Part shown: one piece after another, positions 1 through 64,000 of the stretch
Numbering within the stretch: the first letter of the stretch is position 1
How the letters are laid out: the number at the start of each line of letters is the position of its first letter
Sequence record: NC_000866.4
Source of the DNA: Escherichia phage T4
Length of the DNA: 64,000 nucleotides
Strand: one strand, 5' to 3'
Program-made: the position numbers and the translations under genes
The notes under the pieces: generated by a model
Databases searched by the model: none
What the model saw: the letters and a program-made list of their open reading frames with translations, nothing else
What the model was told of the DNA's origin: nothing

Positions 1-41
1 CGAAAGTCGCATCTCGTTTCTAATTTTAAAGGTTAACACAA

Positions 42-1607
42 ATGACTATCAAAACTAAAGCTGAACTTTTGAACAAATGGAAGCCATTACTGGAAGGTGA
101 AGGTTTACCGGAAATTGCTAATAGCAAACAAGCGATTATCGCTAAAATCTTTGAAAACCAGGAAAAAGATTTCCAGACAGCTCCGGAATATAAAGACGAA
201 AAAATTGCTCAGGCATTCGGTTCTTTCTTAACAGAAGCTGAAATCGGTGGTGACCACGGTTACAATGCTACCAACATCGCTGCAGGTCAGACTTCTGGCG
301 CAGTAACTCAGATTGGCCCAGCTGTTATGGGTATGGTACGTCGTGCTATTCCTAACCTGATTGCTTTCGATATTTGTGGTGTTCAGCCGATGAACAGCCC
401 GACTGGCCAGGTATTCGCACTGCGCGCAGTATATGGTAAAGACCCAGTGGCTGCCGGTGCTAAAGAAGCATTCCACCCAATGTATGGTCCAGATGCAATG
501 TTCTCTGGTCAGGGTGCTGCTAAGAAATTCCCAGCTCTGGCTGCTAGCACACAAACCACAGTAGGTGATATCTATACTCACTTCTTCCAGGAAACTGGTA
601 CTGTATATCTGCAAGCTTCTGTTCAAGTAACAATCGATGCTGGTGCGACTGATGCTGCTAAATTAGATGCTGAAATTAAGAAACAAATGGAAGCTGGTGC
701 ACTGGTAGAAATCGCTGAAGGTATGGCTACTTCTATCGCTGAACTCCAGGAAGGTTTCAATGGTTCTACCGATAACCCATGGAATGAAATGGGCTTCCGT
801 ATCGATAAGCAAGTTATCGAAGCTAAATCTCGTCAGCTGAAAGCTGCTTACTCTATTGAATTAGCACAAGACCTCCGCGCTGTTCACGGTATGGATGCTG
901 ATGCTGAACTGTCTGGTATTCTGGCTACAGAAATTATGCTGGAAATCAACCGTGAAGTTGTTGATTGGATTAACTACTCAGCTCAGGTTGGTAAATCTGG
1001 TATGACCCTGACTCCGGGTTCTAAAGCTGGTGTATTTGACTTCCAGGACCCAATTGATATTCGTGGTGCTCGCTGGGCGGGTGAATCCTTTAAAGCTCTG
1101 TTGTTCCAGATTGACAAAGAAGCAGTTGAAATTGCTCGTCAGACCGGTCGTGGTGAAGGTAACTTCATTATCGCTTCCCGTAACGTAGTTAACGTTTTGG
1201 CTTCAGTTGATACCGGCATTTCTTATGCTGCACAGGGTCTGGCTACCGGCTTTAGCACTGATACTACCAAGTCAGTATTTGCTGGTGTTCTGGGTGGTAA
1301 ATACCGCGTATATATCGACCAGTATGCTAAACAGGATTATTTCACTGTAGGTTATAAAGGTCCGAACGAAATGGATGCTGGTATTTACTATGCTCCATAT
1401 GTAGCTCTGACTCCGCTGCGTGGTTCCGATCCGAAGAACTTCCAACCGGTAATGGGATTCAAAACTCGTTACGGTATCGGTATCAACCCATTTGCAGAAT
1501 CCGCTGCTCAGGCTCCGGCTTCTCGCATCCAGAGCGGTATGCCTTCTATTCTGAATAGCCTTGGTAAAAACGCTTACTTTAGACGTGTATATGTTAAAGG
1601 TATCTAA
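42..1607 (+). CDS. 23: Major capsid protein gp23 (precursor)
   Basis: 521-aa ORF, ATG at 42 verified; N-terminus MTIKTKAELLNKWKPLLEGEG and length match T4 gp23 as recalled. Confidence 0.96.
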   Translation: MTIKTKAELLNKWKPLLEGEGLPEIANSKQAIIAKIFENQEKDFQTAPEYKDEKIAQAFGSFLTEAEIGGDHGYNATNIAAGQTSGAVTQIGPAVMGMVRRAIPNLIAFDICGVQPMNSPTGQVFALRAVYGKDPVAAGAKEAFHPMYGPDAMFSGQGAAKKFPALAASTQTTVGDIYTHFFQETGTVYLQASVQVTIDAGATDAAKLDAEIKKQMEAGALVEIAEGMATSIAELQEGFNGSTDNPWNEMGFRIDKQVIEAKSRQLKAAYSIELAQDLRAVHGMDADAELSGILATEIMLEINREVVDWINYSAQVGKSGMTLTPGSKAGVFDFQDPIDIRGARWAGESFKALLFQIDKEAVEIARQTGRGEGNFIIASRNVVNVLASVDTGISYAAQGLATGFSTDTTKSVFAGVLGGKYRVYIDQYAKQDYFTVGYKGPNEMDAGIYYAPYVALTPLRGSDPKNFQPVMGFKTRYGIGINPFAESAAQAPASRIQSGMPSILNSLGKNAYFRRVYVKGI

Positions 1608-1633
1608 TCTCTAACGATAGAAACACAATTTTA

Positions 1634-1657
1634 GGGAACCTTCGGGTTCCCTTTTTT
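1634..1657 (+). terminator. Rho-independent terminator hairpin after gene 23
   Basis: GGGAACC-ttcg-GGTTCCC stem-loop followed by TTTTTT on plus strand. Confidence 0.7.
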
Positions 1658-2320
1658 CTATTTTATACGATAGCAATCAGGCATATCATCCGCATTTATC
1701 CAATTGCGAATAGTTTTAGGACTAACTTTAAAATGCTCCGCTGCGTAATCAGGATTATCAAATTTAACGCCCTTTATACATATTGGAATAAATTTTTTAA
1801 TACCACCAAGTTTTTCAGAAATAGCTTTACGATGTGAAATCGATATAGGTTTGTTTTTTCGTGGATGAACATGTGTTTTATAATATTCATTGCGCCCTTT
1901 AACTCGCTTCGCAATAGTTTCATCAGATTGCTTAACGCCTGTTTTTGCCTTTGATATTTTTCGTTTAGCTTCCACAGTCATTCCTTCTTTTGTTCGTATT
2001 GATAACATATTACGATATGAAGGATCTTGCAAATGAACTATAACTGGATTTCCTCTGCCACCAATAGCAGCATTATAGGTATCAGTTCTCATAACGAATT
2101 CCTCATTAACTAGTAAAGCTTCCATTTTATACATCTCCTCAGATGAGGAGAAAGAATAAAGAATTTCTTTTTTAAAGTTATGAATACCATATTTTTTGAT
2201 GGATTTTTTGATGTTTACGCCAGAACCCATATAACCATCGTTTTCGTCAAGAGTAGCATGAGCTCCGATGTAAATTTTTCCATTGATGATATTAGTAATT
2301 TGATATATTAAATATTTCAT
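1658..2320 (-). CDS. segD: GIY-YIG homing endonuclease (SegD-like)
   Basis: N-terminal GIY-YIG motif KYLIYQITNIINGKIYIGAH; sits between genes 23 and 24; track ORF begins at a GTG (2332), ATG at 2320 has GGAG upstream. Confidence 0.8.
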   Translation of the reverse strand: MKYLIYQITNIINGKIYIGAHATLDENDGYMGSGVNIKKSIKKYGIHNFKKEILYSFSSSEEMYKMEALLVNEEFVMRTDTYNAAIGGRGNPVIVHLQDPSYRNMLSIRTKEGMTVEAKRKISKAKTGVKQSDETIAKRVKGRNEYYKTHVHPRKNKPISISHRKAISEKLGGIKKFIPICIKGVKFDNPDYAAEHFKVSPKTIRNWINADDMPDCYRIK

Positions 2321-2384
2321 TTTAAACATCACTCCGTTTGTATATGATTATAATATCATATTACTTTGGTCTTGTAAATAACTT

Positions 2385-2392
2385 TATAAATA
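2385..2392 (+). promoter_or_regulatory. T4-type late promoter TATAAATA upstream of gene 24
   Basis: exact TATAAATA about 28 nt upstream of the gene 24 ATG. Confidence 0.6.
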
Positions 2393-2419
2393 GTATTATA
2401 TTTCAACAAGGAAAATACA

Positions 2420-3703
2420 ATGGCTAAAATCAACGAACTTCTGCGCGAATCAACCACAACGAATAGCAACTCAATCGGTCGCCCAAATCTCGTTGCTTTG
2501 ACTCGCGCTACCACTAAATTAATATATTCTGACATTGTAGCAACGCAAAGAACTAATCAACCTGTTGCTGCTTTTTATGGTATCAAATACCTTAACCCAG
2601 ACAACGAATTTACATTTAAAACTGGTGCTACTTACGCTGGCGAAGCTGGATATGTAGACCGAGAACAAATCACAGAATTAACAGAAGAGTCTAAATTAAC
2701 TCTCAATAAAGGCGATTTATTCAAATATAATAATATCGTTTATAAAGTATTAGAAGATACTCCATTTGCTACTATCGAAGAAAGTGATTTAGAATTAGCT
2801 CTTCAGATTGCAATCGTTCTTTTAAAGGTTCGTCTATTTTCTGACGCAGCGTCAACAAGCAAATTTGAAAGCTCTGATAGTGAAATTGCGGATGCTAGAT
2901 TCCAGATTAATAAATGGCAAACTGCAGTTAAATCTCGTAAACTTAAAACTGGCATCACAGTTGAATTAGCGCAAGATTTAGAAGCAAATGGATTCGATGC
3001 TCCTAATTTCTTGGAAGATTTGCTTGCAACTGAAATGGCAGATGAAATCAATAAAGACATTCTGCAGTCTTTGATTACAGTGTCAAAACGCTATAAAGTT
3101 ACAGGAATTACTGATAGTGGATTCATCGATTTGAGTTATGCATCTGCTCCTGAAGCTGGTCGTTCATTATACCGAATGGTATGTGAAATGGTTTCGCATA
3201 TCCAAAAAGAATCAACTTATACAGCAACGTTCTGTGTTGCTTCAGCTCGTGCCGCTGCGATTCTTGCTGCATCAGGCTGGTTAAAACATAAACCAGAAGA
3301 TGACAAATATCTTTCACAAAATGCCTACGGGTTCTTAGCTAATGGTTTACCGCTTTATTGCGATACTAACAGCCCATTAGATTATGTAATCGTTGGCGTA
3401 GTAGAAAATATCGGTGAAAAAGAAATTGTTGGATCAATTTTCTATGCTCCGTATACAGAAGGTCTCGACTTAGATGACCCTGAACATGTAGGTGCATTTA
3501 AAGTTGTTGTTGATCCAGAAAGCTTACAACCATCTATCGGTTTATTAGTTAGATATGCTTTATCAGCAAATCCTTATACTGTAGCAAAAGATGAAAAAGA
3601 AGCAAGAATAATTGACGGTGGAGACATGGATAAAATGGCAGGTCGTTCAGATTTGTCTGTTTTATTAGGTGTTAAGCTACCAAAAATTATCATTGATGAA
3701 TAA
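2420..3703 (+). CDS. 24: Capsid vertex protein gp24
   Basis: 427-aa ORF, ATG verified; paralogous to gp23 (shared ...VELAQDL... block); position after gene 23. Confidence 0.95.
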   Translation: MAKINELLRESTTTNSNSIGRPNLVALTRATTKLIYSDIVATQRTNQPVAAFYGIKYLNPDNEFTFKTGATYAGEAGYVDREQITELTEESKLTLNKGDLFKYNNIVYKVLEDTPFATIEESDLELALQIAIVLLKVRLFSDAASTSKFESSDSEIADARFQINKWQTAVKSRKLKTGITVELAQDLEANGFDAPNFLEDLLATEMADEINKDILQSLITVSKRYKVTGITDSGFIDLSYASAPEAGRSLYRMVCEMVSHIQKESTYTATFCVASARAAAILAASGWLKHKPEDDKYLSQNAYGFLANGLPLYCDTNSPLDYVIVGVVENIGEKEIVGSIFYAPYTEGLDLDDPEHVGAFKVVVDPESLQPSIGLLVRYALSANPYTVAKDEKEARIIDGGDMDKMAGRSDLSVLLGVKLPKIIIDE

Positions 3704-3708
3704 AACAA

Positions 3709-3730
3709 AGGGACCTTTCGGTCCCTTTTT
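3709..3730. terminator. Hairpin between convergent genes 24 and rnlB (likely bidirectional terminator)
   Basis: AGGGACC-tttc-GGTCCCT followed by T-run on plus and U-rich run on minus. Confidence 0.6.
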
Positions 3731-3732
3731 AT

Positions 3733-4737
3733 TTAACTTACCAACTCAATCCAAGCTGGACGAAGTACATCTTGTACCATTTTAACTAATTCCTTTTTAA
3801 TCAAAGAAGGATTATCTGCTTGAGTTAGAGTAATACCTTCACGAGAAGTTTCTTCCAAAATATCTTGAACAGTTAGCCCCATCACCTTTCCAAAATCCTT
3901 TGGACCAATTTCGCCAATTTTAGAAATAACGTTATTTACGCGGTTCAGTGTAACGTAACAAGCTAAAATTCCCACCAATTTGTTATCAGCTTCTGATAGC
4001 TCAACTTTAGCTTTAATAGGCTTATCAGACTTTTTCTTTTCACTAAATTTAGAGTTCTTGCATTTAATCGCTACACGATTTCCATTACGAAGCCAAGAAG
4101 GATAACAAGGTTTCAATACATATCCTTCAGCAGTAAATACTTCGCCTTTTGCTTCGGCATTCCAAACGCATTTATTTGCATCAACTAATCCAGCATGGTC
4201 TACTGTAAAATTATAATCTTGGACGACAGAATCTAAATCATTTGGCAATTTAATAAGCTCTTCAAATTTACCGCGACCTAAAAGTGGAGCCATTTTAAAT
4301 TTAAATGTATTACAGAATGATTCCATCATATAATCATCTACATAAGTCACATCACCGCTTTCTGTAGTAACAATAATGTCAAATACATAAAAATCTTTAT
4401 CACAATAATCAACATTCTTCTGAATGCCAGGTCCAGCGAATTCGCCAAAGACTTGATAAGATACAACCGCTGAGGTTTCCATAATATCTTGTACAGCTTT
4501 AATGGAATCAGCATAATTCTTCAAAATAATTTCATACCCAAAGAAATCTTCAGCAGGAAGAATCGGTCCAGTGCGTTTAGCGCAAGTCACTTTATCACGC
4601 TCAATAATCAATGAGAAATTTGTGCCGTGAATCTTTTCACGAGCTACCCACTCCCCACCAGTCAATCCCAAGCTATAAAGTTTTTCAATAAATTTAGAGT
4701 TGTAATGATTTTCAAGACTGCTATACTTTTTAAACAT
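3733..4737 (-). CDS. rnlB: RNA ligase 2 (Rnl2)
   Basis: 334-aa ORF; nucleotidyltransferase lysine motif EKIHGTN; matches T4 Rnl2 in size and position. Confidence 0.92.
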
Positions 4738-4746
4738 AATTAATCC

Positions 4747-5025
4747 TCAAAATGTAATTTCTAACCAATCACCATCACGCTGATCACTATTGACTTTAAA
4801 GCTGAATCCTTCTTTTCTCAGCCAATCACCAATTTCTTCTGTAATCAATTTATCACGAGCAATACAATAATAATTAAAATGTGTTTTACCTTGTTCAGCT
4901 GCTTTATTAGCAAGTTCTGAAAAATCTTTAATAAAACACTCTAGCTTAAACTGTTTACTTTTTAATGCTTTTTCGCGTAATTGATTAGCAAAAGATTCAT
5001 TTTCATAAAGATCATACTGTTCCAT
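4747..5025 (-). CDS. hypothetical protein (T4 24.2 position)
   Basis: 92-aa ORF tightly packed downstream of rnlB. Confidence 0.6.
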   Translation of the reverse strand: MEQYDLYENESFANQLREKALKSKQFKLECFIKDFSELANKAAEQGKTHFNYYCIARDKLITEEIGDWLRKEGFSFKVNSDQRDGDWLEITF

Positions 5026-5194
5026 TTTTCACCTTTTTATTGATATGTCTTTTTCTATAGACAACTTTTTCTCGAGCCCATAATACAGCCACTTCTTTTG
5101 CCTGTAAGTTTAATTCACGAGCAATTTCAATGAATGACTTTCCAGACTCATGAAGAGTAAACACCACAACCTCAGTTCTCATAATCAATCTCAT
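5012..5194 (-). CDS. hypothetical protein (T4 24.3 position)
   Basis: 60-aa ORF overlapping the next gene by 14 nt. Confidence 0.5.
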   Translation of the reverse strand: MRLIMRTEVVVFTLHESGKSFIEIARELNLQAKEVAVLWAREKVVYRKRHINKKVKNGTV

Positions 5195-5261
5195 GTTATC
5201 GAGTTGGTGCCATTATATACATCATTTTCTGATTGTGTTTTGTGTGCTTTCAAAATGAAGA

Positions 5262-5277
5262 AAGGGGCCGAAGCCCC
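5262..5277 (-). terminator. Hairpin after hoc
   Basis: GGGGC-cgaa-GCCCC; on minus strand followed by U-rich tract. Confidence 0.5.
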
Positions 5278-5283
5278 TTATGA

Positions 5284-6414
5284 TTATGGATAGGTATAGA
5301 TGATACCAGTTTCTAAAGCAGTTTTATGAATGATGTATCCATTACGCGATTCTTGGACATCAACTTCTGGATAGTCTTTCATCATCTTCTGGAGAGTGTA
5401 ACGATGCAGGTAATATTTACTATCTGGGTCGTCAGTTTTCCAATCTTTACCTTCTTCGGTCATTTTTTGGATTTCATCCATAACCCACCAACCGCACCAG
5501 ATGTAAGCTGAGCTACGGTGTGGAAGAGGATGAACATAAGGTAATTCACCTTCTGGTTCTGGAGCAACTTTAGCCGTGACTGTTACATTACCAGTTTTGG
5601 TAACGGTTACAGGGTTATAATCTGCAGCAGTAACAGTTGCAGTAACTTCAATAGTTTGACTTCCAACAGATGAGGTATCGACAGTATATACGTTAGTTGA
5701 CCCTTCTACAGGAGAAGAATCTTTCTTCCATGAGTAAGTAATTTGTGCTTCTTCTGGAGCACCCGTAACATTAGCCGTAAATGTAGCCGAAGCATCTTGC
5801 TGAACATTAATAGAAGGAGGAGTCAATGTAACCTGTGGATTCATTGTCTTCTTATTAACCGTTAATGATACTTCATTAGAAGTAACGCTTAGTGCATCAT
5901 AATCTGTCGCGGTTACTTGGGCTACGCATTTAATTCTTTTTACTCCACTTGTAGTTGGAGTATAGCTAAATGTAGAGTTAGTTTCTCCACCAACTTGTGA
6001 ATCATCTACATACCACTGATACGTAGCAGATGCTCCATCAGGTTGAGAAGCTAAGGCAGCAGTAAATTGAACTGGGGTTCCAATCACTCCAGCCGCAGGA
6101 CTAGCAGGAGTTACGGCTAAGGTAGTCGTCTGTGTCTTATTTTTAACTGTGATAGTTGTTGTCGCTTCAGCCGTTTCCGGGCCTCCTTCAGAAAGTGTAT
6201 TTGTTGCAACTACTTTAATAGTCTTTTGACCGGCAGGTCCTTTTAGTACATAACTAAAAGTTGCTTCAGCTCCATCTTGTGGAACATTATCTACGCTCCA
6301 AGCATATGTAATAGTTCCGCCTCCAGTTTGACCACTGGGTGTAGCAGTAAACTGCTTAGTTTCATCAATAACCCCTGTAGGTGTTTTAGGAGTTATATCA
6401 ACTGTAAAAGTCAT
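5284..6414 (-). CDS. hoc: Highly immunogenic outer capsid protein Hoc
   Basis: 376-aa ORF, ATG verified; repeated Ig-like Thr/Val-rich modules; size and position match T4 Hoc. Confidence 0.92.
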   Translation of the reverse strand: MTFTVDITPKTPTGVIDETKQFTATPSGQTGGGTITYAWSVDNVPQDGAEATFSYVLKGPAGQKTIKVVATNTLSEGGPETAEATTTITVKNKTQTTTLAVTPASPAAGVIGTPVQFTAALASQPDGASATYQWYVDDSQVGGETNSTFSYTPTTSGVKRIKCVAQVTATDYDALSVTSNEVSLTVNKKTMNPQVTLTPPSINVQQDASATFTANVTGAPEEAQITYSWKKDSSPVEGSTNVYTVDTSSVGSQTIEVTATVTAADYNPVTVTKTGNVTVTAKVAPEPEGELPYVHPLPHRSSAYIWCGWWVMDEIQKMTEEGKDWKTDDPDSKYYLHRYTLQKMMKDYPEVDVQESRNGYIIHKTALETGIIYTYP

Positions 6415-6423
6415 AAGTTATCC

Positions 6424-7104
6424 TTATTTTAATGTTACGAAAGAAGAGTTGCGTGTTTCACGAATTAAAACTGATCCATCGCGATTAATGTAATAAATTA
6501 AGCTAAATAAAGTTTGGTGTGCTGACGCATGTTCAAAACTAGTTGGGTGAGATTTCCAATCAGGAGTTTCAGCAATCCATTGATAAATCCACCAAGGAAC
6601 AGTACAGAATCCTAGATTTTTTCCAATCAGTTGAAGATTCGGACTAAAGTTTTCCGGAAGAGTAAATACAGACGGCTTTTCAGATTCAATAATCTCAGCT
6701 ACAGCCTGTTCGAATTTTTCTTCAACAAAAGGAGTATCTTCAATCAAAACATCGGTATTTTCAGGAATTTTATCCGTTTCTACTACTTCAATTTTAATGT
6801 CAGATTTAATCGGAGAATCAATCAGAAGTGCTGCTTCTGGATTGACTTCTTCATCGTCATATTTTAATCCCTCTGCGGCATCAGCAGCATCAATTAAGTC
6901 TTTAATAGATAACCCATCAGTCTCTGGCATAGGTTCACTAGCGAGCTTCTGGAGGGCTTCTTCAATATCAACAACGATATTATCAAAAGATTTATTCTTT
7001 TTGACCTTTATACCAAACTGTTCAGCATATTCAGCTAATTTAGCTTTAGCTTCTTTGTTATCATCAAGAGCCTTCAGCTCTGCAATATAATCTTTATCTA
7101 TCAT
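6424..7104 (-). CDS. inh: Inh, inhibitor of prohead protease
   Basis: 226-aa acidic ORF at the T4 inh position; ATG verified. Confidence 0.8.
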   Translation of the reverse strand: MIDKDYIAELKALDDNKEAKAKLAEYAEQFGIKVKKNKSFDNIVVDIEEALQKLASEPMPETDGLSIKDLIDAADAAEGLKYDDEEVNPEAALLIDSPIKSDIKIEVVETDKIPENTDVLIEDTPFVEEKFEQAVAEIIESEKPSVFTLPENFSPNLQLIGKNLGFCTVPWWIYQWIAETPDWKSHPTSFEHASAHQTLFSLIYYINRDGSVLIRETRNSSFVTLK

Positions 7105-7153
7105 AATATTTCCTCAGTATAAATATAGATATATTTATTACTCGGAAAATAGT

Positions 7154-7771
7154 ATGTACCACTTTGTATATGAAACAACAAATCTAATAAATGGTAAAAA
7201 GTATATAGGAAAGCACTCTACTGATGACTTGAATGATGGTTACCTTGGTTCCGGTAAGGCAATTCAGCAGGCTATAAAGAAATATGGTGAAAACAATTTC
7301 TCTAGAACAATACTAAAAGAGTTTAAAACTTCCGAAGAAGCGTACATGTATGAAGAAGAAATTATAACTCCTGAACTAATAAAAAGCAAAAATTATTATA
7401 ATATGAAACCTGGTGGAATTGGTGGAATTGTTATGACTACAGATGTTATAGCAAAGATGAAAGAATCTTCCGCTAAAAGATTTGAAAACTCACCGGGCAC
7501 GGTATTAGGTAAAACTTGTTATACTAATGGAACTAAAAATATTTTTATTAAACCTGGAGAACTTGTTCCAGAAGGATTTGTAAAAGGGATGGTTCATCCT
7601 AATAGAAAGTCCAGAAAAGGATGTAAAGTCAAACCGACTACCACAGGAACTTTTTGGGTCAATAATGGCGCAATAAATAAATTAATACAACCAGACGGTA
7701 TTATTCCCGACGGATTTATTAAAGGTCGTCTCATGAAAAGAGATTCTAAAGGCAAATTTAGTAAGGCATAA
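7154..7771 (+). CDS. segE: GIY-YIG homing endonuclease SegE
   Basis: N-terminal GIY-YIG motif HFVYETTNLINGKKYIGKH; 205 aa; immediately upstream of uvsW. Confidence 0.85.
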   Translation: MYHFVYETTNLINGKKYIGKHSTDDLNDGYLGSGKAIQQAIKKYGENNFSRTILKEFKTSEEAYMYEEEIITPELIKSKNYYNMKPGGIGGIVMTTDVIAKMKESSAKRFENSPGTVLGKTCYTNGTKNIFIKPGELVPEGFVKGMVHPNRKSRKGCKVKPTTTGTFWVNNGAINKLIQPDGIIPDGFIKGRLMKRDSKGKFSKA

Positions 7772-7773
7772 TT

Positions 7774-9537
7774 ATGGATATTAAAGTACATTTTCACGAC
7801 TTCAGTCATGTACGCATCGATTGTGAAGAGAGCACGTTCCACGAATTAAGAGATTTCTTTTCGTTTGAGGCCGATGGATATAGATTTAATCCTCGCTTCA
7901 GATATGGCAACTGGGATGGACGAATCCGTCTTTTAGATTATAATCGTCTTCTTCCATTCGGCTTAGTCGGGCAAATTAAAAAATTCTGTGATAATTTTGG
8001 CTATAAAGCCTGGATTGACCCACAAATTAACGAAAAAGAAGAATTATCAAGAAAAGATTTTGATGAATGGCTTTCTAAATTAGAAATCTATTCAGGAAAT
8101 AAAAGAATTGAACCGCACTGGTATCAAAAAGATGCAGTGTTCGAAGGATTAGTTAATCGTCGTAGAATTCTTAATCTTCCAACATCTGCAGGTAAATCTT
8201 TAATTCAAGCTTTGCTTGCGCGATATTATTTGGAAAATTATGAAGGTAAAATTCTTATCATTGTTCCAACAACTGCTCTGACAACTCAGATGGCTGATGA
8301 CTTCGTCGACTATCGTTTATTCAGCCATGCAATGATAAAGAAAATTGGTGGCGGAGCATCAAAAGATGATAAATATAAAAATGATGCACCAGTCGTTGTT
8401 GGTACATGGCAAACTGTAGTAAAACAACCGAAAGAATGGTTCTCACAGTTTGGAATGATGATGAATGATGAATGCCATCTTGCTACAGGAAAAAGTATTT
8501 CATCTATCATATCAGGTTTAAATAACTGCATGTTCAAATTCGGTTTGTCTGGTTCATTACGTGATGGCAAAGCCAATATCATGCAGTATGTTGGAATGTT
8601 TGGTGAAATATTTAAACCAGTAACGACTTCTAAATTAATGGAAGATGGACAAGTAACTGAGCTAAAAATTAATAGTATTTTTCTTCGCTATCCCGATGAG
8701 TTCACTACTAAATTAAAGGGAAAAACTTACCAAGAAGAAATAAAAATTATTACTGGGCTTAGTAAAAGAAATAAATGGATCGCTAAATTAGCTATTAAGC
8801 TTGCGCAAAAAGATGAAAACGCTTTTGTCATGTTTAAACATGTATCGCATGGTAAAGCTATTTTCGATTTAATTAAAAATGAATACGATAAAGTTTATTA
8901 CGTATCAGGGGAAGTTGATACCGAAACCCGCAATATAATGAAAACCTTAGCTGAAAATGGTAAAGGAATAATTATAGTAGCTAGTTATGGTGTATTTTCT
9001 ACTGGTATTTCAGTTAAAAATCTGCATCACGTTGTTTTAGCGCACGGTGTTAAATCAAAAATCATTGTATTACAAACAATCGGTCGTGTATTACGTAAGC
9101 ATGGTTCTAAGACAATAGCAACAGTCTGGGACCTCATAGATAGCGCAGGCGTCAAGCCAAAATCTGCTAATACGAAAAAGAAATATGTTCATTTGAACTA
9201 TCTTTTAAAACACGGCATTGATCGTATTCAGCGCTACGCAGATGAAAAATTTAATTACGTAATGAAAACAGTTAATTTAATAAGCTTCGGCCCTTTGGAG
9301 AAAAAGATGTTACTAGAATTTAAACAATTTCTTTATGAAGCTTCTATTGATGAATTTATGGGTAAAATTGCCTCTTGTCAAACATTAGAAGGTTTAGAAG
9401 AACTTGAAGCTTATTATAAGAAAAGAGTCAAAGAAACTGAATTAAAAGATACTGATGACATCTCTGTGAGAGATGCTTTGGCAGGAAAAAGAGCTGAATT
9501 AGAAGATTCAGACGATGAAGTAGAAGAAAGCTTTTAA
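7774..9537 (+). CDS. uvsW: UvsW DNA/RNA helicase (SF2)
   Basis: 587-aa ORF, ATG verified; Walker A LPTSAGKS and DECH box (MMMNDECH). Confidence 0.93.
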   Translation: MDIKVHFHDFSHVRIDCEESTFHELRDFFSFEADGYRFNPRFRYGNWDGRIRLLDYNRLLPFGLVGQIKKFCDNFGYKAWIDPQINEKEELSRKDFDEWLSKLEIYSGNKRIEPHWYQKDAVFEGLVNRRRILNLPTSAGKSLIQALLARYYLENYEGKILIIVPTTALTTQMADDFVDYRLFSHAMIKKIGGGASKDDKYKNDAPVVVGTWQTVVKQPKEWFSQFGMMMNDECHLATGKSISSIISGLNNCMFKFGLSGSLRDGKANIMQYVGMFGEIFKPVTTSKLMEDGQVTELKINSIFLRYPDEFTTKLKGKTYQEEIKIITGLSKRNKWIAKLAIKLAQKDENAFVMFKHVSHGKAIFDLIKNEYDKVYYVSGEVDTETRNIMKTLAENGKGIIIVASYGVFSTGISVKNLHHVVLAHGVKSKIIVLQTIGRVLRKHGSKTIATVWDLIDSAGVKPKSANTKKKYVHLNYLLKHGIDRIQRYADEKFNYVMKTVNLISFGPLEKKMLLEFKQFLYEASIDEFMGKIASCQTLEGLEELEAYYKKRVKETELKDTDDISVRDALAGKRAELEDSDDEVEESF

Positions 9538-9592
9538 ATTAAAAAAGGCCCAACCAAAAAGGAAGGGCCAAAACTATAGACTAAAGGTCACA

Positions 9593-9760
9593 CTATAGCA
9601 AAAGTTGTGTTTCATTTAATTGTTCTTCCGAACTTTCTGAAACTGGTAGTTCTTTAATGTAATTATAGCAAGGCCCAGGATGTACAGGACCTTTGTCTGT
9701 TTCAACAACCAATGCAGAATCGATTGGAGTTTTACAGACAACACAAATCTTATCTGACAT
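9593..9760 (-). CDS. small hypothetical protein (T4 uvsY.-2 position)
   Basis: about 55-codon ORF read by hand, MSDKICVVCKTP..., not in the supplied track. Confidence 0.45.
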   Translation of the reverse strand: MSDKICVVCKTPIDSALVVETDKGPVHPGPCYNYIKELPVSESSEEQLNETQLLL

Positions 9761-9786
9761 GATTGTCTCCTCTGAATTATATCTAT

Positions 9787-10011
9787 TTATACAACTCTCA
9801 TATGCATATCAATGCCCATATCTTTAGAATAAAAATATTCATCAAGATATCCGGCAAATTTTCCTTTAATATAAAGGACATCTTCACCACACGGGTGGTC
9901 GGCCAGGATACGAATATCCTGACGCTTAAGATTATGCTTTTTCATTAAGAATTGAATTTCCGTTTCAAATTCTTCTTCATAATTAAAAGCATCATCAATG
10001 CTATATCTCAT
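9787..10011 (-). CDS. hypothetical protein (T4 uvsY.-1 position)
   Basis: 74-aa ORF directly downstream of uvsY. Confidence 0.6.
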   Translation of the reverse strand: MRYSIDDAFNYEEEFETEIQFLMKKHNLKRQDIRILADHPCGEDVLYIKGKFAGYLDEYFYSKDMGIDMHMRVV

Positions 10012-10424
10012 TATTTTCCAGCCTCAAATGCTCGCATGTCTTGAATATGCTTAATAGCAAATCCACGTGATTTAATAGCATCAAGAGCTCCGCTACAGAA
10101 ATCTAATAAAATCCCCCAATACTGCAACGAGGTATCAACCTTTAAAACATCCTTATCCGCTGATAGAACTGTCTTCATTTCTGATTTCTCGTAACGATCC
10201 ATACTAAATTCATCACCATCTCCTCGTCCCGAGTAGTAGTCTAATCTAGCTTTAAGAGCAACTTTTTTCTGTGCTTCAATTCTAAGCATTTCCTTTTTAA
10301 TACTTGAATGCTTATTAAGCCATTTACTATATAACATCACATTATTAGCTGCTTCATACTGTAATTTAGTCGAATCTATAAACACATCTTTCTTCAATTC
10401 TTCTTGAAGATCTTCTAATCTCAT
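10011..10424 (-). CDS. uvsY: UvsY recombination mediator
   Basis: 137-aa ORF recognised as T4 UvsY. Confidence 0.93.
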   Translation of the reverse strand: MRLEDLQEELKKDVFIDSTKLQYEAANNVMLYSKWLNKHSSIKKEMLRIEAQKKVALKARLDYYSGRGDGDEFSMDRYEKSEMKTVLSADKDVLKVDTSLQYWGILLDFCSGALDAIKSRGFAIKHIQDMRAFEAGK

Positions 10425-10473
10425 ATTGTTCTCTATTCAATTGTTATTGGTTGTTATTGGATGGACTTAGATT

Positions 10474-10500
10474 CATTATACCACGTTTTAACGTGAAGCA
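10474..10500 (-). promoter_or_regulatory. MotA-dependent middle promoter upstream of uvsY
   Basis: minus strand reads TGCTTCA (MotA box), 12 nt, TATAAT. Confidence 0.6.
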
Positions 10501-10899
10501 TTATACTCTATTACTGGAAGCCAGCTGCAGTTTTATCTGCTCAATATCATCAGGATTATCGATGACCGAAAAGCGTATTTCTACTATCAGAGTATAATCG
10601 TCATAAACGGGTATCACATTAACTGCTAATTTATCAATACGTGGCTCATAGTTTCTTACTGCGCTTTCGATATTGCGTTCAACCGTGTCAGCAGTAAGAG
10701 GAGTCATATTTTCAAAAAGCTGGTCTGATAAATCACATCCAAATTCAGGGTCAAACGGTCTTGAACCTTTTCTTGTTGTAATAATTCCCAAAAGACTGTT
10801 TTTAATTGACCTTAATCCAAGCGATCTGGAAACGTCTTTGTTCCAATCCATTTTCATTTCCGGGTCAATATCAGAATAAAGCTTATTAATATTTGCCAT
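10501..10899 (-). CDS. 25: Baseplate wedge protein gp25
   Basis: 132-aa ORF recognised as T4 gp25. Confidence 0.93.
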   Translation of the reverse strand: MANINKLYSDIDPEMKMDWNKDVSRSLGLRSIKNSLLGIITTRKGSRPFDPEFGCDLSDQLFENMTPLTADTVERNIESAVRNYEPRIDKLAVNVIPVYDDYTLIVEIRFSVIDNPDDIEQIKLQLASSNRV

Positions 10900-11525
10900 T
10901 ATAGTAACTCAAAGAACTCTTTGAGGCCTCTTATTACGTGAGCATGGGTTTTTCCACACTCTGGACACTTAATTGGAACAGCCAAATAAACGGTAGGCTT
11001 TAAAAGCATATCTTTTATAGCTACAATATCTGACTCTGTGATGATAGAATATAAATCTTCTAGTTCCTTTTCATTTAAGTCTTCAACTGGAATGCTTTCC
11101 CCGTTAGCATGAATCGTTTCTATACATGATACTATCATGTGGGCTATATTTTTATCATCAAAAATTTTAGGGTATCGGAATTTAATTTTAATGTCACCTA
11201 GTGTATACCAGAGGTCTTCTGGTGCATCTATTTGTGTATGTAATAGATTTATATGGGTTGGTATTTCAGTTCCACAGGTGCACTTCCAGGAGTTTTCGTG
11301 ATTAACTTCACCGAGAGAATGTGCCCATAAATGAATCAACAATAGTTCTGATTCTTGGCGGTTTAAATCTTTTGCATTTGTGCAGTCTTTGATTAGCTTT
11401 TTAACAATTACTTCTACGGAACCATTATTTTTGGCAGTAATAAGTTCTAGATATTCTTTAAGCGTGAATGCGCGACAATTGATTATTTTAGAACCAACTC
11501 TCACATCAAATTTGTATTCATACAT
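10899..11525 (-). CDS. 26: Baseplate hub protein gp26
   Basis: 208-aa ORF, ATG verified; position between 25 and 51. Confidence 0.85.
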
Positions 11526-11548
11526 ATTTAGCTCCTTTATTTATCATA

Positions 11549-11558
11549 TTTATAAATA
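11549..11558. promoter_or_regulatory. Divergent late promoter motifs between genes 26 and 51
   Basis: TATTTATAAATA gives TATAAATA on both strands in the 50-nt divergent intergenic region. Confidence 0.5.
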
Positions 11559-11575
11559 GAATAAAAGGAGCATCT

Positions 11576-12325
11576 ATGGCAAACATTATTCGTTGTAAAT
11601 TACCAGATGGTGTTCATCGTTTTAAACCATTTACGGTAGAAGATTATCGAGATTTTTTGTTAGTTCGAAACGATATAGAACATCGGTCACCACAAGAACA
11701 AAAGCAAATAATTACTGATTTAATTGATGATTATTTTGGAGACTATCCGAAGACTTGGCAACCATTTATATTTTTGCAGGTATTTGTAGGGTCAATAGGT
11801 AAAACTAAAAGTACGGTCACATTTATATGTCCAAAATGTAAAAAAGAAAAGACAGTTCCATTTGAAATATATCAAAAAGAATTAAAGGACCTTGTTTTTG
11901 ATGTAGCTAATGTTAAAATTAAATTAAAGTTTCCTTCTGAGTTTTATGAAAATAAAGCAAAGATGATTACTGAAAATATTCATTCTGTTCAAGTAGATGA
12001 AATATGGTATGATTGGAAGGAAATTAGCGAGTCCAGTCAAATAGAACTAGTTGACGCCATCGAGATAGAAACATTAGAAAAAATTCTCGATGCAATGAAT
12101 CCTATTAATTTAACTCTACACATGTCATGCTGTAATAAGTACATTAAAAAATACACTGATATAGTAGACGTGTTTAAGCTATTAGTTAACCCAGATGAGA
12201 TATTTACTTTTTATCAAATTAATCACACACTCGTAAAAAGTAATTATAGCTTAAATTCAATAAGTAAAATGATTCCTGCCGAGCGCGGATTCGTATTAAA
12301 ACTGATTGAGAAGGATAAACAATAA
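11576..12325 (+). CDS. 51: Baseplate hub assembly protein gp51
   Basis: 249-aa ORF at T4 gene 51 position. Confidence 0.85.
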
Positions 12326-13500
12326 TGAGTATGTTGCAACGCCCCGGATATCCAAATCTCAGCGTTAAATTATTTGATAGCTACGACGCTTGGAGTAATA
12401 ATAGATTTGTTGAATTAGCTGCTACTATTACCACATTAACTATGCGGGATTCTCTTTATGGCCGAAATGAAGGAATGCTGCAGTTTTATGATTCTAAAAA
12501 CATCCATACAAAAATGGATGGAAATGAAATAATTCAGATTTCTGTAGCTAATGCAAATGATATTAATAATGTTAAAACACGAATTTATGGATGTAAGCAT
12601 TTTTCCGTGTCAGTAGATTCAAAAGGTGATAACATCATTGCTATTGAATTGGGAACTATTCATTCTATAGAAAATCTTAAATTTGGTAGACCATTTTTCC
12701 CTGATGCAGGTGAATCTATAAAAGAAATGCTTGGTGTCATTTATCAGGATCGCACATTATTAACTCCAGCAATAAATGCTATAAATGCTTATGTTCCTGA
12801 TATTCCATGGACTAGCACATTTGAAAACTATTTGTCATATGTAAGAGAAGTTGCTCTAGCTGTAGGAAGCGACAAATTTGTATTTGTATGGCAAGACATC
12901 ATGGGCGTTAACATGATGGACTATGATATGATGATAAATCAAGAACCATATCCAATGATTGTCGGTGAGCCATCTTTAATAGGTCAATTCATCCAAGAAT
13001 TAAAATATCCATTAGCATATGATTTCGTTTGGTTGACTAAATCGAATCCTCACAAACGTGACCCAATGAAAAACGCTACTATCTATGCGCATTCATTTTT
13101 AGATTCTTCAATACCAATGATTACTACAGGAAAGGGTGAAAACTCTATTGTGGTGTCAAGGTCAGGTGCTTATTCTGAAATGACTTATAGGAATGGATAT
13201 GAAGAAGCTATTCGTCTTCAAACTATGGCACAATATGACGGCTATGCTAAATGTTCTACTATCGGTAATTTTAACTTGACTCCTGGTGTTAAAATTATTT
13301 TTAATGATAGTAAAAACCAATTTAAAACAGAATTTTACGTTGATGAAGTTATCCATGAATTATCCAATAATAATTCAGTAACTCATCTATATATGTTCAC
13401 TAATGCAACGAAACTGGAAACAATAGACCCAGTTAAGGTTAAAAATGAATTTAAATCTGATACTACCACTGAAGAAAGTAGTTCTTCCAATAAGCAATAA
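12325..13500 (+). CDS. 27: Baseplate hub protein gp27
   Basis: 391-aa ORF; size and position match T4 gp27. Confidence 0.9.
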
Positions 13501-13978
13501 AGAAGTTTCTATTCCTAAAATGGGTCTTAAACATTATAACATTTTAAAAGATGTTAAAGGTCCTGATGAAAATTTAAAACTTCTCATTGATTCTATTTGT
13601 CCGAATTTATCACCGGCAGAAGTTGATTTCGTTTCTATTCATTTATTGGAATTTAATGGAAAGATTAAATCTCGTAAAGAAATAGATGGTTATACTTATG
13701 ACATTAATGATGTTTATGTATGCCAAAGATTGGAATTTCAATACCAAGGAAATACATTTTATTTTAGACCTCCTGGAAAATTTGAACAATTTTTAACGGT
13801 GAGCGATATGTTATCTAAATGCTTACTTAGGGTCAACGATGAAGTTAAAGAAATTAATTTTCTTGAGATGCCAGCATTCGTTTTAAAATGGGCAAATGAT
13901 ATTTTTACAACTTTAGCAATTCCTGGCCCTAATGGTCCAATAACTGGAATTGGCAATATTATTGGATTATTTGAATGA
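13445..13978 (+). CDS. 28: Baseplate hub distal protein gp28
   Basis: 177-aa ORF overlapping the end of gene 27 in another frame. Confidence 0.85.
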
Positions 13979-15747
13979 AAAAGCCACAAGAAATGCAAAC
14001 GATGCGTAGAAAAGTTATTTCAGATAATAAACCAACACAGGAAGCGGCTAAATCCGCTTCTAATACTTTATCTGGGCTTAATGACATATCTACGAAATTG
14101 GATGATGCTCAAGCTGCTTCTGAATTAATAGCTCAAACTGTCGAAGAAAAATCGAATGAAATAATTGGAGCAATTGACAATGTAGAAAGCGCAGTGAGTG
14201 ATACATCTGCCGGTTCTGAGTTAATTGCTGAAACTGTCGAAATTGGCAACAATATTAATAAAGAAATCGGTGAATCGCTCGGAAGCAAATTAGATAAATT
14301 AACAAGTTTACTAGAGCAAAAAATCCAGACAGCTGGAATTCAACAGACTGGAACTAGTTTAGCTACGGTTGAAAGCGCTATTCCTGTTAAAGTCGTTGAG
14401 GATGATACTGCTGAATCTGTGGGTCCTTTATTACCAGCTCCTGAAGCAGTTAATAATGATCCTGACGCTGATTTTTTCCCTACCCCTCAGCCAGTTGAGC
14501 CAAAGCAAGAATCACCAGAAGAAAAACAGAAAAAAGAAGCATTTAACTTAAAATTATCTCAAGCTTTAGATAAATTAACGAAGACTGTTGATTTTGGATT
14601 TAAAAAATCCATTTCAATTACTGATAAAATATCAAGCATGCTATTTAAGTACACCGTCAGTGCTGCTATTGAAGCTGCTAAAATGACTGCAATGATATTG
14701 GCTGTTGTTGTTGGAATAGACCTTTTGATGATTCACTTTAAATACTGGTCAGATAAATTTTCAAAAGCCTGGGATTTGTTTAGTACAGACTTTACCAAAT
14801 TCTCTAGCGAAACCGGAACTTGGGGTCCTTTATTACAGAGCATCTTTGATTCTATTGATAAAATTAAACAACTTTGGGAAGCGGGAGATTGGGGTGGATT
14901 GACAGTAGCTATTGTTGAAGGGCTTGGAAAGGTTCTTTTTAATTTAGGTGAACTTATTCAATTAGGTATGGCTAAATTATCTGCAGCAATTCTTCGAGTC
15001 ATTCCTGGTATGAAGGATACTGCTGATGAAGTAGAAGGAAGAGCATTAGAAAATTTCCAAAATTCTACTGGAGCATCTCTCAATAAAGAAGACCAAGAAA
15101 AAGTAGCAAATTATCAAGATAAACGAATGAATGGAGACCTTGGCCCAATAGCAGAAGGACTAGACAAAATCTCTAACTGGAAAACTCGTGCATCTAACTG
15201 GATTCGTGGTGTAGATAATAAAGAAGCGCTGACTACCGACGAAGAGCGTGCGGCAGAAGAAGAAAAATTAAAGCAACTTTCACCGGAAGAAAGAAAAAAT
15301 GCTTTAATGAAGGCTAATGAAGCTCGTGCTGCGATGATTCGTTTTGAAAAATATGCCGATTCAGCTGATATGAGTAAAGACTCAACGGTTAAATCAGTTG
15401 AAGCTGCCTATGAAGACCTTAAAAAACGGATGGATGACCCGGATTTAAATAATTCACCGGCAGTTAAAAAAGAACTTGCTGCTAGATTTTCTAAAATTGA
15501 TGCTACTTATCAAGAGCTCAAGAAAAATCAGCCTAATGCCAAACCTGAAACTTCTGCTAAATCACCAGAAGCGAAACAAGTCCAGGTGATTGAAAAGAAC
15601 AAAGCACAGCAAGCTCCTGTTCAACAAGCATCTCCTTCGATCAATAATACTAATAATGTTATTAAGAAAAATACTGTCGTTCATAATATGACACCTGTAA
15701 CGAGCACGACTGCTCCTGGTGTATTTGATGCGACTGGAGTTAATTAA
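13975..15747 (+). CDS. 29: Tail tube tape-measure / baseplate hub protein gp29
   Basis: 590-aa ORF, helical and Ala/Glu/Lys-rich; position match. Confidence 0.9.
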   Translation: MKKPQEMQTMRRKVISDNKPTQEAAKSASNTLSGLNDISTKLDDAQAASELIAQTVEEKSNEIIGAIDNVESAVSDTSAGSELIAETVEIGNNINKEIGESLGSKLDKLTSLLEQKIQTAGIQQTGTSLATVESAIPVKVVEDDTAESVGPLLPAPEAVNNDPDADFFPTPQPVEPKQESPEEKQKKEAFNLKLSQALDKLTKTVDFGFKKSISITDKISSMLFKYTVSAAIEAAKMTAMILAVVVGIDLLMIHFKYWSDKFSKAWDLFSTDFTKFSSETGTWGPLLQSIFDSIDKIKQLWEAGDWGGLTVAIVEGLGKVLFNLGELIQLGMAKLSAAILRVIPGMKDTADEVEGRALENFQNSTGASLNKEDQEKVANYQDKRMNGDLGPIAEGLDKISNWKTRASNWIRGVDNKEALTTDEERAAEEEKLKQLSPEERKNALMKANEARAAMIRFEKYADSADMSKDSTVKSVEAAYEDLKKRMDDPDLNNSPAVKKELAARFSKIDATYQELKKNQPNAKPETSAKSPEAKQVQVIEKNKAQQAPVQQASPSINNTNNVIKKNTVVHNMTPVTSTTAPGVFDATGVN

Positions 15748-15755
15748 GGAATAAT

Positions 15756-16850
15756 ATGGCAATTGTTAAAGAAATAACTGCTGATTTAATTAAAAAGTCC
15801 GGTGAGAAAATTTCAGCCGGACAGAGTACTAAATCAGAAGTAGGAACTAAAACATACACAGCCCAGTTTCCAACTGGGCGTGCTAGTGGTAATGACACTA
15901 CAGAGGACTTCCAGGTAACAGATCTATATAAGAATGGATTATTATTTACTGCATACAATATGTCATCTAGGGATTCTGGAAGTCTTAGATCGATGAGATC
16001 TAACTACTCTTCTTCATCTTCGAGTATTTTACGTACAGCTAGAAACACTATTAGTAGTACAGTATCAAAACTATCAAATGGATTAATATCAAATAATAAT
16101 TCAGGAACAATAAGTAAATCTCCTATCGCAAACATTCTTTTACCGAGATCTAAATCTGATGTTGATACATCATCACATAGATTTAATGATGTTCAAGAAA
16201 GCCTTATCAGTAGAGGCGGAGGTACTGCTACTGGTGTGCTAAGTAATATTGCTTCAACCGCAGTATTTGGGGCACTGGAAAGTATAACACAAGGTATAAT
16301 GGCTGATAATAATGAACAGATTTATACGACAGCCAGAAGTATGTATGGTGGTGCTGAAAATAGAACTAAAGTGTTTACATGGGATTTGACTCCACGTTCA
16401 ACAGAAGATTTAATGGCTATTATTAATATCTATCAATATTTTAACTATTTTTCTTATGGTGAAACGGGTAAATCTCAATATGCTGCTGAAATAAAGGGGT
16501 ATTTAGATGATTGGTATCGTTCTACGTTAATTGAACCTTTATCTCCGGAAGACGCAGCTAAAAATAAAACACTATTTGAGAAAATGACATCGAGTTTAAC
16601 TAACGTTCTAGTAGTTTCAAACCCGACAGTTTGGATGGTGAAAAACTTTGGCGCAACATCTAAGTTTGATGGAAAAACGGAAATATTTGGTCCATGTCAA
16701 ATACAGAGCATTAGATTTGATAAAACACCTAATGGTAACTTTAACGGATTAGCTATTGCTCCAAACCTCCCTAGTACATTTACTCTCGAGATTACTATGA
16801 GAGAAATTATCACGTTAAACCGTGCTTCTTTATATGCGGGGACTTTTTAA
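15756..16850 (+). CDS. 48: Baseplate-tail tube junction protein gp48
   Basis: 364-aa ORF; position match. Confidence 0.9.
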   Translation: MAIVKEITADLIKKSGEKISAGQSTKSEVGTKTYTAQFPTGRASGNDTTEDFQVTDLYKNGLLFTAYNMSSRDSGSLRSMRSNYSSSSSSILRTARNTISSTVSKLSNGLISNNNSGTISKSPIANILLPRSKSDVDTSSHRFNDVQESLISRGGGTATGVLSNIASTAVFGALESITQGIMADNNEQIYTTARSMYGGAENRTKVFTWDLTPRSTEDLMAIINIYQYFNYFSYGETGKSQYAAEIKGYLDDWYRSTLIEPLSPEDAAKNKTLFEKMTSSLTNVLVVSNPTVWMVKNFGATSKFDGKTEIFGPCQIQSIRFDKTPNGNFNGLAIAPNLPSTFTLEITMREIITLNRASLYAGTF

Positions 16851-17812
16851 TGTATTCTTTAGAGGAATTTAATAATCAAGCAATAAACGCAGATTTCCAA
16901 CGTAATAATATGTTTAGCTGCGTTTTTGCGACAACTCCATCAACTAAAAGCTCTTCGTTGATAAGTTCAATTAGCAACTTTTCTTATAATAACTTGGGCC
17001 TAAATTCAGATTGGTTAGGATTAACTCAAGGTGATATTAATCAGGGAATTACCACGCTAATTACAGCTGGCACACAAAAACTGATAAGAAAATCAGGAGT
17101 CAGTAAATATCTTATTGGTGCCATGAGTCAACGTACAGTTCAAAGTTTATTAGGCTCATTTACAGTTGGTACATATTTAATTGACTTCTTTAACATGGCA
17201 TATAACTCATCTGGATTGATGATATACTCTGTAAAAATGCCAGAGAATAGATTATCCTATGAAACTGACTGGAACTATAATTCTCCTAATATTCGTATAA
17301 CCGGAAGAGAATTAGACCCTTTGGTTATTTCATTTAGAATGGATTCAGAAGCTTGTAACTATCGTGCAATGCAAGACTGGGTTAACTCCGTTCAAGACCC
17401 AGTAACTGGACTGCGTGCTTTGCCACAAGATGTCGAGGCAGATATTCAGGTTAATCTTCATTCTCGCAATGGATTACCTCATACTGCGGTGATGTTCACG
17501 ATGCATTCAATATCAGTGAGCGCTCCTGAGTTATCATATGATGGAGATAACCAAATAACTACATTTGATGTTACTTTTGCGTACAGAGTGATGCAGGCTG
17601 GAGCAGTTGATAGGCAACGTGCGCTTGAATGGCTTGAATCTGCTGCTATAAATGGTATTCAAAGCGTTCTCGGAAATAGTGGAGGTGTTACTGGACTATC
17701 TAATTCGCTTTCACGACTTAGTAGATTAGGGGGAACTGCAGGAAGCATTTCAAACATTAATACTATGACAGGAATTGTCAATTCGCAGAGTAAAATATTA
17801 GGAGCAATATAA
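16850..17812 (+). CDS. 54: Baseplate-tail tube initiator gp54
   Basis: 320-aa ORF; position match. Confidence 0.9.
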   Translation: MYSLEEFNNQAINADFQRNNMFSCVFATTPSTKSSSLISSISNFSYNNLGLNSDWLGLTQGDINQGITTLITAGTQKLIRKSGVSKYLIGAMSQRTVQSLLGSFTVGTYLIDFFNMAYNSSGLMIYSVKMPENRLSYETDWNYNSPNIRITGRELDPLVISFRMDSEACNYRAMQDWVNSVQDPVTGLRALPQDVEADIQVNLHSRNGLPHTAVMFTMHSISVSAPELSYDGDNQITTFDVTFAYRVMQAGAVDRQRALEWLESAAINGIQSVLGNSGGVTGLSNSLSRLSRLGGTAGSISNINTMTGIVNSQSKILGAI

Positions 17813-17816
17813 CAAT

Positions 17817-17838
17817 GGGGACCGAAAGGTCCATATTT
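17817..17838. terminator. Hairpin terminator after gene 54 / alt.-3
   Basis: GGACC-gaaa-GGTCC followed by ATATTTTTATTT. Confidence 0.6.
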
Positions 17839-18129
17839 TTATTTACGGAATGAAATGAAAGCAGCAACTGAAGCAACTAAACTGTCTTCAATATAAACTT
17901 CAATTTTTACAGGAGCTTCTGACTCAAATTTACCTGTTACTACACCCTGAAAAATACTTTCAGTCTGTTCTGGCTTTGAAAAATTTTCAGAAGGAAAAAT
18001 TCCGAACTTTTTATCTGTTCCAAAAATTTTGATAAATTCATCGTAAACCGCTTCGTTAAAAGCATTATCAGCAGGAATAACGCCTTCAACTACAAGTTCT
18101 TGACCTAAAAAGCGTAAAGAAGATTTCAT
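17839..18129 (-). CDS. hypothetical protein (T4 alt.-3 position)
   Basis: 96-aa ORF with AGGA ribosome-binding site just upstream of the ATG. Confidence 0.65.
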   Translation of the reverse strand: MKSSLRFLGQELVVEGVIPADNAFNEAVYDEFIKIFGTDKKFGIFPSENFSKPEQTESIFQGVVTGKFESEAPVKIEVYIEDSLVASVAAFISFRK

Positions 18130-18154
18130 TTTGTGTTCCTCATGTTATGTTAGT

Positions 18155-18195
18155 AAGACTACTATAACACAACACGAGGGACTTGTAAACTACAT
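18155..18195 (-). promoter_or_regulatory. T4-type early promoter
   Basis: minus strand GTTTACA (-35), 17-nt spacer, TATAGT (-10). Confidence 0.6.
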
Positions 18196-18365
18196 TTTGA
18201 ACTTTTTAGTACGCGTAATAGGCATGCGTCGATTTTATACTGTTTCATTGTTTGAAGAGCAGTATCAAAAACAGCATTAATGACACCAATTGGATTTCCA
18301 CCCAAGTTTTTAAGCTTAACTAATGATAGTTTCTCATTAACACCTATCATTACGATATGCATCAT
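18162..18365 (-). CDS. Alt N-terminal paralogue fragment (T4 alt.-2 position)
   Basis: 67-aa ORF aligning to Alt residues about 64-120 (QTMKQYKIDACLLRVLKS vs QTMRQYKIDACMLRILKS). Confidence 0.6.
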   Translation of the reverse strand: MMHIVMIGVNEKLSLVKLKNLGGNPIGVINAVFDTALQTMKQYKIDACLLRVLKSSKCSLQVPRVVL

Positions 18366-18547
18366 TTTATCGCCTGGTTTAACGTTTTATTTGTATCACC
18401 GCCAGAGGTGTATGTACAAAATCTAAATCCAGGAAGTACACTTTCTTCACCGGCTTGAATAGCAAAAATTTGTGGTATTTTATGCTTAGGATTTAATGTA
18501 ACAACCGGCGCCGAAGCGCCGTCAAATAATTCTGTAATAAGTTCCAT
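18362..18547 (-). CDS. Alt N-terminal paralogue fragment (T4 alt.-1 position)
   Basis: 61-aa ORF aligning to Alt residues 1-60 (MELITELFD...PGFRFCTYTSGGDTN). Confidence 0.6.
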   Translation of the reverse strand: MELITELFDGASAPVVTLNPKHKIPQIFAIQAGEESVLPGFRFCTYTSGGDTNKTLNQAIK

Positions 18548-18550
18548 GAT

Positions 18551-20602
18551 TTATCCTTGAACGAACTTGTAAGGCATGTTTGCAATATCTATGCAAGACG
18601 CAATAATTCCAAGAGATGATTCTACTTTCTGTTTAACATTTGATGAAACAAATGATGCAAAGTCAACTCTATCTTCTATATCACCTGTCATTGTAACCAA
18701 TTCACCAGTTTCCATTAAATGGTCTCCGTCATAGATTACCGATTCGGTGAGTTCTTCTGTGGTCATAACTTCAGCTTGAATAAGCTTGTTGTTAGTTTTA
18801 ACTGTTCCATCATTGTAAGATGCATCGGTTATTTTATTAACTTTGACCATTAATCCACGTGGCAAAATGACTTCCATTTCATTTGAAGGCGCTAAACTTC
18901 CACCGGGTAAAACAACATTGACCTTATCAGCCCCAGTAATAACCCATCCAATTCCAACTAAATTATCGCTAGAATTTACAAGTCCTTCATCAGTTTTATC
19001 AATAGAAACGCTTAAACGCTTTTCGTCTGGTAAAACACCTATAGATGAATCAGTCATCCAAGTACCAAAAATATTTGGATATAATGATGTTGACACAAAG
19101 TTTCTAAAATAAAAAACTCGATTTTTTACCATTGCTTCGTATATTGAAGGTAACATTCGTTGTGAACGATACAAAGTAATACCTTTTGGTAATCGTTCAC
19201 CATTTTTAAAGGCTGAATCTAAATTATCAATAGCTTTTTCTATGTCAGATGCTGTCAAAATACTTGTACGCTCATCTGGATTATATAATCCCAAAAGAGC
19301 ATTATTTATGTCTACATATCCTGAACCTACGTATTCACGAATTCCGCGTTTTTGCGCTGGTGTGTATTTAGATGAATCTTTATTTTCGACTATAGGATGT
19401 AATGACCATCCAGCGGTAAGAGCATATCCACGTAATTCTCTTCGAATAATCTTTGTTTTTATTGCATTCCAAGAATTTTGTACTAACTCATTTGCAGCAT
19501 CTTGGTTTAAATGCGAATGTTTGTTAATATTTCTTTCAAACCAAGCACCCTTATATTTTTCTAAAGTATCATCGACGATAGAAGCAATAGTTTCTAAGGT
19601 TTTTATTGAAGTAATAGATTCTTTTCGTAATCTTTCTAAAGCTTTATTTTTTATTTCTGCGTTAATAATGGATTCTTTATCTTCAGGAATTATAGAAGCT
19701 TCTCTGAATGCCATCCCAGCTGTAACACTGCTAAGAGCATTCTCTAGTGCAAATCCTGAAGTAGAAATTACCGTTAATTCATTAGAATCAGAAATTAAAG
19801 GCGCGTCCGCTGGTTTATTTAATTCGGCCGCTGAAGCCTCAAATTTTTGAAACATTGGTGTTTCAAATCTAGAAGATTCCAATGACTGACTTTGCGCAAT
19901 TGCTCTACGGGAAATTTTAACTTTAACGATTACAGCTTGGTCAGAACGTTTATCATTTTCTTGCGCAATAGATGCTGCAATTGCCTCATTTTTAGTTACT
20001 TGAGCCCCAGTATCTTTATTGATATAAACATCACCGACCTTCGATTCAACTTTAGTAAAGAGCTCGGTACTAATTTCCGGAACTCCTGGAATGTCTTCTA
20101 GTGATACATTTTTGCGATGTATAAGAATATATGCATACTTTTTATCGTAATCCCAGAGTTCCTTAAGAAGGACGTATCTACCACCTGAACGACTACGGAT
20201 AAGTCTATCAGCAATAACTTGAATTTGTCGAGCTTGGCCAGCAGTTTTAGACTTAAGAATACGGAGCATACAGGCATCAATTTTATACTGGCGCATTGTT
20301 TGCATTGCAACAGTAAAAACTGAATTGATATAATTAATTGGGCTTGGACCAAGACCTTTTAATTTAGCAATTGAACCTTTAGCAGTTAATGTAAAAGGAA
20401 CAATATGCATCATTTTATCGCCCATCTTTAAATCACGATTAGTATCACCTCCAGATGTATAGGTACATAAACGAAAGCCTGGTTGTTCAATTGCATCATC
20501 AACATGAACTGAAAAAATTTGCGGTATTTTCTTCTTTGGATATAAGTTTGTAATTGGAAGAGTAGTATCTTCGTCAAATAATTCTGTAATAAGTTCCATC
20601 AT
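18551..20602 (-). CDS. alt: Alt ADP-ribosyltransferase (packaged with DNA, modifies host RNA polymerase)
   Basis: 683-aa ORF recognised as T4 Alt. Confidence 0.9.
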   Translation of the reverse strand: MMELITELFDEDTTLPITNLYPKKKIPQIFSVHVDDAIEQPGFRLCTYTSGGDTNRDLKMGDKMMHIVPFTLTAKGSIAKLKGLGPSPINYINSVFTVAMQTMRQYKIDACMLRILKSKTAGQARQIQVIADRLIRSRSGGRYVLLKELWDYDKKYAYILIHRKNVSLEDIPGVPEISTELFTKVESKVGDVYINKDTGAQVTKNEAIAASIAQENDKRSDQAVIVKVKISRRAIAQSQSLESSRFETPMFQKFEASAAELNKPADAPLISDSNELTVISTSGFALENALSSVTAGMAFREASIIPEDKESIINAEIKNKALERLRKESITSIKTLETIASIVDDTLEKYKGAWFERNINKHSHLNQDAANELVQNSWNAIKTKIIRRELRGYALTAGWSLHPIVENKDSSKYTPAQKRGIREYVGSGYVDINNALLGLYNPDERTSILTASDIEKAIDNLDSAFKNGERLPKGITLYRSQRMLPSIYEAMVKNRVFYFRNFVSTSLYPNIFGTWMTDSSIGVLPDEKRLSVSIDKTDEGLVNSSDNLVGIGWVITGADKVNVVLPGGSLAPSNEMEVILPRGLMVKVNKITDASYNDGTVKTNNKLIQAEVMTTEELTESVIYDGDHLMETGELVTMTGDIEDRVDFASFVSSNVKQKVESSLGIIASCIDIANMPYKFVQG

Positions 20603-20640
20603 ATCCTCTCTAGTGTTTATTCTATTCTATTTATAAAATT

Positions 20641-20658
20641 AAAGGCCCGAAGGCCTTT
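20641..20658 (-). terminator. Hairpin between alt.1 and alt
   Basis: AAAGGCC-cgaa-GGCCTTT. Confidence 0.45.
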
Positions 20659-20845
20659 AATAATCTATTGGTAAGAGAGTACGATATATTTCAAACTTTG
20701 GACCTTTTTCATAAGCATCAAATGTTTCTGTGAATTTATTATAAGCATATGCATCTATAAATTCAATCATGATTTGTGATACAGAAGTAGAAACATCTCC
20801 ACCTTCTTTTTGAGCCACGACAATTGTTTCTAAGTAAGCTTTCAT
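20657..20845 (-). CDS. hypothetical protein (T4 alt.1 position)
   Basis: 62-aa ORF overlapping gene 30 stop. Confidence 0.55.
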   Translation of the reverse strand: MKAYLETIVVAQKEGGDVSTSVSQIMIEFIDAYAYNKFTETFDAYEKGPKFEIYRTLLPIDY

Positions 20846-22305
20846 AGACCAGTTACCTCATGAAAATCACCAAATACATCTTCGAATGTATTAGCTTTAG
20901 TTTTATCTTCACGTAAACGAATCGCAATCGGAAGAAATAATTTAACGTAATCAGTGCGGCCATCAGATTTTAACCAACCGTTGCATTCGCACTCTAGAAT
21001 TTTTCCAATATAATAATTTTGGTTTTCCATAATGCGAGTACGGTCAAGTTCATGCGATTTTACACCGGCTTTATCTTTTAAGCCTGAACCAGCATTTACC
21101 TTAATTTTTCCACACTCTGACTCAAGAATAAATCCACCCGCTTTAGTAGGGTCTTTACGGTGAGGATAAATTCCTACAATTTTTAAATCAACATCAATTA
21201 CTTCTTTAAATTTATAAAGATTTTTTGAACGAGCATTTTCCCATAATCCATCGATATTTTTGAGAATAATACCTTCAAGACCTTGGTCAATATACTTTTT
21301 ATAAATTACCTTAGCTTCATCTAGGTTATTTACTACCTGGTTTTCAATTAAAATTACTTTATCATATCCAGATGTCATTTGTTCTAGTTTAGAAAAACGT
21401 ACATCATATTTCAAACGAAATGCAGGAAGACTGTATATTTCTACCAACGGGACATAATCCCAGACCTGAAACTTCATGCATTGTGCTTCTTTTTCAGAAA
21501 TGGTTCCCTTTAAAGATTTATTGGCGATTCCATTAGAAGCAGTACGTGATTCAGCTACTTCGGCGAATTCTTTAGCTTTACTGTTTTCAGGATAAGCATC
21601 AAAAAGAAAATCTAGGCCTTCTGGCTCCTTTTTAACTTGCTCATGGTATACCAATTCGCCATCAATCAACACACCTTCTGGATGAATCTGGCGGGCTTCA
21701 GCGGTCATTTTAATTAACTCTTCCTTAAGAAGATCTAATCCTAGATATTCATTACCAGCTCGTGATAAAAGACGAACATCATCTAATTCATCACCTCTAA
21801 CTTCAGCAAAACACCGAGCTCCATCAGCTTTTAACTGAGCAAAGGCTGGAAATTTGATATTCTTATTAATGCCTTTTTCATCATAAGAACTTGCGAGCAT
21901 TTGAGGTTGTTCAGGAATTAAACCTGGCCAAACTTTGTTTGCAATAGATACTGAAGCACCACATTCAAGGTCTCGCATCATCACTCGACGCAAAACTTCA
22001 ACATCATCTTTTTTACCATCGGTGATATATCCAGTTAATTCCTCAATTGCTGCATTTCCAGTCAATTTCCGAGTAGCTAATGTGAATTCAATGAAGTCAA
22101 GCATATCGGTAAGAGTCAACATTCCAAAACTCTGGGTAGCAATACCAGGTTTAGGCCATTTCTTGATATAATACTGTAACCCACGAGAATAAGTCAGACG
22201 ATATACTCGTTTAAGCAATTCATTATCTTTATTCTTTTCAAGAATTGCTTGCTTCTGTTTAGTTGAACCAATAGATGCTATTTCGTTCAGAATTTTAAGA
22301 ATCAT
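20842..22305 (-). CDS. 30: ATP-dependent DNA ligase gp30
   Basis: 487-aa ORF recognised as T4 DNA ligase (MILKILNEIASIGSTKQKQAILEKNKDN...). Confidence 0.95.
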   Translation of the reverse strand: MILKILNEIASIGSTKQKQAILEKNKDNELLKRVYRLTYSRGLQYYIKKWPKPGIATQSFGMLTLTDMLDFIEFTLATRKLTGNAAIEELTGYITDGKKDDVEVLRRVMMRDLECGASVSIANKVWPGLIPEQPQMLASSYDEKGINKNIKFPAFAQLKADGARCFAEVRGDELDDVRLLSRAGNEYLGLDLLKEELIKMTAEARQIHPEGVLIDGELVYHEQVKKEPEGLDFLFDAYPENSKAKEFAEVAESRTASNGIANKSLKGTISEKEAQCMKFQVWDYVPLVEIYSLPAFRLKYDVRFSKLEQMTSGYDKVILIENQVVNNLDEAKVIYKKYIDQGLEGIILKNIDGLWENARSKNLYKFKEVIDVDLKIVGIYPHRKDPTKAGGFILESECGKIKVNAGSGLKDKAGVKSHELDRTRIMENQNYYIGKILECECNGWLKSDGRTDYVKLFLPIAIRLREDKTKANTFEDVFGDFHEVTGL

Positions 22306-22571
22306 TGTTCATCCTTTAGAGTTTGGTTTACAGCTCTATTATAAATCAATTCATCATTAAGCTCAGTCAAAGACCTGTGGTACGTGGTTCTAACTTTATT
22401 TCCTTGCATCCAGTGCTTGATATAAATGAAACCTTGCTCTACACATTTTTTAAAAATTCGTTCGTCTTTTTGAGCTCGGAATTCTGGATTGCATCTAAAA
22501 AATTGATTTACGTGACCGTAATCACGTGTAGTATTACCTTCATTTTCATAAATAGTGTGAACAACAAACAT
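22302..22571 (-). CDS. hypothetical protein (T4 30.1 position)
   Basis: 89-aa ORF, overlapping stop/start with neighbours. Confidence 0.6.
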   Translation of the reverse strand: MFVVHTIYENEGNTTRDYGHVNQFFRCNPEFRAQKDERIFKKCVEQGFIYIKHWMQGNKVRTTYHRSLTELNDELIYNRAVNQTLKDEQ

Positions 22572-23407
22572 TAGAATGCTCCTTGGAAAATATTATCACC
22601 ACAAGTAGGTCTATTATACAAATACTCTATACCGCCGGGCTTAATATAGTTCCATGTCTGAAACGGATGCGTCTGATATGGATGATATGGATTATAAGGA
22701 TTAAATCCAGGAGTTCTCCAGGTAGTGTTCCAAGGAAAAGAATCGTTTTTAATCATCTTTTCAATTACATCTTTTATAGCTTTTTCACTATCAAAACTTT
22801 CTTTATTTTCCTTTGGTGAAAAAAGCTTATTCTCTACATCGTTCCATGTATAAACTCGCTGAGCAGTTTTTGGAATATTGTCACGCTCTCCTCGAGCCAT
22901 CCAATACACAGGAACACGTAATATTTCACTCGCGTGATCGCAGTGGTGAGCGAGATCGTCAATATAACAAATTACGTTATATTTCTCTTTTGCTTTTTTG
23001 AACAACTCTTCTTTTGAAGAATCATGACTACACATCAGTACTTCTGAGAAAGCACCAGGAAAAAGAGCATTCAAATTAAATTGACGATTTAATAGAGCGT
23101 CAATAGAATCACCCAATGCTGTAACAGCAACAAAATTATAATCTTCTTTTAATTTGTTAATTACACACAGAGCATCTTTATATGGAGACAAGTAACGAAT
23201 AAAATCCGAACGATTGTATTTTTCAATTAACTTGACGCCAAGTTCTTCATCACAGTTAAAGAGTTTACCAGGAGAAATAAATTTCTCATCTTGGATCATT
23301 TTTAAAATATGTTCTAACGGAAGATTATATTTCTGAGCAAAATAAGGAAGGCCTGATTGCCAGCTTAAACATACTCCATCAATATCAGTTAAAATAGTAG
23401 GCTTCAT
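22571..23407 (-). CDS. HAD-superfamily hydrolase-like protein (T4 30.2 position)
   Basis: 278-aa ORF; N-terminal ILTDIDGV resembles HAD motif I (DxDGT/V). Confidence 0.6.
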   Translation of the reverse strand: MKPTILTDIDGVCLSWQSGLPYFAQKYNLPLEHILKMIQDEKFISPGKLFNCDEELGVKLIEKYNRSDFIRYLSPYKDALCVINKLKEDYNFVAVTALGDSIDALLNRQFNLNALFPGAFSEVLMCSHDSSKEELFKKAKEKYNVICYIDDLAHHCDHASEILRVPVYWMARGERDNIPKTAQRVYTWNDVENKLFSPKENKESFDSEKAIKDVIEKMIKNDSFPWNTTWRTPGFNPYNPYHPYQTHPFQTWNYIKPGGIEYLYNRPTCGDNIFQGAF

Positions 23408-23868
23408 AGAGAGTCTCTTAATAGGTTTAACACATCAATAAATTCAGCTTCGGTTAGTATTGTATCATCTTTTGTTAGACCACTAGCAATGCTGTGCTTC
23501 AAAACTTTTCCTTTCGAGGCTTGTAATGCATCACGAAAGCCCTTGTTTTGAATCGCTGCTTCAAAATATGCATTTGTGTATAATTCTTTCCACGCCGGGG
23601 AGTATCTTGAAAACGGAACTCCAAGCCAAAAGAGGGTCCCACGGTCCTGAGCTCTAGCATAAGACCTTCCAGCTTGTTGGGCGGCAAGCCCGGATAACCC
23701 AAATATACGACGTTGTTGTTCAACATTTTTCACCTTACACCCTTGGAGGAATCCTTCAAGACCTCCAAATTGAATACCATCCATAACGAAAGGCCATTGG
23801 GCGAAATTACTTAATGCACATGATGGCCACCTAAAATTGCTTCTAATCTCTAACTCAGACATTTTCAA
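23404..23868 (-). CDS. hypothetical protein (T4 30.3 position)
   Basis: 154-aa ORF. Confidence 0.6.
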   Translation of the reverse strand: MKMSELEIRSNFRWPSCALSNFAQWPFVMDGIQFGGLEGFLQGCKVKNVEQQRRIFGLSGLAAQQAGRSYARAQDRGTLFWLGVPFSRYSPAWKELYTNAYFEAAIQNKGFRDALQASKGKVLKHSIASGLTKDDTILTEAEFIDVLNLLRDSL

Positions 23869-24061
23869 TGCTTATAATTTCAACATCAGCCCAATGACCA
23901 TAGCAAGGAAGACGAAATTCAACTGGCCAGTTAGGGTCCCTTTCTAATATAATAGACTCAACTTGTGGTTCTTCGTGTTCATCAGTATACGGATTTTTAT
24001 CTGTTACTTTATATGTGACCTTAATGTACTGAATTCCAAAAATCTTATTAATTATATTCAT
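23855..24061 (-). CDS. hypothetical protein (T4 30.3' position)
   Basis: 68-aa ORF. Confidence 0.5.
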   Translation of the reverse strand: MNIINKIFGIQYIKVTYKVTDKNPYTDEHEEPQVESIILERDPNWPVEFRLPCYGHWADVEIISIENV

Positions 24062-24255
24062 ACTAATTCCTTTAATCCGTAGATAGGAGATAATTCATCA
24101 CCCATACGAAGGTCTTCATTTCCATCTACCCAGGAAACAATATAAGCCTCTTTTATTTGAATACCACTCCATTTAAATGGAGGTAGAACCTTAGAAATTA
24201 ATCCAGGTATACCAACTCCCTTTAATTCAACAGTTTGACCTAAAAAGAATTTCAT
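24058..24255 (-). CDS. hypothetical protein (T4 30.4 position)
   Basis: 65-aa ORF. Confidence 0.5.
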   Translation of the reverse strand: MKFFLGQTVELKGVGIPGLISKVLPPFKWSGIQIKEAYIVSWVDGNEDLRMGDELSPIYGLKELV

Positions 24256-24542
24256 TAGAACCTCATCTGAAAACCGTGCGATTTAACATTACCGCCGCCA
24301 ATATCAGAAATGTTAATTTCACGCGCAATTGAAGGGTCAATGTCAATTTCACGATTGAGTTTAGTGATAGCTAAAGTATCACGCCCATTTACAGTACGGA
24401 ACTCTAAAGGACAAACCACATCAACGTAGTTTTTAATCGATTCGCTAGTAAGTTGCAAATGTGCAGGAAGGTCTTTAGGTGCCTTTGAGAAAACCACTTC
24501 ACAGAAATTTTTGCGGGTATCAAAATAAGTAGTCATAAACAT
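24255..24542 (-). CDS. hypothetical protein (T4 30.5 position)
   Basis: 95-aa ORF. Confidence 0.55.
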   Translation of the reverse strand: MFMTTYFDTRKNFCEVVFSKAPKDLPAHLQLTSESIKNYVDVVCPLEFRTVNGRDTLAITKLNREIDIDPSIAREINISDIGGGNVKSHGFQMRF

Positions 24543-24583
24543 AATATTTTCCTCAGTAAGGGGCTGAAGCCCCTCATTTTATT

Positions 24584-24949
24584 TTAAATATCAAATTCAT
24601 TAAGAACTACATCAAAGATTGCTTCAAGATGCTCAGGTTTAGCTCTGTTACTCAGAATATGACGAATCCAAGTTTTAACTAAGAGTTTACGATTAGCACC
24701 ATTCCAGCAAGGATGAGTCCCTAAATCGCGTTGGCGGAAATCATCATCCAGAGCGATTTTGAAGTTGGAACCTTTCATCGTGATTGAAACCGTGATACCG
24801 TTTTCAAATCGCATATAAACGTAGTTAGGAGTCATATACTGTTCAATTTCGCATACTGATCCATTTTGATGTTTCCAGAGGCAAATAGTATCAATAGAAC
24901 CTGCAATACCATTAGAAACATATTTACGTTCAAAGTTAATGTAGTTCAT
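24584..24949 (-). CDS. hypothetical protein (T4 30.6 position)
   Basis: 121-aa ORF. Confidence 0.55.
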   Translation of the reverse strand: MNYINFERKYVSNGIAGSIDTICLWKHQNGSVCEIEQYMTPNYVYMRFENGITVSITMKGSNFKIALDDDFRQRDLGTHPCWNGANRKLLVKTWIRHILSNRAKPEHLEAIFDVVLNEFDI

Positions 24950-25017
24950 TTTTATTCTCCGAGATGTTTAATTGCGGTACAGGTATATAATATCATATCC
25001 TGTACCAAAGTAAACAA

Positions 25018-25350
25018 TTATTTTACTACTTTCCAATGCTGCATGTCAAGTTTACCAACTTTTTTCATCTTCTCAATTAAGCGTTCTGCACGTTGGCGAG
25101 CTGTAACATAATGCCATTCGCCTAATTCATTTTGTTCAATTTTTCCAACGATTACTGTATTCAATTCATAAATCCAACCAGTAAAGAAATTATGAACTTG
25201 AATTGTAAAGGTGAAATCTGTTCCCATACCTTCTGTTGTTTCTACTTCAATAATATCACCTTCAACTGCCATTAAGAACCACATAGTTTCATCATATTTA
25301 CCATTGAAGCATTTAGTTTTAACTGCAGCGTTCAGATTAATCGTTTTCAT
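25018..25350 (-). CDS. hypothetical protein (T4 30.7 position)
   Basis: 110-aa ORF preceded by an early-promoter-like element. Confidence 0.6.
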   Translation of the reverse strand: MKTINLNAAVKTKCFNGKYDETMWFLMAVEGDIIEVETTEGMGTDFTFTIQVHNFFTGWIYELNTVIVGKIEQNELGEWHYVTARQRAERLIEKMKKVGKLDMQHWKVVK

Positions 25351-25369
25351 TTTATTCTCCTTTGTTTGT

Positions 25370-25410
25370 GTAAGATAATACTATCACAAAGGAACTATAC
25401 TGTAAACAAC
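25370..25410 (-). promoter_or_regulatory. T4-type early promoter upstream of the 30.7-position ORF
   Basis: minus strand GTTTACA, spacer, TAGTATTAT, then AAGGAG ribosome-binding site. Confidence 0.55.
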
Positions 25411-25436
25411 TTTGTGCAATCTTTGGAAAATAAAAA

Positions 25437-25456
25437 AGGACTCCCGAAGGAGTCCT
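25437..25456 (-). terminator. Rho-independent terminator after the 30.9-position ORF
   Basis: GGACTCC-cgaa-GGAGTCC followed on minus strand by UUUUUUAUUUU. Confidence 0.65.
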
Positions 25457-25460
25457 CAAC

Positions 25461-25637
25461 TTATGCTTTCTGCTTACCAAAACGAGAAGCATCATCTCGA
25501 AGAACCGCACGTGCTCGGCGCATGATCTTCTCAACAGTTTGATTGATACGAGAGTTCGACCCACGCTTGTAGCCAGCGCGTTTAGAATCACCAACTTTCT
25601 TTTCAACTGCTTTCTTTGCTTTAGCTTGTTTTGCCAT
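25461..25637 (-). CDS. small highly basic protein (T4 30.8/30.9 position)
   Basis: 58 aa from the internal ATG (MAKQAKAKKAVEKK...); track ORF extends 14 codons further upstream with no ribosome-binding site. Confidence 0.5.
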   Translation of the reverse strand: MAKQAKAKKAVEKKVGDSKRAGYKRGSNSRINQTVEKIMRRARAVLRDDASRFGKQKA

Positions 25638-25881
25638 TATAAATTCTCTTTTAAATGAAAATGCAGGACTTATTGGCATTGCCTGCGCAAGCCCTCAAGG
25701 GGAACATAGGTTTTTGGATATTTAACGACCAGGATAACCATAAACCCGTCATCATTCACATTCAAGAGGTACACCGTAAAACTGTCGGGGTCTTAAAACT
25801 ATAATGATTCGCAAATCATTAATCAGACAGTTCGACGGCTCCTCGATTTAGCTCACACTAAGGCAGTGAATCTCCAATAAA

Positions 25882-26130
25882 TTACTTCAGTGTTACCACA
25901 AAGTGACGAACTGCTTTTCGTGCAGCAGAAGCCAGAGGCTTAGCATATTTAAGTTCATCTTTTTCCTGAAGCTCAGCAGCTAATGCAGTTTGAGCAGGAT
26001 TCAGATGTTTGAAATAACGCAGGATTTCAAGAGCTTCGGCTTCAACATCAATAGATGCGCCATAGTTTTCGTGACCATTATTCCATGCGTTTCGTTGCAG
26101 TTCAAGAGCGTGTTGTAATTGTTTAATCAT
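25882..26130 (-). CDS. rIII: rIII lysis-inhibition accessory protein
   Basis: 82-aa ORF recognised as T4 RIII. Confidence 0.85.
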   Translation of the reverse strand: MIKQLQHALELQRNAWNNGHENYGASIDVEAEALEILRYFKHLNPAQTALAAELQEKDELKYAKPLASAARKAVRHFVVTLK

Positions 26131-26277
26131 TTAAAAATTCTCGTTAGAGATTAAAACTCGGTAGTCACGTTCTTCTGAATTTCATCTTCTTTCGACAGAT
26201 CTCTCAGTTGTAGACTACCACATAGAATTGTTCGGTTAACTTATTATTCCGACACCCAATTCATATTATTATTTATA

Positions 26278-26613
26278 TCACTTATAAAGACACGGAATAG
26301 CTTTATAGTGACAGGTAACGAATTTTTGTTTAATTTCTTTTGGCTGCTTAAGACCCAGAGCTACAAAAGGATGCGGAACATTTCGAATTTGACCAACTGG
26401 AAGAGAAGTCAAATCACCAACTTCGCAGAAACCTTCAGGAACATCAGGACCGACAGAGTGAACTACACACAGTTCAGGAACTTCACCTTGAACACGTTTA
26501 CCGATAATAAGTCCTGATTCTGTAACTTCTTCATCACCGGCTTGTGCAGGTTCAGAAACTAAAATAACATATTCACCGACAGCACGAATTGGTAGCTGTT
26601 GTACTTCAGACAT
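26278..26613 (-). CDS. 31: gp31 co-chaperonin (GroES-like)
   Basis: 111-aa ORF recognised as T4 gp31. Confidence 0.92.
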
Positions 26614-26669
26614 CGTTTTTCCTTTTTGTTAACAGATGAATTAATAATAACAAATAGTTCTTAAAGCAT

Positions 26670-26978
26670 TTATTTACCAATAAATTGAAGCAAATGCTCA
26701 ACTTTCATACCATTAACGGAAATCAATTTGTCAATAGAAAAACCTCGCCACGCACCAAGCTCAACATCAAATACTGGAATCATGTCAGTAGATTCTTTCC
26801 GAGTAGATTCAGTCAATTTGCCAGTTTGCATGGTTGGCATAAAGTCTGCATCACGAGTACCTTTCATAGTACGAATAGTACCATCAGACTTTTCAAAAAC
26901 TACGTTTGAAACACCCATGGACAATTTAGTTTTCAAAATTTCACGAATTGCTACTTTCTGCTCAGTTGTCAGTTTCAT
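26670..26978 (-). CDS. hypothetical protein (T4 31.1 position)
   Basis: 102-aa ORF. Confidence 0.6.
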   Translation of the reverse strand: MKLTTEQKVAIREILKTKLSMGVSNVVFEKSDGTIRTMKGTRDADFMPTMQTGKLTESTRKESTDMIPVFDVELGAWRGFSIDKLISVNGMKVEHLLQFIGK

Positions 26979-27215
26979 TTATTTACCTATTACAGTTTTA
27001 ATATGAGTTGTTCCACGTTCTTTAAGGGTGGAAAGTAATTTTTGGCATTTTTCTAAATCAGATTTCCAACTATATGGTCTATCAATACAAACCCAATTTG
27101 TCTTATAATACTGTTTCCATTTAGAGAAAAAATATTTCTTATACTCTACAGCAAATGAGATGTTCTCGTTAGAATAAGAACTAATTGCTGTGAGTTTTAC
27201 CAAACGAAATTTCAT
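26979..27215 (-). CDS. hypothetical protein (T4 31.2 position)
   Basis: 78-aa ORF. Confidence 0.55.
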   Translation of the reverse strand: MKFRLVKLTAISSYSNENISFAVEYKKYFFSKWKQYYKTNWVCIDRPYSWKSDLEKCQKLLSTLKERGTTHIKTVIGK

Positions 27216-27796
27216 TATTCACCACAGAATTCGTTGATATTTTCCCAGTTTAACTTATTCAAGTTTTTCTTAGGAACATTAAACACTTCAATACCTGCAT
27301 TTCGCAGAATATCATCCCAACCGGGTTTATTTTTGTCGTATGTTTCACAATAAACCAGCTTTTTAATACCAGATTGAGCTATCGCTTTTGCGCAATCTGG
27401 ACAAGGAGAAAGTGTTACATACATAGTAGCACCTTCAATAGAAGAACCATTTCGTGCAGCAAACAAAATTGCATTTAGTTCAGCATGAATTTCATTTTTA
27501 GATGACCATTCCGAGTGAGCACTACGATGTTCTTTCGCCAAAACAAAACGATCAGTTGAACCAAATGATACGCATTCAGGCTTATGACCTTGAATGATAG
27601 CATGTTTAGGCTTATTCAACAACCATCCTTGCTCAGCAGCATAATCACAACAGTTCACACCCCCTGCGGGTGAACCATTATACCCAGTAGAAATAATACG
27701 TCCATTCTTTTCAATTACTGCTCCTACCTTCCAGGAGCAACATTTTGATTCCTGCGATACTAAATATGCAATTTGAAGTACTGTACTCGCTTTCAT
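27215..27796 (-). CDS. cd: dCMP deaminase
   Basis: 193-aa ORF with cytidine/dCMP deaminase zinc motifs (HAE...PCxxC). Confidence 0.92.
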   Translation of the reverse strand: MKASTVLQIAYLVSQESKCCSWKVGAVIEKNGRIISTGYNGSPAGGVNCCDYAAEQGWLLNKPKHAIIQGHKPECVSFGSTDRFVLAKEHRSAHSEWSSKNEIHAELNAILFAARNGSSIEGATMYVTLSPCPDCAKAIAQSGIKKLVYCETYDKNKPGWDDILRNAGIEVFNVPKKNLNKLNWENINEFCGE

Positions 27797-28131
27797 TTCA
27801 TAATCACCAGATAAGCAGATTTAGCAGTTTCAACACGATAAATTTCGTGACGAAGTTTAGTTATACTTTTAATAACAGAACTAATTATATTCTGCCCATC
27901 TTTAAAGCGGTTTTTCTTATCAATAAAAACTGCGCCAGTCATCTTTTTGTGAAGCTCAACTGGATACTTCGTCACAATAATAGCATCATACACAGAAGGA
28001 TGAATACTATTCACCAGAGTATCATTCATTAAAGTTATTCTAATGAACTGTGCTGTTTCAGAATCAAGCGCTCTATGATCGCCAGTATCATTTTCAAGAC
28101 AATTATCAATTATATCAGTTAAATTCATCAT
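27793..28131 (-). CDS. hypothetical protein (cd.1 position)
   Basis: 112-aa ORF. Confidence 0.55.
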   Translation of the reverse strand: MMNLTDIIDNCLENDTGDHRALDSETAQFIRITLMNDTLVNSIHPSVYDAIIVTKYPVELHKKMTGAVFIDKKNRFKDGQNIISSVIKSITKLRHEIYRVETAKSAYLVIMK

Positions 28132-28358
28132 AGTACGCCATACACCCTTTGTGCTTCAACTAATCCATCAAAATCCAGTTTAAGATGCGATATTTGATCG
28201 CCATCACCTGGATTCACAATTACTAATACTGAACGAGGAGTTTCGGTAATAACACGAACCGATGTTTCAGGAAATCGTTCAGAAACCTTATTTACTAATT
28301 CCTGCGCAAATAGTTTAACTTTTTCTTGGAATTCCTTTAACAGTAATCGGTTTTTCAC
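28128..28358 (-). CDS. hypothetical protein (cd.2 position)
   Basis: 76-aa ORF. Confidence 0.5.
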   Translation of the reverse strand: MKNRLLLKEFQEKVKLFAQELVNKVSERFPETSVRVITETPRSVLVIVNPGDGDQISHLKLDFDGLVEAQRVYGVL

Positions 28359-28430
28359 TTAGCAACATTTTGTTTTCCTCATTTGTTTTGGTAGAGCTAT
28401 AATATCACAACTCTACCGTAAAGTAAACCA

Positions 28431-28706
28431 TTAAATCGCTTTGAATTCCGCAGTTTGAGATTCAAAGCGAATATCGCCTTTGATAACAAGCTCAGCATCA
28501 AGACCAAATACGACAATGATATGCGCGGAACCTGGATACAGTGTAATGGCAATAGAATCCACCTGGTCTGGAAGCAAAGTGTTCAATACATGAGTCACTT
28601 GAGCATGGATTCGAAGCTCAGCTGCGTTATCAAGTTTTTCAAACATATTATTAGCGATAATTTGGCTAAACACTACTTCTACGATTTTAGAGTAAGTCGG
28701 AAACAT
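28431..28706 (-). CDS. hypothetical protein (cd.3 position)
   Basis: 91-aa ORF. Confidence 0.5.
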   Translation of the reverse strand: MFPTYSKIVEVVFSQIIANNMFEKLDNAAELRIHAQVTHVLNTLLPDQVDSIAITLYPGSAHIIVVFGLDAELVIKGDIRFESQTAEFKAI

Positions 28707-28708
28707 AT

Positions 28709-28901
28709 TTACCTCACATAATTTTCTTCAAGCCAATCAATAACATCCAACGCATTATCAAAAGTTGAACCATCTACTCTGTCTTCTGTTTCATAATCAA
28801 GAACATCTAGGCCTACTCTTCCGTCAACAATAGGCCATAGACAAAATAGATATTTCTTTTCTTTTTCAATTTTATCACAAAGACGATAAATCTTTTCTAG
28901 G

Positions 28902-28909
<8 letters not shown>
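28709..28909 (-). CDS. hypothetical protein (cd.4 position)
   Basis: 66-aa ORF. Confidence 0.5.
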
Positions 28910-30228
<1,319 letters not shown>

Positions 30229-30232
<4 letters not shown>

Positions 30233-30528
30233 TTACATTTATCCTCTTTTAGCTCTTGACGATAATAACATATCATAGTTTTCTGGTCATGTACATATCG
30301 TTTTACATCATTAAGCCAAATACGAAATTCCTGAGAATCTTCAAATGGCATACCGACCCAGGCTTTACCATCAATAACTTTAACTTGCCAAGATAGTTTA
30401 GCTTCATCATATGACTTTATTTGCACAGGCCAATTAGGATGAACTGTTTCTTTCTTTACTTCTAGAGGCTTTGTCGAACAACCAACTAGAAGACCAATAG
30501 ATAATATTACTGCTGATAGTTTAATCAT
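30229..30528 (-). CDS. Outer-membrane lipoprotein, candidate o-spanin (pseT.2 position)
   Basis: 99 aa; signal peptide ending in lipobox LLVGC-S. Confidence 0.7.
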
Positions 30529-30878
30529 TTAGAAAGGTCCTGGATGTCTTCTGCGAACTTGTTGAAGGAGTTGTTGATTTGTTTTTCAACCAATCCTGGC
30601 TTATGAGCCACCACATCCGCCTTCTTTGCATCTTTGCGCAGTTTTTCATTTTCACGCTCAATAGCAGCAATTGCCTCACGATTTTTATTATTCATCGCAT
30701 CAATATAATTATACTGAATTCGCAAATTATTTAATGCTAAGGCGTTTTCATTGGCCGTTTTTGTAATTTCAGTAACTGATGTTTCTAATCTTTCTACCTT
30801 ATGTTTTAAAATAATAGATGTTCCGCCAAATGCTATTACAAGTAATAGCAATCCAGCTGTAAAATTACTTACATGCAT
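30525..30878 (-). CDS. Candidate i-spanin, N-terminal TM plus coiled coil (pseT.3 position)
   Basis: 117 aa; N-terminal hydrophobic helix FTAGLLLLVIAFGGTSIIL then helical heptad-rich region; overlaps the lipoprotein gene start. Confidence 0.7.
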   Translation of the reverse strand: MHVSNFTAGLLLLVIAFGGTSIILKHKVERLETSVTEITKTANENALALNNLRIQYNYIDAMNNKNREAIAAIERENEKLRKDAKKADVVAHKPGLVEKQINNSFNKFAEDIQDLSK

Positions 30879-31375
30879 AAAGTTTTAATAACCTCTACAA
30901 TATCGTCTTGAGAAAGACCGTTAATTAAAATATGATGTTCAGCTGGAGATTTAGAAATTTTAAAGCATGCCTCAACATCTTCTGCCATATCCGATGCACT
31001 ACGATTTGGATTACTAATACCAAGGCGATGTTTTCCCGTCAAAGGATTAACGATGATATAGCATTTGCAGCTATTGATATGAACATTGGGTTGAGTCTGA
31101 TTAATGAACACTTCACAATCATACTTAGCAAGTTGATTTTCTAAAAAGACTTTCATCTCTTCAACCGCATCAGGAAGCATATCACGGGCTTGCTCAAGAC
31201 GACGATTTCGATATTCTTTAATGGTCGTTTTCCGCTTGACTTGCTTAGCTAAATCTTTCTTAAGACCAGTGATATATCCAACTCGACGATTTCCTTTGAA
31301 TACAGAAATCCCATCTGTAGTATCACCGTATGCTTCAACGACCATTTCAGTAGTAATAAGTTGTAAATCCATCAT
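30869..31375 (-). CDS. alc: Alc, inhibitor of host transcription
   Basis: 168-aa ORF at T4 alc position with recognised N-terminus. Confidence 0.8.
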   Translation of the reverse strand: MMDLQLITTEMVVEAYGDTTDGISVFKGNRRVGYITGLKKDLAKQVKRKTTIKEYRNRRLEQARDMLPDAVEEMKVFLENQLAKYDCEVFINQTQPNVHINSCKCYIIVNPLTGKHRLGISNPNRSASDMAEDVEACFKISKSPAEHHILINGLSQDDIVEVIKTLCM

Positions 31376-31399
31376 AAAGTCCTCATGTTATGTCAGTAA

Positions 31400-31436
31400 G
31401 ACTACTATAACACAACACGAGGGACTTGTAAACAAC

Positions 31437-31438
<2 letters not shown>
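31400..31438 (-). promoter_or_regulatory. T4-type early promoter (duplicate of the module at 18138-18190)
   Basis: GTTTACA, spacer, TATAGT on minus strand; about 53-nt near-identical repeat. Confidence 0.55.
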
Positions 31439-33024
<1,586 letters not shown>

Positions 33025-33051
33025 AATAAAATGGGCCTTGCGGCCCACTCC

Positions 33052-33554
33052 TTAAAAGTATTTTTTAAAACTCATCATAACTTTATCATCAACATCATTA
33101 TCAATCTGTGCAACAAGGTAAGATGACAGTTCTACTTCTTGCGGCGCGGATTGAACATTATCAGAATTAAGATATTCACGAATCCAAGGATATGGATGTT
33201 TAACCGGAGCATCGGTAATTGGGCATGGAAGACCGCACTGTTTCATACGAGATACAGTTAAGTAATCAATAAAGCTCCACATGCTATTTGTATTTAATCC
33301 AGGAACATCACCATCTTTAAATAAATGAACTGCCCAGTCTTTTTCCTGGCGGTTAACTTCCATGAAAATATCAACTGCTTCTTGTTCACACTCTTGGGCA
33401 ATTTTAACCCATTCATCACCATCAGTACCGGATTGAAGTTGACGAATAATATATTGGGTGCCTTTAAGGTGAAGCTGTTCATCACGTGCAATGAACTTCA
33501 TAATCTTGGCATTACCTTCCATGATTTCCATGTTCTTATGGAAGTTAAAGGTAC
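33052..33554 (-). CDS. nrdB: Ribonucleotide reductase small subunit NrdB, exon 2
   Basis: C-terminal NrdB sequence (MEGNAKIMKFIARDEQLHL...); 3-prime splice site placed after intron-terminal G so the junction reads VSFA-C-TFNF. Confidence 0.85.
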
Positions 33555-34152
33555 CGTATGTTCGATTGAGCTCGCTAATTCTCAACCCGTTCTCTTATGA
33601 ACTGCTGCATGTTACCATGCAGTCCAGACTATATCACAATCCCGGAGGGATTCTCCCCATTTCGAGTCGCTTGACCCTACGTCCGAAGACTAGTCGTTGA
33701 ACCTTGTTTTGCAATTGTCGCCGTGCCATCGTTTATATGTTGATGGTGATAAATCTTTCTTATCACAATATGGACAATTCAATTGAATTCTATTTGGATT
33801 TAATTTACATCTGTCATTATGTTTTAGATAAAATCCAGGACCTTTACCAATGTGACCACAGAAATCACATGTGATTTCTTTTTGTGCAGGATGGGTCCCG
33901 TTCTTAACCATTTCTAATGTTTTTGCTGATGTTCTTTTCTTATGTTCTTCCATCAGAATCTTTAGGTATAGGTCCGTTAGCATCTATCCAAATTTTTCTA
34001 TAGTTCAATTGTGCATCCTCTTAAAAGTATAATCATATTTATATTATACTAATTAAAGGTGCAAGCAAAACCTTGGCTGCTAGTTTTCCATAAAGGACTT
34101 TCCAGCAATTAAAGGAGTTTTCGATAAACGTTACCGTTTAAAGGCGCATTTT
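33555..34152 (-). mobile_element. Group I self-splicing intron in nrdB (598 nt)
   Basis: in-frame stop immediately after exon 1; exon 1 ends in U and intron ends in G; core blocks shared with the td intron; contains an endonuclease-remnant ORF. Confidence 0.85.
33690..33983 (-). pseudogene. I-TevIII: Truncated intron endonuclease remnant (I-TevIII-like)
   Basis: 97-aa intron ORF with CxxC...CxxC zinc-finger-like motifs and no recognisable nuclease domain. Confidence 0.7.
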
Positions 34153-34816
34153 ACGCAAAAGATACATAAAAACGAATAGCTTCTAAGGCATTAATAACGT
34201 GCAAACAGAGGTAAAGAGATTTCATCAGATCTCGTTTAGCTCTTTGCTCAACGTCTTTATCAGCTAGAATTAGACCTTGGTCTTTATAATATTCAACCAT
34301 GTCTTTAGCATTTTCCCATTCACGGGTTTTAACCAAGACATCATCGTAATATCGCCCAATGGACTCAGCACGTTTCATAATAGCTTCATCTAATACAATC
34401 TCATCAAACACCTTCGATGGATCAGTATAAAGATTTCGCATGATATGAGTATATGAACGACTGTGAATAGTTTCACTAAAAGTCCATGTAGCAACCCATG
34501 TATCAAGGCTTGGGTCTGAAATTAATGACATAAGTACAGCAGATGGCGCACGACCCTGAATGCTATCCAAAAGTGATTGATACTTCAGGTTGTTAGTAAA
34601 AATATTTTGCTGATACTGAGGAAGCTTATTAAATTGCGCAGCATCCATCATTAAGTTTACTTCTTCAGGACGCCAAAAAAAACTGATCTGCCGCTCAATG
34701 AGTTCTTCAAATACTCGATGTCGTTGAATATCATATCGAGCTAAACCTAATCCAGAACCAAAGAACATCGGTTCATTCAAAACATCAACTGGATTTGTAT
34801 TAAAAACTGTACTCAT
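34153..34816 (-). CDS. nrdB: Ribonucleotide reductase small subunit NrdB, exon 1
   Basis: N-terminal 221 aa of NrdB, ATG verified; ends ...ALEAIRFYVSFA. Confidence 0.88.
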
Positions 34817-35064
34817 TTAGAATCCTTAAATTTACATTTATCATAATGCCATCTTAAAGCATTGCCTTTATTAACTTTCTTACCACAGTGCGGGCAAGGT
34901 GGATACTCTGCTCCTTGTTTAGTTCTCAAAGAAATCAAATCACGGGTTTCTTTAGTATGAGGAACATCTCTTGTCGGAGAAATTGTACCATACATCGGAT
35001 TAAGCACGCCGACTTTAGCAGCAGCTATATTCTTTTTAGCTTCTTCAGTTTTAGGCTTTCTCAT
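34813..35064 (-). CDS. small Zn-ribbon / NUMOD-like protein (nrdA.1-type position)
   Basis: 83-aa ORF with CPHCGKK and TKETRDLISLRTKQG motifs resembling homing-endonuclease DNA-binding modules. Confidence 0.5.
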   Translation of the reverse strand: MRKPKTEEAKKNIAAAKVGVLNPMYGTISPTRDVPHTKETRDLISLRTKQGAEYPPCPHCGKKVNKGNALRWHYDKCKFKDSK

Positions 35065-35087
35065 CTTTTTCTTAGGTTTCTTCGCTT

Positions 35088-35513
35088 TTAGCCCTTCCTT
35101 TGGTTGCCGCCGATATTTTGTGTTTGGTTTCTTCTGTTAAACGCAGACCTGTTTTCGCTTTTTGACATTTTCAGTCTCGTTTCTTCAGAAATGACCGTAC
35201 CTTTGCGAAATTGCGAATTTAACTTCTTTGCATGGGCATATATTTTAGAATGAACTTTATAATGACGTTTCTTAGTTCCTTTCATATTGCACATCATGAA
35301 AAATGCGAATATAACAGATTTTACCGGATAAATCTTTGATAAAATAGCATGCGCTATAAAATGCTCTCTAGCTGTTAATTCAACTAAATTTTCTTTATCA
35401 TCAGAACCTCCCATGCATCTAGGGATTATATGATGTGTCTCTTTATATTCGGATAAAGGTTCCCGAGCCTGAGCTCGGGAAATTAGGTCGTTATAGATTT
35501 TTTGATAATTCAT
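35088..35513 (-). CDS. mobE: HNH homing endonuclease (MobE-like)
   Basis: 141-aa ORF with HNH motif HHIIPRCMGGSDDKENLVELTAREH; lies between nrdA and nrdB. Confidence 0.8.
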   Translation of the reverse strand: MNYQKIYNDLISRAQAREPLSEYKETHHIIPRCMGGSDDKENLVELTAREHFIAHAILSKIYPVKSVIFAFFMMCNMKGTKKRHYKVHSKIYAHAKKLNSQFRKGTVISEETRLKMSKSENRSAFNRRNQTQNIGGNQRKG

Positions 35514-37777
35514 TACAATTTACACGCTGCACAATCATCGGCTTTAGGAGTTTCTATTTCATAATCATCAGTACCAGAACCATCACGGGTATTATGATAA
35601 TAGAAATTTTTAATGCCATAATACCATCCGTATAGCATGTCATCAATCATTATTGACATTGGAACCTTTCCTTTTGGAAAAATCTGCGGGTCATAATATG
35701 TATTCGCTGAAGCTGATTGACATACCCATTTCAGCATAATAGCTACCTGCGTAAGATAAGGTTTATTACCTTTCTTAGCTAATTTCCATGTATAATCATA
35801 GAGGTCTATGTTATGCTCAATATTGGGCACGACTTGATTAAAGGAACCCTCTTTTGATTCTTTAACACTTACCGGTCCACGTGGAGGCTCGTAGCCGTTT
35901 GTACTGTTAGAAACTTGGGAAGATGACTCACATGGCATAAGTGCTGATAATGTGCTATTACGGATGCCAAATAGCTTAAGGTCTTCCCGCAGCGCCGACC
36001 AGTCACAAACGTATTTTGGAGCTGCGATTTGGTCAATCTTTTTATTGTACCAGTCGATAGGTAATTCGCCTCGAGACCAACGAGTGTCTGAATAATATTC
36101 CGAAGGTCCTTTTTCTTTGGCGAGCTTAATGGATGCTTTAATGAGTCCATACTGTAATCTCTCAAATAGTTCATGTGTTAAATCGTTAGCATCTTCATAA
36201 GAAGCAAAGTTACTTGCCAGCCAAGCTGCATAGTTGGTAACACCTACACCGAGGTTACGACGCTTTTTAGCTTTTTCTGCTTCAGGAACCGGATATCCTT
36301 GGTAATCCAACAGATTATCAAGAGCACGAACTTGAACTTCTGCCAATTCATTAATTTTATCTTGGTCTTGCCAGTCAAAATTATCTAATACGAATGCAGA
36401 GAGAGTACACAATCCAATTTCAGCATCAGGGCTATTCACATCATTTGTTGGAATAGCAATTTCACAGCACAAGTTACTCTGACGAATAGGTGCCTTTTCA
36501 CGAATAAACGGAGTATAGTTATTCGTATTATCAATGAACTGCACATAAATCCTTGCTGTTCCTGAACGTTCAGTCATGAGCAATTCAAATAGTTCACGGG
36601 CTTTAATACGCTTTTTACGAATATTAGGGTCTTTTTCTGCTGCTTCGTATAATTCACGGAAACGGTCTTGGTCTTTAAAATAAGAATAATAAAGCTCGCC
36701 ACCCATTTCATGCGGACTGAACAAAGTAATGTAATCGTTTTTTCCAAAACGTTCCATCATCAAATCATTCAGTTGAACACCATAATCCATATGACGAATG
36801 CGGTTTTCTTCTACGCCTTTGTTATTTTTCAAAACGAGAAGATTTTCAACTTCCAAATGCCAAATAGGATAATAAGCAGTAGCAGCGCCGCCACGAATTC
36901 CACCCTGTGAACATGATTTAACTGCAGTCTGAAAATGTTTCCAAAAAGGAATAACACCAGTATGGCGTACTTCACCCATGCCAATCTTAGAACCTTCGGC
37001 ACGAATCATACCAACGTTAATACCAATTCCAGCGCGTTTAGAGATATATTCAACAATTGAAGCAGAAGCCTTATTGATAGACTTCAATGAATCTCCTGCC
37101 TCAATAACAACACATGAACTAAACTGTCGAGTCGGAGTACGACAACCAGCCATAATAGGAGTTGGCAATGAAATCTGTCGAGTTGATACTGCTTCATAAA
37201 AACGGATAACATGTTTTAATCTATCAACAGGTTCATCTTGATGCAGTGCCATTCCAATAGTCATAAATGCAAACTGTGGAGTTTCATAAATTTGACCAGT
37301 GGTTTTATCTTTAACTAGATATTTTTCTTTTAATTGCATTGCCCCGGAATAAGTAAATTCCATATCCCGTTCGTGCTTAATTTTTGATTCTAAAAATGTA
37401 ATTTCTTCTGCTGAATATTTTGACAATAATTCAGGGTCGTATTTACCTGCATTTACACAATAAGAAATATGGTCAATAAATGAACGTGGTTCATACTGCC
37501 CATAAACATGCTTACGAAGAGCAAACATTAAACAGCGTGCAGCTACATATTGATAATCAGGTTCTTCAACCGAAATAGAATTCGCAGCAGCCTTAATGAC
37601 AATAGTCTGAATATCATCAGTTGTCATTCCATCACGGAGATAAGATTTAATATTTTCATATAATTCATAAGGATCTACTGATGTTCCTTCAGCTGCCCAA
37701 GATAAAACTTTAATAATTTTTTGTGGGTCAAAGCTCTGAGAAACACCACTACTTTTGATAACATTAATTAATTGCAT
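35513..37777 (-). CDS. nrdA: Ribonucleotide reductase large subunit NrdA
   Basis: 754-aa ORF with ATP-cone N-terminus and class I RNR catalytic motifs; C-terminal CAACKL tail. Confidence 0.95.
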   Translation of the reverse strand: MQLINVIKSSGVSQSFDPQKIIKVLSWAAEGTSVDPYELYENIKSYLRDGMTTDDIQTIVIKAAANSISVEEPDYQYVAARCLMFALRKHVYGQYEPRSFIDHISYCVNAGKYDPELLSKYSAEEITFLESKIKHERDMEFTYSGAMQLKEKYLVKDKTTGQIYETPQFAFMTIGMALHQDEPVDRLKHVIRFYEAVSTRQISLPTPIMAGCRTPTRQFSSCVVIEAGDSLKSINKASASIVEYISKRAGIGINVGMIRAEGSKIGMGEVRHTGVIPFWKHFQTAVKSCSQGGIRGGAATAYYPIWHLEVENLLVLKNNKGVEENRIRHMDYGVQLNDLMMERFGKNDYITLFSPHEMGGELYYSYFKDQDRFRELYEAAEKDPNIRKKRIKARELFELLMTERSGTARIYVQFIDNTNNYTPFIREKAPIRQSNLCCEIAIPTNDVNSPDAEIGLCTLSAFVLDNFDWQDQDKINELAEVQVRALDNLLDYQGYPVPEAEKAKKRRNLGVGVTNYAAWLASNFASYEDANDLTHELFERLQYGLIKASIKLAKEKGPSEYYSDTRWSRGELPIDWYNKKIDQIAAPKYVCDWSALREDLKLFGIRNSTLSALMPCESSSQVSNSTNGYEPPRGPVSVKESKEGSFNQVVPNIEHNIDLYDYTWKLAKKGNKPYLTQVAIMLKWVCQSASANTYYDPQIFPKGKVPMSIMIDDMLYGWYYGIKNFYYHNTRDGSGTDDYEIETPKADDCAACKL

Positions 37778-38094
37778 AAGTCCTCAACTTGAAAATCGTC
37801 TTTAAACAATCGGTTAACTATATGAGCTATTATATCACCATGACACGGCTTTGGTTTACATGTGCATCCTAGCCTCATTCCACGTAAAGGCTCTAAATGT
37901 GCTTTAGTTATTTCTCCGGATTTAATTCGACGTATAAAATCTTTTTTGAATAATTCAATGGCAGCCTCCCGGCTGCCAGCATCTTTACCGACGTAATTTC
38001 CCCAAAATGTACCGCGGTGAATATTAACATCAAAGTCGGATTTATATTTATTCACTACCCGGCATAGACGGCCCACGCTGGAATAATTCGTCAT
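37768..38094 (-). CDS. hypothetical Cys/His-containing protein
   Basis: 108-aa ORF, ATG verified; motif [11 protein letters not shown]. Confidence 0.55.
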
Positions 38095-38311
38095 ATTGTT
38101 TTTCCGTTAAAACAGTAATATCGTAGTAACAGTCAGAAGAAGTTTTAACTGTGGAAATTTTATTATCAAAATACTCACGAGTCATTTTATGAGTATAGTA
38201 TTTTTTACCATAAATGGTAATAGGCTGTTCTGGTCCTGGAACTTCTAACTCGCTTGGGTTAGGAAGTGTAAAAAGAACTACACCAGAAGTATCTTTAAAT
38301 CGTAAAATCAT
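38048..38311 (-). CDS. hypothetical protein
   Basis: 87 aa from ATG at 38311 with GAGGA ribosome-binding site; track ORF begins at upstream TTG. Confidence 0.55.
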
Positions 38312-38331
38312 ATATCCTCGCAATAATAAAA

Positions 38332-38643
38332 TTACACCGCCATCTTTCCTTTAATAGGAGGGTGTGATACATAGTTGTTAAGAACGAAATCTTTAGGCCT
38401 AAGTTTAAGAACATATTTTAATTGTTCTTTAGTAGAAAGATATCGGAATTTATAAGGTAGACCACTTATTACCAGCTCACAAAGCTCTTTAGGTTCACGC
38501 CTCAAAATTTCTTTACATTGTTCTACGTGATTCATATAGATATGAGTATTACCACCAGAAAATATCAAATCCCCTGGAATAAGATTACACATCTTAGCTA
38601 CAATATGAACTAACGTAGCATATGACGCAATATTAAACGGTAG
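38332..38643 (-). CDS. td: Thymidylate synthase, exon 2
   Basis: C-terminal thymidylate synthase sequence [11 protein letters not shown]...; the ATG at 38644-38646 is the last 3 nt of the intron. Confidence 0.9.
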
Positions 38644-39660
38644 CATTATGTTCAGATAAGGTCGTTAATCTTACCCCGGAATTATATCCAGCTGCATGTC
38701 ACCATGCAGAGCAGACTATATCTCCAACTTGTTAAAGCAAGTTGTCTATCGTTTCGAGTCACTTGACCCTACTCCCCAAAGGGATAGTCGTTAGGCATTT
38801 ATGTAGAACCAATTCCATTTATCAGATTTTACACGATAAGTAACTAATCCAGACGAAATTTTAAAATGTCTAGCTGCATCTGCTGCACAATCAAAAATAA
38901 CCCCATCACATGAAATCTTTTTAATATTACTAGGCTTTTTACCTTTCATCTTTTCTGATATTTTAGATTTAGTTATGTCTGAATGCTTATGATTAAAGAA
39001 TGAATTATTTTCACCTGAACGATTTCTGCATTTACTACAAGTATAAGCAGAAGTTTGTATGCGAACACCGCACTTACAAAACTTATGGGTTTCTGGATTC
39101 CAACGCCCGTTTTTACTTCCGGGTTTACTGTAAAGAGCTTTCCGACCATCAGGTCCAAGTTTAAGCATCTTAGCTTTAACAGTTTCAGAACGTTTCTTAA
39201 TAATTTCTTCTTTTAATGGATGCGTAGAACATGTATCACCAAACGTTGCATCAGCAATATTGTATCCATTAATTTTAGAATTAAGCTCTTTAATCCAAAA
39301 ATTTTCTCGTTCAATAATCAAATCTTTCTCATATGGAATTTCTTCCAAAATAGAACATTCAAACACATTACCATGTTTGTTAAAAGACCTCTGAAGTTTT
39401 ATAGAAGAATGGCATCCTTTTTCTAAATCTTTAAAATGCCTCTTCCATCTCTTTTCAAAATCTTTAGCACTTCCTACATATACTTTATTGTTTAAAGTAT
39501 TTTTAATCTGATAAATTCCGCTTTTCATAAATACCTCTTTAAATATAGAAGTATTTATTAAAGGGCAAGTCCTACAATTTAGCACGGGATTGTCTACTAG
39601 AGAGGTTCCCCGTTTAGATAGATTACAAGTATAAGTCACCTTATACTCAGGCCTCAATTA
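38644..39660 (-). mobile_element. Group I self-splicing intron in td (about 1.0 kb) carrying I-TevI
   Basis: intron begins UAAUUGAGGCCUGAGUAUAAGGUGACUUAUACUUG right after exon 1 and ends ...AACAUAAUG before exon 2. Confidence 0.92.
38791..39528 (-). CDS. I-TevI: Intron-encoded GIY-YIG homing endonuclease I-TevI
   Basis: 245 aa from ATG at 39528, N-terminus MKSGIYQIKNTLNNKVYVGSAKDFEKRWKRH; track ORF extended 43 codons upstream into intron sequence. Confidence 0.93.
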   Translation of the reverse strand: MKSGIYQIKNTLNNKVYVGSAKDFEKRWKRHFKDLEKGCHSSIKLQRSFNKHGNVFECSILEEIPYEKDLIIERENFWIKELNSKINGYNIADATFGDTCSTHPLKEEIIKKRSETVKAKMLKLGPDGRKALYSKPGSKNGRWNPETHKFCKCGVRIQTSAYTCSKCRNRSGENNSFFNHKHSDITKSKISEKMKGKKPSNIKKISCDGVIFDCAADAARHFKISSGLVTYRVKSDKWNWFYINA

Positions 39661-40802
<1,142 letters not shown>

Positions 40803-40858
40803 TTAATTGAAAACGAATGCTTACTTGGATAATTTCAATGACATACATAATATTTTCC

Positions 40859-41101
40859 TCAAACAGACTTTTTCACAATTTTCCAATCAGCTTTAAACTG
40901 CTCGACGTCAGAATGGTAAATCCAAAATCCTGCGCTTTCTCCGTCTTCATAAAGAGGACATCCATCGCATTCATCTTCCCATCCCATATCACGTAAAAGA
41001 TGTTCAGCTTTTTCAACAAGTTCAGAATCTTTACCGATGATATTAAAATACCATTTACCTCTAACTTCTGAATCTTTGATGCTCTGGCGTTGTAATCTCA
41101 T
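40859..41101 (-). CDS. hypothetical protein (frd.1 position)
   Basis: 80-aa ORF. Confidence 0.55.
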   Translation of the reverse strand: MRLQRQSIKDSEVRGKWYFNIIGKDSELVEKAEHLLRDMGWEDECDGCPLYEDGESAGFWIYHSDVEQFKADWKIVKKSV

Positions 41102-41111
41102 TTTATTCTCC

Positions 41112-41180
41112 TTAGCAAGCTTTAATCAAAAGATATAAACAGACCAACATAACTGCTGCCATAATATAAGGTGCGAACAT
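41112..41180 (-). CDS. tiny hydrophobic peptide (hand-read ORF)
   Basis: MFAPYIMAAVMLVCLYLLIKAC; sits directly downstream of an early-promoter-like element. Confidence 0.3.
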   Translation of the reverse strand: MFAPYIMAAVMLVCLYLLIKAC

Positions 41181-41204
41181 TTTCTTTTCTCCATTAGTTT
41201 TGAT

Positions 41205-41245
41205 AGGGTAATAGTATCACACTACTACCCTGATGTAAACTACTT
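41205..41245 (-). promoter_or_regulatory. T4-type early promoter
   Basis: minus strand GTTTACA, spacer, GATACTAT. Confidence 0.5.
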
Positions 41246-41641
41246 TTTGAAAGTTTTTCGCAAAAGTTCAATGATTTCATCTACATTGTTTTCGTCAACA
41301 ATGCAGTGAATTTTTGTTACGCCAGAAACCTTGTCTTTGACTTCATCTTCTTCAGAAGTCGGTTCTTTATATTCGCGGAAACAATAAAACTCTTCTTCAC
41401 TAAGTTCAAAATAATCATCACCCATACCATCATCATTATAGATTTCACCATTAGCACAAATGATTTCGGTTACATAATCAAAGCCATCTAAACTTGATAT
41501 TGATTTAACTTCAAACCAACCGCCATTTTCTTGAATGATGCCGACCATACTAGCATTTGATGAACTAATATCAATGAAAGATTTAATACGATGTGGATTT
41601 AACTCGTATTTTTTGCCGATTTCCATTTTGATTTTCCTCAT
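41240..41641 (-). CDS. hypothetical protein (frd.2 position)
   Basis: 133-aa acidic ORF. Confidence 0.6.
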   Translation of the reverse strand: MRKIKMEIGKKYELNPHRIKSFIDISSSNASMVGIIQENGGWFEVKSISSLDGFDYVTEIICANGEIYNDDGMGDDYFELSEEEFYCFREYKEPTSEEDEVKDKVSGVTKIHCIVDENNVDEIIELLRKTFKK

Positions 41642-41671
41642 TTTAATAGGGGCTTGATAGCCCCTTGATAA

Positions 41672-41899
41672 TTATTGTTCAATCAGTCCCATGTAAAATT
41701 CTGCGTCTTCAGAATCCATGCCATCACAATATTCATTAGCCATAAAGCGGGTGAGGTCTTCAAGAGGACCTTCAATAACGATTTGAATACTCCAAAACTT
41801 AGAATCTTGCACGCTTGTGATACTAAGTTCAGGATAACGATTACGAATAATCTCTTCAATATATTCAAAATCAACGATGTCAATATCAACTTTAGCCAT
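41672..41899 (-). CDS. hypothetical protein (frd.3 position)
   Basis: 75-aa ORF. Confidence 0.55.
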
Positions 41900-41934
41900 A
41901 TTATTTTCCTCTTTAATTATTAGCAGTATTGCCG

Positions 41935-41995
41935 ATAGTTGTATAGTACCATAAAGCTTTATGCTTGTAAACCGTTTTGTGAAAAAATTTTTAAA
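41935..41995 (-). promoter_or_regulatory. T4-type early promoter with A/T-rich upstream element
   Basis: minus strand AAAATTTTTTCACAAAACGGTTTACA, 17 nt, TACTATAC. Confidence 0.6.
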
Positions 41996-42002
41996 ATAAA
42001 AA

Positions 42003-42021
42003 AGGGGACCTCTAGGGTCCC
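42003..42021 (-). terminator. Rho-independent terminator after gene 32
   Basis: GGGGACC-ctaga-GGTCCCC followed by UUUUUUAUUUU on minus strand. Confidence 0.7.
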
Positions 42022-42044
42022 CAATTAATTAGTAATATAATCTA

Positions 42045-42950
42045 TTAAAGGTCATTCAAAAGGTCATCCAGGTCCGTGTCATCAGCACTAGATGAACTAC
42101 CAGAGCTTGAGCTCATAAAATCATCTTCAGTTTTTGTATTGAAGTCATCAACATTGAATGCATCCAAATCATCAGCCACTTTATCAGCTTTCTTAGCAGC
42201 AGTTGCAGCAGCACCGCCCATCACAGCAGTTCCCATAACTTGACCGAATTTAGTATTAAGTTCTTCAAACGATTTGAATTTATCTTTAGAAGTCATTTCA
42301 GAAAGGTCAACCATTTGTTCGAACAGTTCTTTCTGGAAAGATTCATCGTCAATGTTTGGAATCGCAGATTGATTCAGGAATTTAGATTCATCGTAGTTAC
42401 TAAATCCAGAAACTTGTTTAACTTTCAGTACAAAGTTAGCACCTTCCCACGGACAAGTTACATCAACTGGAGTTTCACCCATTTCAACATCAACCGCAAT
42501 CATTGCATTGATTTTATCCCAGATTTTCTTACCAAAGCGGTATTTAAATACTTTACCTTCGTTTTCTGGAGCAGCTGGGTCTTTTACTACAAGAATGTTA
42601 GCCCAGTAAGAAGTTTTACGTTTAACAAGACTGTACTCTTTATTGTCAGTGTTGTATAGATCATTTTTACTGATGTATTGACATACTGGGCAAGAATCGT
42701 AATCACCATGGGTAGATGAACATGTTTCAATATACCATTTACCATTTTTCTTGAAACCGTGATTTACAAGAATTGCGAATGGTGCTTGTTCATCATTTTT
42801 AGACGGAAGAAAACGAATTACTGCTTGACCGTTACCCGCATTATCGAGTTTCAGTTTCCACTCGCCTTTATCTTCAGAAGAAAAACCTTTATTGCCATTC
42901 AGTTTAGCCATTTGTGCAGCGAGTTCAGCAGTAGATTTACGTTTAAACAT
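42045..42950 (-). CDS. 32: Single-stranded DNA-binding protein gp32
   Basis: 301-aa ORF recognised as T4 gp32 ([23 protein letters not shown]...; acidic C-terminal tail). Confidence 0.96.
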
Positions 42951-43010
42951 TTTTATTTCCTTTTTAATTTAATTTAATTAACAGTTGGTGCTATGACACT
43001 TTACCTCATA
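42951..43010 (-). promoter_or_regulatory. gene 32 translational operator (pseudoknot plus unstructured A/U-rich leader)
   Basis: minus strand GCUAUGAGGUAAAGUGUCAUAGCACCAACUGUUAAUUAAAUUAAAUUAAAAAGGAAAUAAAA-AUG. Confidence 0.75.
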
Positions 43011-43638
43011 GCTGGCATAATTCGCAATACTCTGGGTCTTCGAGAGGTATCCAACCTGAGTTGAAATACTTTACCATCGATTTAGCAGTTGTATCAGTTA
43101 TATTTATATTACCTTTAACTCTTCGCCATCCAGGAGTTTTACCGTACAGATTAGAGGATAATAATAACACATAATTCTCGTAAGCAATATGAGATAATTT
43201 CCAAGACTCTATATTAGCTCGTGATGTTTTCCAAGGTCTAAAATCGTCACGGTTCATATAATTAGCCAATCTCATATGCTCTCTAACTTCCGGGTCTTTG
43301 GCTGGATGAGTTTCACCACTCACACCAAATCCACCACCAGCATATACCAGATTAAAATAGTCTGGATTATCTCTGGCATTTACTTCAAGTTGGTATTTTC
43401 GTTCTGCTTCAATAACATCCAAGTCATCATCAATTTGAATTATTTTAACGCTCGGTTTTTGAAGCATTAGCGCATTCAAAAATCTTTTTTGTTTACATGA
43501 GCTCCAGTATTCCTTTCCGGAAGAGTCATATATTATTCCGTTCTCAAATGAGCAATTTAATTTACTACCGATATAGTAGTATGGCGGAGTCTTATTTTTG
43601 ACACGGTCTTCAAATGTAAACCAATATACTATATTCAT
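43006..43638 (-). CDS. segG: GIY-YIG-family homing endonuclease SegG
   Basis: 210-aa ORF, ATG verified, between genes 32 and 59; motif YYYIGSK. Confidence 0.7.
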   Translation of the reverse strand: MNIVYWFTFEDRVKNKTPPYYYIGSKLNCSFENGIIYDSSGKEYWSSCKQKRFLNALMLQKPSVKIIQIDDDLDVIEAERKYQLEVNARDNPDYFNLVYAGGGFGVSGETHPAKDPEVREHMRLANYMNRDDFRPWKTSRANIESWKLSHIAYENYVLLLSSNLYGKTPGWRRVKGNINITDTTAKSMVKYFNSGWIPLEDPEYCELCQL

Positions 43639-43639
43639 A

Positions 43640-44293
43640 TCAATACTTGCAAGATTTCACAGTTTCAATGAAAACATTTTTAGCTTTCTGTGAATCAATA
43701 TTTAAAATTTTTCTATAAGCCTTTAACTTTATAGAATAATTATTCCAGACTAAATTATCAGTCTGTTCATCATGTTTATCAATTATATTTAAAAACGAAT
43801 CAAGCAAGATAAACGTCTCAAACGAAATTATGTTCGATTGCAGAAGTTTAAAAATATAACTTGATTGAACTTTTGGATTATACTCAAAAATTTCTTTAAA
43901 AGCAGAAACTTCAACTTTTTTACTAAAATAATAAATGTTGCGAATATCTTCTTCAAACTTAAATTTAATTTGCTTTAAGCGTCCGATATATTCACGATAA
44001 AACACAAGTGCATCAGCGTCAGAGATGTCACCAATCCAAGCATCTTGGTTAGCAACCAAATTGCTTATAAAGATTAAAGCAAGTTCCTTTAATTTATATT
44101 TTTCTGATAACTTCTGGAAAAAATACTTATCCCTTCGCTTTTGATAAGCGGCATCAGACACCCGCATGCACCAATTATACTTAATTACATCATACTTTCC
44201 ATTCATATGTTGTTTTATCATTAAGTATAATTTATAAACTGATTTACCATCAATGTATCTTTCACCACCAGCAGGCATGCGGAGTTTAATCAT
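43640..44293 (-). CDS. 59: gp59 helicase loader
   Basis: 217-aa ORF recognised as T4 gp59. Confidence 0.92.
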   Translation of the reverse strand: MIKLRMPAGGERYIDGKSVYKLYLMIKQHMNGKYDVIKYNWCMRVSDAAYQKRRDKYFFQKLSEKYKLKELALIFISNLVANQDAWIGDISDADALVFYREYIGRLKQIKFKFEEDIRNIYYFSKKVEVSAFKEIFEYNPKVQSSYIFKLLQSNIISFETFILLDSFLNIIDKHDEQTDNLVWNNYSIKLKAYRKILNIDSQKAKNVFIETVKSCKY

Positions 44294-44628
44294 AGTAGAA
44301 AATCTAATGTATTAGTTTTTTCACAACGAACAACAGAAGGACGTAAAAGATTTTCGTCAATAGCTTCTGACTGAATTTTTTCAATTATACCCGAAGGAAT
44401 AAATTTAGCAAATTGAGTTTCAGGAATAGAATTTTCTTCTAAGAATGCTGTTGTAGCTTCAAGATAACTCATTCCAAACTCTTCTACCATTTTTTCAATA
44501 ATAAATCCATTTTCTTGGCGGTCAAGAAGCTTTGCTATTTCATCCTTTTCTTTCTTAATTGAAAGTTCTTTTTCTGAAAGACCGGTCTCATCGACCGGAC
44601 GAATATCATTTAGAGAAAACTGTGTCAT
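44290..44628 (-). CDS. 33: gp33 late transcription co-activator
   Basis: 112 aa from MTQFSLNDIRPVD...; track ORF extends 3 codons upstream. Confidence 0.85.
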   Translation of the reverse strand: MTQFSLNDIRPVDETGLSEKELSIKKEKDEIAKLLDRQENGFIIEKMVEEFGMSYLEATTAFLEENSIPETQFAKFIPSGIIEKIQSEAIDENLLRPSVVRCEKTNTLDFLL

Positions 44629-44875
44629 AAAGTTCAACTACCTCTTCAGTTTCAGCTTCAAACACATCACGGTTATCTTTATGATACAAAGCTAATAGAC
44701 GATTAAACATCTTACCATCAACGCCAAGTTCATCTTTAGCACGAATTCGAATATCTTTAATCAGTTCATTATAACCGGAAATTTTCAGTTTATGATCAGA
44801 TGCTTCTTTAATAAATTTAGCCAAGTCTTCGCCATGGATAGCTTCATCAAATTCAACCATTTCTTTTTTAGCCAT
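44606..44875 (-). CDS. dsbA: DsbA double-stranded DNA-binding protein
   Basis: 89-aa ORF at the T4 dsbA position, overlapping gene 33 start. Confidence 0.8.
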   Translation of the reverse strand: MAKKEMVEFDEAIHGEDLAKFIKEASDHKLKISGYNELIKDIRIRAKDELGVDGKMFNRLLALYHKDNRDVFEAETEEVVELYDTVFSK

Positions 44876-44883
44876 TATTCACC

Positions 44884-45801
44884 TCAAAATTCATTAATGC
44901 TATTAGTTAATTTAGAAAGACCCGCTTTTACAAAATATGAATAAATTTTGCCACGCGGTGGTAATTTATATGAATTATAGTAATTCACAATGTTTGAAGC
45001 AATATTATCAGGAATATAATCAAAATCAATTAGAACTAAATTTTCTTTATAACGATTATATTCAGATTCAGTGAGAAGCACCTTAGCTTGCTCACGGTCA
45101 TTAGCAATAGCTTCAACGATTGAAGTTTTCATTGAAGGAGTTCGTTCACCTTCAACTCTGGTAAACCAAAAGTCAGATCGTACTTTAACTGAAGCAACGT
45201 TATCCTTTTTGTCGCCTTTAAGGATTTTAGTCATACAGTCAATTTCAGCAGAACCGCTTTTAATTTTAACCCATTTCTTATGCATCGGAGACCATTGCTT
45301 AACATTTGGATATTTGTGAAGCTGAGTAAAGTCACCATCTGACGAAATGATTAAAATCTTATGTCCTTCTAAAGAGAACTTTTTAACAAGAACAGCAATG
45401 TGGTCATCTGCTTCATACTTATCAATATCCATAACAATGTATGGCATATAAGCTTTCAATTCATCTATAACTTTATGGCTGGATTCAAAATAACCTTCCC
45501 AGTCCCAAGTAGATTCTTCTCGTGCTTTTCCACGGTTTTTCTTATAATAATAAGCGAAATCACGACGCCAATATCCAGATTTCGCGTTATCAATACACAG
45601 TACAATTTTAGTGTATCCAAGCGTTTTTGCTTTTTTGACATTAAACTTAATTGAGTTCAATATCAAATGACGAACCATTGATAAATTAATTTTTTCTTTA
45701 TCTGGGAAGTTTACCAAAGCAGTTGAAAGCGCAATTTGACTAAAGTCAATTAAGCAGATTCCTTCTTTGTAATCTTCATCCAACATCATTTCTAAATCCA
45801 T
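44884..45801 (-). CDS. rnh: RNase H (5-prime to 3-prime exonuclease / flap endonuclease)
   Basis: 305 aa from MDLEMMLDEDYKEGICLIDFSQ; track ORF extends 5 codons upstream. Confidence 0.9.
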   Translation of the reverse strand: MDLEMMLDEDYKEGICLIDFSQIALSTALVNFPDKEKINLSMVRHLILNSIKFNVKKAKTLGYTKIVLCIDNAKSGYWRRDFAYYYKKNRGKAREESTWDWEGYFESSHKVIDELKAYMPYIVMDIDKYEADDHIAVLVKKFSLEGHKILIISSDGDFTQLHKYPNVKQWSPMHKKWVKIKSGSAEIDCMTKILKGDKKDNVASVKVRSDFWFTRVEGERTPSMKTSIVEAIANDREQAKVLLTESEYNRYKENLVLIDFDYIPDNIASNIVNYYNSYKLPPRGKIYSYFVKAGLSKLTNSINEF

Positions 45802-45863
45802 ATGAACCTCGTTCAATTAGTGAGATTTCTATTATATACCATCCAAATCTTAAAGTAAACAAG

Positions 45864-45871
45864 TATAAATA
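45864..45871 (+). promoter_or_regulatory. Late promoter TATAAATA upstream of gene 34
   Basis: exact TATAAATA about 35 nt upstream of the ATG. Confidence 0.6.
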
Positions 45872-45905
45872 CTTATTATTGAAAACACAATAGGAGCCCG
45901 GGAGA

Positions 45906-48900
45906 ATGGCCGAGATTAAAAGAGAATTCAGAGCAGAAGATGGTCTGGACGCAGGTGGTGATAAAATAATCAACGTAGCTTTAGCTGATCGTACCGTAGG
46001 AACTGACGGTGTTAACGTTGATTACTTAATTCAAGAAAACACAGTTCAACAGTATGATCCAACTCGTGGATATTTAAAAGATTTTGTAATCATTTATGAT
46101 AACCGCTTTTGGGCTGCTATAAATGATATTCCAAAACCAGCAGGAGCTTTTAATAGCGGACGCTGGAGAGCATTACGTACCGATGCTAACTGGATTACGG
46201 TTTCATCTGGTTCATATCAATTAAAATCTGGTGAAGCAATTTCGGTTAACACCGCAGCTGGAAATGACATCACGTTTACTTTACCATCTTCTCCAATTGA
46301 TGGTGATACTATCGTTCTCCAAGATATTGGAGGAAAACCTGGAGTTAACCAAGTTTTAATTGTAGCTCCAGTACAAAGTATTGTAAACTTTAGAGGTGAA
46401 CAGGTACGTTCAGTACTAATGACTCATCCAAAGTCACAGCTAGTTTTAATTTTTAGTAATCGTCTGTGGCAAATGTATGTTGCTGATTATAGTAGAGAAG
46501 CTATAGTTGTAACACCAGCGAATACTTATCAAGCGCAATCCAACGATTTTATCGTACGTAGATTTACTTCTGCTGCACCAATTAATGTCAAACTTCCAAG
46601 ATTTGCTAATCATGGCGATATTATTAATTTCGTCGATTTAGATAAACTAAATCCGCTTTATCATACAATTGTTACTACATACGATGAAACGACTTCAGTA
46701 CAAGAAGTTGGAACTCATTCCATTGAAGGCCGTACATCGATTGACGGTTTCTTGATGTTTGATGATAATGAGAAATTATGGAGACTGTTTGACGGGGATA
46801 GTAAAGCGCGTTTACGTATCATAACGACTAATTCAAACATTCGTCCAAATGAAGAAGTTATGGTATTTGGTGCGAATAACGGAACAACTCAAACAATTGA
46901 GCTTAAGCTTCCAACTAATATTTCTGTTGGTGATACTGTTAAAATTTCCATGAATTACATGAGAAAAGGACAAACAGTTAAAATCAAAGCTGCTGATGAA
47001 GATAAAATTGCTTCTTCAGTTCAATTGCTGCAATTCCCAAAACGCTCAGAATATCCACCTGAAGCTGAATGGGTTACAGTTCAAGAATTAGTTTTTAACG
47101 ATGAAACTAATTATGTTCCAGTTTTGGAGCTTGCTTACATAGAAGATTCTGATGGAAAATATTGGGTTGTACAGCAAAACGTTCCAACTGTAGAAAGAGT
47201 AGATTCTTTAAATGATTCTACTAGAGCAAGATTAGGCGTAATTGCTTTAGCTACACAAGCTCAAGCTAATGTCGATTTAGAAAATTCTCCACAAAAAGAA
47301 TTAGCAATTACTCCAGAAACGTTAGCTAATCGTACTGCTACAGAAACTCGCAGAGGTATTGCAAGAATAGCAACTACTGCTCAAGTGAATCAGAACACCA
47401 CATTCTCTTTTGCTGATGATATTATCATCACTCCTAAAAAGCTGAATGAAAGAACTGCTACAGAAACTCGTAGAGGTGTCGCAGAAATTGCTACGCAGCA
47501 AGAAACTAATGCAGGAACCGATGATACTACAATCATCACTCCTAAAAAGCTTCAAGCTCGTCAAGGTTCTGAATCATTATCTGGTATTGTAACCTTTGTA
47601 TCTACTGCAGGTGCTACTCCAGCTTCTAGCCGTGAATTAAATGGTACGAATGTTTATAATAAAAACACTGATAATTTAGTTGTTTCACCTAAAGCTTTGG
47701 ATCAGTATAAAGCTACTCCAACACAGCAAGGTGCAGTAATTTTAGCAGTTGAAAGTGAAGTAATTGCTGGACAAAGTCAGCAAGGATGGGCAAATGCTGT
47801 TGTAACGCCAGAAACGTTACATAAAAAGACATCAACTGATGGAAGAATTGGTTTAATTGAAATTGCTACGCAAAGTGAAGTTAATACAGGAACTGATTAT
47901 ACTCGTGCAGTCACTCCTAAAACTTTAAATGACCGTAGAGCAACTGAAAGTTTAAGTGGTATAGCTGAAATTGCTACACAAGTTGAATTCGACGCAGGCG
48001 TCGACGATACTCGTATCTCTACACCATTAAAAATTAAAACCAGATTTAATAGTACTGATCGTACTTCTGTTGTTGCTCTATCTGGATTAGTTGAATCAGG
48101 AACTCTCTGGGACCATTATACACTTAATATTCTTGAAGCAAATGAGACACAACGTGGTACACTTCGTGTAGCTACGCAGGTCGAAGCTGCTGCGGGAACA
48201 TTAGATAATGTTTTAATAACTCCTAAAAAGCTTTTAGGTACTAAATCTACTGAAGCGCAAGAGGGTGTTATTAAAGTTGCAACTCAGTCTGAAACTGTGA
48301 CTGGAACGTCAGCAAATACTGCTGTATCTCCAAAAAATTTAAAATGGATTGCGCAGAGTGAACCTACTTGGGCAGCTACTACTGCAATAAGAGGTTTTGT
48401 TAAAACTTCATCTGGTTCAATTACATTCGTTGGTAATGATACAGTCGGTTCTACCCAAGATTTAGAACTGTATGAGAAAAATAGCTATGCGGTATCACCA
48501 TATGAATTAAACCGTGTATTAGCAAATTATTTGCCACTAAAAGCAAAAGCTGCTGATACAAATTTATTGGATGGTCTAGATTCATCTCAGTTCATTCGTA
48601 GGGATATTGCACAGACGGTTAATGGTTCACTAACCTTAACCCAACAAACGAATCTGAGTGCCCCTCTTGTATCATCTAGTACTGGTGAATTTGGTGGTTC
48701 ATTGGCCGCTAATAGAACATTTACCATCCGTAATACAGGAGCCCCGACTAGTATCGTTTTCGAAAAAGGTCCTGCATCCGGGGCAAATCCTGCACAGTCA
48801 ATGAGTATTCGTGTATGGGGTAACCAATTTGGCGGCGGTAGTGATACGACCCGTTCGACAGTGTTTGAAGTTGGCGATGACACATCTCATCACTTTTATT

Positions 48901-49775
48901 CTCAACGTAATAAAGACGGTAATATAGCGTTTAACATTAATGGTACTGTAATGCCAATAAACATTAATGCTTCCGGTTTGATGAATGTGAATGGCACTGC
49001 AACATTCGGTCGTTCAGTTACAGCCAATGGTGAATTCATCAGCAAGTCTGCAAATGCTTTTAGAGCAATAAACGGTGATTACGGATTCTTTATTCGTAAT
49101 GATGCCTCTAATACCTATTTTTTGCTCACTGCAGCCGGTGATCAGACTGGTGGTTTTAATGGATTACGCCCATTATTAATTAATAATCAATCCGGTCAGA
49201 TTACAATTGGTGAAGGCTTAATCATTGCCAAAGGTGTTACTATAAATTCAGGCGGTTTAACTGTTAACTCGAGAATTCGTTCTCAGGGTACTAAAACATC
49301 TGATTTATATACCCGTGCGCCAACATCTGATACTGTAGGATTCTGGTCAATCGATATTAATGATTCAGCCACTTATAACCAGTTCCCGGGTTATTTTAAA
49401 ATGGTTGAAAAAACTAATGAAGTGACTGGGCTTCCATACTTAGAACGTGGCGAAGAAGTTAAATCTCCTGGTACACTGACTCAGTTTGGTAACACACTTG
49501 ATTCGCTTTACCAAGATTGGATTACTTATCCAACGACGCCAGAAGCGCGTACCACTCGCTGGACACGTACATGGCAGAAAACCAAAAACTCTTGGTCAAG
49601 TTTTGTTCAGGTATTTGACGGAGGTAACCCTCCTCAACCATCTGATATCGGTGCTTTACCATCTGATAATGCTACAATGGGGAATCTTACTATTCGTGAT
49701 TTCTTGCGAATTGGTAATGTTCGCATTGTTCCTGACCCAGTGAATAAAACGGTTAAATTTGAATGGGTTGAATAA
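45906..49775 (+). CDS. 34: Long tail fibre proximal subunit gp34
   Basis: 1289-aa ORF; size and position match T4 gp34; internal repeats such as TPKKL...TATETRRG. Confidence 0.95.
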   Translation: MAEIKREFRAEDGLDAGGDKIINVALADRTVGTDGVNVDYLIQENTVQQYDPTRGYLKDFVIIYDNRFWAAINDIPKPAGAFNSGRWRALRTDANWITVSSGSYQLKSGEAISVNTAAGNDITFTLPSSPIDGDTIVLQDIGGKPGVNQVLIVAPVQSIVNFRGEQVRSVLMTHPKSQLVLIFSNRLWQMYVADYSREAIVVTPANTYQAQSNDFIVRRFTSAAPINVKLPRFANHGDIINFVDLDKLNPLYHTIVTTYDETTSVQEVGTHSIEGRTSIDGFLMFDDNEKLWRLFDGDSKARLRIITTNSNIRPNEEVMVFGANNGTTQTIELKLPTNISVGDTVKISMNYMRKGQTVKIKAADEDKIASSVQLLQFPKRSEYPPEAEWVTVQELVFNDETNYVPVLELAYIEDSDGKYWVVQQNVPTVERVDSLNDSTRARLGVIALATQAQANVDLENSPQKELAITPETLANRTATETRRGIARIATTAQVNQNTTFSFADDIIITPKKLNERTATETRRGVAEIATQQETNAGTDDTTIITPKKLQARQGSESLSGIVTFVSTAGATPASSRELNGTNVYNKNTDNLVVSPKALDQYKATPTQQGAVILAVESEVIAGQSQQGWANAVVTPETLHKKTSTDGRIGLIEIATQSEVNTGTDYTRAVTPKTLNDRRATESLSGIAEIATQVEFDAGVDDTRISTPLKIKTRFNSTDRTSVVALSGLVESGTLWDHYTLNILEANETQRGTLRVATQVEAAAGTLDNVLITPKKLLGTKSTEAQEGVIKVATQSETVTGTSANTAVSPKNLKWIAQSEPTWAATTAIRGFVKTSSGSITFVGNDTVGSTQDLELYEKNSYAVSPYELNRVLANYLPLKAKAADTNLLDGLDSSQFIRRDIAQTVNGSLTLTQQTNLSAPLVSSSTGEFGGSLAANRTFTIRNTGAPTSIVFEKGPASGANPAQSMSIRVWGNQFGGGSDTTRSTVFEVGDDTSHHFYSQRNKDGNIAFNINGTVMPININASGLMNVNGTATFGRSVTANGEFISKSANAFRAINGDYGFFIRNDASNTYFLLTAAGDQTGGFNGLRPLLINNQSGQITIGEGLIIAKGVTINSGGLTVNSRIRSQGTKTSDLYTRAPTSDTVGFWSIDINDSATYNQFPGYFKMVEKTNEVTGLPYLERGEEVKSPGTLTQFGNTLDSLYQDWITYPTTPEARTTRWTRTWQKTKNSWSSFVQVFDGGNPPQPSDIGALPSDNATMGNLTIRDFLRIGNVRIVPDPVNKTVKFEWVE

Positions 49776-49783
49776 GAGGTATT

Positions 49784-50902
49784 ATGGAAAAATTTATGGC
49801 CGAGTTTGGACAAGGATATGTCCAAACGCCATTTTTATCGGAAAGTAATTCAGTAAGATATAAAATAAGTATAGCGGGTTCTTGCCCGCTTTCTACAGCA
49901 GGACCATCATATGTTAAATTTCAGGATAATCCTGTAGGAAGTCAAACATTTAGCGCAGGCCTCCATTTAAGAGTTTTTGACCCTTCCACCGGAGCATTAG
50001 TTGATAGTAAGTCATATGCCTTTTCGACTTCAAATGATACTACATCAGCTGCTTTTGTTAGTTTCATGAATTCTTTGACGAATAATCGAATTGTTGCTAT
50101 ATTAACTAGTGGAAAGGTTAATTTTCCTCCTGAAGTAGTATCTTGGTTAAGAACCGCCGGAACGTCTGCCTTTCCATCTGATTCTATATTGTCAAGATTT
50201 GACGTATCATATGCTGCTTTTTATACTTCTTCTAAAAGAGCTATCGCATTAGAGCATGTTAAACTGAGTAATAGAAAAAGCACAGATGATTATCAAACTA
50301 TTTTAGATGTTGTATTTGACAGTTTAGAAGATGTAGGGGCTACCGGGTTTCCAAGAGGAACGTATGAAAGTGTTGAGCAATTCATGTCGGCAGTTGGTGG
50401 AACTAATGACGAAATTGCGAGATTGCCAACTTCAGCTGCTATAAGTAAATTATCTGATTATAATTTAATTCCTGGAGATGTTCTTTATCTTAAAGCTCAG
50501 TTATATGCTGATGCTGATTTACTTGCTCTTGGAACTACAAATATATCTATCCGTTTTTATAATGCATCTAACGGATATATTTCTTCAACACAAGCTGAAT
50601 TTACTGGGCAAGCTGGGTCATGGGAATTAAAGGAAGATTATGTAGTTGTTCCAGAAAACGCAGTAGGATTTACGATATACGCACAGAGAACTGCACAAGC
50701 TGGCCAAGGTGGCATGAGAAATTTAAGCTTTTCTGAAGTATCAAGAAATGGCGGCATTTCGAAACCTGCTGAATTTGGCGTCAATGGTATTCGTGTTAAT
50801 TATATCTGCGAATCCGCTTCACCCCCGGATATAATGGTACTTCCTACGCAAGCATCGTCTAAAACTGGTAAAGTGTTTGGGCAAGAATTTAGAGAAGTTT
50901 AA
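49784..50902 (+). CDS. 35: Long tail fibre hinge protein gp35
   Basis: 372-aa ORF. Confidence 0.9.
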   Translation: MEKFMAEFGQGYVQTPFLSESNSVRYKISIAGSCPLSTAGPSYVKFQDNPVGSQTFSAGLHLRVFDPSTGALVDSKSYAFSTSNDTTSAAFVSFMNSLTNNRIVAILTSGKVNFPPEVVSWLRTAGTSAFPSDSILSRFDVSYAAFYTSSKRAIALEHVKLSNRKSTDDYQTILDVVFDSLEDVGATGFPRGTYESVEQFMSAVGGTNDEIARLPTSAAISKLSDYNLIPGDVLYLKAQLYADADLLALGTTNISIRFYNASNGYISSTQAEFTGQAGSWELKEDYVVVPENAVGFTIYAQRTAQAGQGGMRNLSFSEVSRNGGISKPAEFGVNGIRVNYICESASPPDIMVLPTQASSKTGKVFGQEFREV

Positions 50903-50907
50903 ATTGA

Positions 50908-50930
50908 GGGACCCTTCGGGTTCCCTTTTT
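50908..50930 (+). terminator. Hairpin terminator after gene 35
   Basis: GGGACCC-ttcg-GGTTCCC followed by TTTTT. Confidence 0.6.
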
Positions 50931-50933
50931 CTT

Positions 50934-50941
50934 TATAAATA
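50934..50941 (+). promoter_or_regulatory. Late promoter TATAAATA upstream of gene 36
   Basis: exact TATAAATA 24 nt upstream of the ATG. Confidence 0.6.
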
Positions 50942-50964
50942 CTATTCAAATAAAGGGGCATACA

Positions 50965-51630
50965 ATGGCTGATTTAAAAGTAGGTTCAACAACTGGAGGC
51001 TCTGTCATTTGGCATCAAGGAAATTTTCCATTGAATCCAGCCGGTGACGATGTACTCTATAAATCATTTAAAATATATTCAGAATATAACAAACCACAAG
51101 CTGCTGATAACGATTTCGTTTCTAAAGCTAATGGTGGTACTTATGCATCAAAGGTAACATTTAACGCTGGCATTCAAGTCCCATATGCTCCAAACATCAT
51201 GAGCCCATGCGGGATTTATGGGGGTAACGGTGATGGTGCTACTTTTGATAAAGCAAATATCGATATTGTTTCATGGTATGGCGTAGGATTTAAATCGTCA
51301 TTTGGTTCAACAGGCCGAACTGTTGTAATTAATACACGCAATGGTGATATTAACACAAAAGGTGTTGTGTCGGCAGCTGGTCAAGTAAGAAGTGGTGCGG
51401 CTGCTCCTATAGCAGCGAATGACCTTACTAGAAAGGACTATGTTGATGGAGCAATAAATACTGTTACTGCAAATGCAAACTCTAGGGTGCTACGGTCTGG
51501 TGACACCATGACAGGTAATTTAACAGCGCCAAACTTTTTCTCGCAGAATCCTGCATCTCAACCCTCACACGTTCCACGATTTGACCAAATCGTAATTAAG
51601 GATTCTGTTCAAGATTTCGGCTATTATTAA
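50965..51630 (+). CDS. 36: Long tail fibre distal connector gp36
   Basis: 221-aa ORF. Confidence 0.9.
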
Positions 51631-51638
51631 GAGGACTT

Positions 51639-54600
51639 ATGGCTACTTTAAAACAAATACAATTTAAAAGAAGCAAAATCGCAGGAACACGTCCTGCTGC
51701 TTCAGTATTAGCCGAAGGTGAATTGGCTATAAACTTAAAAGATAGAACAATTTTTACTAAAGATGATTCAGGAAATATCATCGATCTAGGTTTTGCTAAA
51801 GGCGGGCAAGTTGATGGCAACGTTACTATTAACGGACTTTTGAGATTAAATGGCGATTATGTACAAACAGGTGGAATGACTGTAAACGGACCCATTGGTT
51901 CTACTGATGGCGTCACTGGAAAAATTTTCAGATCTACACAGGGTTCATTTTATGCAAGAGCAACAAACGATACTTCAAATGCCCATTTATGGTTTGAAAA
52001 TGCCGATGGCACTGAACGTGGCGTTATATATGCTCGCCCTCAAACTACAACTGACGGTGAAATACGCCTTAGGGTTAGACAAGGAACAGGAAGCACTGCC
52101 AACAGTGAATTCTATTTCCGCTCTATAAATGGAGGCGAATTTCAGGCTAACCGTATTTTAGCATCAGATTCGTTAGTAACAAAACGCATTGCGGTTGATA
52201 CCGTTATTCATGATGCCAAAGCATTTGGACAATATGATTCTCACTCTTTGGTTAATTATGTTTATCCTGGAACCGGTGAAACAAATGGTGTAAACTATCT
52301 TCGTAAAGTTCGCGCTAAGTCCGGTGGTACAATTTATCATGAAATTGTTACTGCACAAACAGGCCTGGCTGATGAAGTTTCTTGGTGGTCTGGTGATACA
52401 CCAGTATTTAAACTATACGGTATTCGTGACGATGGCAGAATGATTATCCGTAATAGCCTTGCATTAGGTACATTCACTACAAATTTCCCGTCTAGTGATT
52501 ATGGCAACGTCGGTGTAATGGGCGATAAGTATCTTGTTCTCGGCGACACTGTAACTGGCTTGTCATACAAAAAAACTGGTGTATTTGATCTAGTTGGCGG
52601 TGGATATTCTGTTGCTTCTATTACTCCTGACAGTTTCCGTAGTACTCGTAAAGGTATATTTGGTCGTTCTGAGGACCAAGGCGCAACTTGGATAATGCCT
52701 GGTACAAATGCTGCTCTCTTGTCTGTTCAAACACAAGCTGATAATAACAATGCTGGAGACGGACAAACCCATATCGGGTACAATGCTGGCGGTAAAATGA
52801 ACCACTATTTCCGTGGTACAGGTCAGATGAATATCAATACCCAACAAGGTATGGAAATTAACCCGGGTATTTTGAAATTGGTAACTGGCTCTAATAATGT
52901 ACAATTTTACGCTGACGGAACTATTTCTTCCATTCAACCTATTAAATTAGATAACGAGATATTTTTAACTAAATCTAATAATACTGCGGGTCTTAAATTT
53001 GGAGCTCCTAGCCAAGTTGATGGCACAAGGACTATCCAATGGAACGGTGGTACTCGCGAAGGACAGAATAAAAACTATGTGATTATTAAAGCATGGGGTA
53101 ACTCATTTAATGCCACTGGTGATAGATCTCGCGAAACGGTTTTCCAAGTATCAGATAGTCAAGGATATTATTTTTATGCTCATCGTAAAGCTCCAACCGG
53201 CGACGAAACTATTGGACGTATTGAAGCTCAATTTGCTGGGGATGTTTATGCTAAAGGTATTATTGCCAACGGAAATTTTAGAGTTGTTGGGTCAAGCGCT
53301 TTAGCCGGCAATGTTACTATGTCTAACGGTTTGTTTGTCCAAGGTGGTTCTTCTATTACTGGACAAGTTAAAATTGGCGGAACAGCAAACGCACTGAGAA
53401 TTTGGAACGCTGAATATGGTGCTATTTTCCGTCGTTCGGAAAGTAACTTTTATATTATTCCAACCAATCAAAATGAAGGAGAAAGTGGAGACATTCACAG
53501 CTCTTTGAGACCTGTGAGAATAGGATTAAACGATGGCATGGTTGGGTTAGGAAGAGATTCTTTTATAGTAGATCAAAATAATGCTTTAACTACGATAAAC
53601 AGTAACTCTCGCATTAATGCCAACTTTAGAATGCAATTGGGGCAGTCGGCATACATTGATGCAGAATGTACTGATGCTGTTCGCCCGGCGGGTGCAGGTT
53701 CATTTGCTTCCCAGAATAATGAAGACGTCCGTGCGCCGTTCTATATGAATATTGATAGAACTGATGCTAGTGCATATGTTCCTATTTTGAAACAACGTTA
53801 TGTTCAAGGCAATGGCTGCTATTCATTAGGGACTTTAATTAATAATGGTAATTTCCGAGTTCATTACCATGGCGGCGGAGATAACGGTTCTACAGGTCCA
53901 CAGACTGCTGATTTTGGATGGGAATTTATTAAAAACGGTGATTTTATTTCACCTCGCGATTTAATAGCAGGCAAAGTCAGATTTGATAGAACTGGTAATA
54001 TCACTGGTGGTTCTGGTAATTTTGCTAACTTAAACAGTACAATTGAATCACTTAAAACTGATATCATGTCGAGTTACCCAATTGGTGCTCCGATTCCTTG
54101 GCCGAGTGATTCAGTTCCTGCTGGATTTGCTTTGATGGAAGGTCAGACCTTTGATAAGTCCGCATATCCAAAGTTAGCTGTTGCATATCCTAGCGGTGTT
54201 ATTCCAGATATGCGCGGGCAAACTATCAAGGGTAAACCAAGTGGTCGTGCTGTTTTGAGCGCTGAGGCAGATGGTGTTAAGGCTCATAGCCATAGTGCAT
54301 CGGCTTCAAGTACTGACTTAGGTACTAAAACCACATCAAGCTTTGACTATGGTACGAAGGGAACTAACAGTACGGGTGGACACACTCACTCTGGTAGTGG
54401 TTCTACTAGCACAAATGGTGAGCACAGCCACTACATCGAGGCATGGAATGGTACTGGTGTAGGTGGTAATAAGATGTCATCATATGCCATATCATACAGG
54501 GCGGGTGGGAGTAACACTAATGCAGCAGGGAACCACAGTCACACTTTCTCTTTTGGGACTAGCAGTGCTGGCGACCATTCCCACTCTGTAGGTATTGGTG

Positions 54601-54719
54601 CTCATACCCACACGGTAGCAATTGGATCACATGGTCATACTATCACTGTAAATAGTACAGGTAATACAGAAAACACGGTTAAAAACATTGCTTTTAACTA
54701 TATCGTTCGTTTAGCATAA
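51639..54719 (+). CDS. 37: Long tail fibre distal subunit / receptor-binding protein gp37
   Basis: 1026-aa ORF; C-terminal His-x-His repeat region (HSHS, HTHS, HSHY, HSHT, HSHS, HTHT, HGHT). Confidence 0.95.
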
Positions 54720-54723
54720 GGAG

Positions 54724-54741
54724 AGGGGCTTCGGCCCTTCT
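54724..54741 (+). other. RNA hairpin between genes 37 and 38
   Basis: GAGGGGC-ttcg-GCCCTTC. Confidence 0.4.
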
Positions 54742-54745
54742 AAAT

Positions 54746-55297
54746 ATGAAAATATATCATTATTATTTTGACACTAAAGAATTTTACAAAGAAGAAAATT
54801 ACAAACCGGTTAAAGGCCTCGGTCTTCCTGCTCATTCAACAATTAAAAAACCTTTAGAACCTAAAGAAGGATACGCGGTTGTATTTGATGAACGTACTCA
54901 GGATTGGATTTATGAAGAAGACCATCGCGGAAAACGCGCATGGACTTTTAATAAAGAAGAAATTTTTATAAGTGACATTGGAAGCCCGGTTGGTATAACT
55001 TTCGATGAGCCCGGCGAATTTGATATATGGACTGATGACGGTTGGAAAGAAGACGAAACATATAAGCGAGTTTTAATTCGTAATAGAAAAATTGAAGAAT
55101 TATATAAAGAGTTCCAAGTTTTAAATAATATGATTGAAGCTTCTGTCGCCAATAAAAAGGAAAAATTCTATTATAAAAACCTTAAGCGGTTCTTTGCTCT
55201 TTTAGAAAAGCATGAGCATTTAGGTGGTGAATTCCCTTCATGGCCTGAAAAAGAACAGAAGCCTTGGTATAAGCGTTTATTCAAGCATTACGTATAA
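54746..55297 (+). CDS. 38: gp38 tail-fibre assembly / receptor-recognition protein
   Basis: 183-aa ORF directly after gene 37. Confidence 0.88.
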   Translation: MKIYHYYFDTKEFYKEENYKPVKGLGLPAHSTIKKPLEPKEGYAVVFDERTQDWIYEEDHRGKRAWTFNKEEIFISDIGSPVGITFDEPGEFDIWTDDGWKEDETYKRVLIRNRKIEELYKEFQVLNNMIEASVANKKEKFYYKNLKRFFALLEKHEHLGGEFPSWPEKEQKPWYKRLFKHYV

Positions 55298-55300
55298 ATA
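55293..55300 (+). promoter_or_regulatory. Late promoter TATAAATA upstream of holin gene t
   Basis: exact TATAAATA then AAGGAGG ribosome-binding site. Confidence 0.6.
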
Positions 55301-55317
55301 TCTTAAAAGGAGGGTCT

Positions 55318-55974
55318 ATGGCAGCACCTAGAATATCATTTTCGCCCTCTGATATTCTATTTGGTGTTCTAGATCGCTTGTTCAAAGATAACGCTACCGG
55401 GAAGGTTCTTGCTTCCCGGGTAGCTGTCGTAATTCTTTTGTTTATAATGGCGATTGTTTGGTATAGGGGAGATAGTTTCTTTGAGTACTATAAGCAATCA
55501 AAGTATGAAACATACAGTGAAATTATTGAAAAGGAAAGAACTGCACGCTTTGAATCTGTCGCCCTGGAACAACTCCAGATAGTTCATATATCATCTGAGG
55601 CAGACTTTAGTGCGGTGTATTCTTTCCGCCCTAAAAACTTAAACTATTTTGTTGATATTATAGCATACGAAGGAAAATTACCTTCAACAATAAGTGAAAA
55701 ATCACTTGGAGGATATCCTGTTGATAAAACTATGGATGAATATACAGTTCATTTAAATGGACGTCATTATTATTCCAACTCAAAATTTGCTTTTTTACCA
55801 ACTAAAAAGCCTACTCCCGAAATAAACTACATGTACAGTTGTCCATATTTTAATTTGGATAATATCTATGCTGGAACGATAACCATGTACTGGTATAGAA
55901 ATGATCATATAAGTAATGACCGCCTTGAATCAATATGTGCTCAGGCGGCCAGAATATTAGGAAGGGCTAAATAA
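55318..55974 (+). CDS. t: Holin T
   Basis: 218-aa ORF with a single N-terminal TM segment (VAVVILLFIMAIVWY) and large periplasmic domain. Confidence 0.9.
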   Translation: MAAPRISFSPSDILFGVLDRLFKDNATGKVLASRVAVVILLFIMAIVWYRGDSFFEYYKQSKYETYSEIIEKERTARFESVALEQLQIVHISSEADFSAVYSFRPKNLNYFVDIIAYEGKLPSTISEKSLGGYPVDKTMDEYTVHLNGRHYYSNSKFAFLPTKKPTPEINYMYSCPYFNLDNIYAGTITMYWYRNDHISNDRLESICAQAARILGRAK

Positions 55975-56247
55975 TTATTTGTTCGTATACATCTCTAGAT
56001 ATCGATATACACCCTCAAAACCCTCGTTGAATTCGTCGATGAGGGTTTTCTTATCTTCTTGAGTTAATTCAGAAACAATTTTACGGAATGAATTTTGATT
56101 TAACTTTCTACCTTCATGCGTTACTCCAATCTCATTTAGAAATGCAATAAAATTAGCACGATTCTCAACAATATCTTCTCTGGAAAATTTAATCAAAATA
56201 GATGCAACAGTAATAATTTCACGAACTGTATCAATGTTTTTATTCAT
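55975..56247 (-). CDS. asiA: AsiA anti-sigma70 factor
   Basis: 90-aa ORF recognised as T4 AsiA (MNKNIDTVREIITVASILIKFSREDIVENRANFIAFLNEIG...). Confidence 0.93.
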   Translation of the reverse strand: MNKNIDTVREIITVASILIKFSREDIVENRANFIAFLNEIGVTHEGRKLNQNSFRKIVSELTQEDKKTLIDEFNEGFEGVYRYLEMYTNK

Positions 56248-56259
56248 TAACTATACCAC

Positions 56260-56412
56260 TCAATTAGTTGACTTTGTTATAATATCATCAGACGCTTGAT
56301 TTGTAAACTGGTCTGTGTAATTTTCTTCAAAAATTTTTTCTACGAATTCCTTGAACGATTCACGTTCCTGAGCTACATTATGCTCGATTACCTTTTCAAG
56401 ATTATGACTCAT
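56260..56412 (-). CDS. small acidic hypothetical protein (hand-read ORF)
   Basis: about 50-aa ORF MSHNLEKVIEHNVAQERESFKEF... between asiA and arn. Confidence 0.35.
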   Translation of the reverse strand: MSHNLEKVIEHNVAQERESFKEFVEKIFEENYTDQFTNQASDDIITKSTN

Positions 56413-56687
56413 TCGAAATAATCTTCAATTTCATAATCATGGACATAAATCATTATAGTTTTTAATACATCATCAATATTTTTTCCTGGAGCTGGAATTA
56501 CGTAAAAATACCCTGCTTTTGAGAGGTCTTTATAAGTTCCAATCAAGAAATCATTATTCTCAAGATGTAACTCTTCAACTAATTCATTGACAATTGAATG
56601 GTATAGGTTTGGCAGAAACTTATATAGCTTTTCTAGAATATCAATTTTGAATGTATATTGAACCACGGACTGAGAATCAATAATCAT
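56409..56687 (-). CDS. arn: Arn anti-restriction protein (McrBC inhibitor)
   Basis: 92-aa acidic ORF at the T4 arn position. Confidence 0.8.
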   Translation of the reverse strand: MIIDSQSVVQYTFKIDILEKLYKFLPNLYHSIVNELVEELHLENNDFLIGTYKDLSKAGYFYVIPAPGKNIDDVLKTIMIYVHDYEIEDYFE

Positions 56688-56770
56688 AGACCTTCCCCTT
56701 ATGTTTCTGTTTGCGATTAGATTCTTTAAACGCTTTCTTCTTATCCTTATGAACAGAAGCTTTATTAAAA

Positions 56771-56989
56771 TTATGCTTTGCGACTAAATTGTTCATAGTG
56801 CTGAATTACCTCTCTTAAACATTTGCATGTGAATGAAAACTTTTTAGCTACACCACATTCAAATATATGTTCTCTTAAATCGCGTGTATCGGTATATCCC
56901 ATCTCAACAATAAAATGCCGTATTAGATTTTTATCTTTATCGTTTAGAGAATTAAAATAATCAGATTTTGAATTAATTTCCCTGGCCAA
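56771..56989 (-). CDS. hypothetical protein (arn.1 position)
   Basis: 72-aa ORF with a CxxC-like cluster. Confidence 0.55.
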   Translation of the reverse strand: MAREINSKSDYFNSLNDKDKNLIRHFIVEMGYTDTRDLREHIFECGVAKKFSFTCKCLREVIQHYEQFSRKA

Positions 56990-57269
56990 ATTGAATCACC
57001 TTCAGTTGACGTTTTAACTCTTTTATCATCTCTTCGTTCATCGCAATATAAAGATCGCGTAGAGCAGGTTTTAGCATTCCATTTACTGGAGAACTAAATG
57101 GACATACATAATCTTTTCCTACGAGCTTTTTAGTGAATTCCATATCACAGAACTGAAATCCCGGCTCATTGGTATAAATTCCCCAATTAGTTGACATCAT
57201 TTTATTGGCATATTCCAGTGCCTGGATTTGATTCATAATTCCATCAATTTGAAACTTTTTAATATTCAT
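56973..57269 (-). CDS. hypothetical protein (arn.2 position)
   Basis: 98-aa ORF. Confidence 0.55.
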   Translation of the reverse strand: MNIKKFQIDGIMNQIQALEYANKMMSTNWGIYTNEPGFQFCDMEFTKKLVGKDYVCPFSSPVNGMLKPALRDLYIAMNEEMIKELKRQLKVIQFGQGN

Positions 57270-57727
57270 TAGTAAAGGTCCTCAGAGTAAAGTTCTTTTT
57301 CACTACCACGTTCAATACTTACTTGTCCAGCGTAAGTTGCAATAATCATTGCTTCTTCACGTGTCCAATAATTACTATATTGGTCAATAAACCCTTGGTC
57401 ATCATCACAAACTTGCTGAGTAACTAATTGAGGTTTAACTACATCTAAAACTTCTGCCATATCTTTAGAATAATGACGAGCACCTGGAATAATAAGAGTT
57501 CGTCCATCTTTTAATTTAAAACGGTTGGCTGCGCAAACAATTCGTCGTTGATACTTTTGGTTTTCATCCCAGTACGCAGTCTGCCAACAGATTTCAGGAA
57601 CTTCTTTCAGAATATCTTCTTCTGTGCATTTATAACCATGCGCTTTAAATTTTTCAACAAGACTTTCTGGAGTTTCACGAGATAAAGGAACATTCAGCAT
57701 TTTTAAACGATTGATAAATGGGTTCAT
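57269..57727 (-). CDS. hypothetical protein (arn.3 position)
   Basis: 152-aa ORF. Confidence 0.6.
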
Positions 57728-57930
57728 TTAAACCATCCTTTAATACGCTGCCACAAAGTTTTCTGTTGAGCTTTGTTGACGCCAATTGAGCGAATAACCG
57801 GTTGAGATTCCTGGAATTCTTTATAATCAGCAAGGTAAATTTCGTAAGCTGCATCCGTAAATGAACTTATCGCTGCCATAAAATTATTGCGAATACCTAC
57901 TGGAGCATCTTTACTTTCACGAATGATCAT
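57724..57930 (-). CDS. hypothetical protein (arn.4 position)
   Basis: 68-aa ORF. Confidence 0.5.
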
Positions 57931-58063
57931 GTATTTACCAGTCTTAATCTTTACGATAGTTCCAAGATAAGCTCCATGGTACCAAATATCCCAACCCTCT
58001 TGAGTAGGTTCTGCGCAACGACGAAGTTCATTGACAATTTCTAACTTGTTTATTATTTATTCC

Positions 58064-58699
58064 TCACAGTTCAGATGCTACAGTGATTACAGCTTCAATG
58101 TTTTCTGCCGAGCGTTTAATGTCAAGATACACATTACCGTTTTTAGCGATTTTACATGACATTCCGATGTCAGTAAATTTCTGAATATGATGTTCCATCA
58201 TTTTGTATCCAAAAATTCGCATATTTCCATTGTTATTAATTTCAAAATTACGAATTCCGTTAGTGCGTTTTTCTAAAATAGCAAGATAATTACTACGATA
58301 AATTTCAACCTTTTTAAGAACAAATCCATTTTTATCTAAAAGTTTTAACATGAGGTCTTTATCTTCTTCCATATCGGAAGTAATCTCGCGAGCTTTACGA
58401 GTTGCTCGTTTTTTCAGCAGTTCCGGAGCATTTTCCTGTGCATATAAAGTTGCTGCATTTGAAATAATATCCTGAGCTTCACCAGTAATGATTAATCCAT
58501 CACCAGATTTCTCCACCAGGCCTTTTTTAATCAATACCCCAATATTACTATTAACTACTGCGTTACCTAAATCTGGATGCACCTCACGAACTTCTGCAGC
58601 TGTAATGAAATCTTTCTTAGCAATGGTAATTAAAATCGTAGCAGTTTTTTCATTCAGAACATCGTTAGAAGCTTTGATGATGTAAGTTACTTTAGACAT
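58064..58699 (-). CDS. motA: MotA middle-promoter transcription activator
   Basis: 211-aa ORF recognised as T4 MotA. Confidence 0.92.
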   Translation of the reverse strand: MSKVTYIIKASNDVLNEKTATILITIAKKDFITAAEVREVHPDLGNAVVNSNIGVLIKKGLVEKSGDGLIITGEAQDIISNAATLYAQENAPELLKKRATRKAREITSDMEEDKDLMLKLLDKNGFVLKKVEIYRSNYLAILEKRTNGIRNFEINNNGNMRIFGYKMMEHHIQKFTDIGMSCKIAKNGNVYLDIKRSAENIEAVITVASEL

Positions 58700-58732
58700 T
58701 TTCTAATCTCCGTAATTCTGTATCAGTAGTTG

Positions 58733-58795
58733 ATAGTTGTATAGTACCACAGTATGCTTTGGTTGTAAACCGTTTTGTGAAAAAATTTTTAAAAT
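58733..58795 (-). promoter_or_regulatory. T4-type early promoter upstream of motA
   Basis: minus strand AAAATTTTTTCACAAAACGGTTTACA, 17 nt, TACTATAC; near-identical to the element at 41935-41995. Confidence 0.6.
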
Positions 58796-58800
58796 AAAAA

Positions 58801-58820
58801 AGGGAGAGCCTCGGCTCTCC
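58801..58820 (-). terminator. Rho-independent terminator downstream of gene 52 region
   Basis: GGGAGAGCC...GGCTCTCCC hairpin followed on minus strand by UUUUUUAUUUU. Confidence 0.65.
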
Positions 58821-58826
58821 CTAAAA

Positions 58827-58976
58827 TTACTGCATGACTGTGATAACTGTCATGATAACACGTTGAATTCCGAACGCAAGAAGACCTCCTGCTACGGCTG
58901 GAACAACGCCTAAACCCGCCAGTAAAATGCTACCAGATACTAATGCAGCGCTTGTAATACCAATGAATGGACTCAT
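58827..58976 (-). CDS. small hydrophobic membrane peptide (hand-read ORF)
   Basis: 49-aa ORF MSPFIGITSAALVSGSILLAGLGVVPAVAGGLLAFGIQRVIMTVITVMQ; start overlaps gene 52 stop. Confidence 0.4.
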   Translation of the reverse strand: MSPFIGITSAALVSGSILLAGLGVVPAVAGGLLAFGIQRVIMTVITVMQ

Positions 58977-60301
58977 TTGATTTCCTCTAAATCTTTGGTG
59001 TATTCAGTAACTACATCAGTAGTTTTCCAATATTCGTTTTCTTCTTTTTTAGCTTTAGCTTCTTCAGCAAGTTTCTTTGCTTCATCGGAAGTCATATGAA
59101 AAATATTCATTCCAACTAGTTTATCAACATAAGAAGAATACATATCGATTTTCGAAAGTTCTTCGGTCAGTTCTTTACGAGTTTTACCCTGTACAACAAT
59201 TTCACCTGAAATTACTTTCTTAATGAAATGTGCTTTGGCAAAGGCTAAACGAAAAGCTGACTCAGTTTCTTTAATTTTGTTATCAATTCGTTTTTGGACA
59301 TAAGTTTTACGAACTTCAACAAAGTCTTTAATTAAATCAACTACGTTATCGTAAACTTGCAGCTTTCCTTTCTCATTAATAACCGTAATATTCTGGGAAC
59401 GACGCTCAATCAGTCCGAAGTCTTTCATAATTTTTGCATGGCGTTCTTCTTCGTTATCGCTCAAAGAATATTCTTTGCGGAATTTAACTTTGAAGCCAAA
59501 ACCATGCTCACCACAAGCATCATCCCATGTAATGAAGCCTTTATTTTCAAGTGGGTCTAAGATTTTACTCACATAAGTTTCACGATCATACTTATACGGA
59601 ATCTCAGTGATATGCATTTGAGTTCGTGAAGTAAACTTATATGTTCCACGAATTTCATATTGCCCATCAATTTCAACGACTTCACCACGAAATTCTGGGA
59701 ATTCTACTTTCGGTTTAGTTACTTTCTTTCCTTGAAGAGCTTGCAGTACAGCTTTCTTGACAGAAGAAACACTATGAGGAAGAATGTAAGTTGCATAACC
59801 AGTTGCAATACCGGAAACGCCATTAAGAAGAACAGTAGGAATAATAGGCAAATAGAAAGCAGGCGGAATGTGTTCTTTATCTTGATGTACCGGAGCATAT
59901 TCAGTATCTTTATATACGTTATAGAAATTTTTACTTACACGAGCAAAAATATAACGACTTGCCGCTGCCTTTTGGACAGTACGAGAACCAAAGTTTCCTT
60001 GACCATCTAACAGAGGAAAGTTATTATTCCAAGTATTAGCCATCAAAGCACCTGCGTCTTGTGCAGAGTTTTCACCATGATGATATCCAAGGTCCGCTAC
60101 ACCACCTGCAATAGAAGCGAGTTTGTGAAACTTATCTTTATTTCCTCGTGCCAAATCAAGAGCTCGAGCAATAACAAATCGTTGAACTGGCTTAAATCCA
60201 TCAATCATATTTGGGATAGCACGATTTTCAACCGTGTACATAGCATAAGCCAATGCTTCATTATCAATGATACTTTTTAAATCGCGATTATTCAGTTGCA
60301 T
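58973..60301 (-). CDS. 52: DNA topoisomerase II medium subunit gp52
   Basis: 442-aa ORF with GyrA-like active-site region; recognised as T4 gp52. Confidence 0.93.
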   Translation of the reverse strand: MQLNNRDLKSIIDNEALAYAMYTVENRAIPNMIDGFKPVQRFVIARALDLARGNKDKFHKLASIAGGVADLGYHHGENSAQDAGALMANTWNNNFPLLDGQGNFGSRTVQKAAASRYIFARVSKNFYNVYKDTEYAPVHQDKEHIPPAFYLPIIPTVLLNGVSGIATGYATYILPHSVSSVKKAVLQALQGKKVTKPKVEFPEFRGEVVEIDGQYEIRGTYKFTSRTQMHITEIPYKYDRETYVSKILDPLENKGFITWDDACGEHGFGFKVKFRKEYSLSDNEEERHAKIMKDFGLIERRSQNITVINEKGKLQVYDNVVDLIKDFVEVRKTYVQKRIDNKIKETESAFRLAFAKAHFIKKVISGEIVVQGKTRKELTEELSKIDMYSSYVDKLVGMNIFHMTSDEAKKLAEEAKAKKEENEYWKTTDVVTEYTKDLEEIK

Positions 60302-60305
60302 AAAT

Positions 60306-60446
60306 TTACCATACTAGTGAATGTAGTGCCATAATAACATCAGAAATGAAAAGCACGACTTGAATTAATCCGAACATTACTCCGTAATATAGTGCTACCA
60401 ATAAAGCAGCAAGGGCTAATGAATAGCCCAAGATTTTCTTAATCAT
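60306..60446 (-). CDS. small hydrophobic peptide (52.1 position)
   Basis: 46-aa ORF MIKKILGYSLALAALLVALYYGVMFGLIQVVLFISDVIMALHSLVW. Confidence 0.4.
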   Translation of the reverse strand: MIKKILGYSLALAALLVALYYGVMFGLIQVVLFISDVIMALHSLVW

Positions 60447-60594
60447 TAGATAACAACACAAATGTTAAATATGCACACATACCCTGGGCTAAAGCTTGTG
60501 AAAACACACTGCTAGCATCGATACAGATAGTTAAAACACATGCTACTATCCAACAAATAAATGAAATAACTCCTAATAATTTTGCAATATTCAT
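60439..60594 (-). CDS. ac: small membrane protein, probably Ac (acridine sensitivity)
   Basis: 51-aa hydrophobic ORF MNIAKLLGVISFICWIVACVL...; size and position fit T4 ac. Confidence 0.5.
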   Translation of the reverse strand: MNIAKLLGVISFICWIVACVLTICIDASSVFSQALAQGMCAYLTFVLLSND

Positions 60595-60601
60595 ATTTTC
60601 C

Positions 60602-60682
60602 TCACTGGCGTCCGAAGACGCCTTTAGTTTTAAGATTGTTACGATAGAACTGCATCACGTGTTCGTTATGGAAATTACTCAT
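60602..60682 (-). CDS. stp: Stp peptide (suppressor of three-prime phosphatase; modulator of host EcoprrI/PrrC)
   Basis: 26-aa [29 protein letters not shown] matches the Stp peptide as recalled; ATG overlaps ndd stop by 1 nt. Confidence 0.85.
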
Positions 60683-61137
60683 TAATATGCCTGTAAAACA
60701 AATTTAAAGTTATCAGCCAACATACGGTTCATTTCTTCGAGTGTTTGATACTCAGAATGATGATTACGAGTAAACGCCAAAGCTAGCTGACCTTTTCCAA
60801 ATCCCGTCGTTAGAGGTTTCATCTTAGAAGCAGGCAGATAAAACACTGTGTATGGAACATTGTTATTTGCAATAGTACGCGCAAGTTGAGACCGGCGTTG
60901 ACGAATATGACTTAAAACCGCACTGAATCCTTGCTTAGAACGCTGATTACCTACATAAAATCGTGCAGATACGCATGGATTACTAAATGGACCACCGAGT
61001 TTACTCACTAAAAAGTAAAATCCAGGTTTAGATAAAATATCTTTATGCGGAGTTCCTAAAAACCATTCACCACCCTTGATTGTACCAATAACAGTAGCGC
61101 CTGCATCATTCAGATCAGTAACAGTCATATATTTCAT
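60682..61137 (-). CDS. ndd: Ndd nucleoid disruption protein
   Basis: 151 aa from [18 protein letters not shown]...; track ORF extends 16 codons upstream. Confidence 0.85.
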
Positions 61138-61197
61138 ATTAATTTCCTCTAAATTATTTTCTACTCCAAGGCCGCATGAATACACACGGCCATTAAA

Positions 61198-61413
61198 TTA
61201 CTCGTCGCAGTCGACGCTCAATTCCCAAAACTCTTCTACAGTATAAGTTTCAGTATCATTTTCAATACAGAAACGTTCATTACTATTATTTGCTAAAGTA
61301 GCATTAACTGTCATTTTTTCGCTAGTGCTCTTAAGAGGTGAAATACGAATTAACTGATCACCGTTATCTAAACAAAAAATTTCACCAACTTTTACATCTT
61401 TAAAACTTTTCAT
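61198..61413 (-). CDS. hypothetical protein (ndd.1 position)
   Basis: 71-aa ORF. Confidence 0.5.
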   Translation of the reverse strand: MKSFKDVKVGEIFCLDNGDQLIRISPLKSTSEKMTVNATLANNSNERFCIENDTETYTVEEFWELSVDCDE

Positions 61414-61421
61414 AATTCACC

Positions 61422-61529
61422 TCAAGGAGTATAAAATCCAAATGCAGTTGTTGACCATCCCATCCAATATGGAAAATTTACACCAATGTAAAACATAAGA
61501 ATATAAAACCAACCGCTCAGCAAATTCAT
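61422..61529 (-). CDS. small hydrophobic peptide (hand-read ORF)
   Basis: 35-aa ORF MNLLSGWFYILMFYIGVNFPYWMGW... Confidence 0.3.
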   Translation of the reverse strand: MNLLSGWFYILMFYIGVNFPYWMGWSTTAFGFYTP

Positions 61530-61732
61530 CATTTTACACCATTCCAAATTGTTTCAACCACGGATTTTAAACCATTTTGATGAATATCCATTCCTACTAC
61601 CGCCATCAAATAAATTCCAACTACAACTGAACCTAAGGCAAAAATCAGCATGAAAATGAATAAAGCCGGAAAAATATTATCGAAAAACCATTCAATAAAT
61701 GTAAAAGCACTGCGTTTACGTTCATATTTTCC

Positions 61733-61846
61733 TCACATAAATCCAAAGTAAACGTTTAATACATCAATCATTAAAACGATTGGGAATATACTCAAAACTA
61801 TTAGTATTATAACTACATTCCATATAGCTTTAATAATCTTTTTCAT
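61733..61846 (-). CDS. small membrane peptide
   Basis: 37 aa from ATG at 61846 (MKKIIKAIWNVVIILIVLSIFPIVLMIDVL...) with GGAGGA ribosome-binding site; longer track ORF would span the promoter. Confidence 0.45.
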   Translation of the reverse strand: MKKIIKAIWNVVIILIVLSIFPIVLMIDVLNVYFGFM

Positions 61847-61867
61847 TTTCTGTTCCTCCATAGTTGA

Positions 61868-61908
61868 TAGGGTAATAGTACCACGGAAGAACAGTCTTGT
61901 AAACAACT
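61868..61908 (-). promoter_or_regulatory. T4-type early promoter
   Basis: minus strand GTTTACA, spacer, TACTATTAC. Confidence 0.55.
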
Positions 61909-62147
61909 TTTTTAAAAATATTCGTAATAAATGTGAATACCAACTACTACCGCTGAAACCTGTGCAACCCACCACGCACAAGCAATAAGTACAGAATTCA
62001 AAATTTTCATAATAACCTCATTACAAAAGTAAATGTTAAACAAATTACTGGAATACTAATTAACCAAACAAAACACCACCATAATGAACTCATAGTTCAA
62101 TCTCAGCGATTTTCATTTTATTCTCCAAATCCGTATCAGTAGTTGAT

Positions 62148-62195
62148 AGTTGTATAGTACCACGGTCCTTGTGGTATGTAAACTGTTTTGTGAAA
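62148..62195 (-). promoter_or_regulatory. T4-type early promoter immediately downstream of denB
   Basis: minus strand CACAAAACAGTTTACA, spacer, TACTATAC; shares a 31-nt identical block with 58718-58748. Confidence 0.55.
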
Positions 62196-62199
62196 TTTT

Positions 62200-62757
62200 T
62201 TAAATGGAAAGATACCATCCGTTGTAGTTGCTTTTTCTTACAACTTTACGAAGGTCTTCTCTGTCACCGATGAACTTCGGAGTGTACTGGATGACACCTG
62301 GATGAATTTCTTTAGTGTTGAATATAATTATACAGTCAGCGACTTGATGATTTAGAATGGGCCCTAGATTTATTCCAGAACCATATGGATACTCTCCGCT
62401 GCATCCCGTTGTTACCGAAATCCAACGTGAGTCAGTTTGATGTGTCTTAACTTCTACACGAAGCCCGCAGTATTTTGGATGAGCCAATACATCCCATGCA
62501 TATGTGTACGGATCATCGACATCCTCTTGGCCTTTATTGACATATCCACTCAACCAATCTGCCACAAAAAACTCTGCGTACACAGCGATACGGCATCTTT
62601 CGATAACTTCTGCCTTATCTTGATTTGGGTTTTGTTTTAAAGAGTATCTTGCAGTATCAGCAATTTTGACCTTCATTTCACAGGTCAAGTCACTGTTCGA
62701 TAGGGTAAATGTCGGAATCTGAAATAGTCTCTGTAACCCAGGATTCGTTTTCTGCAT
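62200..62757 (-). CDS. denB: Endonuclease IV
   Basis: 185-aa ORF at the T4 denB position. Confidence 0.8.
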   Translation of the reverse strand: MQKTNPGLQRLFQIPTFTLSNSDLTCEMKVKIADTARYSLKQNPNQDKAEVIERCRIAVYAEFFVADWLSGYVNKGQEDVDDPYTYAWDVLAHPKYCGLRVEVKTHQTDSRWISVTTGCSGEYPYGSGINLGPILNHQVADCIIIFNTKEIHPGVIQYTPKFIGDREDLRKVVRKSNYNGWYLSI

Positions 62758-62817
62758 TTAAACTTTCCTTTATGTCGGAATCACCGATATTCATATAAAT
62801 CATAATTTCTCTTAAAA

Positions 62818-62838
62818 CAAAAGGCCGAAGCCCTTTAT
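62818..62838 (-). terminator. Hairpin with UUCG loop
   Basis: minus strand AAAGGGC-uucg-GCCUUUU. Confidence 0.45.
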
Positions 62839-62839
62839 T

Positions 62840-63034
62840 TTACTTGAATTGTGCAATTCTTTTCTCTAGACATTCAGCATAAGATTTCATTGAGATGAAC
62901 TGCGAAAGTAGCAGTTCTTGCTCAACTGCGCTAACTGTTAGAAACTTTGCGCTTTCTAAAAATTTGCTCAGTGCATTAATTTTGAGCATTAATTGATCGT
63001 ATTCTTCTTTTACTCGTGCTTGATAAGCTAACAT
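62840..63034 (-). CDS. hypothetical protein (denB.1 position)
   Basis: 64-aa helical ORF. Confidence 0.5.
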   Translation of the reverse strand: MLAYQARVKEEYDQLMLKINALSKFLESAKFLTVSAVEQELLLSQFISMKSYAECLEKRIAQFK

Positions 63035-63061
63035 AATTTTCCTTAGTTAAGGGCCGAAGCC

Positions 63062-64000
63062 TTATTTAAATTGTTCAGTAACGTCTTCAACTACTTCATA
63101 TTGGCAGGTACGCATTTTAGCATCGTTGTAATCAATCGGAATTGATACTACATCGCGAGGATGAACTTTAACTTTTACAACTCGGCTGGTTGAACTACCA
63201 AAGTGACGAATATAAGATTTAGAACACACATGCAAACCACGAGAACAAGTTTGTGTATCATCGTCATTCACACGAGTACGTGGCATTTTAACTACTTTAC
63301 CCGGACTGTTATCAAAGGTGTTTGAGTGACAGTCAAAGTAATTGCTGCGAACTACTTTCCAAGCATAGAAGTAACCATCTTCTGTAATTTCAATATCGTT
63401 TGCTACCAAGAAATCAAAGAGTCGAGATACCGCTTTTTGGCTTGGGTTTTCCAACAGATTTTCCAAGAACGGAAAATAAAATTCAAAGTTTTCGCCTTTT
63501 TCCATCGAGTCAAGAATACGATCAACCAAACCAGACCGCAATTCAATATTTTGATAGAACAAGCTTCCACCTTCAATTCGAACATCGCCGGAAATATATT
63601 TTTCAACAGCACGACGAACATTAATTTTTTGTGCCGCTTCTTCCAACTTATCCGCTACAAGCAGATTAAGAATTTCCTGGAAGTTTGAATGAGTATTAGG
63701 AGTTGCGTTATAAGTTACGCCATCAACAGTAATTGAAATGAATTTTTTAGATGCATTCCAAATAATGTCAGATTTAGCAACTGGAGCAATAACTGCATCG
63801 CTATTAACTTTAACTGTAATATCACCGCTAATAGTAACTTTAGGGCGTTTAGCTTCTTCAGCATTTTTCAAAACACGACGGATTGTGTCAACCGATACAC
63901 CTTGCCAATCAGCCAATTCCTGTTGGGTGTAATTACCACTTGAATACAGTTTAACAATTTCAGCTTGTTCGTTTTTGGTCAGGCATTTAATATTGTACAT
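63062..64000 (-). CDS. rIIB: rIIB rapid-lysis / Rex-exclusion protection protein
   Basis: 312-aa ORF recognised as T4 rIIB; its ATG is the last 3 nt of the window. Confidence 0.92.
   Translation of the reverse strand: MYNIKCLTKNEQAEIVKLYSSGNYTQQELADWQGVSVDTIRRVLKNAEEAKRPKVTISGDITVKVNSDAVIAPVAKSDIIWNASKKFISITVDGVTYNATPNTHSNFQEILNLLVADKLEEAAQKINVRRAVEKYISGDVRIEGGSLFYQNIELRSGLVDRILDSMEKGENFEFYFPFLENLLENPSQKAVSRLFDFLVANDIEITEDGYFYAWKVVRSNYFDCHSNTFDNSPGKVVKMPRTRVNDDDTQTCSRGLHVCSKSYIRHFGSSTSRVVKVKVHPRDVVSIPIDYNDAKMRTCQYEVVEDVTEQFK

What the first reader, a model, noticed from the sequence alone, without database searches (positions are those of the whole stretch)
37768..38311. Two overlapping small ORFs between td and nrdA, one with a Cys/His cluster
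A 108-aa ORF carrying [11 protein letters not shown] and an 87-aa ORF with a good ribosome-binding site fill the td-nrdA gap. I do not recognise either protein. Their position inside the nucleotide-metabolism operon (frd-td-nrdA-nrdB) suggests an accessory role in dNTP synthesis or a moron.
Basis: inference. Interest (0 to 1): 0.35.

Follow-up and report, generated by a model that had tools for sequence, protein, structure and literature searches.

The report
Phage T4 genes nrdA.1 and nrdA.2
The two small overlapping reading frames are the long-annotated phage T4 genes nrdA.2 and nrdA.1: real, expressed, conserved but dispensable genes whose biochemical function is still untested.

Summary
The window is phage T4 (100% identity). 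The finding's coordinates run exactly from the stop of nrdA.1 to the start of nrdA.2.

- **nrdA.1:** 108 aa, window 37768-38094, minus strand, Pfam DUF4326.
- **nrdA.2:** 87 aa, window 38048-38311, minus strand, Pfam DUF5496.
- **Evidence that both are genes:** they are under purifying selection and conserved in hundreds of T4-like phages. Published proteomics detected both proteins. Published knock-down of either gene gave no fitness defect.
- **NrdA.1 family:** it is a stand-alone copy of a very large viral and bacterial domain family. The predicted fold is confident, but no solved structure resembles it convincingly. The CxCxPxxCH motif is invariant across the family.
- **Domain partners and neighbours:** in longer proteins the domain is fused mainly to SLOG, NADAR, Macro and TIR domains. 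In T4-like phages the gene stays in the frd-td-nrdA-nrdB cluster. In RaK2/121Q-like jumbo phages it lies between nrdD and nrdG.
- **Best reading (inferred):** NrdA.1 binds or processes a ribose-phosphate or nucleotide-derived small molecule and is co-expressed with ribonucleotide reductase. It is useful only under some conditions.
- **NrdA.2:** a small acidic protein confined to Tevenvirinae, with no catalytic signature. It occurs independently of nrdA.1.

The genes are already known and of low interest.

The parts
38048..38311 (-). nrdA.2 coding sequence (87 aa, 10.1 kDa, pI 5.4). Pfam DUF5496, PHROG 2458.
   Evidence: ORF. Annotated as nrdA.2 in T4T and as gene 'Y' in GenBank J03968. Pfam E=2e-63. 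dN/dS 0.2-0.3. Protein detected by MS.
38316..38319 (-). Shine-Dalgarno GAGG of nrdA.2, 4 nt upstream of the ATG and 12 nt after the td stop codon (38334-38332).
   Evidence: Read directly from the sequence.
37768..38094 (-). nrdA.1 coding sequence (108 aa, 12.4 kDa, pI 9.2). Stand-alone DUF4326 domain, PHROG 464.
   Evidence: ORF. Annotated as nrdA.1. Pfam 78.7 bits against a cut-off of 25. 72 close homologues and 10,675 cluster representatives with the profile. dN/dS 0.09-0.16. AF2 pLDDT 91. Protein detected by MS.
38048..38094 (-). 47-nt out-of-frame overlap of the nrdA.2 3' end with the nrdA.1 5' end. It encodes the variable N-terminal extension [10 protein letters not shown] of T4 NrdA.1.
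   Evidence: Coordinates. Other genera start at M-x-x-C with a 1-4 nt TAATG/ATGA-type overlap. The only SD-like sequence before ATG 38094 is a weak GGA.
37834..37866 (-). Codons for C77-T-C79-K-P81-K-P-C84-H85-G86-D87, the family-defining Cys/His motif. In the model it lies at the junction of strand 74-77 and helix 85-96.
   Evidence: C77, C79 and C84 are invariant in 94/94 diverse members. H85 is present in 93/94, P81 in 93/94 and D87 in 89/94. Secondary structure.
37768..37785 (-). nrdA.1/nrdA junction. The nrdA Shine-Dalgarno GAGG (37785-37782) and ATG (37777-37775) lie inside the 3' end of nrdA.1, giving a 10-nt overlap with the nrdA.1 stop at 37770-37768.
   Evidence: Sequence. RBS annotated in J03968. 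Abutting or overlapping DUF4326-nrdA junctions in most T4-like loci.
37959..37978 (-). G+C-rich RNA hairpin UGGCAGCC-GGGA-GGCUGCCA inside nrdA.1 (codons for AGSREAA). The 1988 record annotates it as a stem-loop upstream of the nrdA promoter.
   Evidence: J03968 stem_loop 467-486. Folding gives -16.7 kcal/mol, z = -3.5. The stem is kept in Karamvirus Ecl04 and altered in other genera.
37931..38052 (-). nrdA regulatory signals annotated by the 1988 depositors inside nrdA.1: late-promoter-like TATAAATC (38046-38039, annotated as 38052-38039), -35 TTGAAT (37958-37953) and -10 TATACG (37936-37931). Transcripts starting here would lack the nrdA.1 start codon.
   Evidence: GenBank J03968 features converted with w = 38445 - r. 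Hexamers read. The generic sigma-70 scan did not pick them out above shuffled background. Not verified experimentally here.

Best explanation
**Shown.** The two frames are phage T4 genes nrdA.2 and nrdA.1. Both are protein-coding, expressed during infection and under purifying selection. Both are dispensable in a laboratory host.

**Inferred for NrdA.1.**
- It is a stand-alone DUF4326 domain: a compact alpha/beta module.
- Its invariant residues are N15, D22, R27, N33, R42, C77, C79, C84, H85 and D87. By secondary-structure position they fall at or just after the C-terminal ends of the two modelled strands and at helix N-termini.
- That arrangement is the usual layout of a pocket for a phosphate-bearing ligand.
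- The most likely function is to bind or process a ribose-phosphate or nucleotide-derived small molecule, such as an ADP-ribose derivative or a related (deoxy)nucleotide metabolite.
- The CxCxPxxCH cluster could be a zinc knuckle that shapes the pocket. Alternatively it could be a PTP/rhodanese-like catalytic cysteine loop, as Burroughs, Aravind and co-workers proposed.
- In T4 the gene is translated from the early frd-td-nrdA polycistronic message. Its 3' end overlaps the nrdA start, so it is made together with ribonucleotide reductase.
- Its benefit is conditional, for example counter-defence or nucleotide salvage, rather than core dNTP synthesis.

**Inferred for NrdA.2.** It is a separate, small, acidic, probably beta-rich protein. 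It lacks conserved catalytic-type residues and is confined to Tevenvirinae. It is most likely a binding or modulator protein for a phage or host partner.

The identification is near certain. The confidence given below applies to the mechanistic reading of NrdA.1.
For: **Identity.** 100% DNA identity to T4 with nrdA.1 and nrdA.2 annotated. Pfam DUF4326 and DUF5496 matches.

**Reality of the genes.**
- dN/dS values.

**Dispensability.** CRISPRi-ART gene fitness is -0.12 and -0.35, both scored 'Not Fit' (PMC11879866 supplement). Frameshifted nrdA.1 copies occur in some close relatives.

**Domain logic.** Of 43 multi-domain DUF4326 proteins, partners are mSLOG 7, YAcAr-SLOG 6, NADAR 5, DprA-like 4, and Macro, TIR and NADAR-DarT1 1 each. 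This independently reproduces the published contextual inference (PMC7824862, PMC9503650).

**Neighbourhoods.**
- Inside the frd/td/nrdAB cluster in 45 of the 80 loci kept from a viral-contig scan, in three different positions.
- Between nrdD and nrdG in RaK2/121Q-like jumbo phages.
- Next to NAMPT and a CCA-adding enzyme, a dATP/dGTP diphosphohydrolase, or an NTP hydrolase in other lineages.
- Near PNKP, RNA ligases, Thg1 and RlaP elsewhere.

**Structure.** The AF2 model has pLDDT 91 and pTM 0.83. Its strand(74-77)-Cys loop-helix(85-96) layout is shared with viral family members at TM 0.6-0.87.

**Separability of nrdA.2.**
Against: - No biochemical or genetic phenotype exists for either protein.
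- The phosphate-pocket reading rests on secondary-structure order and conservation. It does not rest on inspected coordinates.
- The loop lacks the CX5R arginine of PTP/Cdc25 enzymes.
- All three cysteines plus the histidine are invariant. That pattern is more typical of a structural zinc site or a redox relay than of a single nucleophile.
- T4 NrdA.1 is not fused to any ADP-ribose-related domain. Its own neighbours are dNTP-synthesis genes, which favours the RNR-accessory rival.
- Neighbourhood counts were not corrected for phylogeny. Straboviridae count as essentially one lineage.
Confidence: 0.45

Rival explanations
1. RNR/dNTP accessory factor. NrdA.1 would act directly on ribonucleotide reduction or in the T4 dNTP-synthetase complex. 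It could be a zinc/thiol protein that helps assemble, reduce or regulate the reductase. NrdA.2 would be a second small subunit or adaptor of the complex.
For: DUF4326 lies immediately upstream of nrdA, with its stop overlapping the nrdA start, in 32 of the 80 loci kept. It lies directly after nrdB in 5 loci and directly after td in 8. In RaK2/121Q-like jumbo phages it lies between nrdD and nrdG, a different RNR class. It has three invariant cysteines. NrdA.1 protein accumulates with the same kinetics class as NrdA and NrdB.
Against: 33 of the 80 loci (12 clusters at 60% identity) carry DUF4326 with no RNR or td gene within 8 kb. Several phage families place it among replication, RNA-repair or NAD-salvage genes. 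Fusion partners are SLOG, NADAR, Macro and TIR, and never RNR subunits or thioredoxin-like domains. It has no CxxC motif, and no thioredoxin-fold hit was seen among the structure matches. Some Mosigviruses have the same operon without nrdA.1. Class Ia and class III reductases use different reductants and activation chemistry, so a shared protein cofactor is not obvious (established knowledge).
Confidence: 0.2
2. Non-catalytic zinc-binding module. C77, C79, C84 and H85 would chelate one zinc ion. The basic 12-kDa protein would bind nucleic acid or a protein partner as a regulator, for example of nrdA expression or of a host factor.
For: All four candidate ligands are invariant and the protein has pI 9.2. 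There is a weak but repeated local match of LGCxCxPxxCHGDVLA to the Cys-rich motif of ComFB (PDB 4wai), with E 0.65-0.78 in two profile searches. That ComFB binds zinc through this motif is recalled from the literature, not checked here. Some fusions are to DNA polymerase A, RNase H and RNA polymerase.
Against: The ComFB match is not significant and covers only about 20 residues. Adjacent Cys-His ligands are unusual for a single zinc site. Other invariant polar residues (N15, D22, R27, N33, R42, D87) outside the Cys cluster look like an active or ligand site. The dominant fusion partners are small-molecule-processing domains.
Confidence: 0.15
3. Dispensable cargo. The two ORFs would be hitch-hiking small genes in a recombination-prone gap next to mobile elements (I-TevI, mobE), with no role that benefits the phage.
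For: The content of the td-nrdA gap varies between genera: one gene, the other, both, reversed order, or unrelated small ORFs. Knock-down has no phenotype. Frameshifted copies occur in some relatives.
Against: nrdA.1 shows strong purifying selection and is retained from Aeromonas, Acinetobacter and Vibrio T4-like phages through to T4. The family is very large, with invariant residues. Both proteins are made. nrdA, nrdB, td and frd are also 'Not Fit' in the same screen, so lack of a phenotype is uninformative. Neither protein matches a nuclease or mobility domain.
Confidence: 0.05
4. The nrdA.1 stretch would not be a gene but only the regulatory leader of nrdA (promoters and stem-loops), as the 1988 GenBank record implied.
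For: J03968 annotates a late promoter, two stem-loops and -35/-10 hexamers there, and no CDS. A strong hairpin is present.
Against: There is a Pfam match at E=5e-22. Protein-level conservation extends down to 35-50% identity, with dN/dS about 0.1. The AF2 fold is confident. The protein is detected by MS. Regulatory signals and coding sequence can coexist in the same DNA.
Confidence: 0.01

Closest known systems
Pfam DUF4326 (PF14216), PHROG 464; T4 NrdA.1 itself (UniProt P32279)
   Same: Full-length match at 78.7 bits. All family-invariant residues are present. The predicted fold matches other viral members. It is the T4 member of the family.
   Different: Nothing structural. The T4 clade adds a conserved C11 and, in Tequatrovirus, a 10-residue N-terminal extension encoded in the overlap with nrdA.2. 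The family has no experimentally determined function.
Pfam DUF5496 (PF17600), PHROG 2458; T4 NrdA.2 itself (UniProt P32280)
   Same: Full-length match at 210.8 bits. Homologues with 35-39% identity in Mosigvirus and Gaprivervirus also pass the Pfam threshold.
   Different: Nothing. The family consists essentially of this protein's orthologues in Tevenvirinae and has no known function.
Rhodanese / Cdc25 / PTP ('rhodanese-phosphatase') superfamily, proposed parent of DUF4326 in PMC9503650
NADAR (YbiA-like N-glycosidases, PF08719)
   Different: Profile-profile comparison gives 0.2% probability. NADAR has no Cys motif and is about 160 residues. Occurrence as two separate domains in one protein argues for distinct roles.
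ComFB (PDB 4wai) Cys-rich motif
   Same: Local C-x-C-x(2-4)-C followed by an (N/G)DVLA helix start.

Membership tests
Pfam DUF4326 (PF14216) | HMM score above the curated gathering threshold (25 bits) over the whole domain | tested here: met
   78.7 bits, E=5.5e-22, residues 11-90 on profile positions 1-81 of 82.
Pfam DUF4326 (PF14216) | Family-invariant residues: VVN, D..I.R(G)..WGNP, LGCxCxPxxCHGD | tested here: met
   V14, N15, D22, I25, R27, G32, N33, L70, L75, G76, C77, C79, P81, C84, H85, G86 and D87 are all present. Frequencies in 94 diverse members are.
Pfam DUF4326 (PF14216) | Same predicted fold as other members | tested here: met
   Foldseek against BFVD: 18 hits at E<=1e-3. All those that carry a name are DUF4326 proteins of phages, archaeal viruses and giant viruses or DUF4326 fusions. 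TMq is 0.56-0.87.
Pfam DUF5496 (PF17600), for NrdA.2 | HMM score above the gathering threshold (27 bits) | tested here: met
   210.8 bits, residues 1-87 on profile 1-87.
Rhodanese / Cdc25 / PTP superfamily | Significant structural similarity of the alpha/beta core | tested here: inconclusive
Rhodanese / Cdc25 / PTP superfamily | Active-site signature C-X5-R (phosphatases) or a 6-residue Cys loop (sulfurtransferases) between a strand and a helix | tested here: not met
   The loop is C77-T-C-K-P-K-P-C84-H85, with no arginine at the loop end. The strand-loop-helix placement is present.
Rhodanese / Cdc25 / PTP superfamily | Cysteine-dependent phosphatase or sulfurtransferase activity | not testable with these tools
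   Needs purified protein and substrate assays.
NADAR (PF08719) | Sequence-profile homology to NADAR | tested here: not met
   hhalign of the DUF4326 alignment (94 sequences) against a NADAR alignment (33 sequences): probability 0.2%, 8 aligned columns. There is no Pfam NADAR hit.
Thioredoxin/glutaredoxin-type RNR reductants (NrdC/NrdH-like) | CxxC motif in a thioredoxin fold | tested here: not met
Homing endonucleases / mobile ORFs (like the neighbouring I-TevI and MobE) | GIY-YIG, HNH or LAGLIDADG domain | tested here: not met
   The only Pfam matches are DUF4326 and DUF5496. NCBIfam and PADLOC give none.
Known anti-phage defence system proteins (PADLOC) | Match to any PADLOC model | tested here: not met
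   No hits at E<=1 for either protein.

The most novel reading that the evidence does not exclude
NrdA.1 (DUF4326) would be a structurally unprecedented, cysteine- or zinc-dependent enzyme that phages insert into ribonucleotide-reductase operons of two different classes. It sits between td and nrdA, or after nrdB, in Straboviridae. It sits between nrdD and nrdG in RaK2/121Q-like jumbo phages. Its job would be to remove or convert a ribose-phosphate metabolite. That metabolite could be a host immune nucleotide or ADP-ribose signal, or a toxic or limiting nucleotide by-product. This would link dNTP supply to counter-defence. The recurrent RNR linkage has not, to my knowledge, been pointed out in the papers read here, which stress NAD/ADP-ribose contexts.
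Probability: 0.25. Interest if true: 0.55.

Novelty: already known. Interest (0 to 1): 0.22.

Why it matters
As a finding it adds nothing to the T4 map. Both genes have been annotated for decades, and both protein families are in Pfam.

The residual interest is general. DUF4326 is one of the larger uncharacterised domain families of the virus world: 10,675 cluster representatives at 50% identity, found in phages, archaeal viruses, giant viruses and bacteria. It has a confident predicted fold with no convincing solved relative. It also has an invariant Cys/His motif and consistent links to nucleotide and ADP-ribose biology.

T4 NrdA.1 is a 108-residue stand-alone copy in the best-studied phage. 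It is non-essential and known to be expressed, so it is a convenient entry point for working out what the family does.

Tried and rejected
**Structure and fold searches**
- A single-sequence AF2 run on NrdA.1 gave an unusable model (pLDDT 51) and consumed one of the two structure jobs. None was left for NrdA.2.
- The afdb50 fold library was not available.

**Sequence searches with no result**
- PDB sequence searches with single proteins and profiles: nothing significant.
- NCBIfam and PADLOC: no hits.
- Rfam on window 35000-41000: no hits.
- No paralogue of either protein in the 64-kb window.

**Hypotheses tested and dropped**
- The PHROG hit 'ribonucleotide reductase NrdA-like' (phrog_24867, E=1e-6) covers only residues 37-100. 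I regard it as a mis-named family, probably named after its neighbouring gene. It is not evidence of RNR homology.
- The automatic label 'putative prohead core scaffold protein' in two phage records has no support.
- I looked by eye for a MotA-box middle promoter in the region and found no convincing match.

**Locus and record retrieval problems**
- The search for related loci failed with the diverse alignment A2 because it had no conserved stretch. It worked with A4.
- The look-up of encoding contigs gave only short contigs.
- T4 reference records AF158101 and NC_000866 are not in the collection.

**Literature**
- The Miller et al. 2003 T4 review is not held.
- A search for 'nrdA.2' found no paper. 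A search for 'nrdA.1' found only two incidental mentions.
Full report
**1. What is in the sequence**

Two ORFs fill the gap between td exon 2 and nrdA on the minus strand. Td exon 2 stops at 38334-38332 and the nrdA ATG is at 37777.
- The first ORF is 87 aa, from ATG 38311 to TAA 38050-38048. It has a GAGG 4 nt upstream of its ATG.
- The second is 108 aa, from ATG 38094 to TAA 37770-37768. It is preceded only by a weak GGA.
- They overlap by 47 nt in different frames.
- The 108-aa ORF also overlaps nrdA by 10 nt. The nrdA Shine-Dalgarno (GAGG, 37785-37782) lies inside it.
- The motif [11 protein letters not shown] is at residues 77-87.

**2. Identity**

The stretch 37400-38700 is 100% identical to phage T4 and its laboratory derivatives, and 95-99% identical to several hundred Tequatroviruses.
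- In T4T the ORFs are annotated nrdA.1 (108 aa) and nrdA.2 (87 aa). They lie between td (with its I-TevI intron) and nrdA, followed by mobE and nrdB.
- NrdA.1 matches Pfam DUF4326 (78.7 bits, cut-off 25) and PHROG 464.
- NrdA.2 matches Pfam DUF5496 (210.8 bits) and PHROG 2458.
- The 1988 GenBank entry for nrdA (J03968) annotated only nrdA.2, as gene 'Y'. It treated the nrdA.1 stretch as nrdA regulatory DNA, with a late promoter, two stem-loops, -35/-10 hexamers and the RBS.
- Transcripts from those internal promoters would lack the nrdA.1 start. NrdA.1 must therefore be translated from the longer message coming from upstream (inference).

**3. Are they genes?**

Yes, on four lines of evidence.
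- NrdA.1 has 72 close cluster representatives, and tblastn finds matches in 1959 phage records.
- NrdA.2 is found in 671 phage records: 499 at >=80% identity and 172 below 60%. The low-identity relatives inspected are Mosigvirus and Gaprivervirus phages at 35-39% protein identity.
- Codon-level comparison shows synonymous sites saturated while non-synonymous divergence stays low. For nrdA.1, pN is 0.11-0.23 against pS 0.63-0.85, with dN/dS about 0.09-0.16 where it can be computed. For nrdA.2, dN/dS is about 0.2-0.3.
- A published time-resolved proteome and transcriptome of T4 infection lists both proteins as detected. NrdA.1 is 'early RNA / late protein', the same class as NrdA and NrdB. NrdA.2 is 'early RNA / middle protein', the same class as Td (PMC9697503, supplementary files 4 and 6).

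A published transcriptome-wide dCas13d knock-down screen scored both genes 'Not Fit', with gene fitness -0.12 and -0.35. The same screen gave that score to nrdA, nrdB, td and frd (PMC11879866, supplementary file 15). The two genes are therefore dispensable on a laboratory host.

Consistent with this, some close relatives carry frameshifted nrdA.1 copies at a G-run and an A-run. These may be real or may be homopolymer sequencing errors.

**4. The two genes are not a unit**

The td-nrdA gap varies among Tevenvirinae.

| Phage group | Content of the gap |
|---|---|
| Tequatrovirus | nrdA.2 then nrdA.1 |
| Mosigvirus PhAPEC2 and JK36 | nrdA.2 only |
| Mosigvirus SA35RD | both |
| Dhakavirus Bp7 | nrdA.1 only |
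| Gaprivervirus P479 | both, in reverse order |
| Karamvirus, Klebsiella phage Roth80 | an unrelated small ORF, then DUF4326 |

Outside Tequatrovirus, nrdA.1 starts at M-x-x-C with a 1-4 nt stop/start overlap. The 47-nt overlap and the [10 protein letters not shown] extension are Tequatrovirus-specific.

**5. NrdA.1 and the DUF4326 family**

- **Family size.** A profile of the T4-like clade retrieves 10,675 representatives of 50%-identity clusters at E<=1e-3. Most are stand-alone proteins of about 100 aa.
- **Conservation.** In 94 diverse members, N33, L70, C77, C79 and C84 are invariant. V14, N15, D22, I25, R27, G32, L75, G76, P81, H85, G86 and D87 are conserved at >=90%. C11 is conserved only in the T4 clade.
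- **Model.** With this alignment AF2 gives a confident model (pLDDT 91, pTM 0.83). Its elements are strand 12-15, a long conserved loop, helices 42-59 and 64-70, strand 74-77, the Cys loop 78-84 and helix 85-96.
- **Viral structures.** Against predicted viral structures the model hits essentially only DUF4326 proteins or DUF4326 fusions from phages, haloarchaeal viruses, pandoraviruses, pithoviruses and marseilleviruses.
- **NADAR.** A direct profile-profile test against NADAR is negative, at 0.2% probability.

**6. Functional context**

*Fusions.* Among 43 longer proteins containing the domain, the partners are:
- mSLOG (7), YAcAr-type SLOG (6), NADAR (5) and DprA-like SLOG (4);
- Macro, TIR and DarT1-associated NADAR (1 each);
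- singletons of DNA polymerase A, RNase H and RNA polymerase;
- tandem DUF4326 repeats.

This reproduces, from independent data, the contextual inference of the Aravind group. [quoted passage not shown] They predicted that it processes terminal phosphates on the ribose of ADP-ribose derivatives (PMC7824862, PMC9503650). A 2025 preprint notes C-terminal DUF4326 on giant-virus homologues of the SLOG-like anti-Avs protein ORF83. No paper found reports an experiment on the domain.

*Neighbourhoods in the 80 loci kept from a viral-contig scan*.

| Arrangement | Loci |
|---|---|
| frd-td-(x)-DUF4326-nrdA-nrdB | 32 |
| td-nrdA-nrdB-DUF4326 (as in phages annotated Pseudotevenvirus) | 5 |
| nrdD-DUF4326-nrdG in genomes of 345-348 kb | 2 |
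| None of these genes adjacent (12 clusters at 60% identity) | 33 |

In the last group the neighbours include:
- NAMPT plus a CCA-adding enzyme;
- a dATP/dGTP diphosphohydrolase;
- a 5'-3' exonuclease plus a primase-helicase;
- PNKP, RNA ligases, Thg1, RlaP and a TIR protein.

Individually inspected isolates show the same spread.

The theme is nucleotide metabolism in the broad sense. The RNR linkage is striking in two virus groups but is not general.

**7. Mechanism**

What is shown: the family membership, the invariant residues, the confident fold, the fusion partners and the operon position.

What is inferred:
- The invariant polar residues fall at or near the C-terminal ends of the two modelled strands and at helix N-termini. 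That is the usual place for a phosphate-binding pocket. I could not inspect coordinates, so this rests on secondary-structure order.
- The strand-Cys-loop-helix arrangement resembles the PTP/rhodanese active site. It lacks the CX5R arginine.
- The joint invariance of three cysteines and a histidine fits a structural zinc knuckle or a thiol relay at least as well.
- A weak, non-significant local match to the Cys-rich motif of ComFB points the same way.

I therefore commit only to 'binds or processes a ribose-phosphate or nucleotide-derived small molecule, made together with RNR, conditionally useful', at about 0.45. I leave zinc site versus catalytic cysteine open.

The rivals are a direct RNR/dNTP accessory (0.2), a non-catalytic zinc-binding regulator (0.15), dispensable cargo (0.05) and the refuted 1988 non-coding view.

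**8. NrdA.2**

- It is 87 aa with pI 5.4.
- Its conserved residues are mostly hydrophobic, Gly or Pro: L3, F5, G10, F14, P25, P27, I31, G35, Y47, Y62, I65, V67 and Y73.
- It also conserves R4, E21, R45 and T66. No Cys or His is conserved.
- There is no remote homology in Pfam, PDB, NCBIfam or PADLOC.
- The hydrophobic pattern suggests a small beta-rich domain with a C-terminal helix (inference).
- My best guess is a binding or modulator protein.

**9. Verdict**

The feature is already known: annotated T4 genes belonging to existing Pfam families. Its biochemical function remains untested. The only mildly new point is the recurrence of DUF4326 inside RNR operons of two classes, which deserves a phylogeny-corrected test.

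Noticed in passing
L006:3983-4309 (Escherichia phage UE-S1); also L072 and L093: In RaK2/121Q-like jumbo phages the DUF4326 gene sits between the anaerobic reductase gene nrdD and its activase nrdG, and its start abuts the preceding ORF. This links the domain to a second RNR class in a phage family unrelated to T4. Here nrdD also appears split: a 120-aa 'pyruvate formate-lyase' fragment follows a 175-nt gap.
   Followed up: partly
window 37959-37978 (minus strand): A strong 8-bp G+C-rich hairpin (UGGCAGCC-GGGA-GGCUGCCA, -16.7 kcal/mol, z -3.5) lies inside the nrdA.1 coding sequence, just upstream of the -35/-10 hexamers annotated for nrdA in 1988. The stem is kept in a Karamvirus and replaced by a different, weaker stem in Mosigvirus SA35RD. 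Its role (processing site, attenuator or mRNA stabiliser) is unknown.
   Followed up: partly
L023 (phage PD112); proteins P0028, P0045, P0072: Several close T4 relatives carry nrdA.1 copies disrupted by frameshifts at the TTTTGGGG and CAAAAAAG homopolymer runs. In some, the alternative-frame 41-aa ORF is fused to the C-terminal half. These could be sequencing errors or real gene decay or phase variation.
   Followed up: no
L017:1883-2746 (Escherichia phage P479, Gaprivervirus): The order of the two genes is reversed relative to T4 (td, a 65-aa ORF, the nrdA.1 homologue, the nrdA.2 homologue, nrdA). The td-nrdA gap therefore behaves as a small recombination hot-spot.
   Followed up: partly
L056-L062 and L075 (IMG/VR contigs of 161-235 kb; sizes match Aeromonas phages 25, 44RR2.8t and Aeh1): DUF4326 directly follows td, but no nrdA or nrdB lies within 8 kb downstream. 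In these phages the gene travels with frd-td rather than with the reductase.
   Followed up: no
L078:5915-10277: In an 85-kb uncultivated phage contig a 157-aa DUF4326 ORF is flanked by a nicotinamide phosphoribosyltransferase and a CCA-adding/HD enzyme, with nrdD-nrdG 6 kb upstream. This puts NAD salvage, tRNA repair and RNR in one neighbourhood.
   Followed up: partly
P0123 (681 aa, from the representative search): The architecture is a SLOG-like N-terminus, then DUF4326, then TIR and a long C-terminal region. It looks like a bacterial defence effector, so DUF4326 may be used on both the host and the virus side of conflicts.
   Followed up: no
window 38647-39657 and 35088-35513 (minus strand): The finding is flanked by two mobile elements: the td group I intron carrying I-TevI, and the free-standing HNH endonuclease gene mobE between nrdA and nrdB. 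Rfam did not recognise the td intron at E<=0.1.
   Followed up: no
window 37768-38094: PHROG 24867, annotated 'ribonucleotide reductase NrdA-like', matches NrdA.1 residues 37-100 at E=1e-6. It is almost certainly a DUF4326-containing family named after its neighbour. Similarly, 'putative prohead core scaffold protein' is attached to nrdA.2 or nrdA.1 in some GenBank records. Both are annotation artefacts that can propagate.
   Followed up: partly

What the first reader, a model, noticed from the sequence alone, without database searches (positions are those of the whole stretch)
38644..39660. Group I intron in thymidylate synthase gene carrying I-TevI
The td reading frame stops immediately after ...DVFLG and resumes at [11 protein letters not shown] about 1.0 kb downstream. 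The intervening sequence starts UAAUUGAGGCC and ends ...AUAAUG, and contains a 245-aa GIY-YIG ORF. The supplied ORF track misreports the endonuclease as 288 aa because it extends into upstream intron sequence.
Basis: partly seen in the sequence, partly recalled or inferred. Interest (0 to 1): 0.45.

Follow-up and report, generated by a model that had tools for sequence, protein, structure and literature searches.

The report
Phage T4 td intron with I-TevI

Summary
The observation and the interpretation both hold. On the minus strand, td exon 1 (40209..39661) ends in ...DVFLG and runs straight into a TAA stop. The intron is 39660..38644 (1017 nt, UAAUUGAGGCC...AUAAUG). Exon 2 (38643..38332) resumes at [11 protein letters not shown].

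- **Identity:** the region is 99.8% identical to phage T4 records that annotate td, I-TevI and frd.
- **Splice junction:** the joined exons give a 286-aa protein identical to the crystallised T4 thymidylate synthase (PDB 1TIS).
- **Endonuclease:** the 245-aa ORF (39528..38791) is identical to the solved wild-type DNA-binding domain of I-TevI (1I3J) and matches the engineered catalytic-domain mutants 1MK0 and 1LN0. It has GIY-YIG, zinc-finger and DNA-binding domains.
- **The 288-aa ORF:** this is a mechanical artefact.
- **Rfam caveat:** No Rfam hit reaches the gathering score in the window, because the 759-nt ORF-bearing P6a loop splits the core. Eight natural ORF-less td introns at the same site score 63.8-77.1 bits against a cut-off of 50. 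One of them differs from the T4 core at 3 of 262 positions.
- **Structure:** a hand-drawn P1-P9.2 structure is 99.5% paired across 8 homologues.
- **Only oddity:** one extra T at 39567/39568 makes the intron 1017 nt, against 1016 nt in the T4 records compared base by base.

Verdict: already known, low interest.

The parts
39661..40209 (-). td (thymidylate synthase) exon 1, 183 codons, ending ...DVFLG. Its ATG overlaps the frd stop codon (ATGA).
   Evidence: ORF list, sequence, T4T annotation. With exon 2 it is 286/286 identical to PDB 1TIS.
38644..39660 (-). td group I intron (subgroup IA type with P7.1/P7.2), 1017 nt in this sequence version. It starts UAAUUGAGGCC and ends AUAAUG with the terminal G at 38644.
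   Evidence: Structure. RF00028 partial hits. Homologues pass the gathering score.
39569..39660 (-). 5' half of the ribozyme core. It holds the internal guide GCCUGA (39652..39647), which pairs with exon UUGGGU to form P1. It also holds P2 (39646..39629), the P3 5' strand (39622..39617), P4-P5 (39612..39585), and the P6/P6a 5' strands (39583..39569).
   Evidence: Coordinates; pairings. RF00028 model positions 1-133 align here at 15.8 bits.
39518..39568 (-). I-TevI control region inside the P6a loop. It holds a late-promoter-like AATAAATA (39559..39552) and a 12-bp hairpin (39558..39547 with 39538..39527). The hairpin buries the Shine-Dalgarno GAGG (39537..39534) and the AU of the start codon. 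The extra T relative to other T4 records is at 39567/39568.
   Evidence: Fold: -16.4 kcal/mol, z = -3.87, 0 of 200 shuffles fold as well. Mechanism from PMC2988022. Extra T.
38791..39528 (-). I-TevI homing endonuclease gene, 245 aa. The GIY-YIG catalytic domain carries G4-I5-Y6, Y17-V18-G19, R27, E75 and N90. A linker with a Cys4 zinc finger (C151, C153, C164, C167) and a C-terminal DNA-binding domain follow.
   Evidence: Pfam. PDB 1I3J, residues 130-245, identical; 1MK0 and 1LN0, residues 1-97, are engineered mutants. Residues checked. T4T annotation.
38644..38809 (-). 3' half of the ribozyme core: P6a/P6 3' strands (38809..38794, inside the last codons of I-TevI), P7 5' strand, P7.1, P7.2, P3 3' strand, P8, P7 3' strand (UAGUC within 38718..38712), P9, P9.1, P9.2 and the terminal G.
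   Evidence: Coordinates; pairings. RF00028 model positions 123-253 align here at 26.4 bits, E 3.3e-5.
38332..38643 (-). td exon 2, 103 codons plus stop, starting [11 protein letters not shown].
39683..39687 (-). CAACG, a CNNNG motif at -27..-23 from the intron insertion site. In an intron-less allele this is where I-TevI cuts (23 and 25 nt upstream of the insertion site).
   Evidence: Motif position. Cleavage distance from PMC2988022. CNNNG preference from the PMC12663268 abstract.

Best explanation
This is the phage T4 td gene, interrupted by its mobile, self-splicing group I intron.

1. **Transcription and translation before splicing.** The gene is transcribed as one pre-mRNA. A ribosome reading unspliced RNA stops at the UAA formed by the first three intron bases.
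2. **Folding.** The intron RNA folds into the group I core. Exon UUGGGU pairs with the internal guide GCCUGA to form P1, placing a U.G wobble at the splice site. P3-P9 with the P3/P7 pseudoknot form the catalytic centre, and P7.1/P7.2 mark the IA subgroup.
3. **Splicing.** A free guanosine attacks the 5' splice site. The freed exon-1 3'-OH then attacks after the terminal G (38644). This joins 39661 to 38643 and produces the 286-aa thymidylate synthase.
4. **The endonuclease gene.** The P6a helix closes a 759-nt loop that holds the I-TevI gene and its controls. The last codons of the ORF supply the 3' strands of P6a and P6.
5. **Homing.** I-TevI is a monomeric GIY-YIG endonuclease. It binds the exon junction of intron-less td alleles and cuts 23/25 nt upstream at CAACG. 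Double-strand-break repair then copies the intron into the cut allele.
[quoted passage not shown] A late promoter inside the 5' arm of the hairpin gives transcripts that cannot form it. I-TevI also represses that promoter.

**Shown here:** sequence identity with T4, the exact boundaries, the identity of the spliced protein and of I-TevI with solved structures, the base-paired core, the hairpin, and the intron-less and ORF-less alleles in relatives.

**Taken from the literature, not testable here:** splicing chemistry, cleavage, homing and autorepression.
For: - **T4 identity.** The region is 99.8% identical over 1951 nt to T4 records whose annotation lists frd, td (two-piece join), I-TevI and nrdA.2.
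- **Splice junction.** The spliced exons are 286/286 identical to PDB 1TIS in a single alignment across the junction. They match Pfam Thymidylat_synt over profile positions 1-266 of 266.
- **I-TevI.** Residues 130-245 are identical to PDB 1I3J. Residues 1-97 match 1MK0 except for its engineered E75A change. Pfam finds three I-TevI/GIY-YIG domains, and the catalytic residues are in place.
- **Core structure.** All 76 pairs of the hand-drawn P1-P9.2 structure are standard pairs in T4. Across 8 td introns 99.5% of cells pair, against 29-45% when partners are slid by 1-3 columns. Both-sided changes occur in P8 and P9.2, and whole-hairpin replacements occur in P6a.
- **Thermodynamic fold.** The minimum-free-energy fold of the ORF-deleted intron recovers 59 of 71 nested pairs.
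- **Rfam on the window.** The two halves of the window's intron align to the two halves of RF00028 at 15.8 and 26.4 bits.
- **Rfam on homologues.** Eight natural ORF-less td introns at the identical insertion site score 63.8-77.1 bits against a gathering score of 50. One of them, 215Ecol030PP, differs from the T4 core at 3 of 262 positions and scores 65.5 bits.
- **Intron-less alleles.** T2 and many other T-even phages are contiguous across the junction.
- **Hairpin.** It sequesters the ribosome-binding site at -16.4 kcal/mol with z = -3.9.
- **Mechanism.** Described in PMC2988022.
Against: - RF00028 does not reach its gathering score on the window itself: no hit at the gathering score, and the best hit is 40.3 bits against 50. 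The 759-nt insertion in the P6a loop explains this.
- Most core pairs are invariant among the available homologues. Covariation support is therefore thin: 3 pairs with both-sided change.
- The minimum-free-energy fold did not recover P1 or P9.2.
- The similarity between the I-TevI operator and the homing site is 13/20 in this sequence and 14/20 in T4T. Shuffles give a mean of 12.1 and a maximum of 15, so it is no better than chance by sequence alone. That step rests only on published experiments.
- No RNA data are available here.
Confidence: 0.98

Rival explanations
1. The td gene is split by a free-standing homing endonuclease gene and there is no splicing. Two polypeptides of 183 and 104 aa would assemble into the enzyme, as in the mobE-split nrdA of phage Aeh1 or the split T4 genes 39/60.
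For: Several public annotations of related phages list two separate 'thymidylate synthase' CDSs. An ATG at 38646-38644 would allow an independent 104-aa ORF.
Against: - The flanks of the endonuclease gene form a complete group I core.
- Homologues pass RF00028.
- The ATG at 38646 is the AUG of the AUAAUG intron end and has no exon function.
- The crystallised T4 enzyme is one 286-aa chain identical to the spliced product.
- The two-CDS annotations are pipeline artefacts.
Confidence: 0.01
2. The insert is an intein or another protein-level insertion, removed after translation.
For: In this sequence version exon 1, the upstream intron and I-TevI happen to lie in one reading frame, separated only by the TAA at 39660-39658.
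Against: - There is a stop codon exactly at the boundary.
- The I-TevI ORF stops 147 nt before exon 2.
- Pfam finds no Hint/intein domain.
- The shared frame is caused by the single extra T that is absent from other T4 records.
Confidence: 0.001
3. The insert is a group II intron or some other class of intervening sequence.
For: A 12.5-bit match to group-II-D1D4-5 with E = 8.3 lies inside the ORF.
Against: - That match is at chance level.
- There is no reverse transcriptase or maturase; the only ORF is a GIY-YIG endonuclease.
- The group I core is present.
Confidence: 0.001
4. The intron in this particular sequence is a non-functional variant. The extra T at 39567/39568 would impair splicing or I-TevI regulation.
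For: No record in the phage collection matches 39530-39610 over its full length without a difference. The eight best rows shown are 98.8% identical and span 80 nt of the record for the 81-nt query. The T lies immediately 3' of the P6a 5' strand and inside the published operator region.
Against: - The T is the first unpaired base of a 759-nt loop. In nature that loop tolerates deletion of everything, and replacement of the P6a hairpin as well.
- All paired core positions are identical to T4T.
- A single-base run-length difference (T versus TT) is a typical sequencing discrepancy.
Confidence: 0.01

Closest known systems
Bacteriophage T4 td group I intron with I-TevI (records HM137666, M12742; reviewed in PMC2988022)
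   Same: It is the same element. The host gene, insertion site, core sequence and 245-aa I-TevI protein are all identical, with the same neighbours frd and nrdA.2.
   Different: There is one extra T in the P6a loop (39567/39568), giving 1017 nt against 1016. There is an AT/TA swap in exon 1 (40117-40116) that makes Td residue 32 Ser instead of Thr; PDB 1TIS also has Ser.
Natural ORF-less td introns of other T4-like phages (GRNsp7, N2, SEA1, 215Ecol030PP, BYEP01, SYGD1, Shinka, Klebsiella phage EI)
   Same: They have the same insertion site and the same 5' and 3' ends (TAATT...ATAATG). The core is 85-99% identical, and all pass RF00028.
   Different: They are 250-320 nt long and have no intact endonuclease gene. 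P6a is capped by a tetraloop, replaced by a different short hairpin (CAGC/GCUG, GUUC/GAAC), or retains I-TevI remnants.
T4 nrdB intron with the I-TevIII remnant (in this window at about 33.6-34.15 kb) and T4 nrdD (sunY) intron with I-TevII
   Same: Both are group I introns of the same phage in nucleotide-metabolism genes, with an endonuclease ORF looped out of the core. The nrdB intron shares the core motif GATATAGTC. The literature describes hairpin and late-promoter control for both (PMC2988022).
   Different: The host genes differ. I-TevIII is an HNH enzyme truncated in T4, and the nrdB intron is not mobile on its own (PMC1865063 abstract). The nrdD intron did not turn up in this window.
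I-BmoI, a GIY-YIG endonuclease of the Bacillus mojavensis thyA group I intron
   Same: It is a GIY-YIG homing endonuclease encoded in a group I intron of a thymidylate synthase gene. This rests on my own knowledge; related papers PMC2853131 and PMC3664794 were listed but not read.
   Different: The host and the intron are different. No comparison was made here.

Membership tests
Group I intron (Rfam RF00028) | P1 helix between the end of the 5' exon and an internal guide sequence, with a U.G wobble at the 5' splice site | tested here: met
   Exon UUGGGU pairs with intron GCCUGA (39652..39647). The splice-site U.G is present in 8 of 8 homologues. P1 changes elsewhere keep pairing: UA/UG, UG/UA, GU/AU.
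Group I intron (Rfam RF00028) | Terminal guanosine immediately before the 3' splice site | tested here: met
   The intron ends ...CAUAAUG with G at 38644. This is conserved in all 9 homologous introns.
Group I intron (Rfam RF00028) | Conserved catalytic core P3-P9 with the P3/P7 pseudoknot | tested here: met
   All pairs of P3, P4, P5, P6, P7, P8 and P9 are standard in T4. Across 8 sequences 99.5% of cells pair, against 29-45% for slid partners.
Group I intron (Rfam RF00028) | Score at or above the family's gathering score (50 bits) on the sequence itself | tested here: not met
   - Window itself: no hit at the gathering score. The best hit is 40.3 bits with its 5' half misaligned into the ORF. 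The halves scanned separately give 15.8 and 26.4 bits.
- Cause: the 759-nt loop in P6a.
- Homologues: eight ORF-less introns score 63.8-77.1 bits. One that differs from the T4 core at 3 of 262 positions scores 65.5 bits.
- Limit: a custom ORF-deleted T4 sequence could not be given to cmscan.
Group I intron (Rfam RF00028) | Removal restores an uninterrupted, functional host reading frame | tested here: met
   The spliced product is 286/286 identical to PDB 1TIS and covers the full Pfam profile. Intron-less alleles in T2 and others are contiguous at exactly this point.
Group I intron (Rfam RF00028) | Guanosine-initiated self-splicing in vitro | not testable with these tools
   Established for the T4 td intron in the literature (PMC2988022).
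Subgroup IA group I introns | Extra helices P7.1 and P7.2 between the P7 5' strand and the P3 3' strand | tested here: met
   UCCC/GGGA (38784..38773) and GGGUC/GACUC (38769..38756). Both are 100% paired in 8 sequences and both are recovered by the minimum-free-energy fold. The T4T record calls it a group IA intron.
GIY-YIG homing endonucleases (I-TevI) | N-terminal GIY-YIG catalytic domain with the conserved Arg, Glu and Asn | tested here: met
   Pfam PF01541 at 66.8 bits against a cut-off of 22.6. GIY at residues 4-6, YVG at 17-19, and R27, E75, N90 are present. Residues 1-97 match PDB 1MK0, an E75A mutant.
GIY-YIG homing endonucleases (I-TevI) | Linker with zinc finger plus C-terminal DNA-binding domain | tested here: met
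   PF22635 at 73.4 bits and PF20987 at 110.5 bits. Residues 130-245 are identical to PDB 1I3J.
GIY-YIG homing endonucleases (I-TevI) | Cleaves the intron-less allele near the insertion site and promotes homing | not testable with these tools
   The sequence shows CAACG at -27..-23. Intron-less alleles exist in relatives. Cleavage at 23/25 nt upstream is from PMC2988022.
Intein | In-frame insertion with a Hint splicing domain and no stop codons | tested here: not met
   There is a TAA at the boundary and the ORF stops 147 nt before exon 2. No Hint domain was found.
Group II intron | Domains I-VI RNA structure, usually with a reverse transcriptase/maturase ORF | tested here: not met
   Only a chance-level 12.5-bit match with E = 8.3. 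The ORF is a GIY-YIG endonuclease.

The most novel reading that the evidence does not exclude
The single extra T at 39567/39568 might be a real polymorphism of this T4 stock rather than a sequencing discrepancy. It lies just 3' of the P6a 5' strand, inside the region published as the I-TevI operator. No full-length match among the records shown carries it. If real, it shifts the register of the operator relative to the late promoter. That could alter I-TevI autorepression or the timing of its expression.
Probability: 0.08. Interest if true: 0.1.

Novelty: already known. Interest (0 to 1): 0.04.

Why it matters
The element matters historically. [quoted passage not shown] Finding it again in a T4 sequence adds nothing new.

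The practical lesson is for scanning pipelines:
- The standard Rfam gathering-score scan misses both ORF-carrying group I introns in this window.
- Mechanical ORF callers mis-size I-TevI.
- Many public annotations of T4-like phages list td as two genes.

Tried and rejected
- **Rfam at the gathering score on the whole window:** 0 hits. At E <= 0.01 the only hit was td, at 40.3 bits. The 5' half of that alignment falls inside the I-TevI ORF and is spurious. I therefore scanned the halves separately and then natural ORF-less homologues.
- **Custom sequence to cmscan:** I could not give cmscan an ORF-deleted T4 sequence, so I used 215Ecol030PP as a proxy. It differs from the T4 core at 3 of 262 positions.
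- **Sigma-70 promoter and terminator scan:** 6 promoter-like sites against 10.8 expected. It is uninformative for T4 middle and late promoters. The one 'terminator' is P8 read on the wrong strand.
- **Operator versus homing-site similarity:** 13-14 of 20 positions, against a shuffled mean of 12.1 and maximum of 15. It is not significant by sequence alone, so autorepression is cited from the literature only.
- **Minimum-free-energy folding:** it did not recover P1 or P9.2, and it cannot show the P7 pseudoknot.
- **MAFFT alignment of intron-less T2 against intron-containing sequences:** it misplaced T2. I checked the junction by direct string comparison instead.
- **Alternative classes:** intein, group II intron and split-gene readings were considered and rejected (see the rival explanations).

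Full report
**What is in the sequence.** All features lie on the minus strand.
- An ORF runs from ATG 40209 to 39661 and ends ...[10 protein letters not shown]. The next codon is TAA at 39660-39658. Its ATG overlaps the stop codon of the upstream dihydrofolate reductase gene (40787..40206; Pfam DHFR_1).
- The reading frame resumes at 38643 with [11 protein letters not shown] and ends at 38332.
- The 1017 nt in between (39660..38644) start TAATTGAGGCC and end CATAATG.
- They contain a 245-codon ORF, ATG 39528 to TAA 38793-38791.
- The mechanical ORF list reports 288 aa from a TTG at 39657.

**Identity.**
- The region 38300-40250 is 99.8% identical over its full length to phage T4 records. These records annotate frd, a two-piece td CDS, I-TevI ('DNA endonuclease encoded by group 1A intron in td; GIY-YIG family') and nrdA.2.
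- There are only three differences from T4T (HM137666) and from the 1986 record M12742. One is an AT/TA swap at 40117-40116, which makes Td residue 32 Ser instead of Thr. The other is one extra T at 39567/39568.
- No record in the phage collection matches 39530-39610 over its full length without a difference. The eight best rows shown are 98.8% identical and span 80 nt of the record. The intron is therefore 1017 nt here and 1016 nt in T4T and M12742.
- The extra T is also the reason the 288-aa ORF exists. Without it the frame upstream of the ATG holds four stop codons.

**Proteins.**
- Joining 39661 to 38643 gives a 286-aa protein. It covers the whole Pfam thymidylate synthase profile (E 3.5e-95) and is identical at 286 of 286 positions to the crystallised T4 enzyme, PDB 1TIS, in one alignment across the junction. 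This is direct protein-level confirmation of the exon junction.
- The 245-aa ORF has GIY-YIG, I-TevI zinc-finger and I-TevI DNA-binding domains.
- Its residues 130-245 are identical to PDB 1I3J. Its residues 1-97 match 1MK0 apart from that entry's engineered E75A change.
- GIY (4-6), YVG (17-19), R27, E75, N90 and the four zinc-finger cysteines are all present.
- The solved chains begin at MKSGIYQ, which supports ATG 39528 as the true start.

**The ribozyme.**
- Rfam finds nothing at its gathering score anywhere in the window.
- With relaxed thresholds RF00028 scores 40.3 bits against a cut-off of 50 on 38692-38922. The 5' half of that alignment lies inside the I-TevI ORF and is wrong.
- Scanned separately, the true 5' segment aligns to model positions 1-133 at 15.8 bits, and the 3' segment aligns to positions 123-253 at 26.4 bits, E 3.3e-5. 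The model cannot bridge the 759-nt loop of P6a.
- A search with the two core halves joined found 38 phage records where one place covers at least 80% of the joined core. These records hold shortened introns.
- I fetched nine of them, all inserted at exactly the same td position with the same ends. Eight are 250-320 nt. The ninth, vB_EcoM_F1, is 446 nt.
- Those eight score 63.8-77.1 bits on RF00028. The 446-nt F1 intron, which still holds about 190 nt of I-TevI sequence in the loop, gave no hit at the gathering score.
- One of the eight, 215Ecol030PP, differs from the T4 core at only 3 of 262 positions and scores 65.5 bits.

**Hand-drawn structure.**
- I drew P1, P2, P3, P4, P5, P6, P6a, P7 (pseudoknotted with P3), P7.1, P7.2, P8, P9, P9.1 and P9.2 on the T4 sequence. 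All 76 pairs are standard pairs.
- On an alignment of eight td introns 99.5% of cells pair, against 29-45% when the 3' partners are slid by 1-3 columns.
- Both-sided changes occur in P8 (A-U to U-A in four sequences) and in P9.2.
- P1 changes keep pairing, and the splice-site U.G is invariant.
- P6a is replaced wholesale by different short hairpins in different phages: UGUAGGAC/GUUCUACA, CAGC/GCUG and GUUC/GAAC.
- A plain minimum-free-energy fold of the ORF-deleted intron recovers 59 of the 71 nested pairs. It misses only P1 and P9.2.
- Most core pairs never vary, so covariation evidence is limited. Together with the Rfam scores of the homologues, the group I assignment is nevertheless secure.

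**Layout inside the intron.**
- The 5' core occupies 39660..39569 and the 3' core occupies 38809..38644.
- The 3' strands of P6a and P6 lie inside the last codons of I-TevI (38809..38794). [quoted passage not shown]
- A 12-bp hairpin lies just upstream of the ORF (39558..39547 with 39538..39527; -16.4 kcal/mol, z = -3.87). It buries the Shine-Dalgarno GAGG and part of the AUG.
- A late-promoter-like AATAAATA lies in the hairpin's 5' arm.
- This is the published arrangement. Early and middle read-through transcripts form the hairpin and are not translated. Late transcripts start inside the hairpin and are translated (PMC2988022).
- The published operator similarity to the homing site cannot be distinguished from chance by sequence alone, so I cite it only from the literature.

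**Mobility.**
- Many related phages, including T2, have an uninterrupted td gene that is contiguous at exactly the insertion point.
- In exon 1 the motif CAACG lies at -27..-23 from the insertion site. [quoted passage not shown]
- Related phages show every state: intron-less alleles, introns with the ORF, introns with a decayed ORF, and ORF-less introns. This is the pattern expected for a homing element.

**Rival readings.**
- A split gene with no splicing is contradicted by the complete ribozyme core and by the single-chain crystal structure.
- An intein is excluded by the stop codons and the absence of a Hint domain.
- A group II intron is excluded by the absence of any significant match and of a reverse transcriptase.

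**Verdict.** The finding is real and correctly interpreted, and it is the classical T4 td intron with I-TevI. It is already known in full molecular detail, so interest is low.

Noticed in passing
window 33586-34150 (-), approximate: This is a second group I intron, the T4 nrdB intron. It lies between nrdB exon 1 (ORF 34816..34151) and exon 2 (within 33585..33052), and it carries a 97-aa I-TevIII remnant (33983..33690). It shares the core motif GATATAGTC (33635..33627). RF00028 scores only 35.7 bits, below the gathering score, and the whole-window scans missed it.
   Followed up: partly
window 39567-39568 and 40116-40117: The window differs from the T4 records compared base by base (T4T and M12742) in two ways. 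One is an extra T in the P6a loop, giving an intron of 1017 nt against 1016. The other is an AT/TA swap that makes Td residue 32 Ser instead of Thr. PDB 1TIS has Ser, like the window. These are probably old sequencing discrepancies. The extra T creates the 288-aa ORF artefact and puts exon 1 and I-TevI in one frame.
   Followed up: partly
loci L003-L006 and L008-L012 (td introns of other phages): At least six different shortened forms of the td intron exist in recently sequenced T4-like phages.
- Loop reduced to UUUG: 262-263 nt.
- P6a replaced by CAGC/GCUG: 254 nt.
- P6a replaced by GUUC/GAAC: 250-254 nt.
- ORF remnants: 315, 320 and 446 nt.

The 315-nt form in Klebsiella phage EI looks like a deletion between two GGAAT repeats. 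Many of these genomes are annotated with two separate thymidylate synthase genes.
   Followed up: partly
window 35088-35513 (-) and 34813-35064 (-): Two small ORFs lie between nrdA and nrdB. One is 141 aa with an HNH motif and corresponds to mobE, which PMC2988022 places between nrdB and nrdA. The other is 83 aa with a NUMOD3 motif and a Cys-rich tail that resembles the I-TevIII remnant.
   Followed up: partly
window 32614-33048 (-): An ORF downstream of nrdB carries a GIY-YIG domain (Pfam, E 1.7e-6). From my own knowledge of the T4 map, its position fits denA (endonuclease II).
   Followed up: no
window 37768-38323 (-): Two small conserved ORFs lie between td and nrdA, with overlapping ends. 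They are DUF5496 (nrdA.2, 87 aa) and DUF4326 (nrdA.1, 108 aa). Their function is unknown.
   Followed up: no
locus L003 (Klebsiella phage EI, MN106245): The depositor's note reads 'dTMP synthase, with intron of plasmid pMTL007C-E2'. I think a similarity search hit a cloning vector that carries the td intron, but I did not check this.
   Followed up: no

Follow-up and report, generated by a model that had tools for sequence, protein, structure and literature searches.

Early promoters of phage T4 have been called 'uber UP/-35/TGn/-10' promoters and have additional consensus regions (Hinton 2010, PMC2988021). Their consensus comprises GTTTAC (-36 to -31), A-rich sequence from -40 to -44 and GT-rich sequence 5' of -12 (Nolan et al. 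2006, PMC1524935). T4-type phages also carry promoter-early stem-loop (PeSL) cassettes (Arbiol et al. 2010, PMC2839356; Comeau et al. 2014, PMC4122927). In the PST/T4 group, the PeSL consensus is TTTACW-N17-TAYWAT, with stem-loops upstream and a Shine-Dalgarno (SD) sequence and ATG 3' of it. Promoter and terminator activity was shown experimentally for the phi1/RB49 cassettes (PMC2839356; PMC4122927).

We analyzed a window of 64,000 nucleotides (nt), which is T4 DNA (100% identity) from roughly genome positions 105-169 kb. An initial annotation had proposed that an early-promoter block is repeated on the minus strand at three sites. The repeat was confirmed by the exact 16-mer CACAAAACRGTTTACA, which occurs three times and on the minus strand only (41966-41981, 58764-58779 and 62177-62192); 0.15 matches are expected by chance with 2 mismatches allowed. 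The sites lie between gene 32 and frd.3, between motA.1 and motA, and between denB and ndd.6, and are named here after the downstream gene. Very probably they are three T4 early (immediate-early) promoters, those of frd.3 and motA placed directly after intrinsic terminators, with modular shuffling of the PeSL type. This explanation is based on anatomy, copy number, modular sharing, conservation across genera and indel junctions at the cassette edge; for promoter and terminator activity and for RegB cleavage it relies on the literature. The features are as follows.

42045-42047, minus strand: gene 32 stop codon, 5' of the terminator
42004..42022, minus strand: intrinsic terminator hairpin of gene 32 (GGGGACC-CTAGA-GGTCCCC), -14.3 kcal/mol
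41993-42003, minus strand: T tract directly 3' of this hairpin
41972..41992, minus strand: UP-element-like block AAAAATTTTTTCACAAAACGG of the frd.3 site, 1 mismatch to AAAWWTWTTTTNNAAAA
41943..41971, minus strand: core promoter of the frd.3 site (-35 TTTACA at 41966-41971, -10 TACTAT at 41943-41948)
41897-41899, minus strand: frd.3 ATG (gene map)
41211..41239, minus strand: another early promoter from the wider family, between frd.2 and frd.1 (GTTTACA-N17-TGATACTAT)
58827-58829, minus strand: motA.1 stop codon, 5' of the terminator
58801..58822, minus strand: intrinsic terminator hairpin after motA.1 (AGGGAGAGC-CGAG-GCTCTCCCT), -17.9 kcal/mol, z = -3.8
58791-58800, minus strand: T tract directly 3' of this hairpin
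58770..58790, minus strand: UP-element-like block AAAAATTTTTTCACAAAACGG of the motA site, identical to the frd.3 block, 1 mismatch to AAAWWTWTTTTNNAAAA
58741..58769, minus strand: core promoter of motA (-35 TTTACA at 58764-58769, -10 TACTAT at 58741-58746)
58720-58750 and 62133-62163, minus strand: 31-mer GTGGTACTATACAACTATCAACTACTGATAC, exact at both positions
58697..58734, minus strand: unstructured motA leader (GGAG SD at 58708-58711, motA ATG at 58697-58699)
62183..62202, minus strand: upstream part of the ndd.6 site; the denB stop TAA (62200-62202) runs into an A/T tract and CACAAAACAG
62154..62182, minus strand: core promoter of the ndd.6 site (-35 TTTACA at 62177-62182, -10 TACTAT at 62154-62159)
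62090..62147, minus strand: leader of the ndd.6 site, with GGAGAATAAAA at 62116-62126, a perfect RegB consensus
61875..61903, minus strand: another early promoter from the wider family, preceding ndd.4 (GTTTACA-N17-TGGTACTAT)

The order of elements is the same at each site: an A/T-rich UP-like tract, CACAAAACnG, the -35 element, a 17-bp spacer, the -10 element, ACAACTATC, a short unstructured leader, an SD sequence and ATG. At all three sites the -35 element, for which GTTTAC(A/T) at about -36 to -31 was sought, reads GTTTACA, and the spacer (17 +/- 1 bp sought) is 17 bp long and ends in TGG, followed by the -10 hexamer TACTAT (TAnnnT sought). GTTTAC-N18-TACTATAC is exact at all three. The frd.3 spacer includes the palindrome CATAAAGCTTTATG, and the ndd.6 spacer a 6-bp inverted repeat (TACCAC-N7-GTGGTA). 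From the spacing, transcription is predicted to start at an A at about 41936 (frd.3), at about 58734 (motA) and at about 62147 (ndd.6). All three sites are intergenic, on the early strand and shortly 5' of SD and ATG, with leaders of about 35-40 nt. This anatomy, with an early-strand ORF directly downstream, supports the early-promoter reading of the initial annotation. A generic sigma-70 hexamer scan gave no enrichment over shuffles in the AT-rich T4 DNA; thus, the case rests on the extended conserved blocks and their context, not on the hexamers alone. The described T4 early promoters belong to the same organism and have the same architecture (UP-like A/T tract, GTTTAC at -36 to -31, TGn, -10 and further conserved positions). 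They likewise lie on the early strand directly 5' of early genes, and we found no difference of substance between them and the three sites. MotA is a documented early product (PMC2988021), and frd.3 RNA is among the most abundant NAD-capped, i.e., primary, T4 RNAs; the literature yielded no comparable record for ndd.6.

The A/T-rich tract upstream of the -35 element is present at all three sites. The full UP consensus AAAWWTWTTTTNNAAAA (rrnB P1 type) reportedly goes back to Estrem and colleagues in 1998. The frd.3 and motA blocks match this E. coli element except for one mismatch, in a register shifted by 1-2 nt relative to the -35 element. The ndd.6 site begins inside the denB stop codon; its A/T tract consists of A6T3 followed by CACAAAAC, with a shorter T run than at the other two sites, and matches the UP consensus partially, not within 1 mismatch. 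The proposal of one block form at all three sites thus holds for frd.3 and motA, whereas the third copy differs in its A/T tract.

Folding and a terminator scan revealed a canonical intrinsic terminator, a GC-rich hairpin followed by TTTTTTATTTT, downstream of the stop codon at the frd.3 and motA sites, in agreement with the earlier proposal that two of the three copies directly follow a strong hairpin terminator. Upstream of the ndd.6 site there was no terminator hairpin (best fold -4.2 kcal/mol, z = -0.8). Like PeSLs, the T4 cassettes combine a terminator stem-loop, a strong sigma-70-like promoter and SD/ATG. The PeSL-type stem-loop (hairpin and T tract) is present at the frd.3 and motA sites and absent upstream of the ndd.6 site, which differs from PeSLs in having just the inverted repeat within its spacer. 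A terminator after gene 32 is kept in 5/6 T4-like genomes (PMC1524935). In the record of the related phage fPS-90, sites orthologous to the T4 ones are annotated as 'predicted early promoter' and 'terminator', and the ortholog of the ndd.6 site is an annotated early promoter. Together with the PeSL literature for the PST/T4 group, this annotation also supports the early-promoter and terminator reading.

In middle promoters, a MotA box (TGCTTtA) has its centre at -30 and lies 11-13 bp from the -10 element, and there is no -35 element; late promoters have the motif TATAAATA at -13 to -6. A sigma-70-type -10 element is common to middle promoters, and T4 often stacks promoter classes before one gene, as would suit MotA-dependent middle or gp55-dependent late promoters at the three sites instead of early ones. 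However, a MotA box (TGCTTYA-N11-13-TAnnnT) is present at none of the three, and the late motif, with 13 matches in the window, is absent from all three sites and has 0 matches within the cassettes. Moreover, the sites contain the canonical -35 element GTTTACA, which middle promoters lack (PMC2988021). We attach hardly any probability to a middle or late class.

Comparison of the early promoters with each other revealed how their likeness is distributed. The 26-mer AAAATTTTTTCACAAAACGGTTTACA is exact at 41966-41991 and 58764-58789 only; its ndd.6 counterpart, AAAAAATTTCACAAAACAGTTTACA, has a shorter T run and a G>A change. The 31-mer common to motA and ndd.6 had 0 matches in shuffles and covers TGn, the -10 element, the start region and ~15 nt at the 5' end of the leader. 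A shared 31-nt extension had been reported, and its exact identity stands, although its coordinates were off by 2 nt (motA) and 1 nt (ndd.6). A repeat search, as a self-alignment check, recovered the frd.3/motA pair (79% identity over 98 nt, terminator included) and the motA/ndd.6 pair (83% over 69 nt). The 17-bp spacers of the three sites are unrelated (41-47% identity), whereas the flanking blocks are 100% identical. Judged from the sequence, the likeness is a mosaic and not uniform. The earlier description as near-identical cassettes therefore applies to the conserved blocks, which are modular around unrelated spacers and not parts of whole-cassette copies.

The three sites are real, but the proposed three-member family has more members, in the window and elsewhere in T4. 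About 38 T4 early promoters of the general type were found. The subtype to which the three sites belong comprises at least six copies (frd.3, motA, ndd.6, imm.1, nrdC.10 and e.8), which share invariant TTTCACAAAACnGTTTACA and TGGTACTATACAACTATC. Its invariant upstream block (TTTCACAAAACnG) and start region (ACAACTATC) are longer than those of the general T4 early consensus. In most other T4 early promoters the upstream block (aaaGTTG) and the leader are different ones, yet the class is the same. Spacer identity among T4 early promoters is 0.32 +/- 0.14 as background. At non-orthologous loci, the spacers of frd.3 and nrdC.10 are identical (14/14), as are those of alt.-3 and alc, and imm.1 and ndd.4 agree at 13/14 positions. 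The upstream blocks of frd.3 and motA are identical (24/24). The leader common to motA and ndd.6 is also present at imm.1 and e.8, and the imm.1 and ndd.6 leaders are identical at 25/25 positions, with identity extending to the fourth codon. Upstream block, spacer and leader thus appear to reassort independently between T4 loci, a pattern compatible with recombination between copies.

In RB69, which belongs to a different genus, the hairpin and TTTTTTTCTCACAAAACAGTTTACA-N17-TATTAT are kept in front of motA, while the remaining intergenic DNA has diverged. GTTTACA-N17-TGnTAYTAT is kept in other genera. Both the motA and the ndd.6 locus adjoin variable ORFs or indel junctions. In phage Paracelsus, the motA cassette is followed by an additional ORF and a further promoter; direct repeats and two promoters flank this ORF. 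An 87-codon ORF 3' of the ndd.6 site is present in about 430 relatives and deleted in T4, and indels starting from the edge of the ndd.6 cassette distinguish T4, T6 and fPS-90 from one another. In genome comparison, relatives show gain or loss of small ORFs at the downstream edge of the cassette (about +4), and their indels begin exactly there. PeSLs likewise adjoin variable small ORFs, with indels beginning at the cassette boundary.

There is about an even chance that the cassettes are chiefly portable recombination modules, the near-identity of which is kept mainly by repeated copying from locus to locus and not by selection for promoter strength. Such a role complements the early-promoter explanation and does not exclude it. 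It would account for the identical or nearly identical spacers, which are otherwise free to vary, for the identity of the imm.1 and ndd.6 leaders into the coding region, for the Paracelsus insertion at the motA cassette edge and for the indels at the ndd.6 cassette edge. Published examples are the mini-circles, shown for RB49/phi1 and not for the three T4 copies, and a PST/T4 exchange next to the ndd.6 site (ndd.4/.5; Comeau et al. 2014, PMC4122927). However, the conserved blocks coincide exactly with polymerase contact regions, and at the orthologous motA position they are retained in different genera despite diverging flanks, which requires selection. Because their spacers are unrelated, no site among the three arose simply by recent copying of another whole cassette. 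In addition, the T4 deletion downstream of the ndd.6 site relied on an AATGAAA microhomology within the ORF and not on another cassette. Judged from sequence patterns, recombination between cassettes may have contributed to the history of these early promoters.

In the leader of the ndd.6 site, GGAGAATAAAA is the SD sequence and equals the optimal 11-nt site of RegB/S1 targets (Durand et al. 2006, PMC1702504). An 8-codon mini-ORF (MKIAEIEL and stop; 62090-62116) comes next, and its stop codon overlaps the ndd.6 start (ATGA). The motA mRNA, with GGAGATTAGAA, is a documented good substrate (PMC1702504); RegB cuts it within its SD, and the GGAG at 58708-58711 is the cleavage site. The frd.3 leader has GAGG and no GGAG and is therefore probably not a RegB target. 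Exact identity of motA and ndd.6 reaching about 15 nt into the transcript, and the same leader at imm.1 and e.8, could also point to a structured regulatory RNA element in the 5' leader. We regard this as very improbable: folding of the leaders is no stronger than that of shuffles (z from +0.3 to +0.6), no Rfam family was found in 40000-64000, and RegB/S1 requires single-stranded RNA but no particular sequence 5' of GGAG.

It is unlikely that the subtype blocks, CACAAAACnG upstream of the -35 element and ACAACTATCAACTACTGATAC after the -10 element, carry a signal beyond standard polymerase recognition. Neither varies among six T4 promoters, the upstream block is found again in RB69 and a Jiaodavirus phage, and reviews note extra consensus regions and call early-promoter shut-off and the Alt effect not understood. 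However, the upstream block is within 1 mismatch of the UP consensus, so no extra factor is needed, and most other T4 early promoters, with aaaGTTG and another leader, belong to the same class. Furthermore, analysis by mutation of P8.1, a T4 early promoter, and of Ptac identified no one position that accounts for the Alt effect. Quite unlikely is the specific proposal that CACAAAACnG (about -46 to -37) and ACAACTATCAACTACTGATAC are a cis signal, for example for selective stimulation by Alt-modified polymerase or for abrupt early shut-off. If it were true, the frd.3, motA, ndd.6, imm.1, nrdC.10 and e.8 promoters would be a separately regulated sub-class.

As early promoters, the three sites would be read by E. 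coli sigma-70 RNA polymerase, unmodified or Alt-modified, once the DNA enters the cell. Every known recognition element is stacked in each of them: a UP-like tract for the alpha C-terminal domains, -35, 17-bp spacer, extended -10 TGn, -10 and a conserved start region with a predicted +1 A. At frd.3 and motA, the terminator of the upstream unit (gene 32 and the 52/motA.1 unit, respectively) would stop read-through, and the promoter would restart transcription independently. The SD sequence of motA and ndd.6 would double as a RegB nuclease site, limiting expression to the first minutes of infection. The near-identity may have two causes: selection would keep the polymerase-contacting blocks near the optimum while spacers drift, and recombination would shuffle upstream, spacer and leader modules among loci, as published for PeSL.

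Very strong early promoters of this kind and the terminator-promoter cassette are already known and ordinary. T4 early promoters and PeSL cassettes have been studied for decades, and the result matters little beyond confirming annotation. The added detail is a six-member subtype with two invariant blocks, independently assorting modules, and gain and loss of small ORFs at the cassette edge. It illustrates the published modular-shuffling model in the reference T4 genome, without changing that model.

Several Escherichia phage T4 records matched the 1-kb segment around S2 at 100% and the S1 segment at 99.9%. T4T (HM137666) served as the annotated reference, a T4T coordinate being the window position plus ~104,917. 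The window spans roughly 105-169 kb of T4, and its last base aligns to the end of rIIB. In the annotated record, the three promoter cassettes S1, S2 and S3 all lie on the early-gene (minus) strand, as follows:

S1, 41935-41995, minus strand: cassette between the gene 32 stop codon and frd.3 (predicted +1 ~41936)
S2, 58733-58795, minus strand: cassette between motA.1 and motA (predicted +1 ~58734)
S3, 62148-62195, minus strand: cassette between denB and ndd.6 (predicted +1 ~62147)

The initial annotation had described three minus-strand copies of a common block. The core CACAAAACRGTTTACA was indeed found exactly three times (0.15 expected with two mismatches allowed), and GTTTAC-N18-TACTATAC was exact at the same sites. 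Self-alignment had been proposed as a check, and a repeat search of the sequence independently recovered these repeat families. The long form AAAATTTTTTCACAAAACGGTTTACA was exact at S1 and S2 but not at S3, which reads AAAAAATTTCACAAAACAG. The 31-nt extension ascribed to two copies was exact at 58720-58750 and 62133-62163, although the coordinates first assigned to it were 1-2 nt off; these 31 nt are the sequence common to S2 and S3, which lie 3.4 kb from each other. Between S1 and S2, identity covers two stretches, one running from the T tract of the terminator to the end of the -35 element and the other comprising 18 nt around the -10 element. Near-identity therefore applies to the blocks but not to whole cassettes, which are mosaics with unrelated 17-bp spacers (41-47% identity). 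Elsewhere, window 47307-48232 (plus strand) contains several diverged direct-repeat families (repeat length 30-68 nt, spacing 108-681 nt). From its coordinate we take this stretch to be long-tail-fibre gene 34, and the repeats are presumably repeated protein motifs.

All three cassettes show the same order 5' to 3' on the minus strand. An A/T tract with CACAAAACnG is followed by the -35 element GTTTACA. The spacer that comes next is 17 bp long, its final TGG being a TGn extended -10, and leads into the -10 element TACTAT. ACAACTATC lies 3' of the -10 element, the predicted +1 A would fall seven bases past the hexamer, and a leader of ~35-40 nt precedes a Shine-Dalgarno (SD) sequence and ATG. 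If the window forms the final 64 kb of NC_000866.4, the predicted starts of S1, S2 and S3 would fall near 146,839, 163,637 and 167,050 of that record. The spacers of S1 and S3 contain inverted repeats, read directly from the sequence (CATAAAGCTTTATG and TACCAC-N7-GTGGTA, respectively). The S1 and S2 upstream blocks differ by one mismatch from the E. coli UP-element consensus reportedly defined by Estrem et al. 1998. Hairpins of -14.3 kcal/mol (S1) and -17.9 kcal/mol (S2), the top minus-strand matches in the terminator scan, are each followed by TTTTTTATTTT directly before the promoter, with T tracts at 41993-42003 and 58791-58800, respectively. Folding revealed no terminator upstream of S3, where the A tract starts within the denB stop codon. 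Two of the three copies thus directly follow a hairpin terminator, as first described. The SDs of motA (GGAGATTAGAA) and S3 (GGAGAATAAAA) fit the RegB/S1 target GGAGRAYARAA, and the S3 SD site is exactly the optimal RegB/S1 sequence.

The cassettes had been read as early promoters, two of them in a terminator-promoter arrangement. This reading is correct, since the anatomy, the annotation of a relative and the literature on promoter-early stem-loops (PeSLs) agree. T4 early promoters are described as 'uber UP/-35/TGn/-10' with additional consensus regions, and the early products include MotA, whose mRNA the nuclease RegB cleaves in the SD (Hinton review, PMC2988021). The T4 consensus has GTTTAC at -36 to -31, an A-rich region at -40 to -44 and a GT-rich region 5' of -12, and the terminator after gene 32 is conserved (Nolan et al., PMC1524935). 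A PeSL is a composite of a stem-loop terminator, a strong early promoter and SD/ATG (Arbiol et al., PMC2839356; Comeau et al., PMC4122927). PeSLs are concentrated beside variable ORFs, and their promoter and terminator activity was confirmed in reporter assays; PST/T4 PeSLs follow the consensus TTTACW-N17-TAYWAT, and an exchange pictured at ndd.4/.5 adjoins S3 (PMC2839356; PMC4122927). According to a recent preprint, frd.3 belongs to the most abundant T4 RNAs with an NAD cap. Such RNAs are primary transcripts whose first base is the +1 A, and initiation at S1 is consistent with this.

Motif searches excluded MotA-box middle promoters and late promoters. A structured RNA in the common leader was also excluded, its folding being no better than that of shuffles (z +0.3 to +0.6), and Rfam gave no matches in window 40000-64000. 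A generic sigma-70 hexamer scan showed no enrichment over shuffles; alone, such a scan is not useful in the AT-rich T4 genome.

We then considered the wider promoter family, scanning T4T 1-78 kb and the window. The early strand there carries 38 GTTTAC[AT]-N17-TAnnnT sites, nearly all immediately 5' of ORFs. Invariant TTTCACAAAACnGTTTACA and TGGTACTATACAACTATC are common to six of them (before frd.3, motA, ndd.6, imm.1, nrdC.10 and e.8), which form a subtype with these specific blocks:

CACAAAACnG, upstream; ACAACTATCAACTAC, start region

An additional regulatory signal within these blocks is improbable, and nothing requires one. Further terminator-then-promoter pairs were found before nrdC.10, mrh.2 and mobD.5 and at window 25406. 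Promoter modules assort independently among T4 loci. Against a background spacer identity of 0.32 +/- 0.14, the frd.3 and nrdC.10 spacers are identical (14/14) and those of imm.1 and ndd.4 nearly so (13/14). The imm.1 and S3 leaders match at 25/25, with identity extending through the first four codons, and the upstream blocks of S1 and S2 do so at 24/24. Recombination is a plausible chief driver of cassette identity, and it would complement promoter function.

Other T4 promoters showed related layouts. The nrdC.11/nrdC.10 cassette (T4T ~55,383; locus L007 ~5434-5536), ~91 kb from S1, is an almost complete S1 copy comprising the T tract, upstream block, identical spacer and -10 block (~73 nt, one mismatch and one indel), joined to a leader of the S3/T6 type. 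A second near-identical early-promoter pair, TTTACAAGTCCCTCGTGTTGTGTTATAGTAGTCTTACT(A/G)ACATAACATGAGGA, lies at window 18161-18189 and 31404-31432 (minus) before alt.-3 and alc; the two are identical from -35 to about +30, spacer included, and their upstream regions are unrelated. Window 25378-25439 (minus) holds a terminator, GGACTCCTTCGGGAGTCC plus TTTTTTATTTT, with the T-tract sequence of S1 and S2, then the early promoter aaagttGTTTACA-N17-TAGTAT. In many T4 early promoters, the -10 element is enclosed by an inverted repeat whose pairing arms lie in the spacer and in the first transcribed bases, e.g., GGGTA...TACCC or GATGAGGTA...TACCTCATC:

Inverted repeats bracketing -10: window 41211-41239 and 28399-28427; T4T ~73,549, 73,916, 70,337, 65,778, 20,597 and 57,976

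These promoters correspond to the PeSL subclass whose stem-loop overlaps the -10 element.

Comparison of relatives showed that the downstream cassette edge is an indel junction as well. In phage Paracelsus (L004 4641-5110, orthologous to window ~58700-58830), the S2 cassette and motA are separated by an additional ORF of 75 codons together with a second early promoter. The direct repeat CTATCAAATAAATGAACTGAAAC flanks this insertion, whose layout is that of PeSL-type insertions. Homology of its ORF to frd.3 (both 75 aa) was rejected (E = 0.75). After S3, an 87-codon ORF is present in about 430 Tequatrovirus records and in T6, fPS-90 and Paracelsus. T4 lost its body through deletion between two AATGAAA repeats; the remnant is an unannotated 8-codon mini-ORF, MKIAEIEL* (window 62090-62116, minus), with a perfect RegB-type SD and a stop overlapping the ndd.6 start (ATGA).

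Yersinia phage fPS-90 retains the S2 and S3 cassettes, labeled 'predicted early promoter' by the depositors, with the S2 hairpin labeled 'terminator'. RB69 belongs to a different genus, and its motA region shares ~71% DNA identity with T4 (blastn). A hairpin precedes TTTTTTTCTCACAAAACAGTTTACA before motA in RB69, and an unrelated spacer lies between TTTTTTTCTCACAAAACAGTTTACA and TGATATTAT. GTTTACA-N17-TGnTAYTAT before motA is kept in a Jiaodavirus, a Karamvirus and a Serratia phage and absent from the Tegunavirus phage examined. Because the polymerase-contacting blocks are kept at the orthologous position while the intergenic surroundings diverge, these sequence comparisons argue for selection on the blocks. 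The cassettes are a textbook T4 element, already known and covered by the PeSL literature.

Follow-up and report, generated by a model that had tools for sequence, protein, structure and literature searches.

The question raised by the DNA directly upstream of gene 32 is whether its minus strand encodes a regulatory RNA, where that RNA begins and ends, and how widely its features are kept among related phages. The locus lies in the window analysed here, a stretch of 64,000 nucleotides from Escherichia phage T4 (NC_000866.4). The gene 32 operator of T4 has been a classic of autogenous translational control since the 1970s–80s, and the gene 32 pseudoknot of phage T2 was among the early RNA pseudoknots to have an NMR structure. 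A preliminary description, made from the raw sequence, had proposed that the segment holds such an operator, in the form of a compact pseudoknot followed by an unstructured A/U-rich tract. The minus-strand element 5′ of gene 32 is almost certainly the operator through which this phage T4 gene controls its own translation, with the repression mechanism itself taken from published T4 experiments.

The gene 32 locus

The features that surround the leader are the following, with coordinates given as positions of the window.

41672..41899: frd.3, a neighbour as in T4
42004..42022, minus strand: an intrinsic terminator-like hairpin (GGGGACCCTAGAGGTCCCC followed by a T run), 23 nt 3′ of the gene 32 stop codon
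42045..42950, minus strand: gene 32 (301 aa), the regulated gene, whose product gp32 is also the repressor (Pfam PF08804, E = 4.9e-67)
43021, minus strand: RNase E processing site at -71, known from the literature (PMC3014915), its coordinate computed from the ATG at 42950
43006..43638, minus strand: segG (ORF 32.1), a homing endonuclease gene, from its ORF and the T4 annotation
43101..43108, minus strand: TATAAATA, a candidate late promoter inside segG (-158 to -151 relative to the ATG of gene 32), by pattern match only
43640..44293: gene 59, a neighbour as in T4

The product of gene 32 is annotated in T4 as a single strand DNA binding protein. The segG ORF matched no Pfam family at E ≤ 0.001. 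Sequence comparison of positions 42700–43300 gave 100% identity over 601 bases with Escherichia phage T4 OZ209023.1, and the gene 32 leader in the window is identical (100%) to the T4 leader that has been characterised experimentally. The motif TATAAATA is the T4 late-promoter consensus; its matches are not enriched in the window, with 13 found against 9.2 expected.

The 62-nt string on which the operator had been proposed occurs exactly once, on the minus strand, and the ATG of gp32 adjoins its 3′ end, so that its placement directly before the gene is right. Its extent had been given as 43010 to 42951. The end at 42951 holds, and the start does not, as the string really spans 43012–42951 (2 nt more).

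The pseudoknot and the A/U-rich tract

A search of the leader for H-type pseudoknots of compact form (stem 1 ≥ 4 bp, loop 1 1–2 nt, stem 2 ≥ 6 bp, junction 0–1 nt, second loop 3–9 nt) returned exactly one site, starting at 43017. The structure occupies 43017–42990 of the minus strand (-67 to -40, 28 nt), which agrees with the published gene 32 operator, a pseudoknot of about 28 nt that starts 67 nt 5′ of the AUG (PMC535899, PMC3014915). The parts of the pseudoknot in T4 and of the tract that follows it are listed in 5′ to 3′ order.

43017–43014, minus strand: 5′ arm of stem 1, UGCC, pairing with GGUA at 43005–43002; within the segG frame and outside the coordinates first proposed
43013, minus strand: loop 1, one A, invariant in 11/11 compact variants
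43012–43006, minus strand: 5′ arm of stem 2, GCUAUGA; its last three bases, UGA (43008–43006), are the segG stop codon
43005–43002, minus strand: 3′ arm of stem 1, GGUA; it abuts the 5′ arm of stem 2 without a spacer (junction of 0 nt in 11/11 variants)
43001–42997, minus strand: second loop, AAGUG; 3–7 nt and variable in sequence in relatives
42996–42990, minus strand: 3′ arm of stem 2, UCAUAGC, pairing with GCUAUGA at 43012–43006, from covariation and hairpin folding
42989–42951, minus strand: unstructured A/U-rich tract ACCAACUGUUAAUUAAAUUAAAUUAAAAAGGAAAUAAAA (-39 to -1), ending at the ATG
42986–42981, minus strand: hexamer AACUGU, part of the tract and just 3′ of the pseudoknot; no other leader element is as well conserved across relatives

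Stem 1 of T4 has 4 bp, one of them G-U, stem 2 has 7 bp and loop 1 has 1 nt. The zero-base junction between the stems allows stem 1 and stem 2 to stack coaxially. A compact pseudoknot does exist at the place first proposed for it, and the string quoted for it is incomplete, containing stem 2 and only the GGUA arm of stem 1. Both UGCC (43017–43014) and the loop 1 A (43013) are omitted from that string, which by itself amounts to a 7-bp hairpin and the A/U tract. The sole fault of the earlier interpretation is this boundary, the 5′ end having been set 7 nt short (43010 against 43017).

The 3′ end of segG overlaps the 5′ half of the pseudoknot, and the five missing bases (UGCC and A) lie in the last segG codons. 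This overlap has been noted before (PMC535899). Megablast homology with phages that lack segG starts at query base 286, which is position 43015 of the window (minus strand), within the 5′ arm of stem 1. The segG insertion therefore has its boundary at the pseudoknot edge, which fits the suggestion that a pseudoknot was already present when the segG frame became extended into it (PMC535899). It has been reported that all gene 32 transcripts are cut by RNase E at -71 (PMC3014915), and a cut at this position would leave an mRNA starting 4 nt before the pseudoknot.

Between -39 and -1 the tract is 85% A+U, compared with 64% for the window, and contains three UUAAA and four UAAA motifs. Its UUAA(A) repeats lie at about 42981–42963, and the Shine-Dalgarno sequence AAGGA is at 42962–42958. 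On the minus strand of the window it is the only place with at least three UUAAA within 39 nt. Two UUAAA-dense spots on the plus strand (11890–11913 and 13520–13544) are inside long ORFs and were set aside as unrelated. The predicted minimum free energy of the tract is -1.3 kcal/mol (z = +0.12), no better than that of shuffles, and the tract is thus as free of structure as had been proposed. The published tract is likewise unstructured over more than 40 nt, with UUAAA/UAAA repeats and the ribosome-binding site included (PMC535899, PMC3014915), and has been described as the site of cooperative gp32 binding (PMC535899).

Folding energy and chance expectation

The stem 2 hairpin alone is stable at -7.5 kcal/mol (z = -4.3), with 0/200 shuffles as good. 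Nested folding of the leader yields this hairpin only. For the 91-nt leader the nested minimum free energy has a z of -0.28 and includes an unrelated 4-bp helix upstream, under a model that cannot represent pseudoknots. A crude energy for the pseudoknot, taken as stacking plus 9.0 plus 0.3 per loop base and without a coaxial bonus, comes to -7.4 kcal/mol against -7.7 kcal/mol for the hairpin, effectively a tie.

In its geometry the T4 pseudoknot ranks about fourth among the compact H-type candidates of the window (both strands, 128 kb). The top-ranked candidate, at 41238, was rejected as a pseudoknot, having been mis-scored by the scan; it is really a plain 11-bp hairpin. This hairpin (AGGGUAGUAGU ... 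ACUAUUACCCU) occupies 41204–41232 of the minus strand, in the spacer after an ORF at 41240..41641, and lies approximately 25 nt 5′ of a 23-codon hydrophobic ORF (MFAPYIMAAVMLVCLYLLIKAC).

A scan of 41900–43700 against Rfam with permissive E-values gave no family at or above its gathering threshold. The best matches over the leader, scaDm46E3 (19.8 bits against a threshold of 61) and DUF2815 RNA (18.0 against 41.2), have chance-level E-values, and the gene 32 operator appears to be without an Rfam model. The DUF2815 RNA match covers 42948–43006 (minus strand, E = 4) at a chance-level score, carried mostly by the UUAAAAAGGAAAUAA...AUG portion. The DUF2815 proteins are a separate family of phage single-stranded-DNA-binding proteins (PMC5686142).

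Because geometry and energy alone are not distinctive, the case for the pseudoknot rests on its position, on covariation and on published experiments. Energy modelling by itself does not establish the pseudoknot; comparison with relatives does.

Conservation in related phages

The sample for comparison consisted of 80 gp32 loci from viral contigs and 13 named phages. The T4-type architecture (loop 1 an A, junction of 0, stem 2 of 7 bp and stem 1 of 4–5 bp) was found in 11 distinct sequences, at positions between -57 and -81 from the gene 32 start. The carriers are T4 and T2; RB69, JS09 and EP32a (Mosigvirus); Gravdalen (Winklervirus); FBB1 (Roskildevirus); KEN37 (Jiaodavirus); MX01 (Dhakavirus); and four metagenomic phages. 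Comparable pseudoknot candidates are present in 22/39 gene 32 leaders, compared with 1.6% of control 130-nt windows from related loci (28/1704 with a candidate that equals or betters the weakest variant of gene 32). The control rate drops to 0.7% if a loop 1 of 1 nt and a zero junction are demanded.

Covariation was scored on an ungapped alignment (A2) that left out the variable portion of the second loop. This replaced a MAFFT alignment of whole pseudoknots (A1), which had placed gaps inside stem 2 for T2 and RB69. Across the 11 variants of A2, 94.7% of cells are paired, a percentage that is partly true by construction, as the variants were chosen by a scan requiring perfect pairing, and both partners vary in 10/12 pairs. 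Every cell of stem 2 (100%) is paired, with substitutions on both sides in five of its seven pairs. In stem 1 the four core pairs are intact in 11/11 variants, each of them double-changed in at least one variant, and the arms take the forms UGCC/GGUA, UGACC/GGUCA, AUACC/GGUAU, GUCC/GGAC, AUGCC/GGCAU, AGUC/GACU and ACCU/AGGU. The alignment has a covariation score of 0.759, compared with 0.248 for shuffles (0/500 as high), and a control in which the partners were slid by 1–3 columns left at most 43% of cells paired. Among the features that the scan did not impose are the enrichment in 22/39 leaders, the constant position, the conserved flanks, and the invariant A of loop 1 and junction of 0; the scan itself tolerated a loop 1 of 1–2 nt and a junction of 0–1. 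Covariation in related phages, on which the proposed operator had been made to depend, is therefore strongly present in both stem 1 and stem 2.

An enlarged variant occurs in three Acinetobacter-phage leaders (L024, L025 and Berthold, L091), with a stem 1 of 8 bp, a stem 2 of 7 bp, a loop 1 of 5 nt, a junction of 4 nt and a second loop of 9–13 nt. It is placed at about -90 to -40 from gene 32 in L024 and L025 and at about -91 to -37 in L091. Berthold shares with T4 the ACCAACUGUUAA flank on the 3′ side of the pseudoknot.

Other relatives do without the structure. No pseudoknot was found in the leaders of the COW86c-type phages (L005–L014), of L016, L019 and L021–L023, or of PSD2001 (Gaprivervirus), avDM10 (Biquartavirus) and Matisse (Slopekvirus), and no compact one was found upstream of any of 50 distant gp32 loci (approximately 40% gp32 identity). 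RB49 has been published as being without a pseudoknot (PMC535899, PMC3014915), and the pseudoknot-less genera found here extend that remark. As several relatives lack it, the pseudoknot is not required for the expression of gene 32 in general.

The DNA just 5′ of the pseudoknot also differs between phages. Within the 60 nt examined on that side, a TATAAATA box lies 4–5 nt 5′ of the pseudoknot in RB69 (L083), JS09, Gravdalen, L017/L018 and L020, and TATAAT lies 7–9 nt 5′ of it in T2 (L082), L015/L026, KEN37 and L024. With boxes at a fixed short distance, primary transcripts in these phages would start at or near the pseudoknot edge. In T4 the segG coding sequence stands in place of the promoter boxes, and a similar mRNA end results from the published RNase E cut at -71.

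Alternative explanations

A transcript that begins at the edge of the pseudoknot could carry it as a 5′-terminal protective structure, which would slow 5′-end-dependent decay of the mRNA besides or instead of serving as a repressor site. Such a role is possible, if rather unlikely. It would suit the reports that gene 32 mRNA exceeds all other T4 messages in stability and that its transcripts are all cut 4 nt 5′ of the pseudoknot (PMC3014915), as well as the promoter boxes just 5′ of the pseudoknot in relatives without segG, which are consensus matches only, within the 60 nt examined. A plain hairpin, however, would suffice to protect a 5′ end, and protection leaves the conserved single-A loop 1 and the adjoining repeat tract unexplained. 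The pseudoknot has moreover been reported as essential for gp32 repression (PMC535899). Protection of the 5′ end is compatible with the operator role and not a replacement for it.

The pairing itself could be read more sparingly, with only the 7-bp hairpin real and tied to the end of segG, for example as a processing or termination signal, and stem 1 a chance complementarity. Nested folding finds the hairpin alone, the T4 stem 1 is weak (4 bp, one G-U) and the crude pseudoknot energy is no better than that of the hairpin. Nevertheless this explanation is highly improbable: phages without segG (T2, RB69 and others) have the same structure, the arms of stem 1 vary together with the four core pairs never broken, the hairpin has no T run on its 3′ side, and an NMR structure of the T2 pseudoknot exists, as cited in PMC3014915. 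Least probable of all is an element acting at the level of DNA, a sigma-70-like promoter on the plus strand driving transcription antisense to segG. At 42993–43021 the plus strand does offer ATGACA and CATAAT separated by 17 nt, a 10/12 match with a TG extension that overlaps the pseudoknot DNA. Yet promoter-like matches in the region number 7 against 6.9 expected from shuffles, the hexamers sit in stem positions that are freely variable among relatives, and no gene lies downstream of such a promoter. The operator of gene 32, comprising the complete pseudoknot and the tract, is the reading retained here.

The AACUGU hexamer

AACUGU, usually in the extended form AACUGU(U/A)AA, is present in 28/33 distinct gene 32 leaders, some without a pseudoknot among them, against a background of 0.05 per 70 nt. 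Repeats of it occur upstream of gene 32 in L005–L014, L019 and L085. In phages whose genes 59 and 32 adjoin, three copies stand at the end of gene 59; the mean over its final 48 nt is 2.8, versus 0.3 where the two genes are separated, a comparison weakened by phage relatedness, as the abutting group is mainly one clade (with L019 and L021). In L085 the three copies (positions 353, 366 and 376 of a gene 59 CDS that ends at 390) each fall in a different reading frame, which points to selection on nucleotides rather than on protein.

It may tentatively be proposed, though the proposal is a doubtful one, that AACUGU forms a functional core in the leaders of gene 32, one that predates the pseudoknot, has a wider distribution and was previously unremarked. 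In the literature searched, no paper links AACUGU to gene 32 control. Possible roles are those of a sequence-specific determinant of gp32 nucleation or of a ribosome-recruitment element. In the whole window AACTGT occurs 64 times on both strands, against 39 expected from dinucleotide shuffles (0/100 reach 64), so that its mild enrichment extends beyond the gene 32 leader to this part of the T4 genome as a whole.

Comparison with known systems

The T4 gene 32 operator of McPheeters, Stormo & Gold 1988, as cited in PMC11262651 and reviewed in PMC3014915, has the same sequence and does not differ from the element described here. For the gene 32 pseudoknot of T2/T6, an NMR structure (PDB 2TPK) is cited in PMC3014915 and PMC6007934. 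T2 shares with T4 the stem 2 GCUAUGA/UCAUAGC, the single-A loop 1 and the 3′ flank ACCAACUGUUAAUUAAA. Its stem 1 has 5 bp (UGACC/GGUCA) and its second loop 7 nt, whereas T4 has 4 bp (UGCC/GGUA) and 5 nt, and it has one UUAAA unit fewer than T4. As T2 is without segG, its pseudoknot is fully intergenic. The RB69 operator combines a T4-like architecture with autorepression that has been shown experimentally, and either gp32 represses either leader (PMC535899). It differs from T4 in a compensated change of U-A to C-G in stem 2, a stem 1 of AUACC/GGUAU and a longer A/U tract.

Beyond gene 32, a parallel has been drawn with E. coli rpsO, in which the encoded protein, S15, represses its own translation through a leader pseudoknot (PMC3014915). 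The sequence and the protein are unrelated to those of gene 32. In the case of S15 the ribosome becomes trapped on a pseudoknot containing the initiation site, whereas gp32 spreads cooperatively on single-stranded RNA. The T4 gene 43 product (DNA polymerase) and M13 gp5 are, like gp32, replication proteins that double as mRNA-specific translational repressors (PMC535899, PMC3014915). For gp43 the operator is a simple hairpin, and nothing indicates a pseudoknot there (PMC3014915), and gp5 of M13, unlike gp32, acts on the mRNA of another gene, gene 2 (PMC535899).

Mechanism of repression

The leader RNA would fold into the H-type pseudoknot from -67 to -40, followed by approximately 40 nt of structure-free A/U tract running through the Shine-Dalgarno sequence to the AUG. 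Once free gp32 is in excess of single-stranded DNA, it would bind first at the pseudoknot. The bound protein would then spread cooperatively 3′ along the tract until the ribosome-binding site is covered and initiation is blocked. Binding of gp32 at the pseudoknot first, with cooperative spreading along the tract afterwards, has been described for this system, as has repression when gp32 exceeds single-stranded DNA, with both the pseudoknot and the repeats required (PMC535899, PMC3014915). The published support includes footprinting and repression assays, together with the NMR structure of the T2 variant (PDB 2TPK) as these sources report it (PMC535899, PMC3014915). The identity with T4, the pairing scheme, its compensatory conservation and a tract without predicted structure were obtained in the present analysis. 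The binding of gp32, nucleation at the pseudoknot, spreading and repression come from the published experiments on T4 and RB69.

The overlap with segG adds a condition peculiar to this arrangement. With the segG stop codon in stem 2, terminating ribosomes would melt that stem, and the T4 pseudoknot would probably form only on RNA free of ribosomes that are finishing segG. The operator would then be expected to act mainly on RNA cut by RNase E (-71, 43021).

Significance

The T4 gene 32 operator in the window is real, was correctly read from the raw sequence and is already known. The 100% identity with T4, the match to the published position and the strong covariation of both stems all uphold the interpretation as the gene 32 operator. 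As a finding it contains nothing new for T4; it shows that a reader of raw sequence is able to spot a real regulatory RNA. The survey of relatives, of modest value, shows that compensatory changes have preserved the pseudoknot in no fewer than seven named Tevenvirinae genera. The genera that lack the pseudoknot and carry AACUGU repeats bear on how gp32 is controlled in such relatives of T4, a question left by the papers of 2004 and 2010.

Follow-up and report, generated by a model that had tools for sequence, protein, structure and literature searches.

The array of seven His-x-His motifs encoded near the 3' end of gene 37 is, judged by sequence identity, the crystallised receptor-binding tip of the phage T4 long tail fibre, and the whole 64-kb stretch of DNA that was analysed (the window) is phage T4. 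Almost certainly, the motifs build the seven-iron, six-stranded antiparallel beta needle of the gp37 trimer, in which receptor recognition falls to a tip subdomain. Atomic detail of this feature is already available, the gp37 structure having been solved in 2010, and its identification brings no new biology. The value of the result lies in correct annotation; structure, metal sites and receptor-binding residues have all been published. The segment is nonetheless the host-recognition device of a model phage and a template for host-range engineering.

Gene 37 (51639..54719, plus strand) encodes the 1026-residue distal subunit of the long tail fibre, gp37, as established by its open reading frame and by DNA identity to T4 records, in which the matching annotation reads 'long tail fiber, distal subunit'. 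Together, genes 37 and 38 (51639-55297) are 99.9% identical in DNA to many complete T4 genomes, and the original T4 entry for the two genes, J02509, matches with 100% identity over 96% of the query (positions 1-3504). Compared with the resequenced T4 genome MT984581, these 3.66 kb contain three differences, none of them in the tip. Two are gene 37 bases far from the tip, at window positions 51919 and 53291; one of them gives glycine at gp37 residue 94 (G94) where MT984581 has alanine (A94), and the other is silent. The third is a single C in the hairpin between genes 37 and 38. The gene neighbourhood in the window comprises 34, 35, 36, 37, 38, t, asiA, arn and motA. At the protein level, the chains of PDB 2XGF ('long tail fiber protein P37') match gp37 785-1026 without a mismatch, with 100% identity along all 242 residues (E 4.3e-152). 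It is this protein identity, combined with DNA identity of 99.9-100%, that identifies both the window and the feature. The crystal structure behind the 2XGF entry, that of the gp37 receptor-binding tip, was reportedly described by Bartual et al. in 2010. Motif count and spacing show no deviation from known gp37 tips: the T4 tip in 2XGF has the same seven H-x-H motifs, the same collar domain and the same downstream gp38 chaperone, with no difference in the tip.

The histidine motifs and the architecture of the needle

A regular-expression scan of the translation located the seven motifs of the gp37 needle within nucleotides 54285-54638, all on the plus strand. In order, they are HSHS (residues 883-885, nucleotides 54285-54293), HTHS (915-917, 54381-54389), HSHY (929-931, 54423-54431), HSHT (966-968, 54534-54542), HSHS (980-982, 54576-54584), HTHT (989-991, 54603-54611) and HGHT (998-1000, 54630-54638), precisely the tetrapeptides, and the order, that the original prediction had listed. 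Their placement in the last ~120 residues was right as to proximity to the C-terminus, but the motifs actually lie 27-144 residues from it. The spacings across motifs 4-7 are 14, 9 and 9 residues, and motifs 5-7 form a 9-residue tandem repeat, H-x-H-[ST]-[VI]-x-[IV]-x-x. On the opposite strand, no open reading frame of at least 60 residues occurs within 54280-54650.

Nucleotides 54280-54650 correspond to gp37 residues 881-1004, where Gly, Ser and Thr make up 51% of the sequence (S 24, G 21, T 18; n=124), much as the prediction of a Gly/Ser/Thr-rich setting had it. This biased composition, together with a His content of 11%, might invite the view that the array arose by chance from low-complexity sequence rich in G, S, T and H. 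Composition-preserving shuffling of residues 876-1010 argues otherwise: seven motifs arose in 0 of 20,000 shuffles, the maximum being six (in 6 shuffles), and shuffles of the whole protein (n=5,000) gave at most four. Within residues 876-1010, none of the 14 histidines lies outside an H-x-H pair. The motifs are moreover kept in relatives, and a structure of the identical sequence, 2XGF, has been solved; together these leave a chance origin with essentially no probability. An eighth H-x-H, HYH at residues 742-744 (53862-53870), is found upstream of both the needle and the crystallised fragment. Six gp37 relatives all retain H742, but H744 is kept in close relatives only; HYH is therefore not a conserved H-x-H, and probably not a further conserved metal site.

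The published domain limits set the motifs in their structural context. Islam et al. (2019; PMC6957217) define a collar, D10, composed of residues 811-881 plus 1010-1026, into which the elongated domain D11 (882-1009) is inserted; D11 in turn comprises a stem (882-931 and 960-1009) and a tip subdomain (932-959). Transferred to the plus strand of the window, these limits assign the N-terminal part of the collar or knob domain D10 to 54069..54281, the outgoing arm of the needle stem, with motifs 1-3, to 54282..54431, the tip subdomain to 54432..54515, the returning arm, with motifs 4-7, to 54516..54665, and the C-terminal 17 residues that rejoin D10 to 54666..54716. Consistent with a needle inserted in a collar, the Pfam family PF07484 (Phage Tail Collar Domain) matches residues 816-863 (E 7e-11; 42.4 bits, cutoff 24), and a conserved C-terminal strand goes back to the collar. 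A second family, PF03335 (Phage tail fibre repeat, 14 residues), matches the His region with a summed score of 31 bits over a gathering cutoff of 20; its best repeat, residues 924-937, covers H929/H931, and no single repeat is significant alone. Since the chain doubles back and its final 17 residues return to the collar, the sequence ends away from the physical tip. The expression 'C-terminal tip', as used in the original prediction, is therefore apt for the His array as the tip region of gp37 but not for the distal end of the fibre, which is formed by residues 932-959 (PMC6957217).

What the histidines bind is known from papers that cite the structure work. PMC6957217, PMC6116203 and PMC11705849 place seven iron ions along the gp37 needle, coordinated by His-x-His motifs. 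According to Buth et al. (2018; PMC6116203), the motifs in 2XGF form octahedral six-histidine iron sites of the kind present in the fibres of pyocins and the spikes of P2 and phi92. Both PMC6957217 and PMC6116203 locate the irons in the trimer core, fully coordinated by six histidines each. With residues 785-1026 identical to 2XGF, the predicted metal-coordinating needle is borne out. Substitution of either of two of these histidines (H929A, H931A) abolishes plaque formation (PMC6957217), and a role of the H-x-H sites in folding registration or stiffness has been judged likely (PMC6116203).

The picture of the needle that emerges is almost certainly right, and nothing observed here speaks against it. 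Each of the three gp37 chains of the published trimer runs from the collar to the distal tip (882-931) and back again (960-1009), the three together forming a six-stranded antiparallel beta needle. At each of seven axial levels, one His-x-His from every chain faces inward, and the six imidazoles surround one buried iron octahedrally, giving seven ions per fibre. Such sites may keep the three chains in register and stiffen an otherwise thin needle, and they probably serve also as registration points during folding of the trimer, a process that requires the chaperones gp38, encoded by the next gene, and gp57A.

The individual site is shared with other trimeric fibres and spikes. R-type pyocin fibres and the central spikes P2 gpV and phi92 have the same octahedral six-His iron site, formed by three symmetry-related H-x-H motifs, and the T4 short tail fibre gp12 has an H-x-H site of the same geometry that was crystallised with Zn (PMC6116203). 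These proteins carry one site per trimer in another fold context, whereas T4 gp37 has seven in a row.

Receptor recognition and host range

The region was originally called a receptor-binding needle, a description that holds in that this is the receptor-binding tip of gp37, but not for the histidines, which form the buried core of the stem, whereas the receptor contacts lie in 932-959 (PMC6957217). Mutagenesis has traced the binding of LPS and OmpC to residues on the surface of this tip subdomain, which is situated between motifs 3 and 4 (PMC6957217); recognition is conferred by the subdomain and not by the histidines. Specificity residues have also been placed within gp37 907-996 (Montag et al. 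1990, as cited in PMC9659904).

A quite different use of the metal has been put forward under the name 'Ferrojan horse', in which H-x-H-bound iron would act as bait, mimicking siderophore iron for the iron-uptake receptors of the host or delivering iron to it. The hypothesis is published (Bonnain et al. 2016) and is cited alongside T4 gp37 in PMC11705849; H-x-H motifs are also widespread among phage fibres. The receptors of T4, however, are LPS and OmpC, bound through surface residues of the tip subdomain (PMC6957217), and the irons are enclosed in the core by six histidines, which leaves no free coordination site for a receptor (PMC6957217, PMC6116203). For the T4 tip, this reading is very improbable. 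A structural role of the buried iron, with recognition entrusted to the tip subdomain, is preferred.

The further suggestion that host-range changes usually map to this region and to gp38 is valid for the T-evens in general, but in T4 the role of gp38 is that of a chaperone in folding rather than of an adhesin (PMC3157838; match to phrog_105). This chaperone can still alter host range, to go by the title of Hashemolhosseini et al. (1994). In T2/T6/S16-type phages, the tip occupies the same position on the virion, with the same 37-38 gene order and the same task of host recognition, but there an unrelated gp38 of ~260 residues is the adhesin and sits on the processed end of gp37 (PMC3157838). 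The adhesin of T4 is contained within gp37 itself, gp38 (183 residues) being only a chaperone (PMC3157838; record annotation). A tip of the T2/T6/S16 type with a gp38 adhesin was ruled out for the window, where gp38 has 183 residues and matches tail-fibre assembly families.

Motif number and arm length in related fibres

When the C-terminal 166 residues of gp37 served as a tblastn query, 508 phage records matched, among them those of T-even gp37, of the lambdoid side tail fibres (Stf) and of P2-like and Felix-O1-like fibres. Eleven of the matched fibres were aligned. The invariant columns among these 11 relatives include motifs 1, 2 and 7 (H883/H885, H915/H917 and H998/H1000), and variation, insertions and deletions peak in the block that separates motif 3 from motif 4. 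Among the aligned relatives, the C-terminal [14 protein letters not shown] hardly varies; lambdoid Stf fibres (with Tfa), P2-like fibres and Felix-O1-like fibres share it with T4, as they do an adjacent assembly gene of the Tfa/gp38 type. Their tips are a homologous collar-needle module with conserved H-x-H motifs, and differ from T4 in motif number (4-8), in arm length, in unrelated tip insertions and in their N-terminal shafts.

Across the relatives, H-x-H motifs number from 4 to 8, almost all histidines of the segment being in H-x-H pairs, and the lengths of the outgoing and returning arms co-vary (22/17, 32/26, 46/40 and 56/49 residues). In T4, three motifs lie in the outgoing arm (882-931) and four in the returning arm (960-1009). 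If an equal rise per residue is assumed for both arms, with the offset given by the domain boundaries in the literature, the seven motifs of T4 fall into an interleaved ladder whose steps measure 8, 9, 9, 6, 8 and 6 residues. Going from the collar towards the tip, the sites would then be ordered 883/885, 998/1000, 989/991, 980/982, 915/917, 966/968, 929/931. The ladder stays regular in the relatives, the Felix-O1-like fibre fitting less well. Arms that lengthen together and a ladder that remains regular are to be expected of a needle that runs out and back with its metal sites in one line. We infer this interleaved order of the gp37 metal sites from sequence and published domain limits rather than from coordinates.

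Phage F2 and the HK629 Stf are among the relatives with eight motifs, whereas Klebsiella GZ7 and SEN5 have four or five. In the eight-motif relatives, the outgoing arm is longer by a His-free unit of ~9-10 residues (four of the five that are T-even or lambdoid have FDYGTKTTSS here), and the returning arm has an extra 9-residue HxHTVGIGA unit. Such an extra paired unit may add one metal level while keeping the ladder at 6-9 residues per step. Needle length might on this pattern be set in quantised steps, with the H-x-H count as a ruler and resizing through paired gain or loss of units, a proposition for which we hold the chances to be about even. It may already be implicit in the gp37 structure work of 2010. 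The relatives offer a compact rule, paired lengthening of the arms with one metal site per step, that could aid the design of chimeric fibre tips.

The gain of whole units bears also on another possibility, namely that the 'His boxes' matter chiefly as DNA homologies through which tip segments are recombined, duplicated or swapped, the metal being secondary. Relatives do differ by whole units, the extra FDYGTKTTSS and HxHTVGIGA, and weak DNA repeats of 19-34 nt with 68-75% identity are centred on the CAYnnnCAY codons; Tetart et al. (1996), to judge from its title, connects expansion of host range with a duplicated small adhesin domain. These repeats are short and diverged, however, and the histidines are kept in distant fibres despite different codons and contexts. 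The lethality of H929A and H931A (PMC6957217) likewise speaks for the residues themselves. As the chief significance of the motifs, a role at the DNA level is accordingly unlikely; it is more readily understood as a by-product of the way the repeats are built, at most additional to the structural role of the metal sites. A tandem DNA array in 54100-54720 was considered separately and dismissed, the repeats there being too weak (short, 68-75% identical).

Gene 38 and other features of the window

Directly downstream of gene 37 lies an assembly chaperone gene of the Tfa/gp38 type, gene 38 (54746..55297, plus strand), whose 183-residue product gp38 is the chaperone for folding of the gp37 tip. 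The protein is identical to gp38 of T4 MT984581, annotated as 'distal long tail fiber assembly catalyst', and matches phrog_105 ('tail fiber assembly') with E 6e-45; a Pfam search with gp38 returned no match. The chaperone role of T4 gp38 is documented (PMC6957217, PMC3157838).

The translation initiation region of gene 38 (54720..54748, plus strand) is composed of a GGAG Shine-Dalgarno sequence, a hairpin with a UUCG tetraloop and the ATG. Folding of the RNA between GGAG and ATG yields a hairpin of -16.7 kcal/mol (z -2.9). This is the 'split' initiation region of T4 gene 38, in which the hairpin cuts a 22-nt spacing between Shine-Dalgarno sequence and AUG to ~5 nt (PMC3014915). It is in the 3' arm of this hairpin, at 54734, that MT984581 has its extra C (GCCCC, against GCCC in the window), and most modern T4 records count 3660 bases where the query covering genes 37-38 has 3659. 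Because of the extra C in MT984581 and the additional base of modern records, the window is taken to carry the older reference reading at 54734, possibly a compression error in a GC-rich hairpin.

Scans of the whole 64-kb window with Rfam at gathering thresholds and for tRNAs gave no match. A permissive Rfam scan produced two sub-threshold group I intron matches on the minus strand, at 38692-38922 and 33605-33785 (40.3 and 27.5 bits, cutoff 50). They lie where the td and nrdB introns of T4 are expected. Upstream of gene 37, the hinge protein gp35 (49784-50902) matches Pfam PF15711, ILEI (interleukin-like EMT inducer / FAM3 fold), over residues 59-127 (35.9 bits, cutoff 27); the name of this family is surprising for the hinge of a phage fibre.
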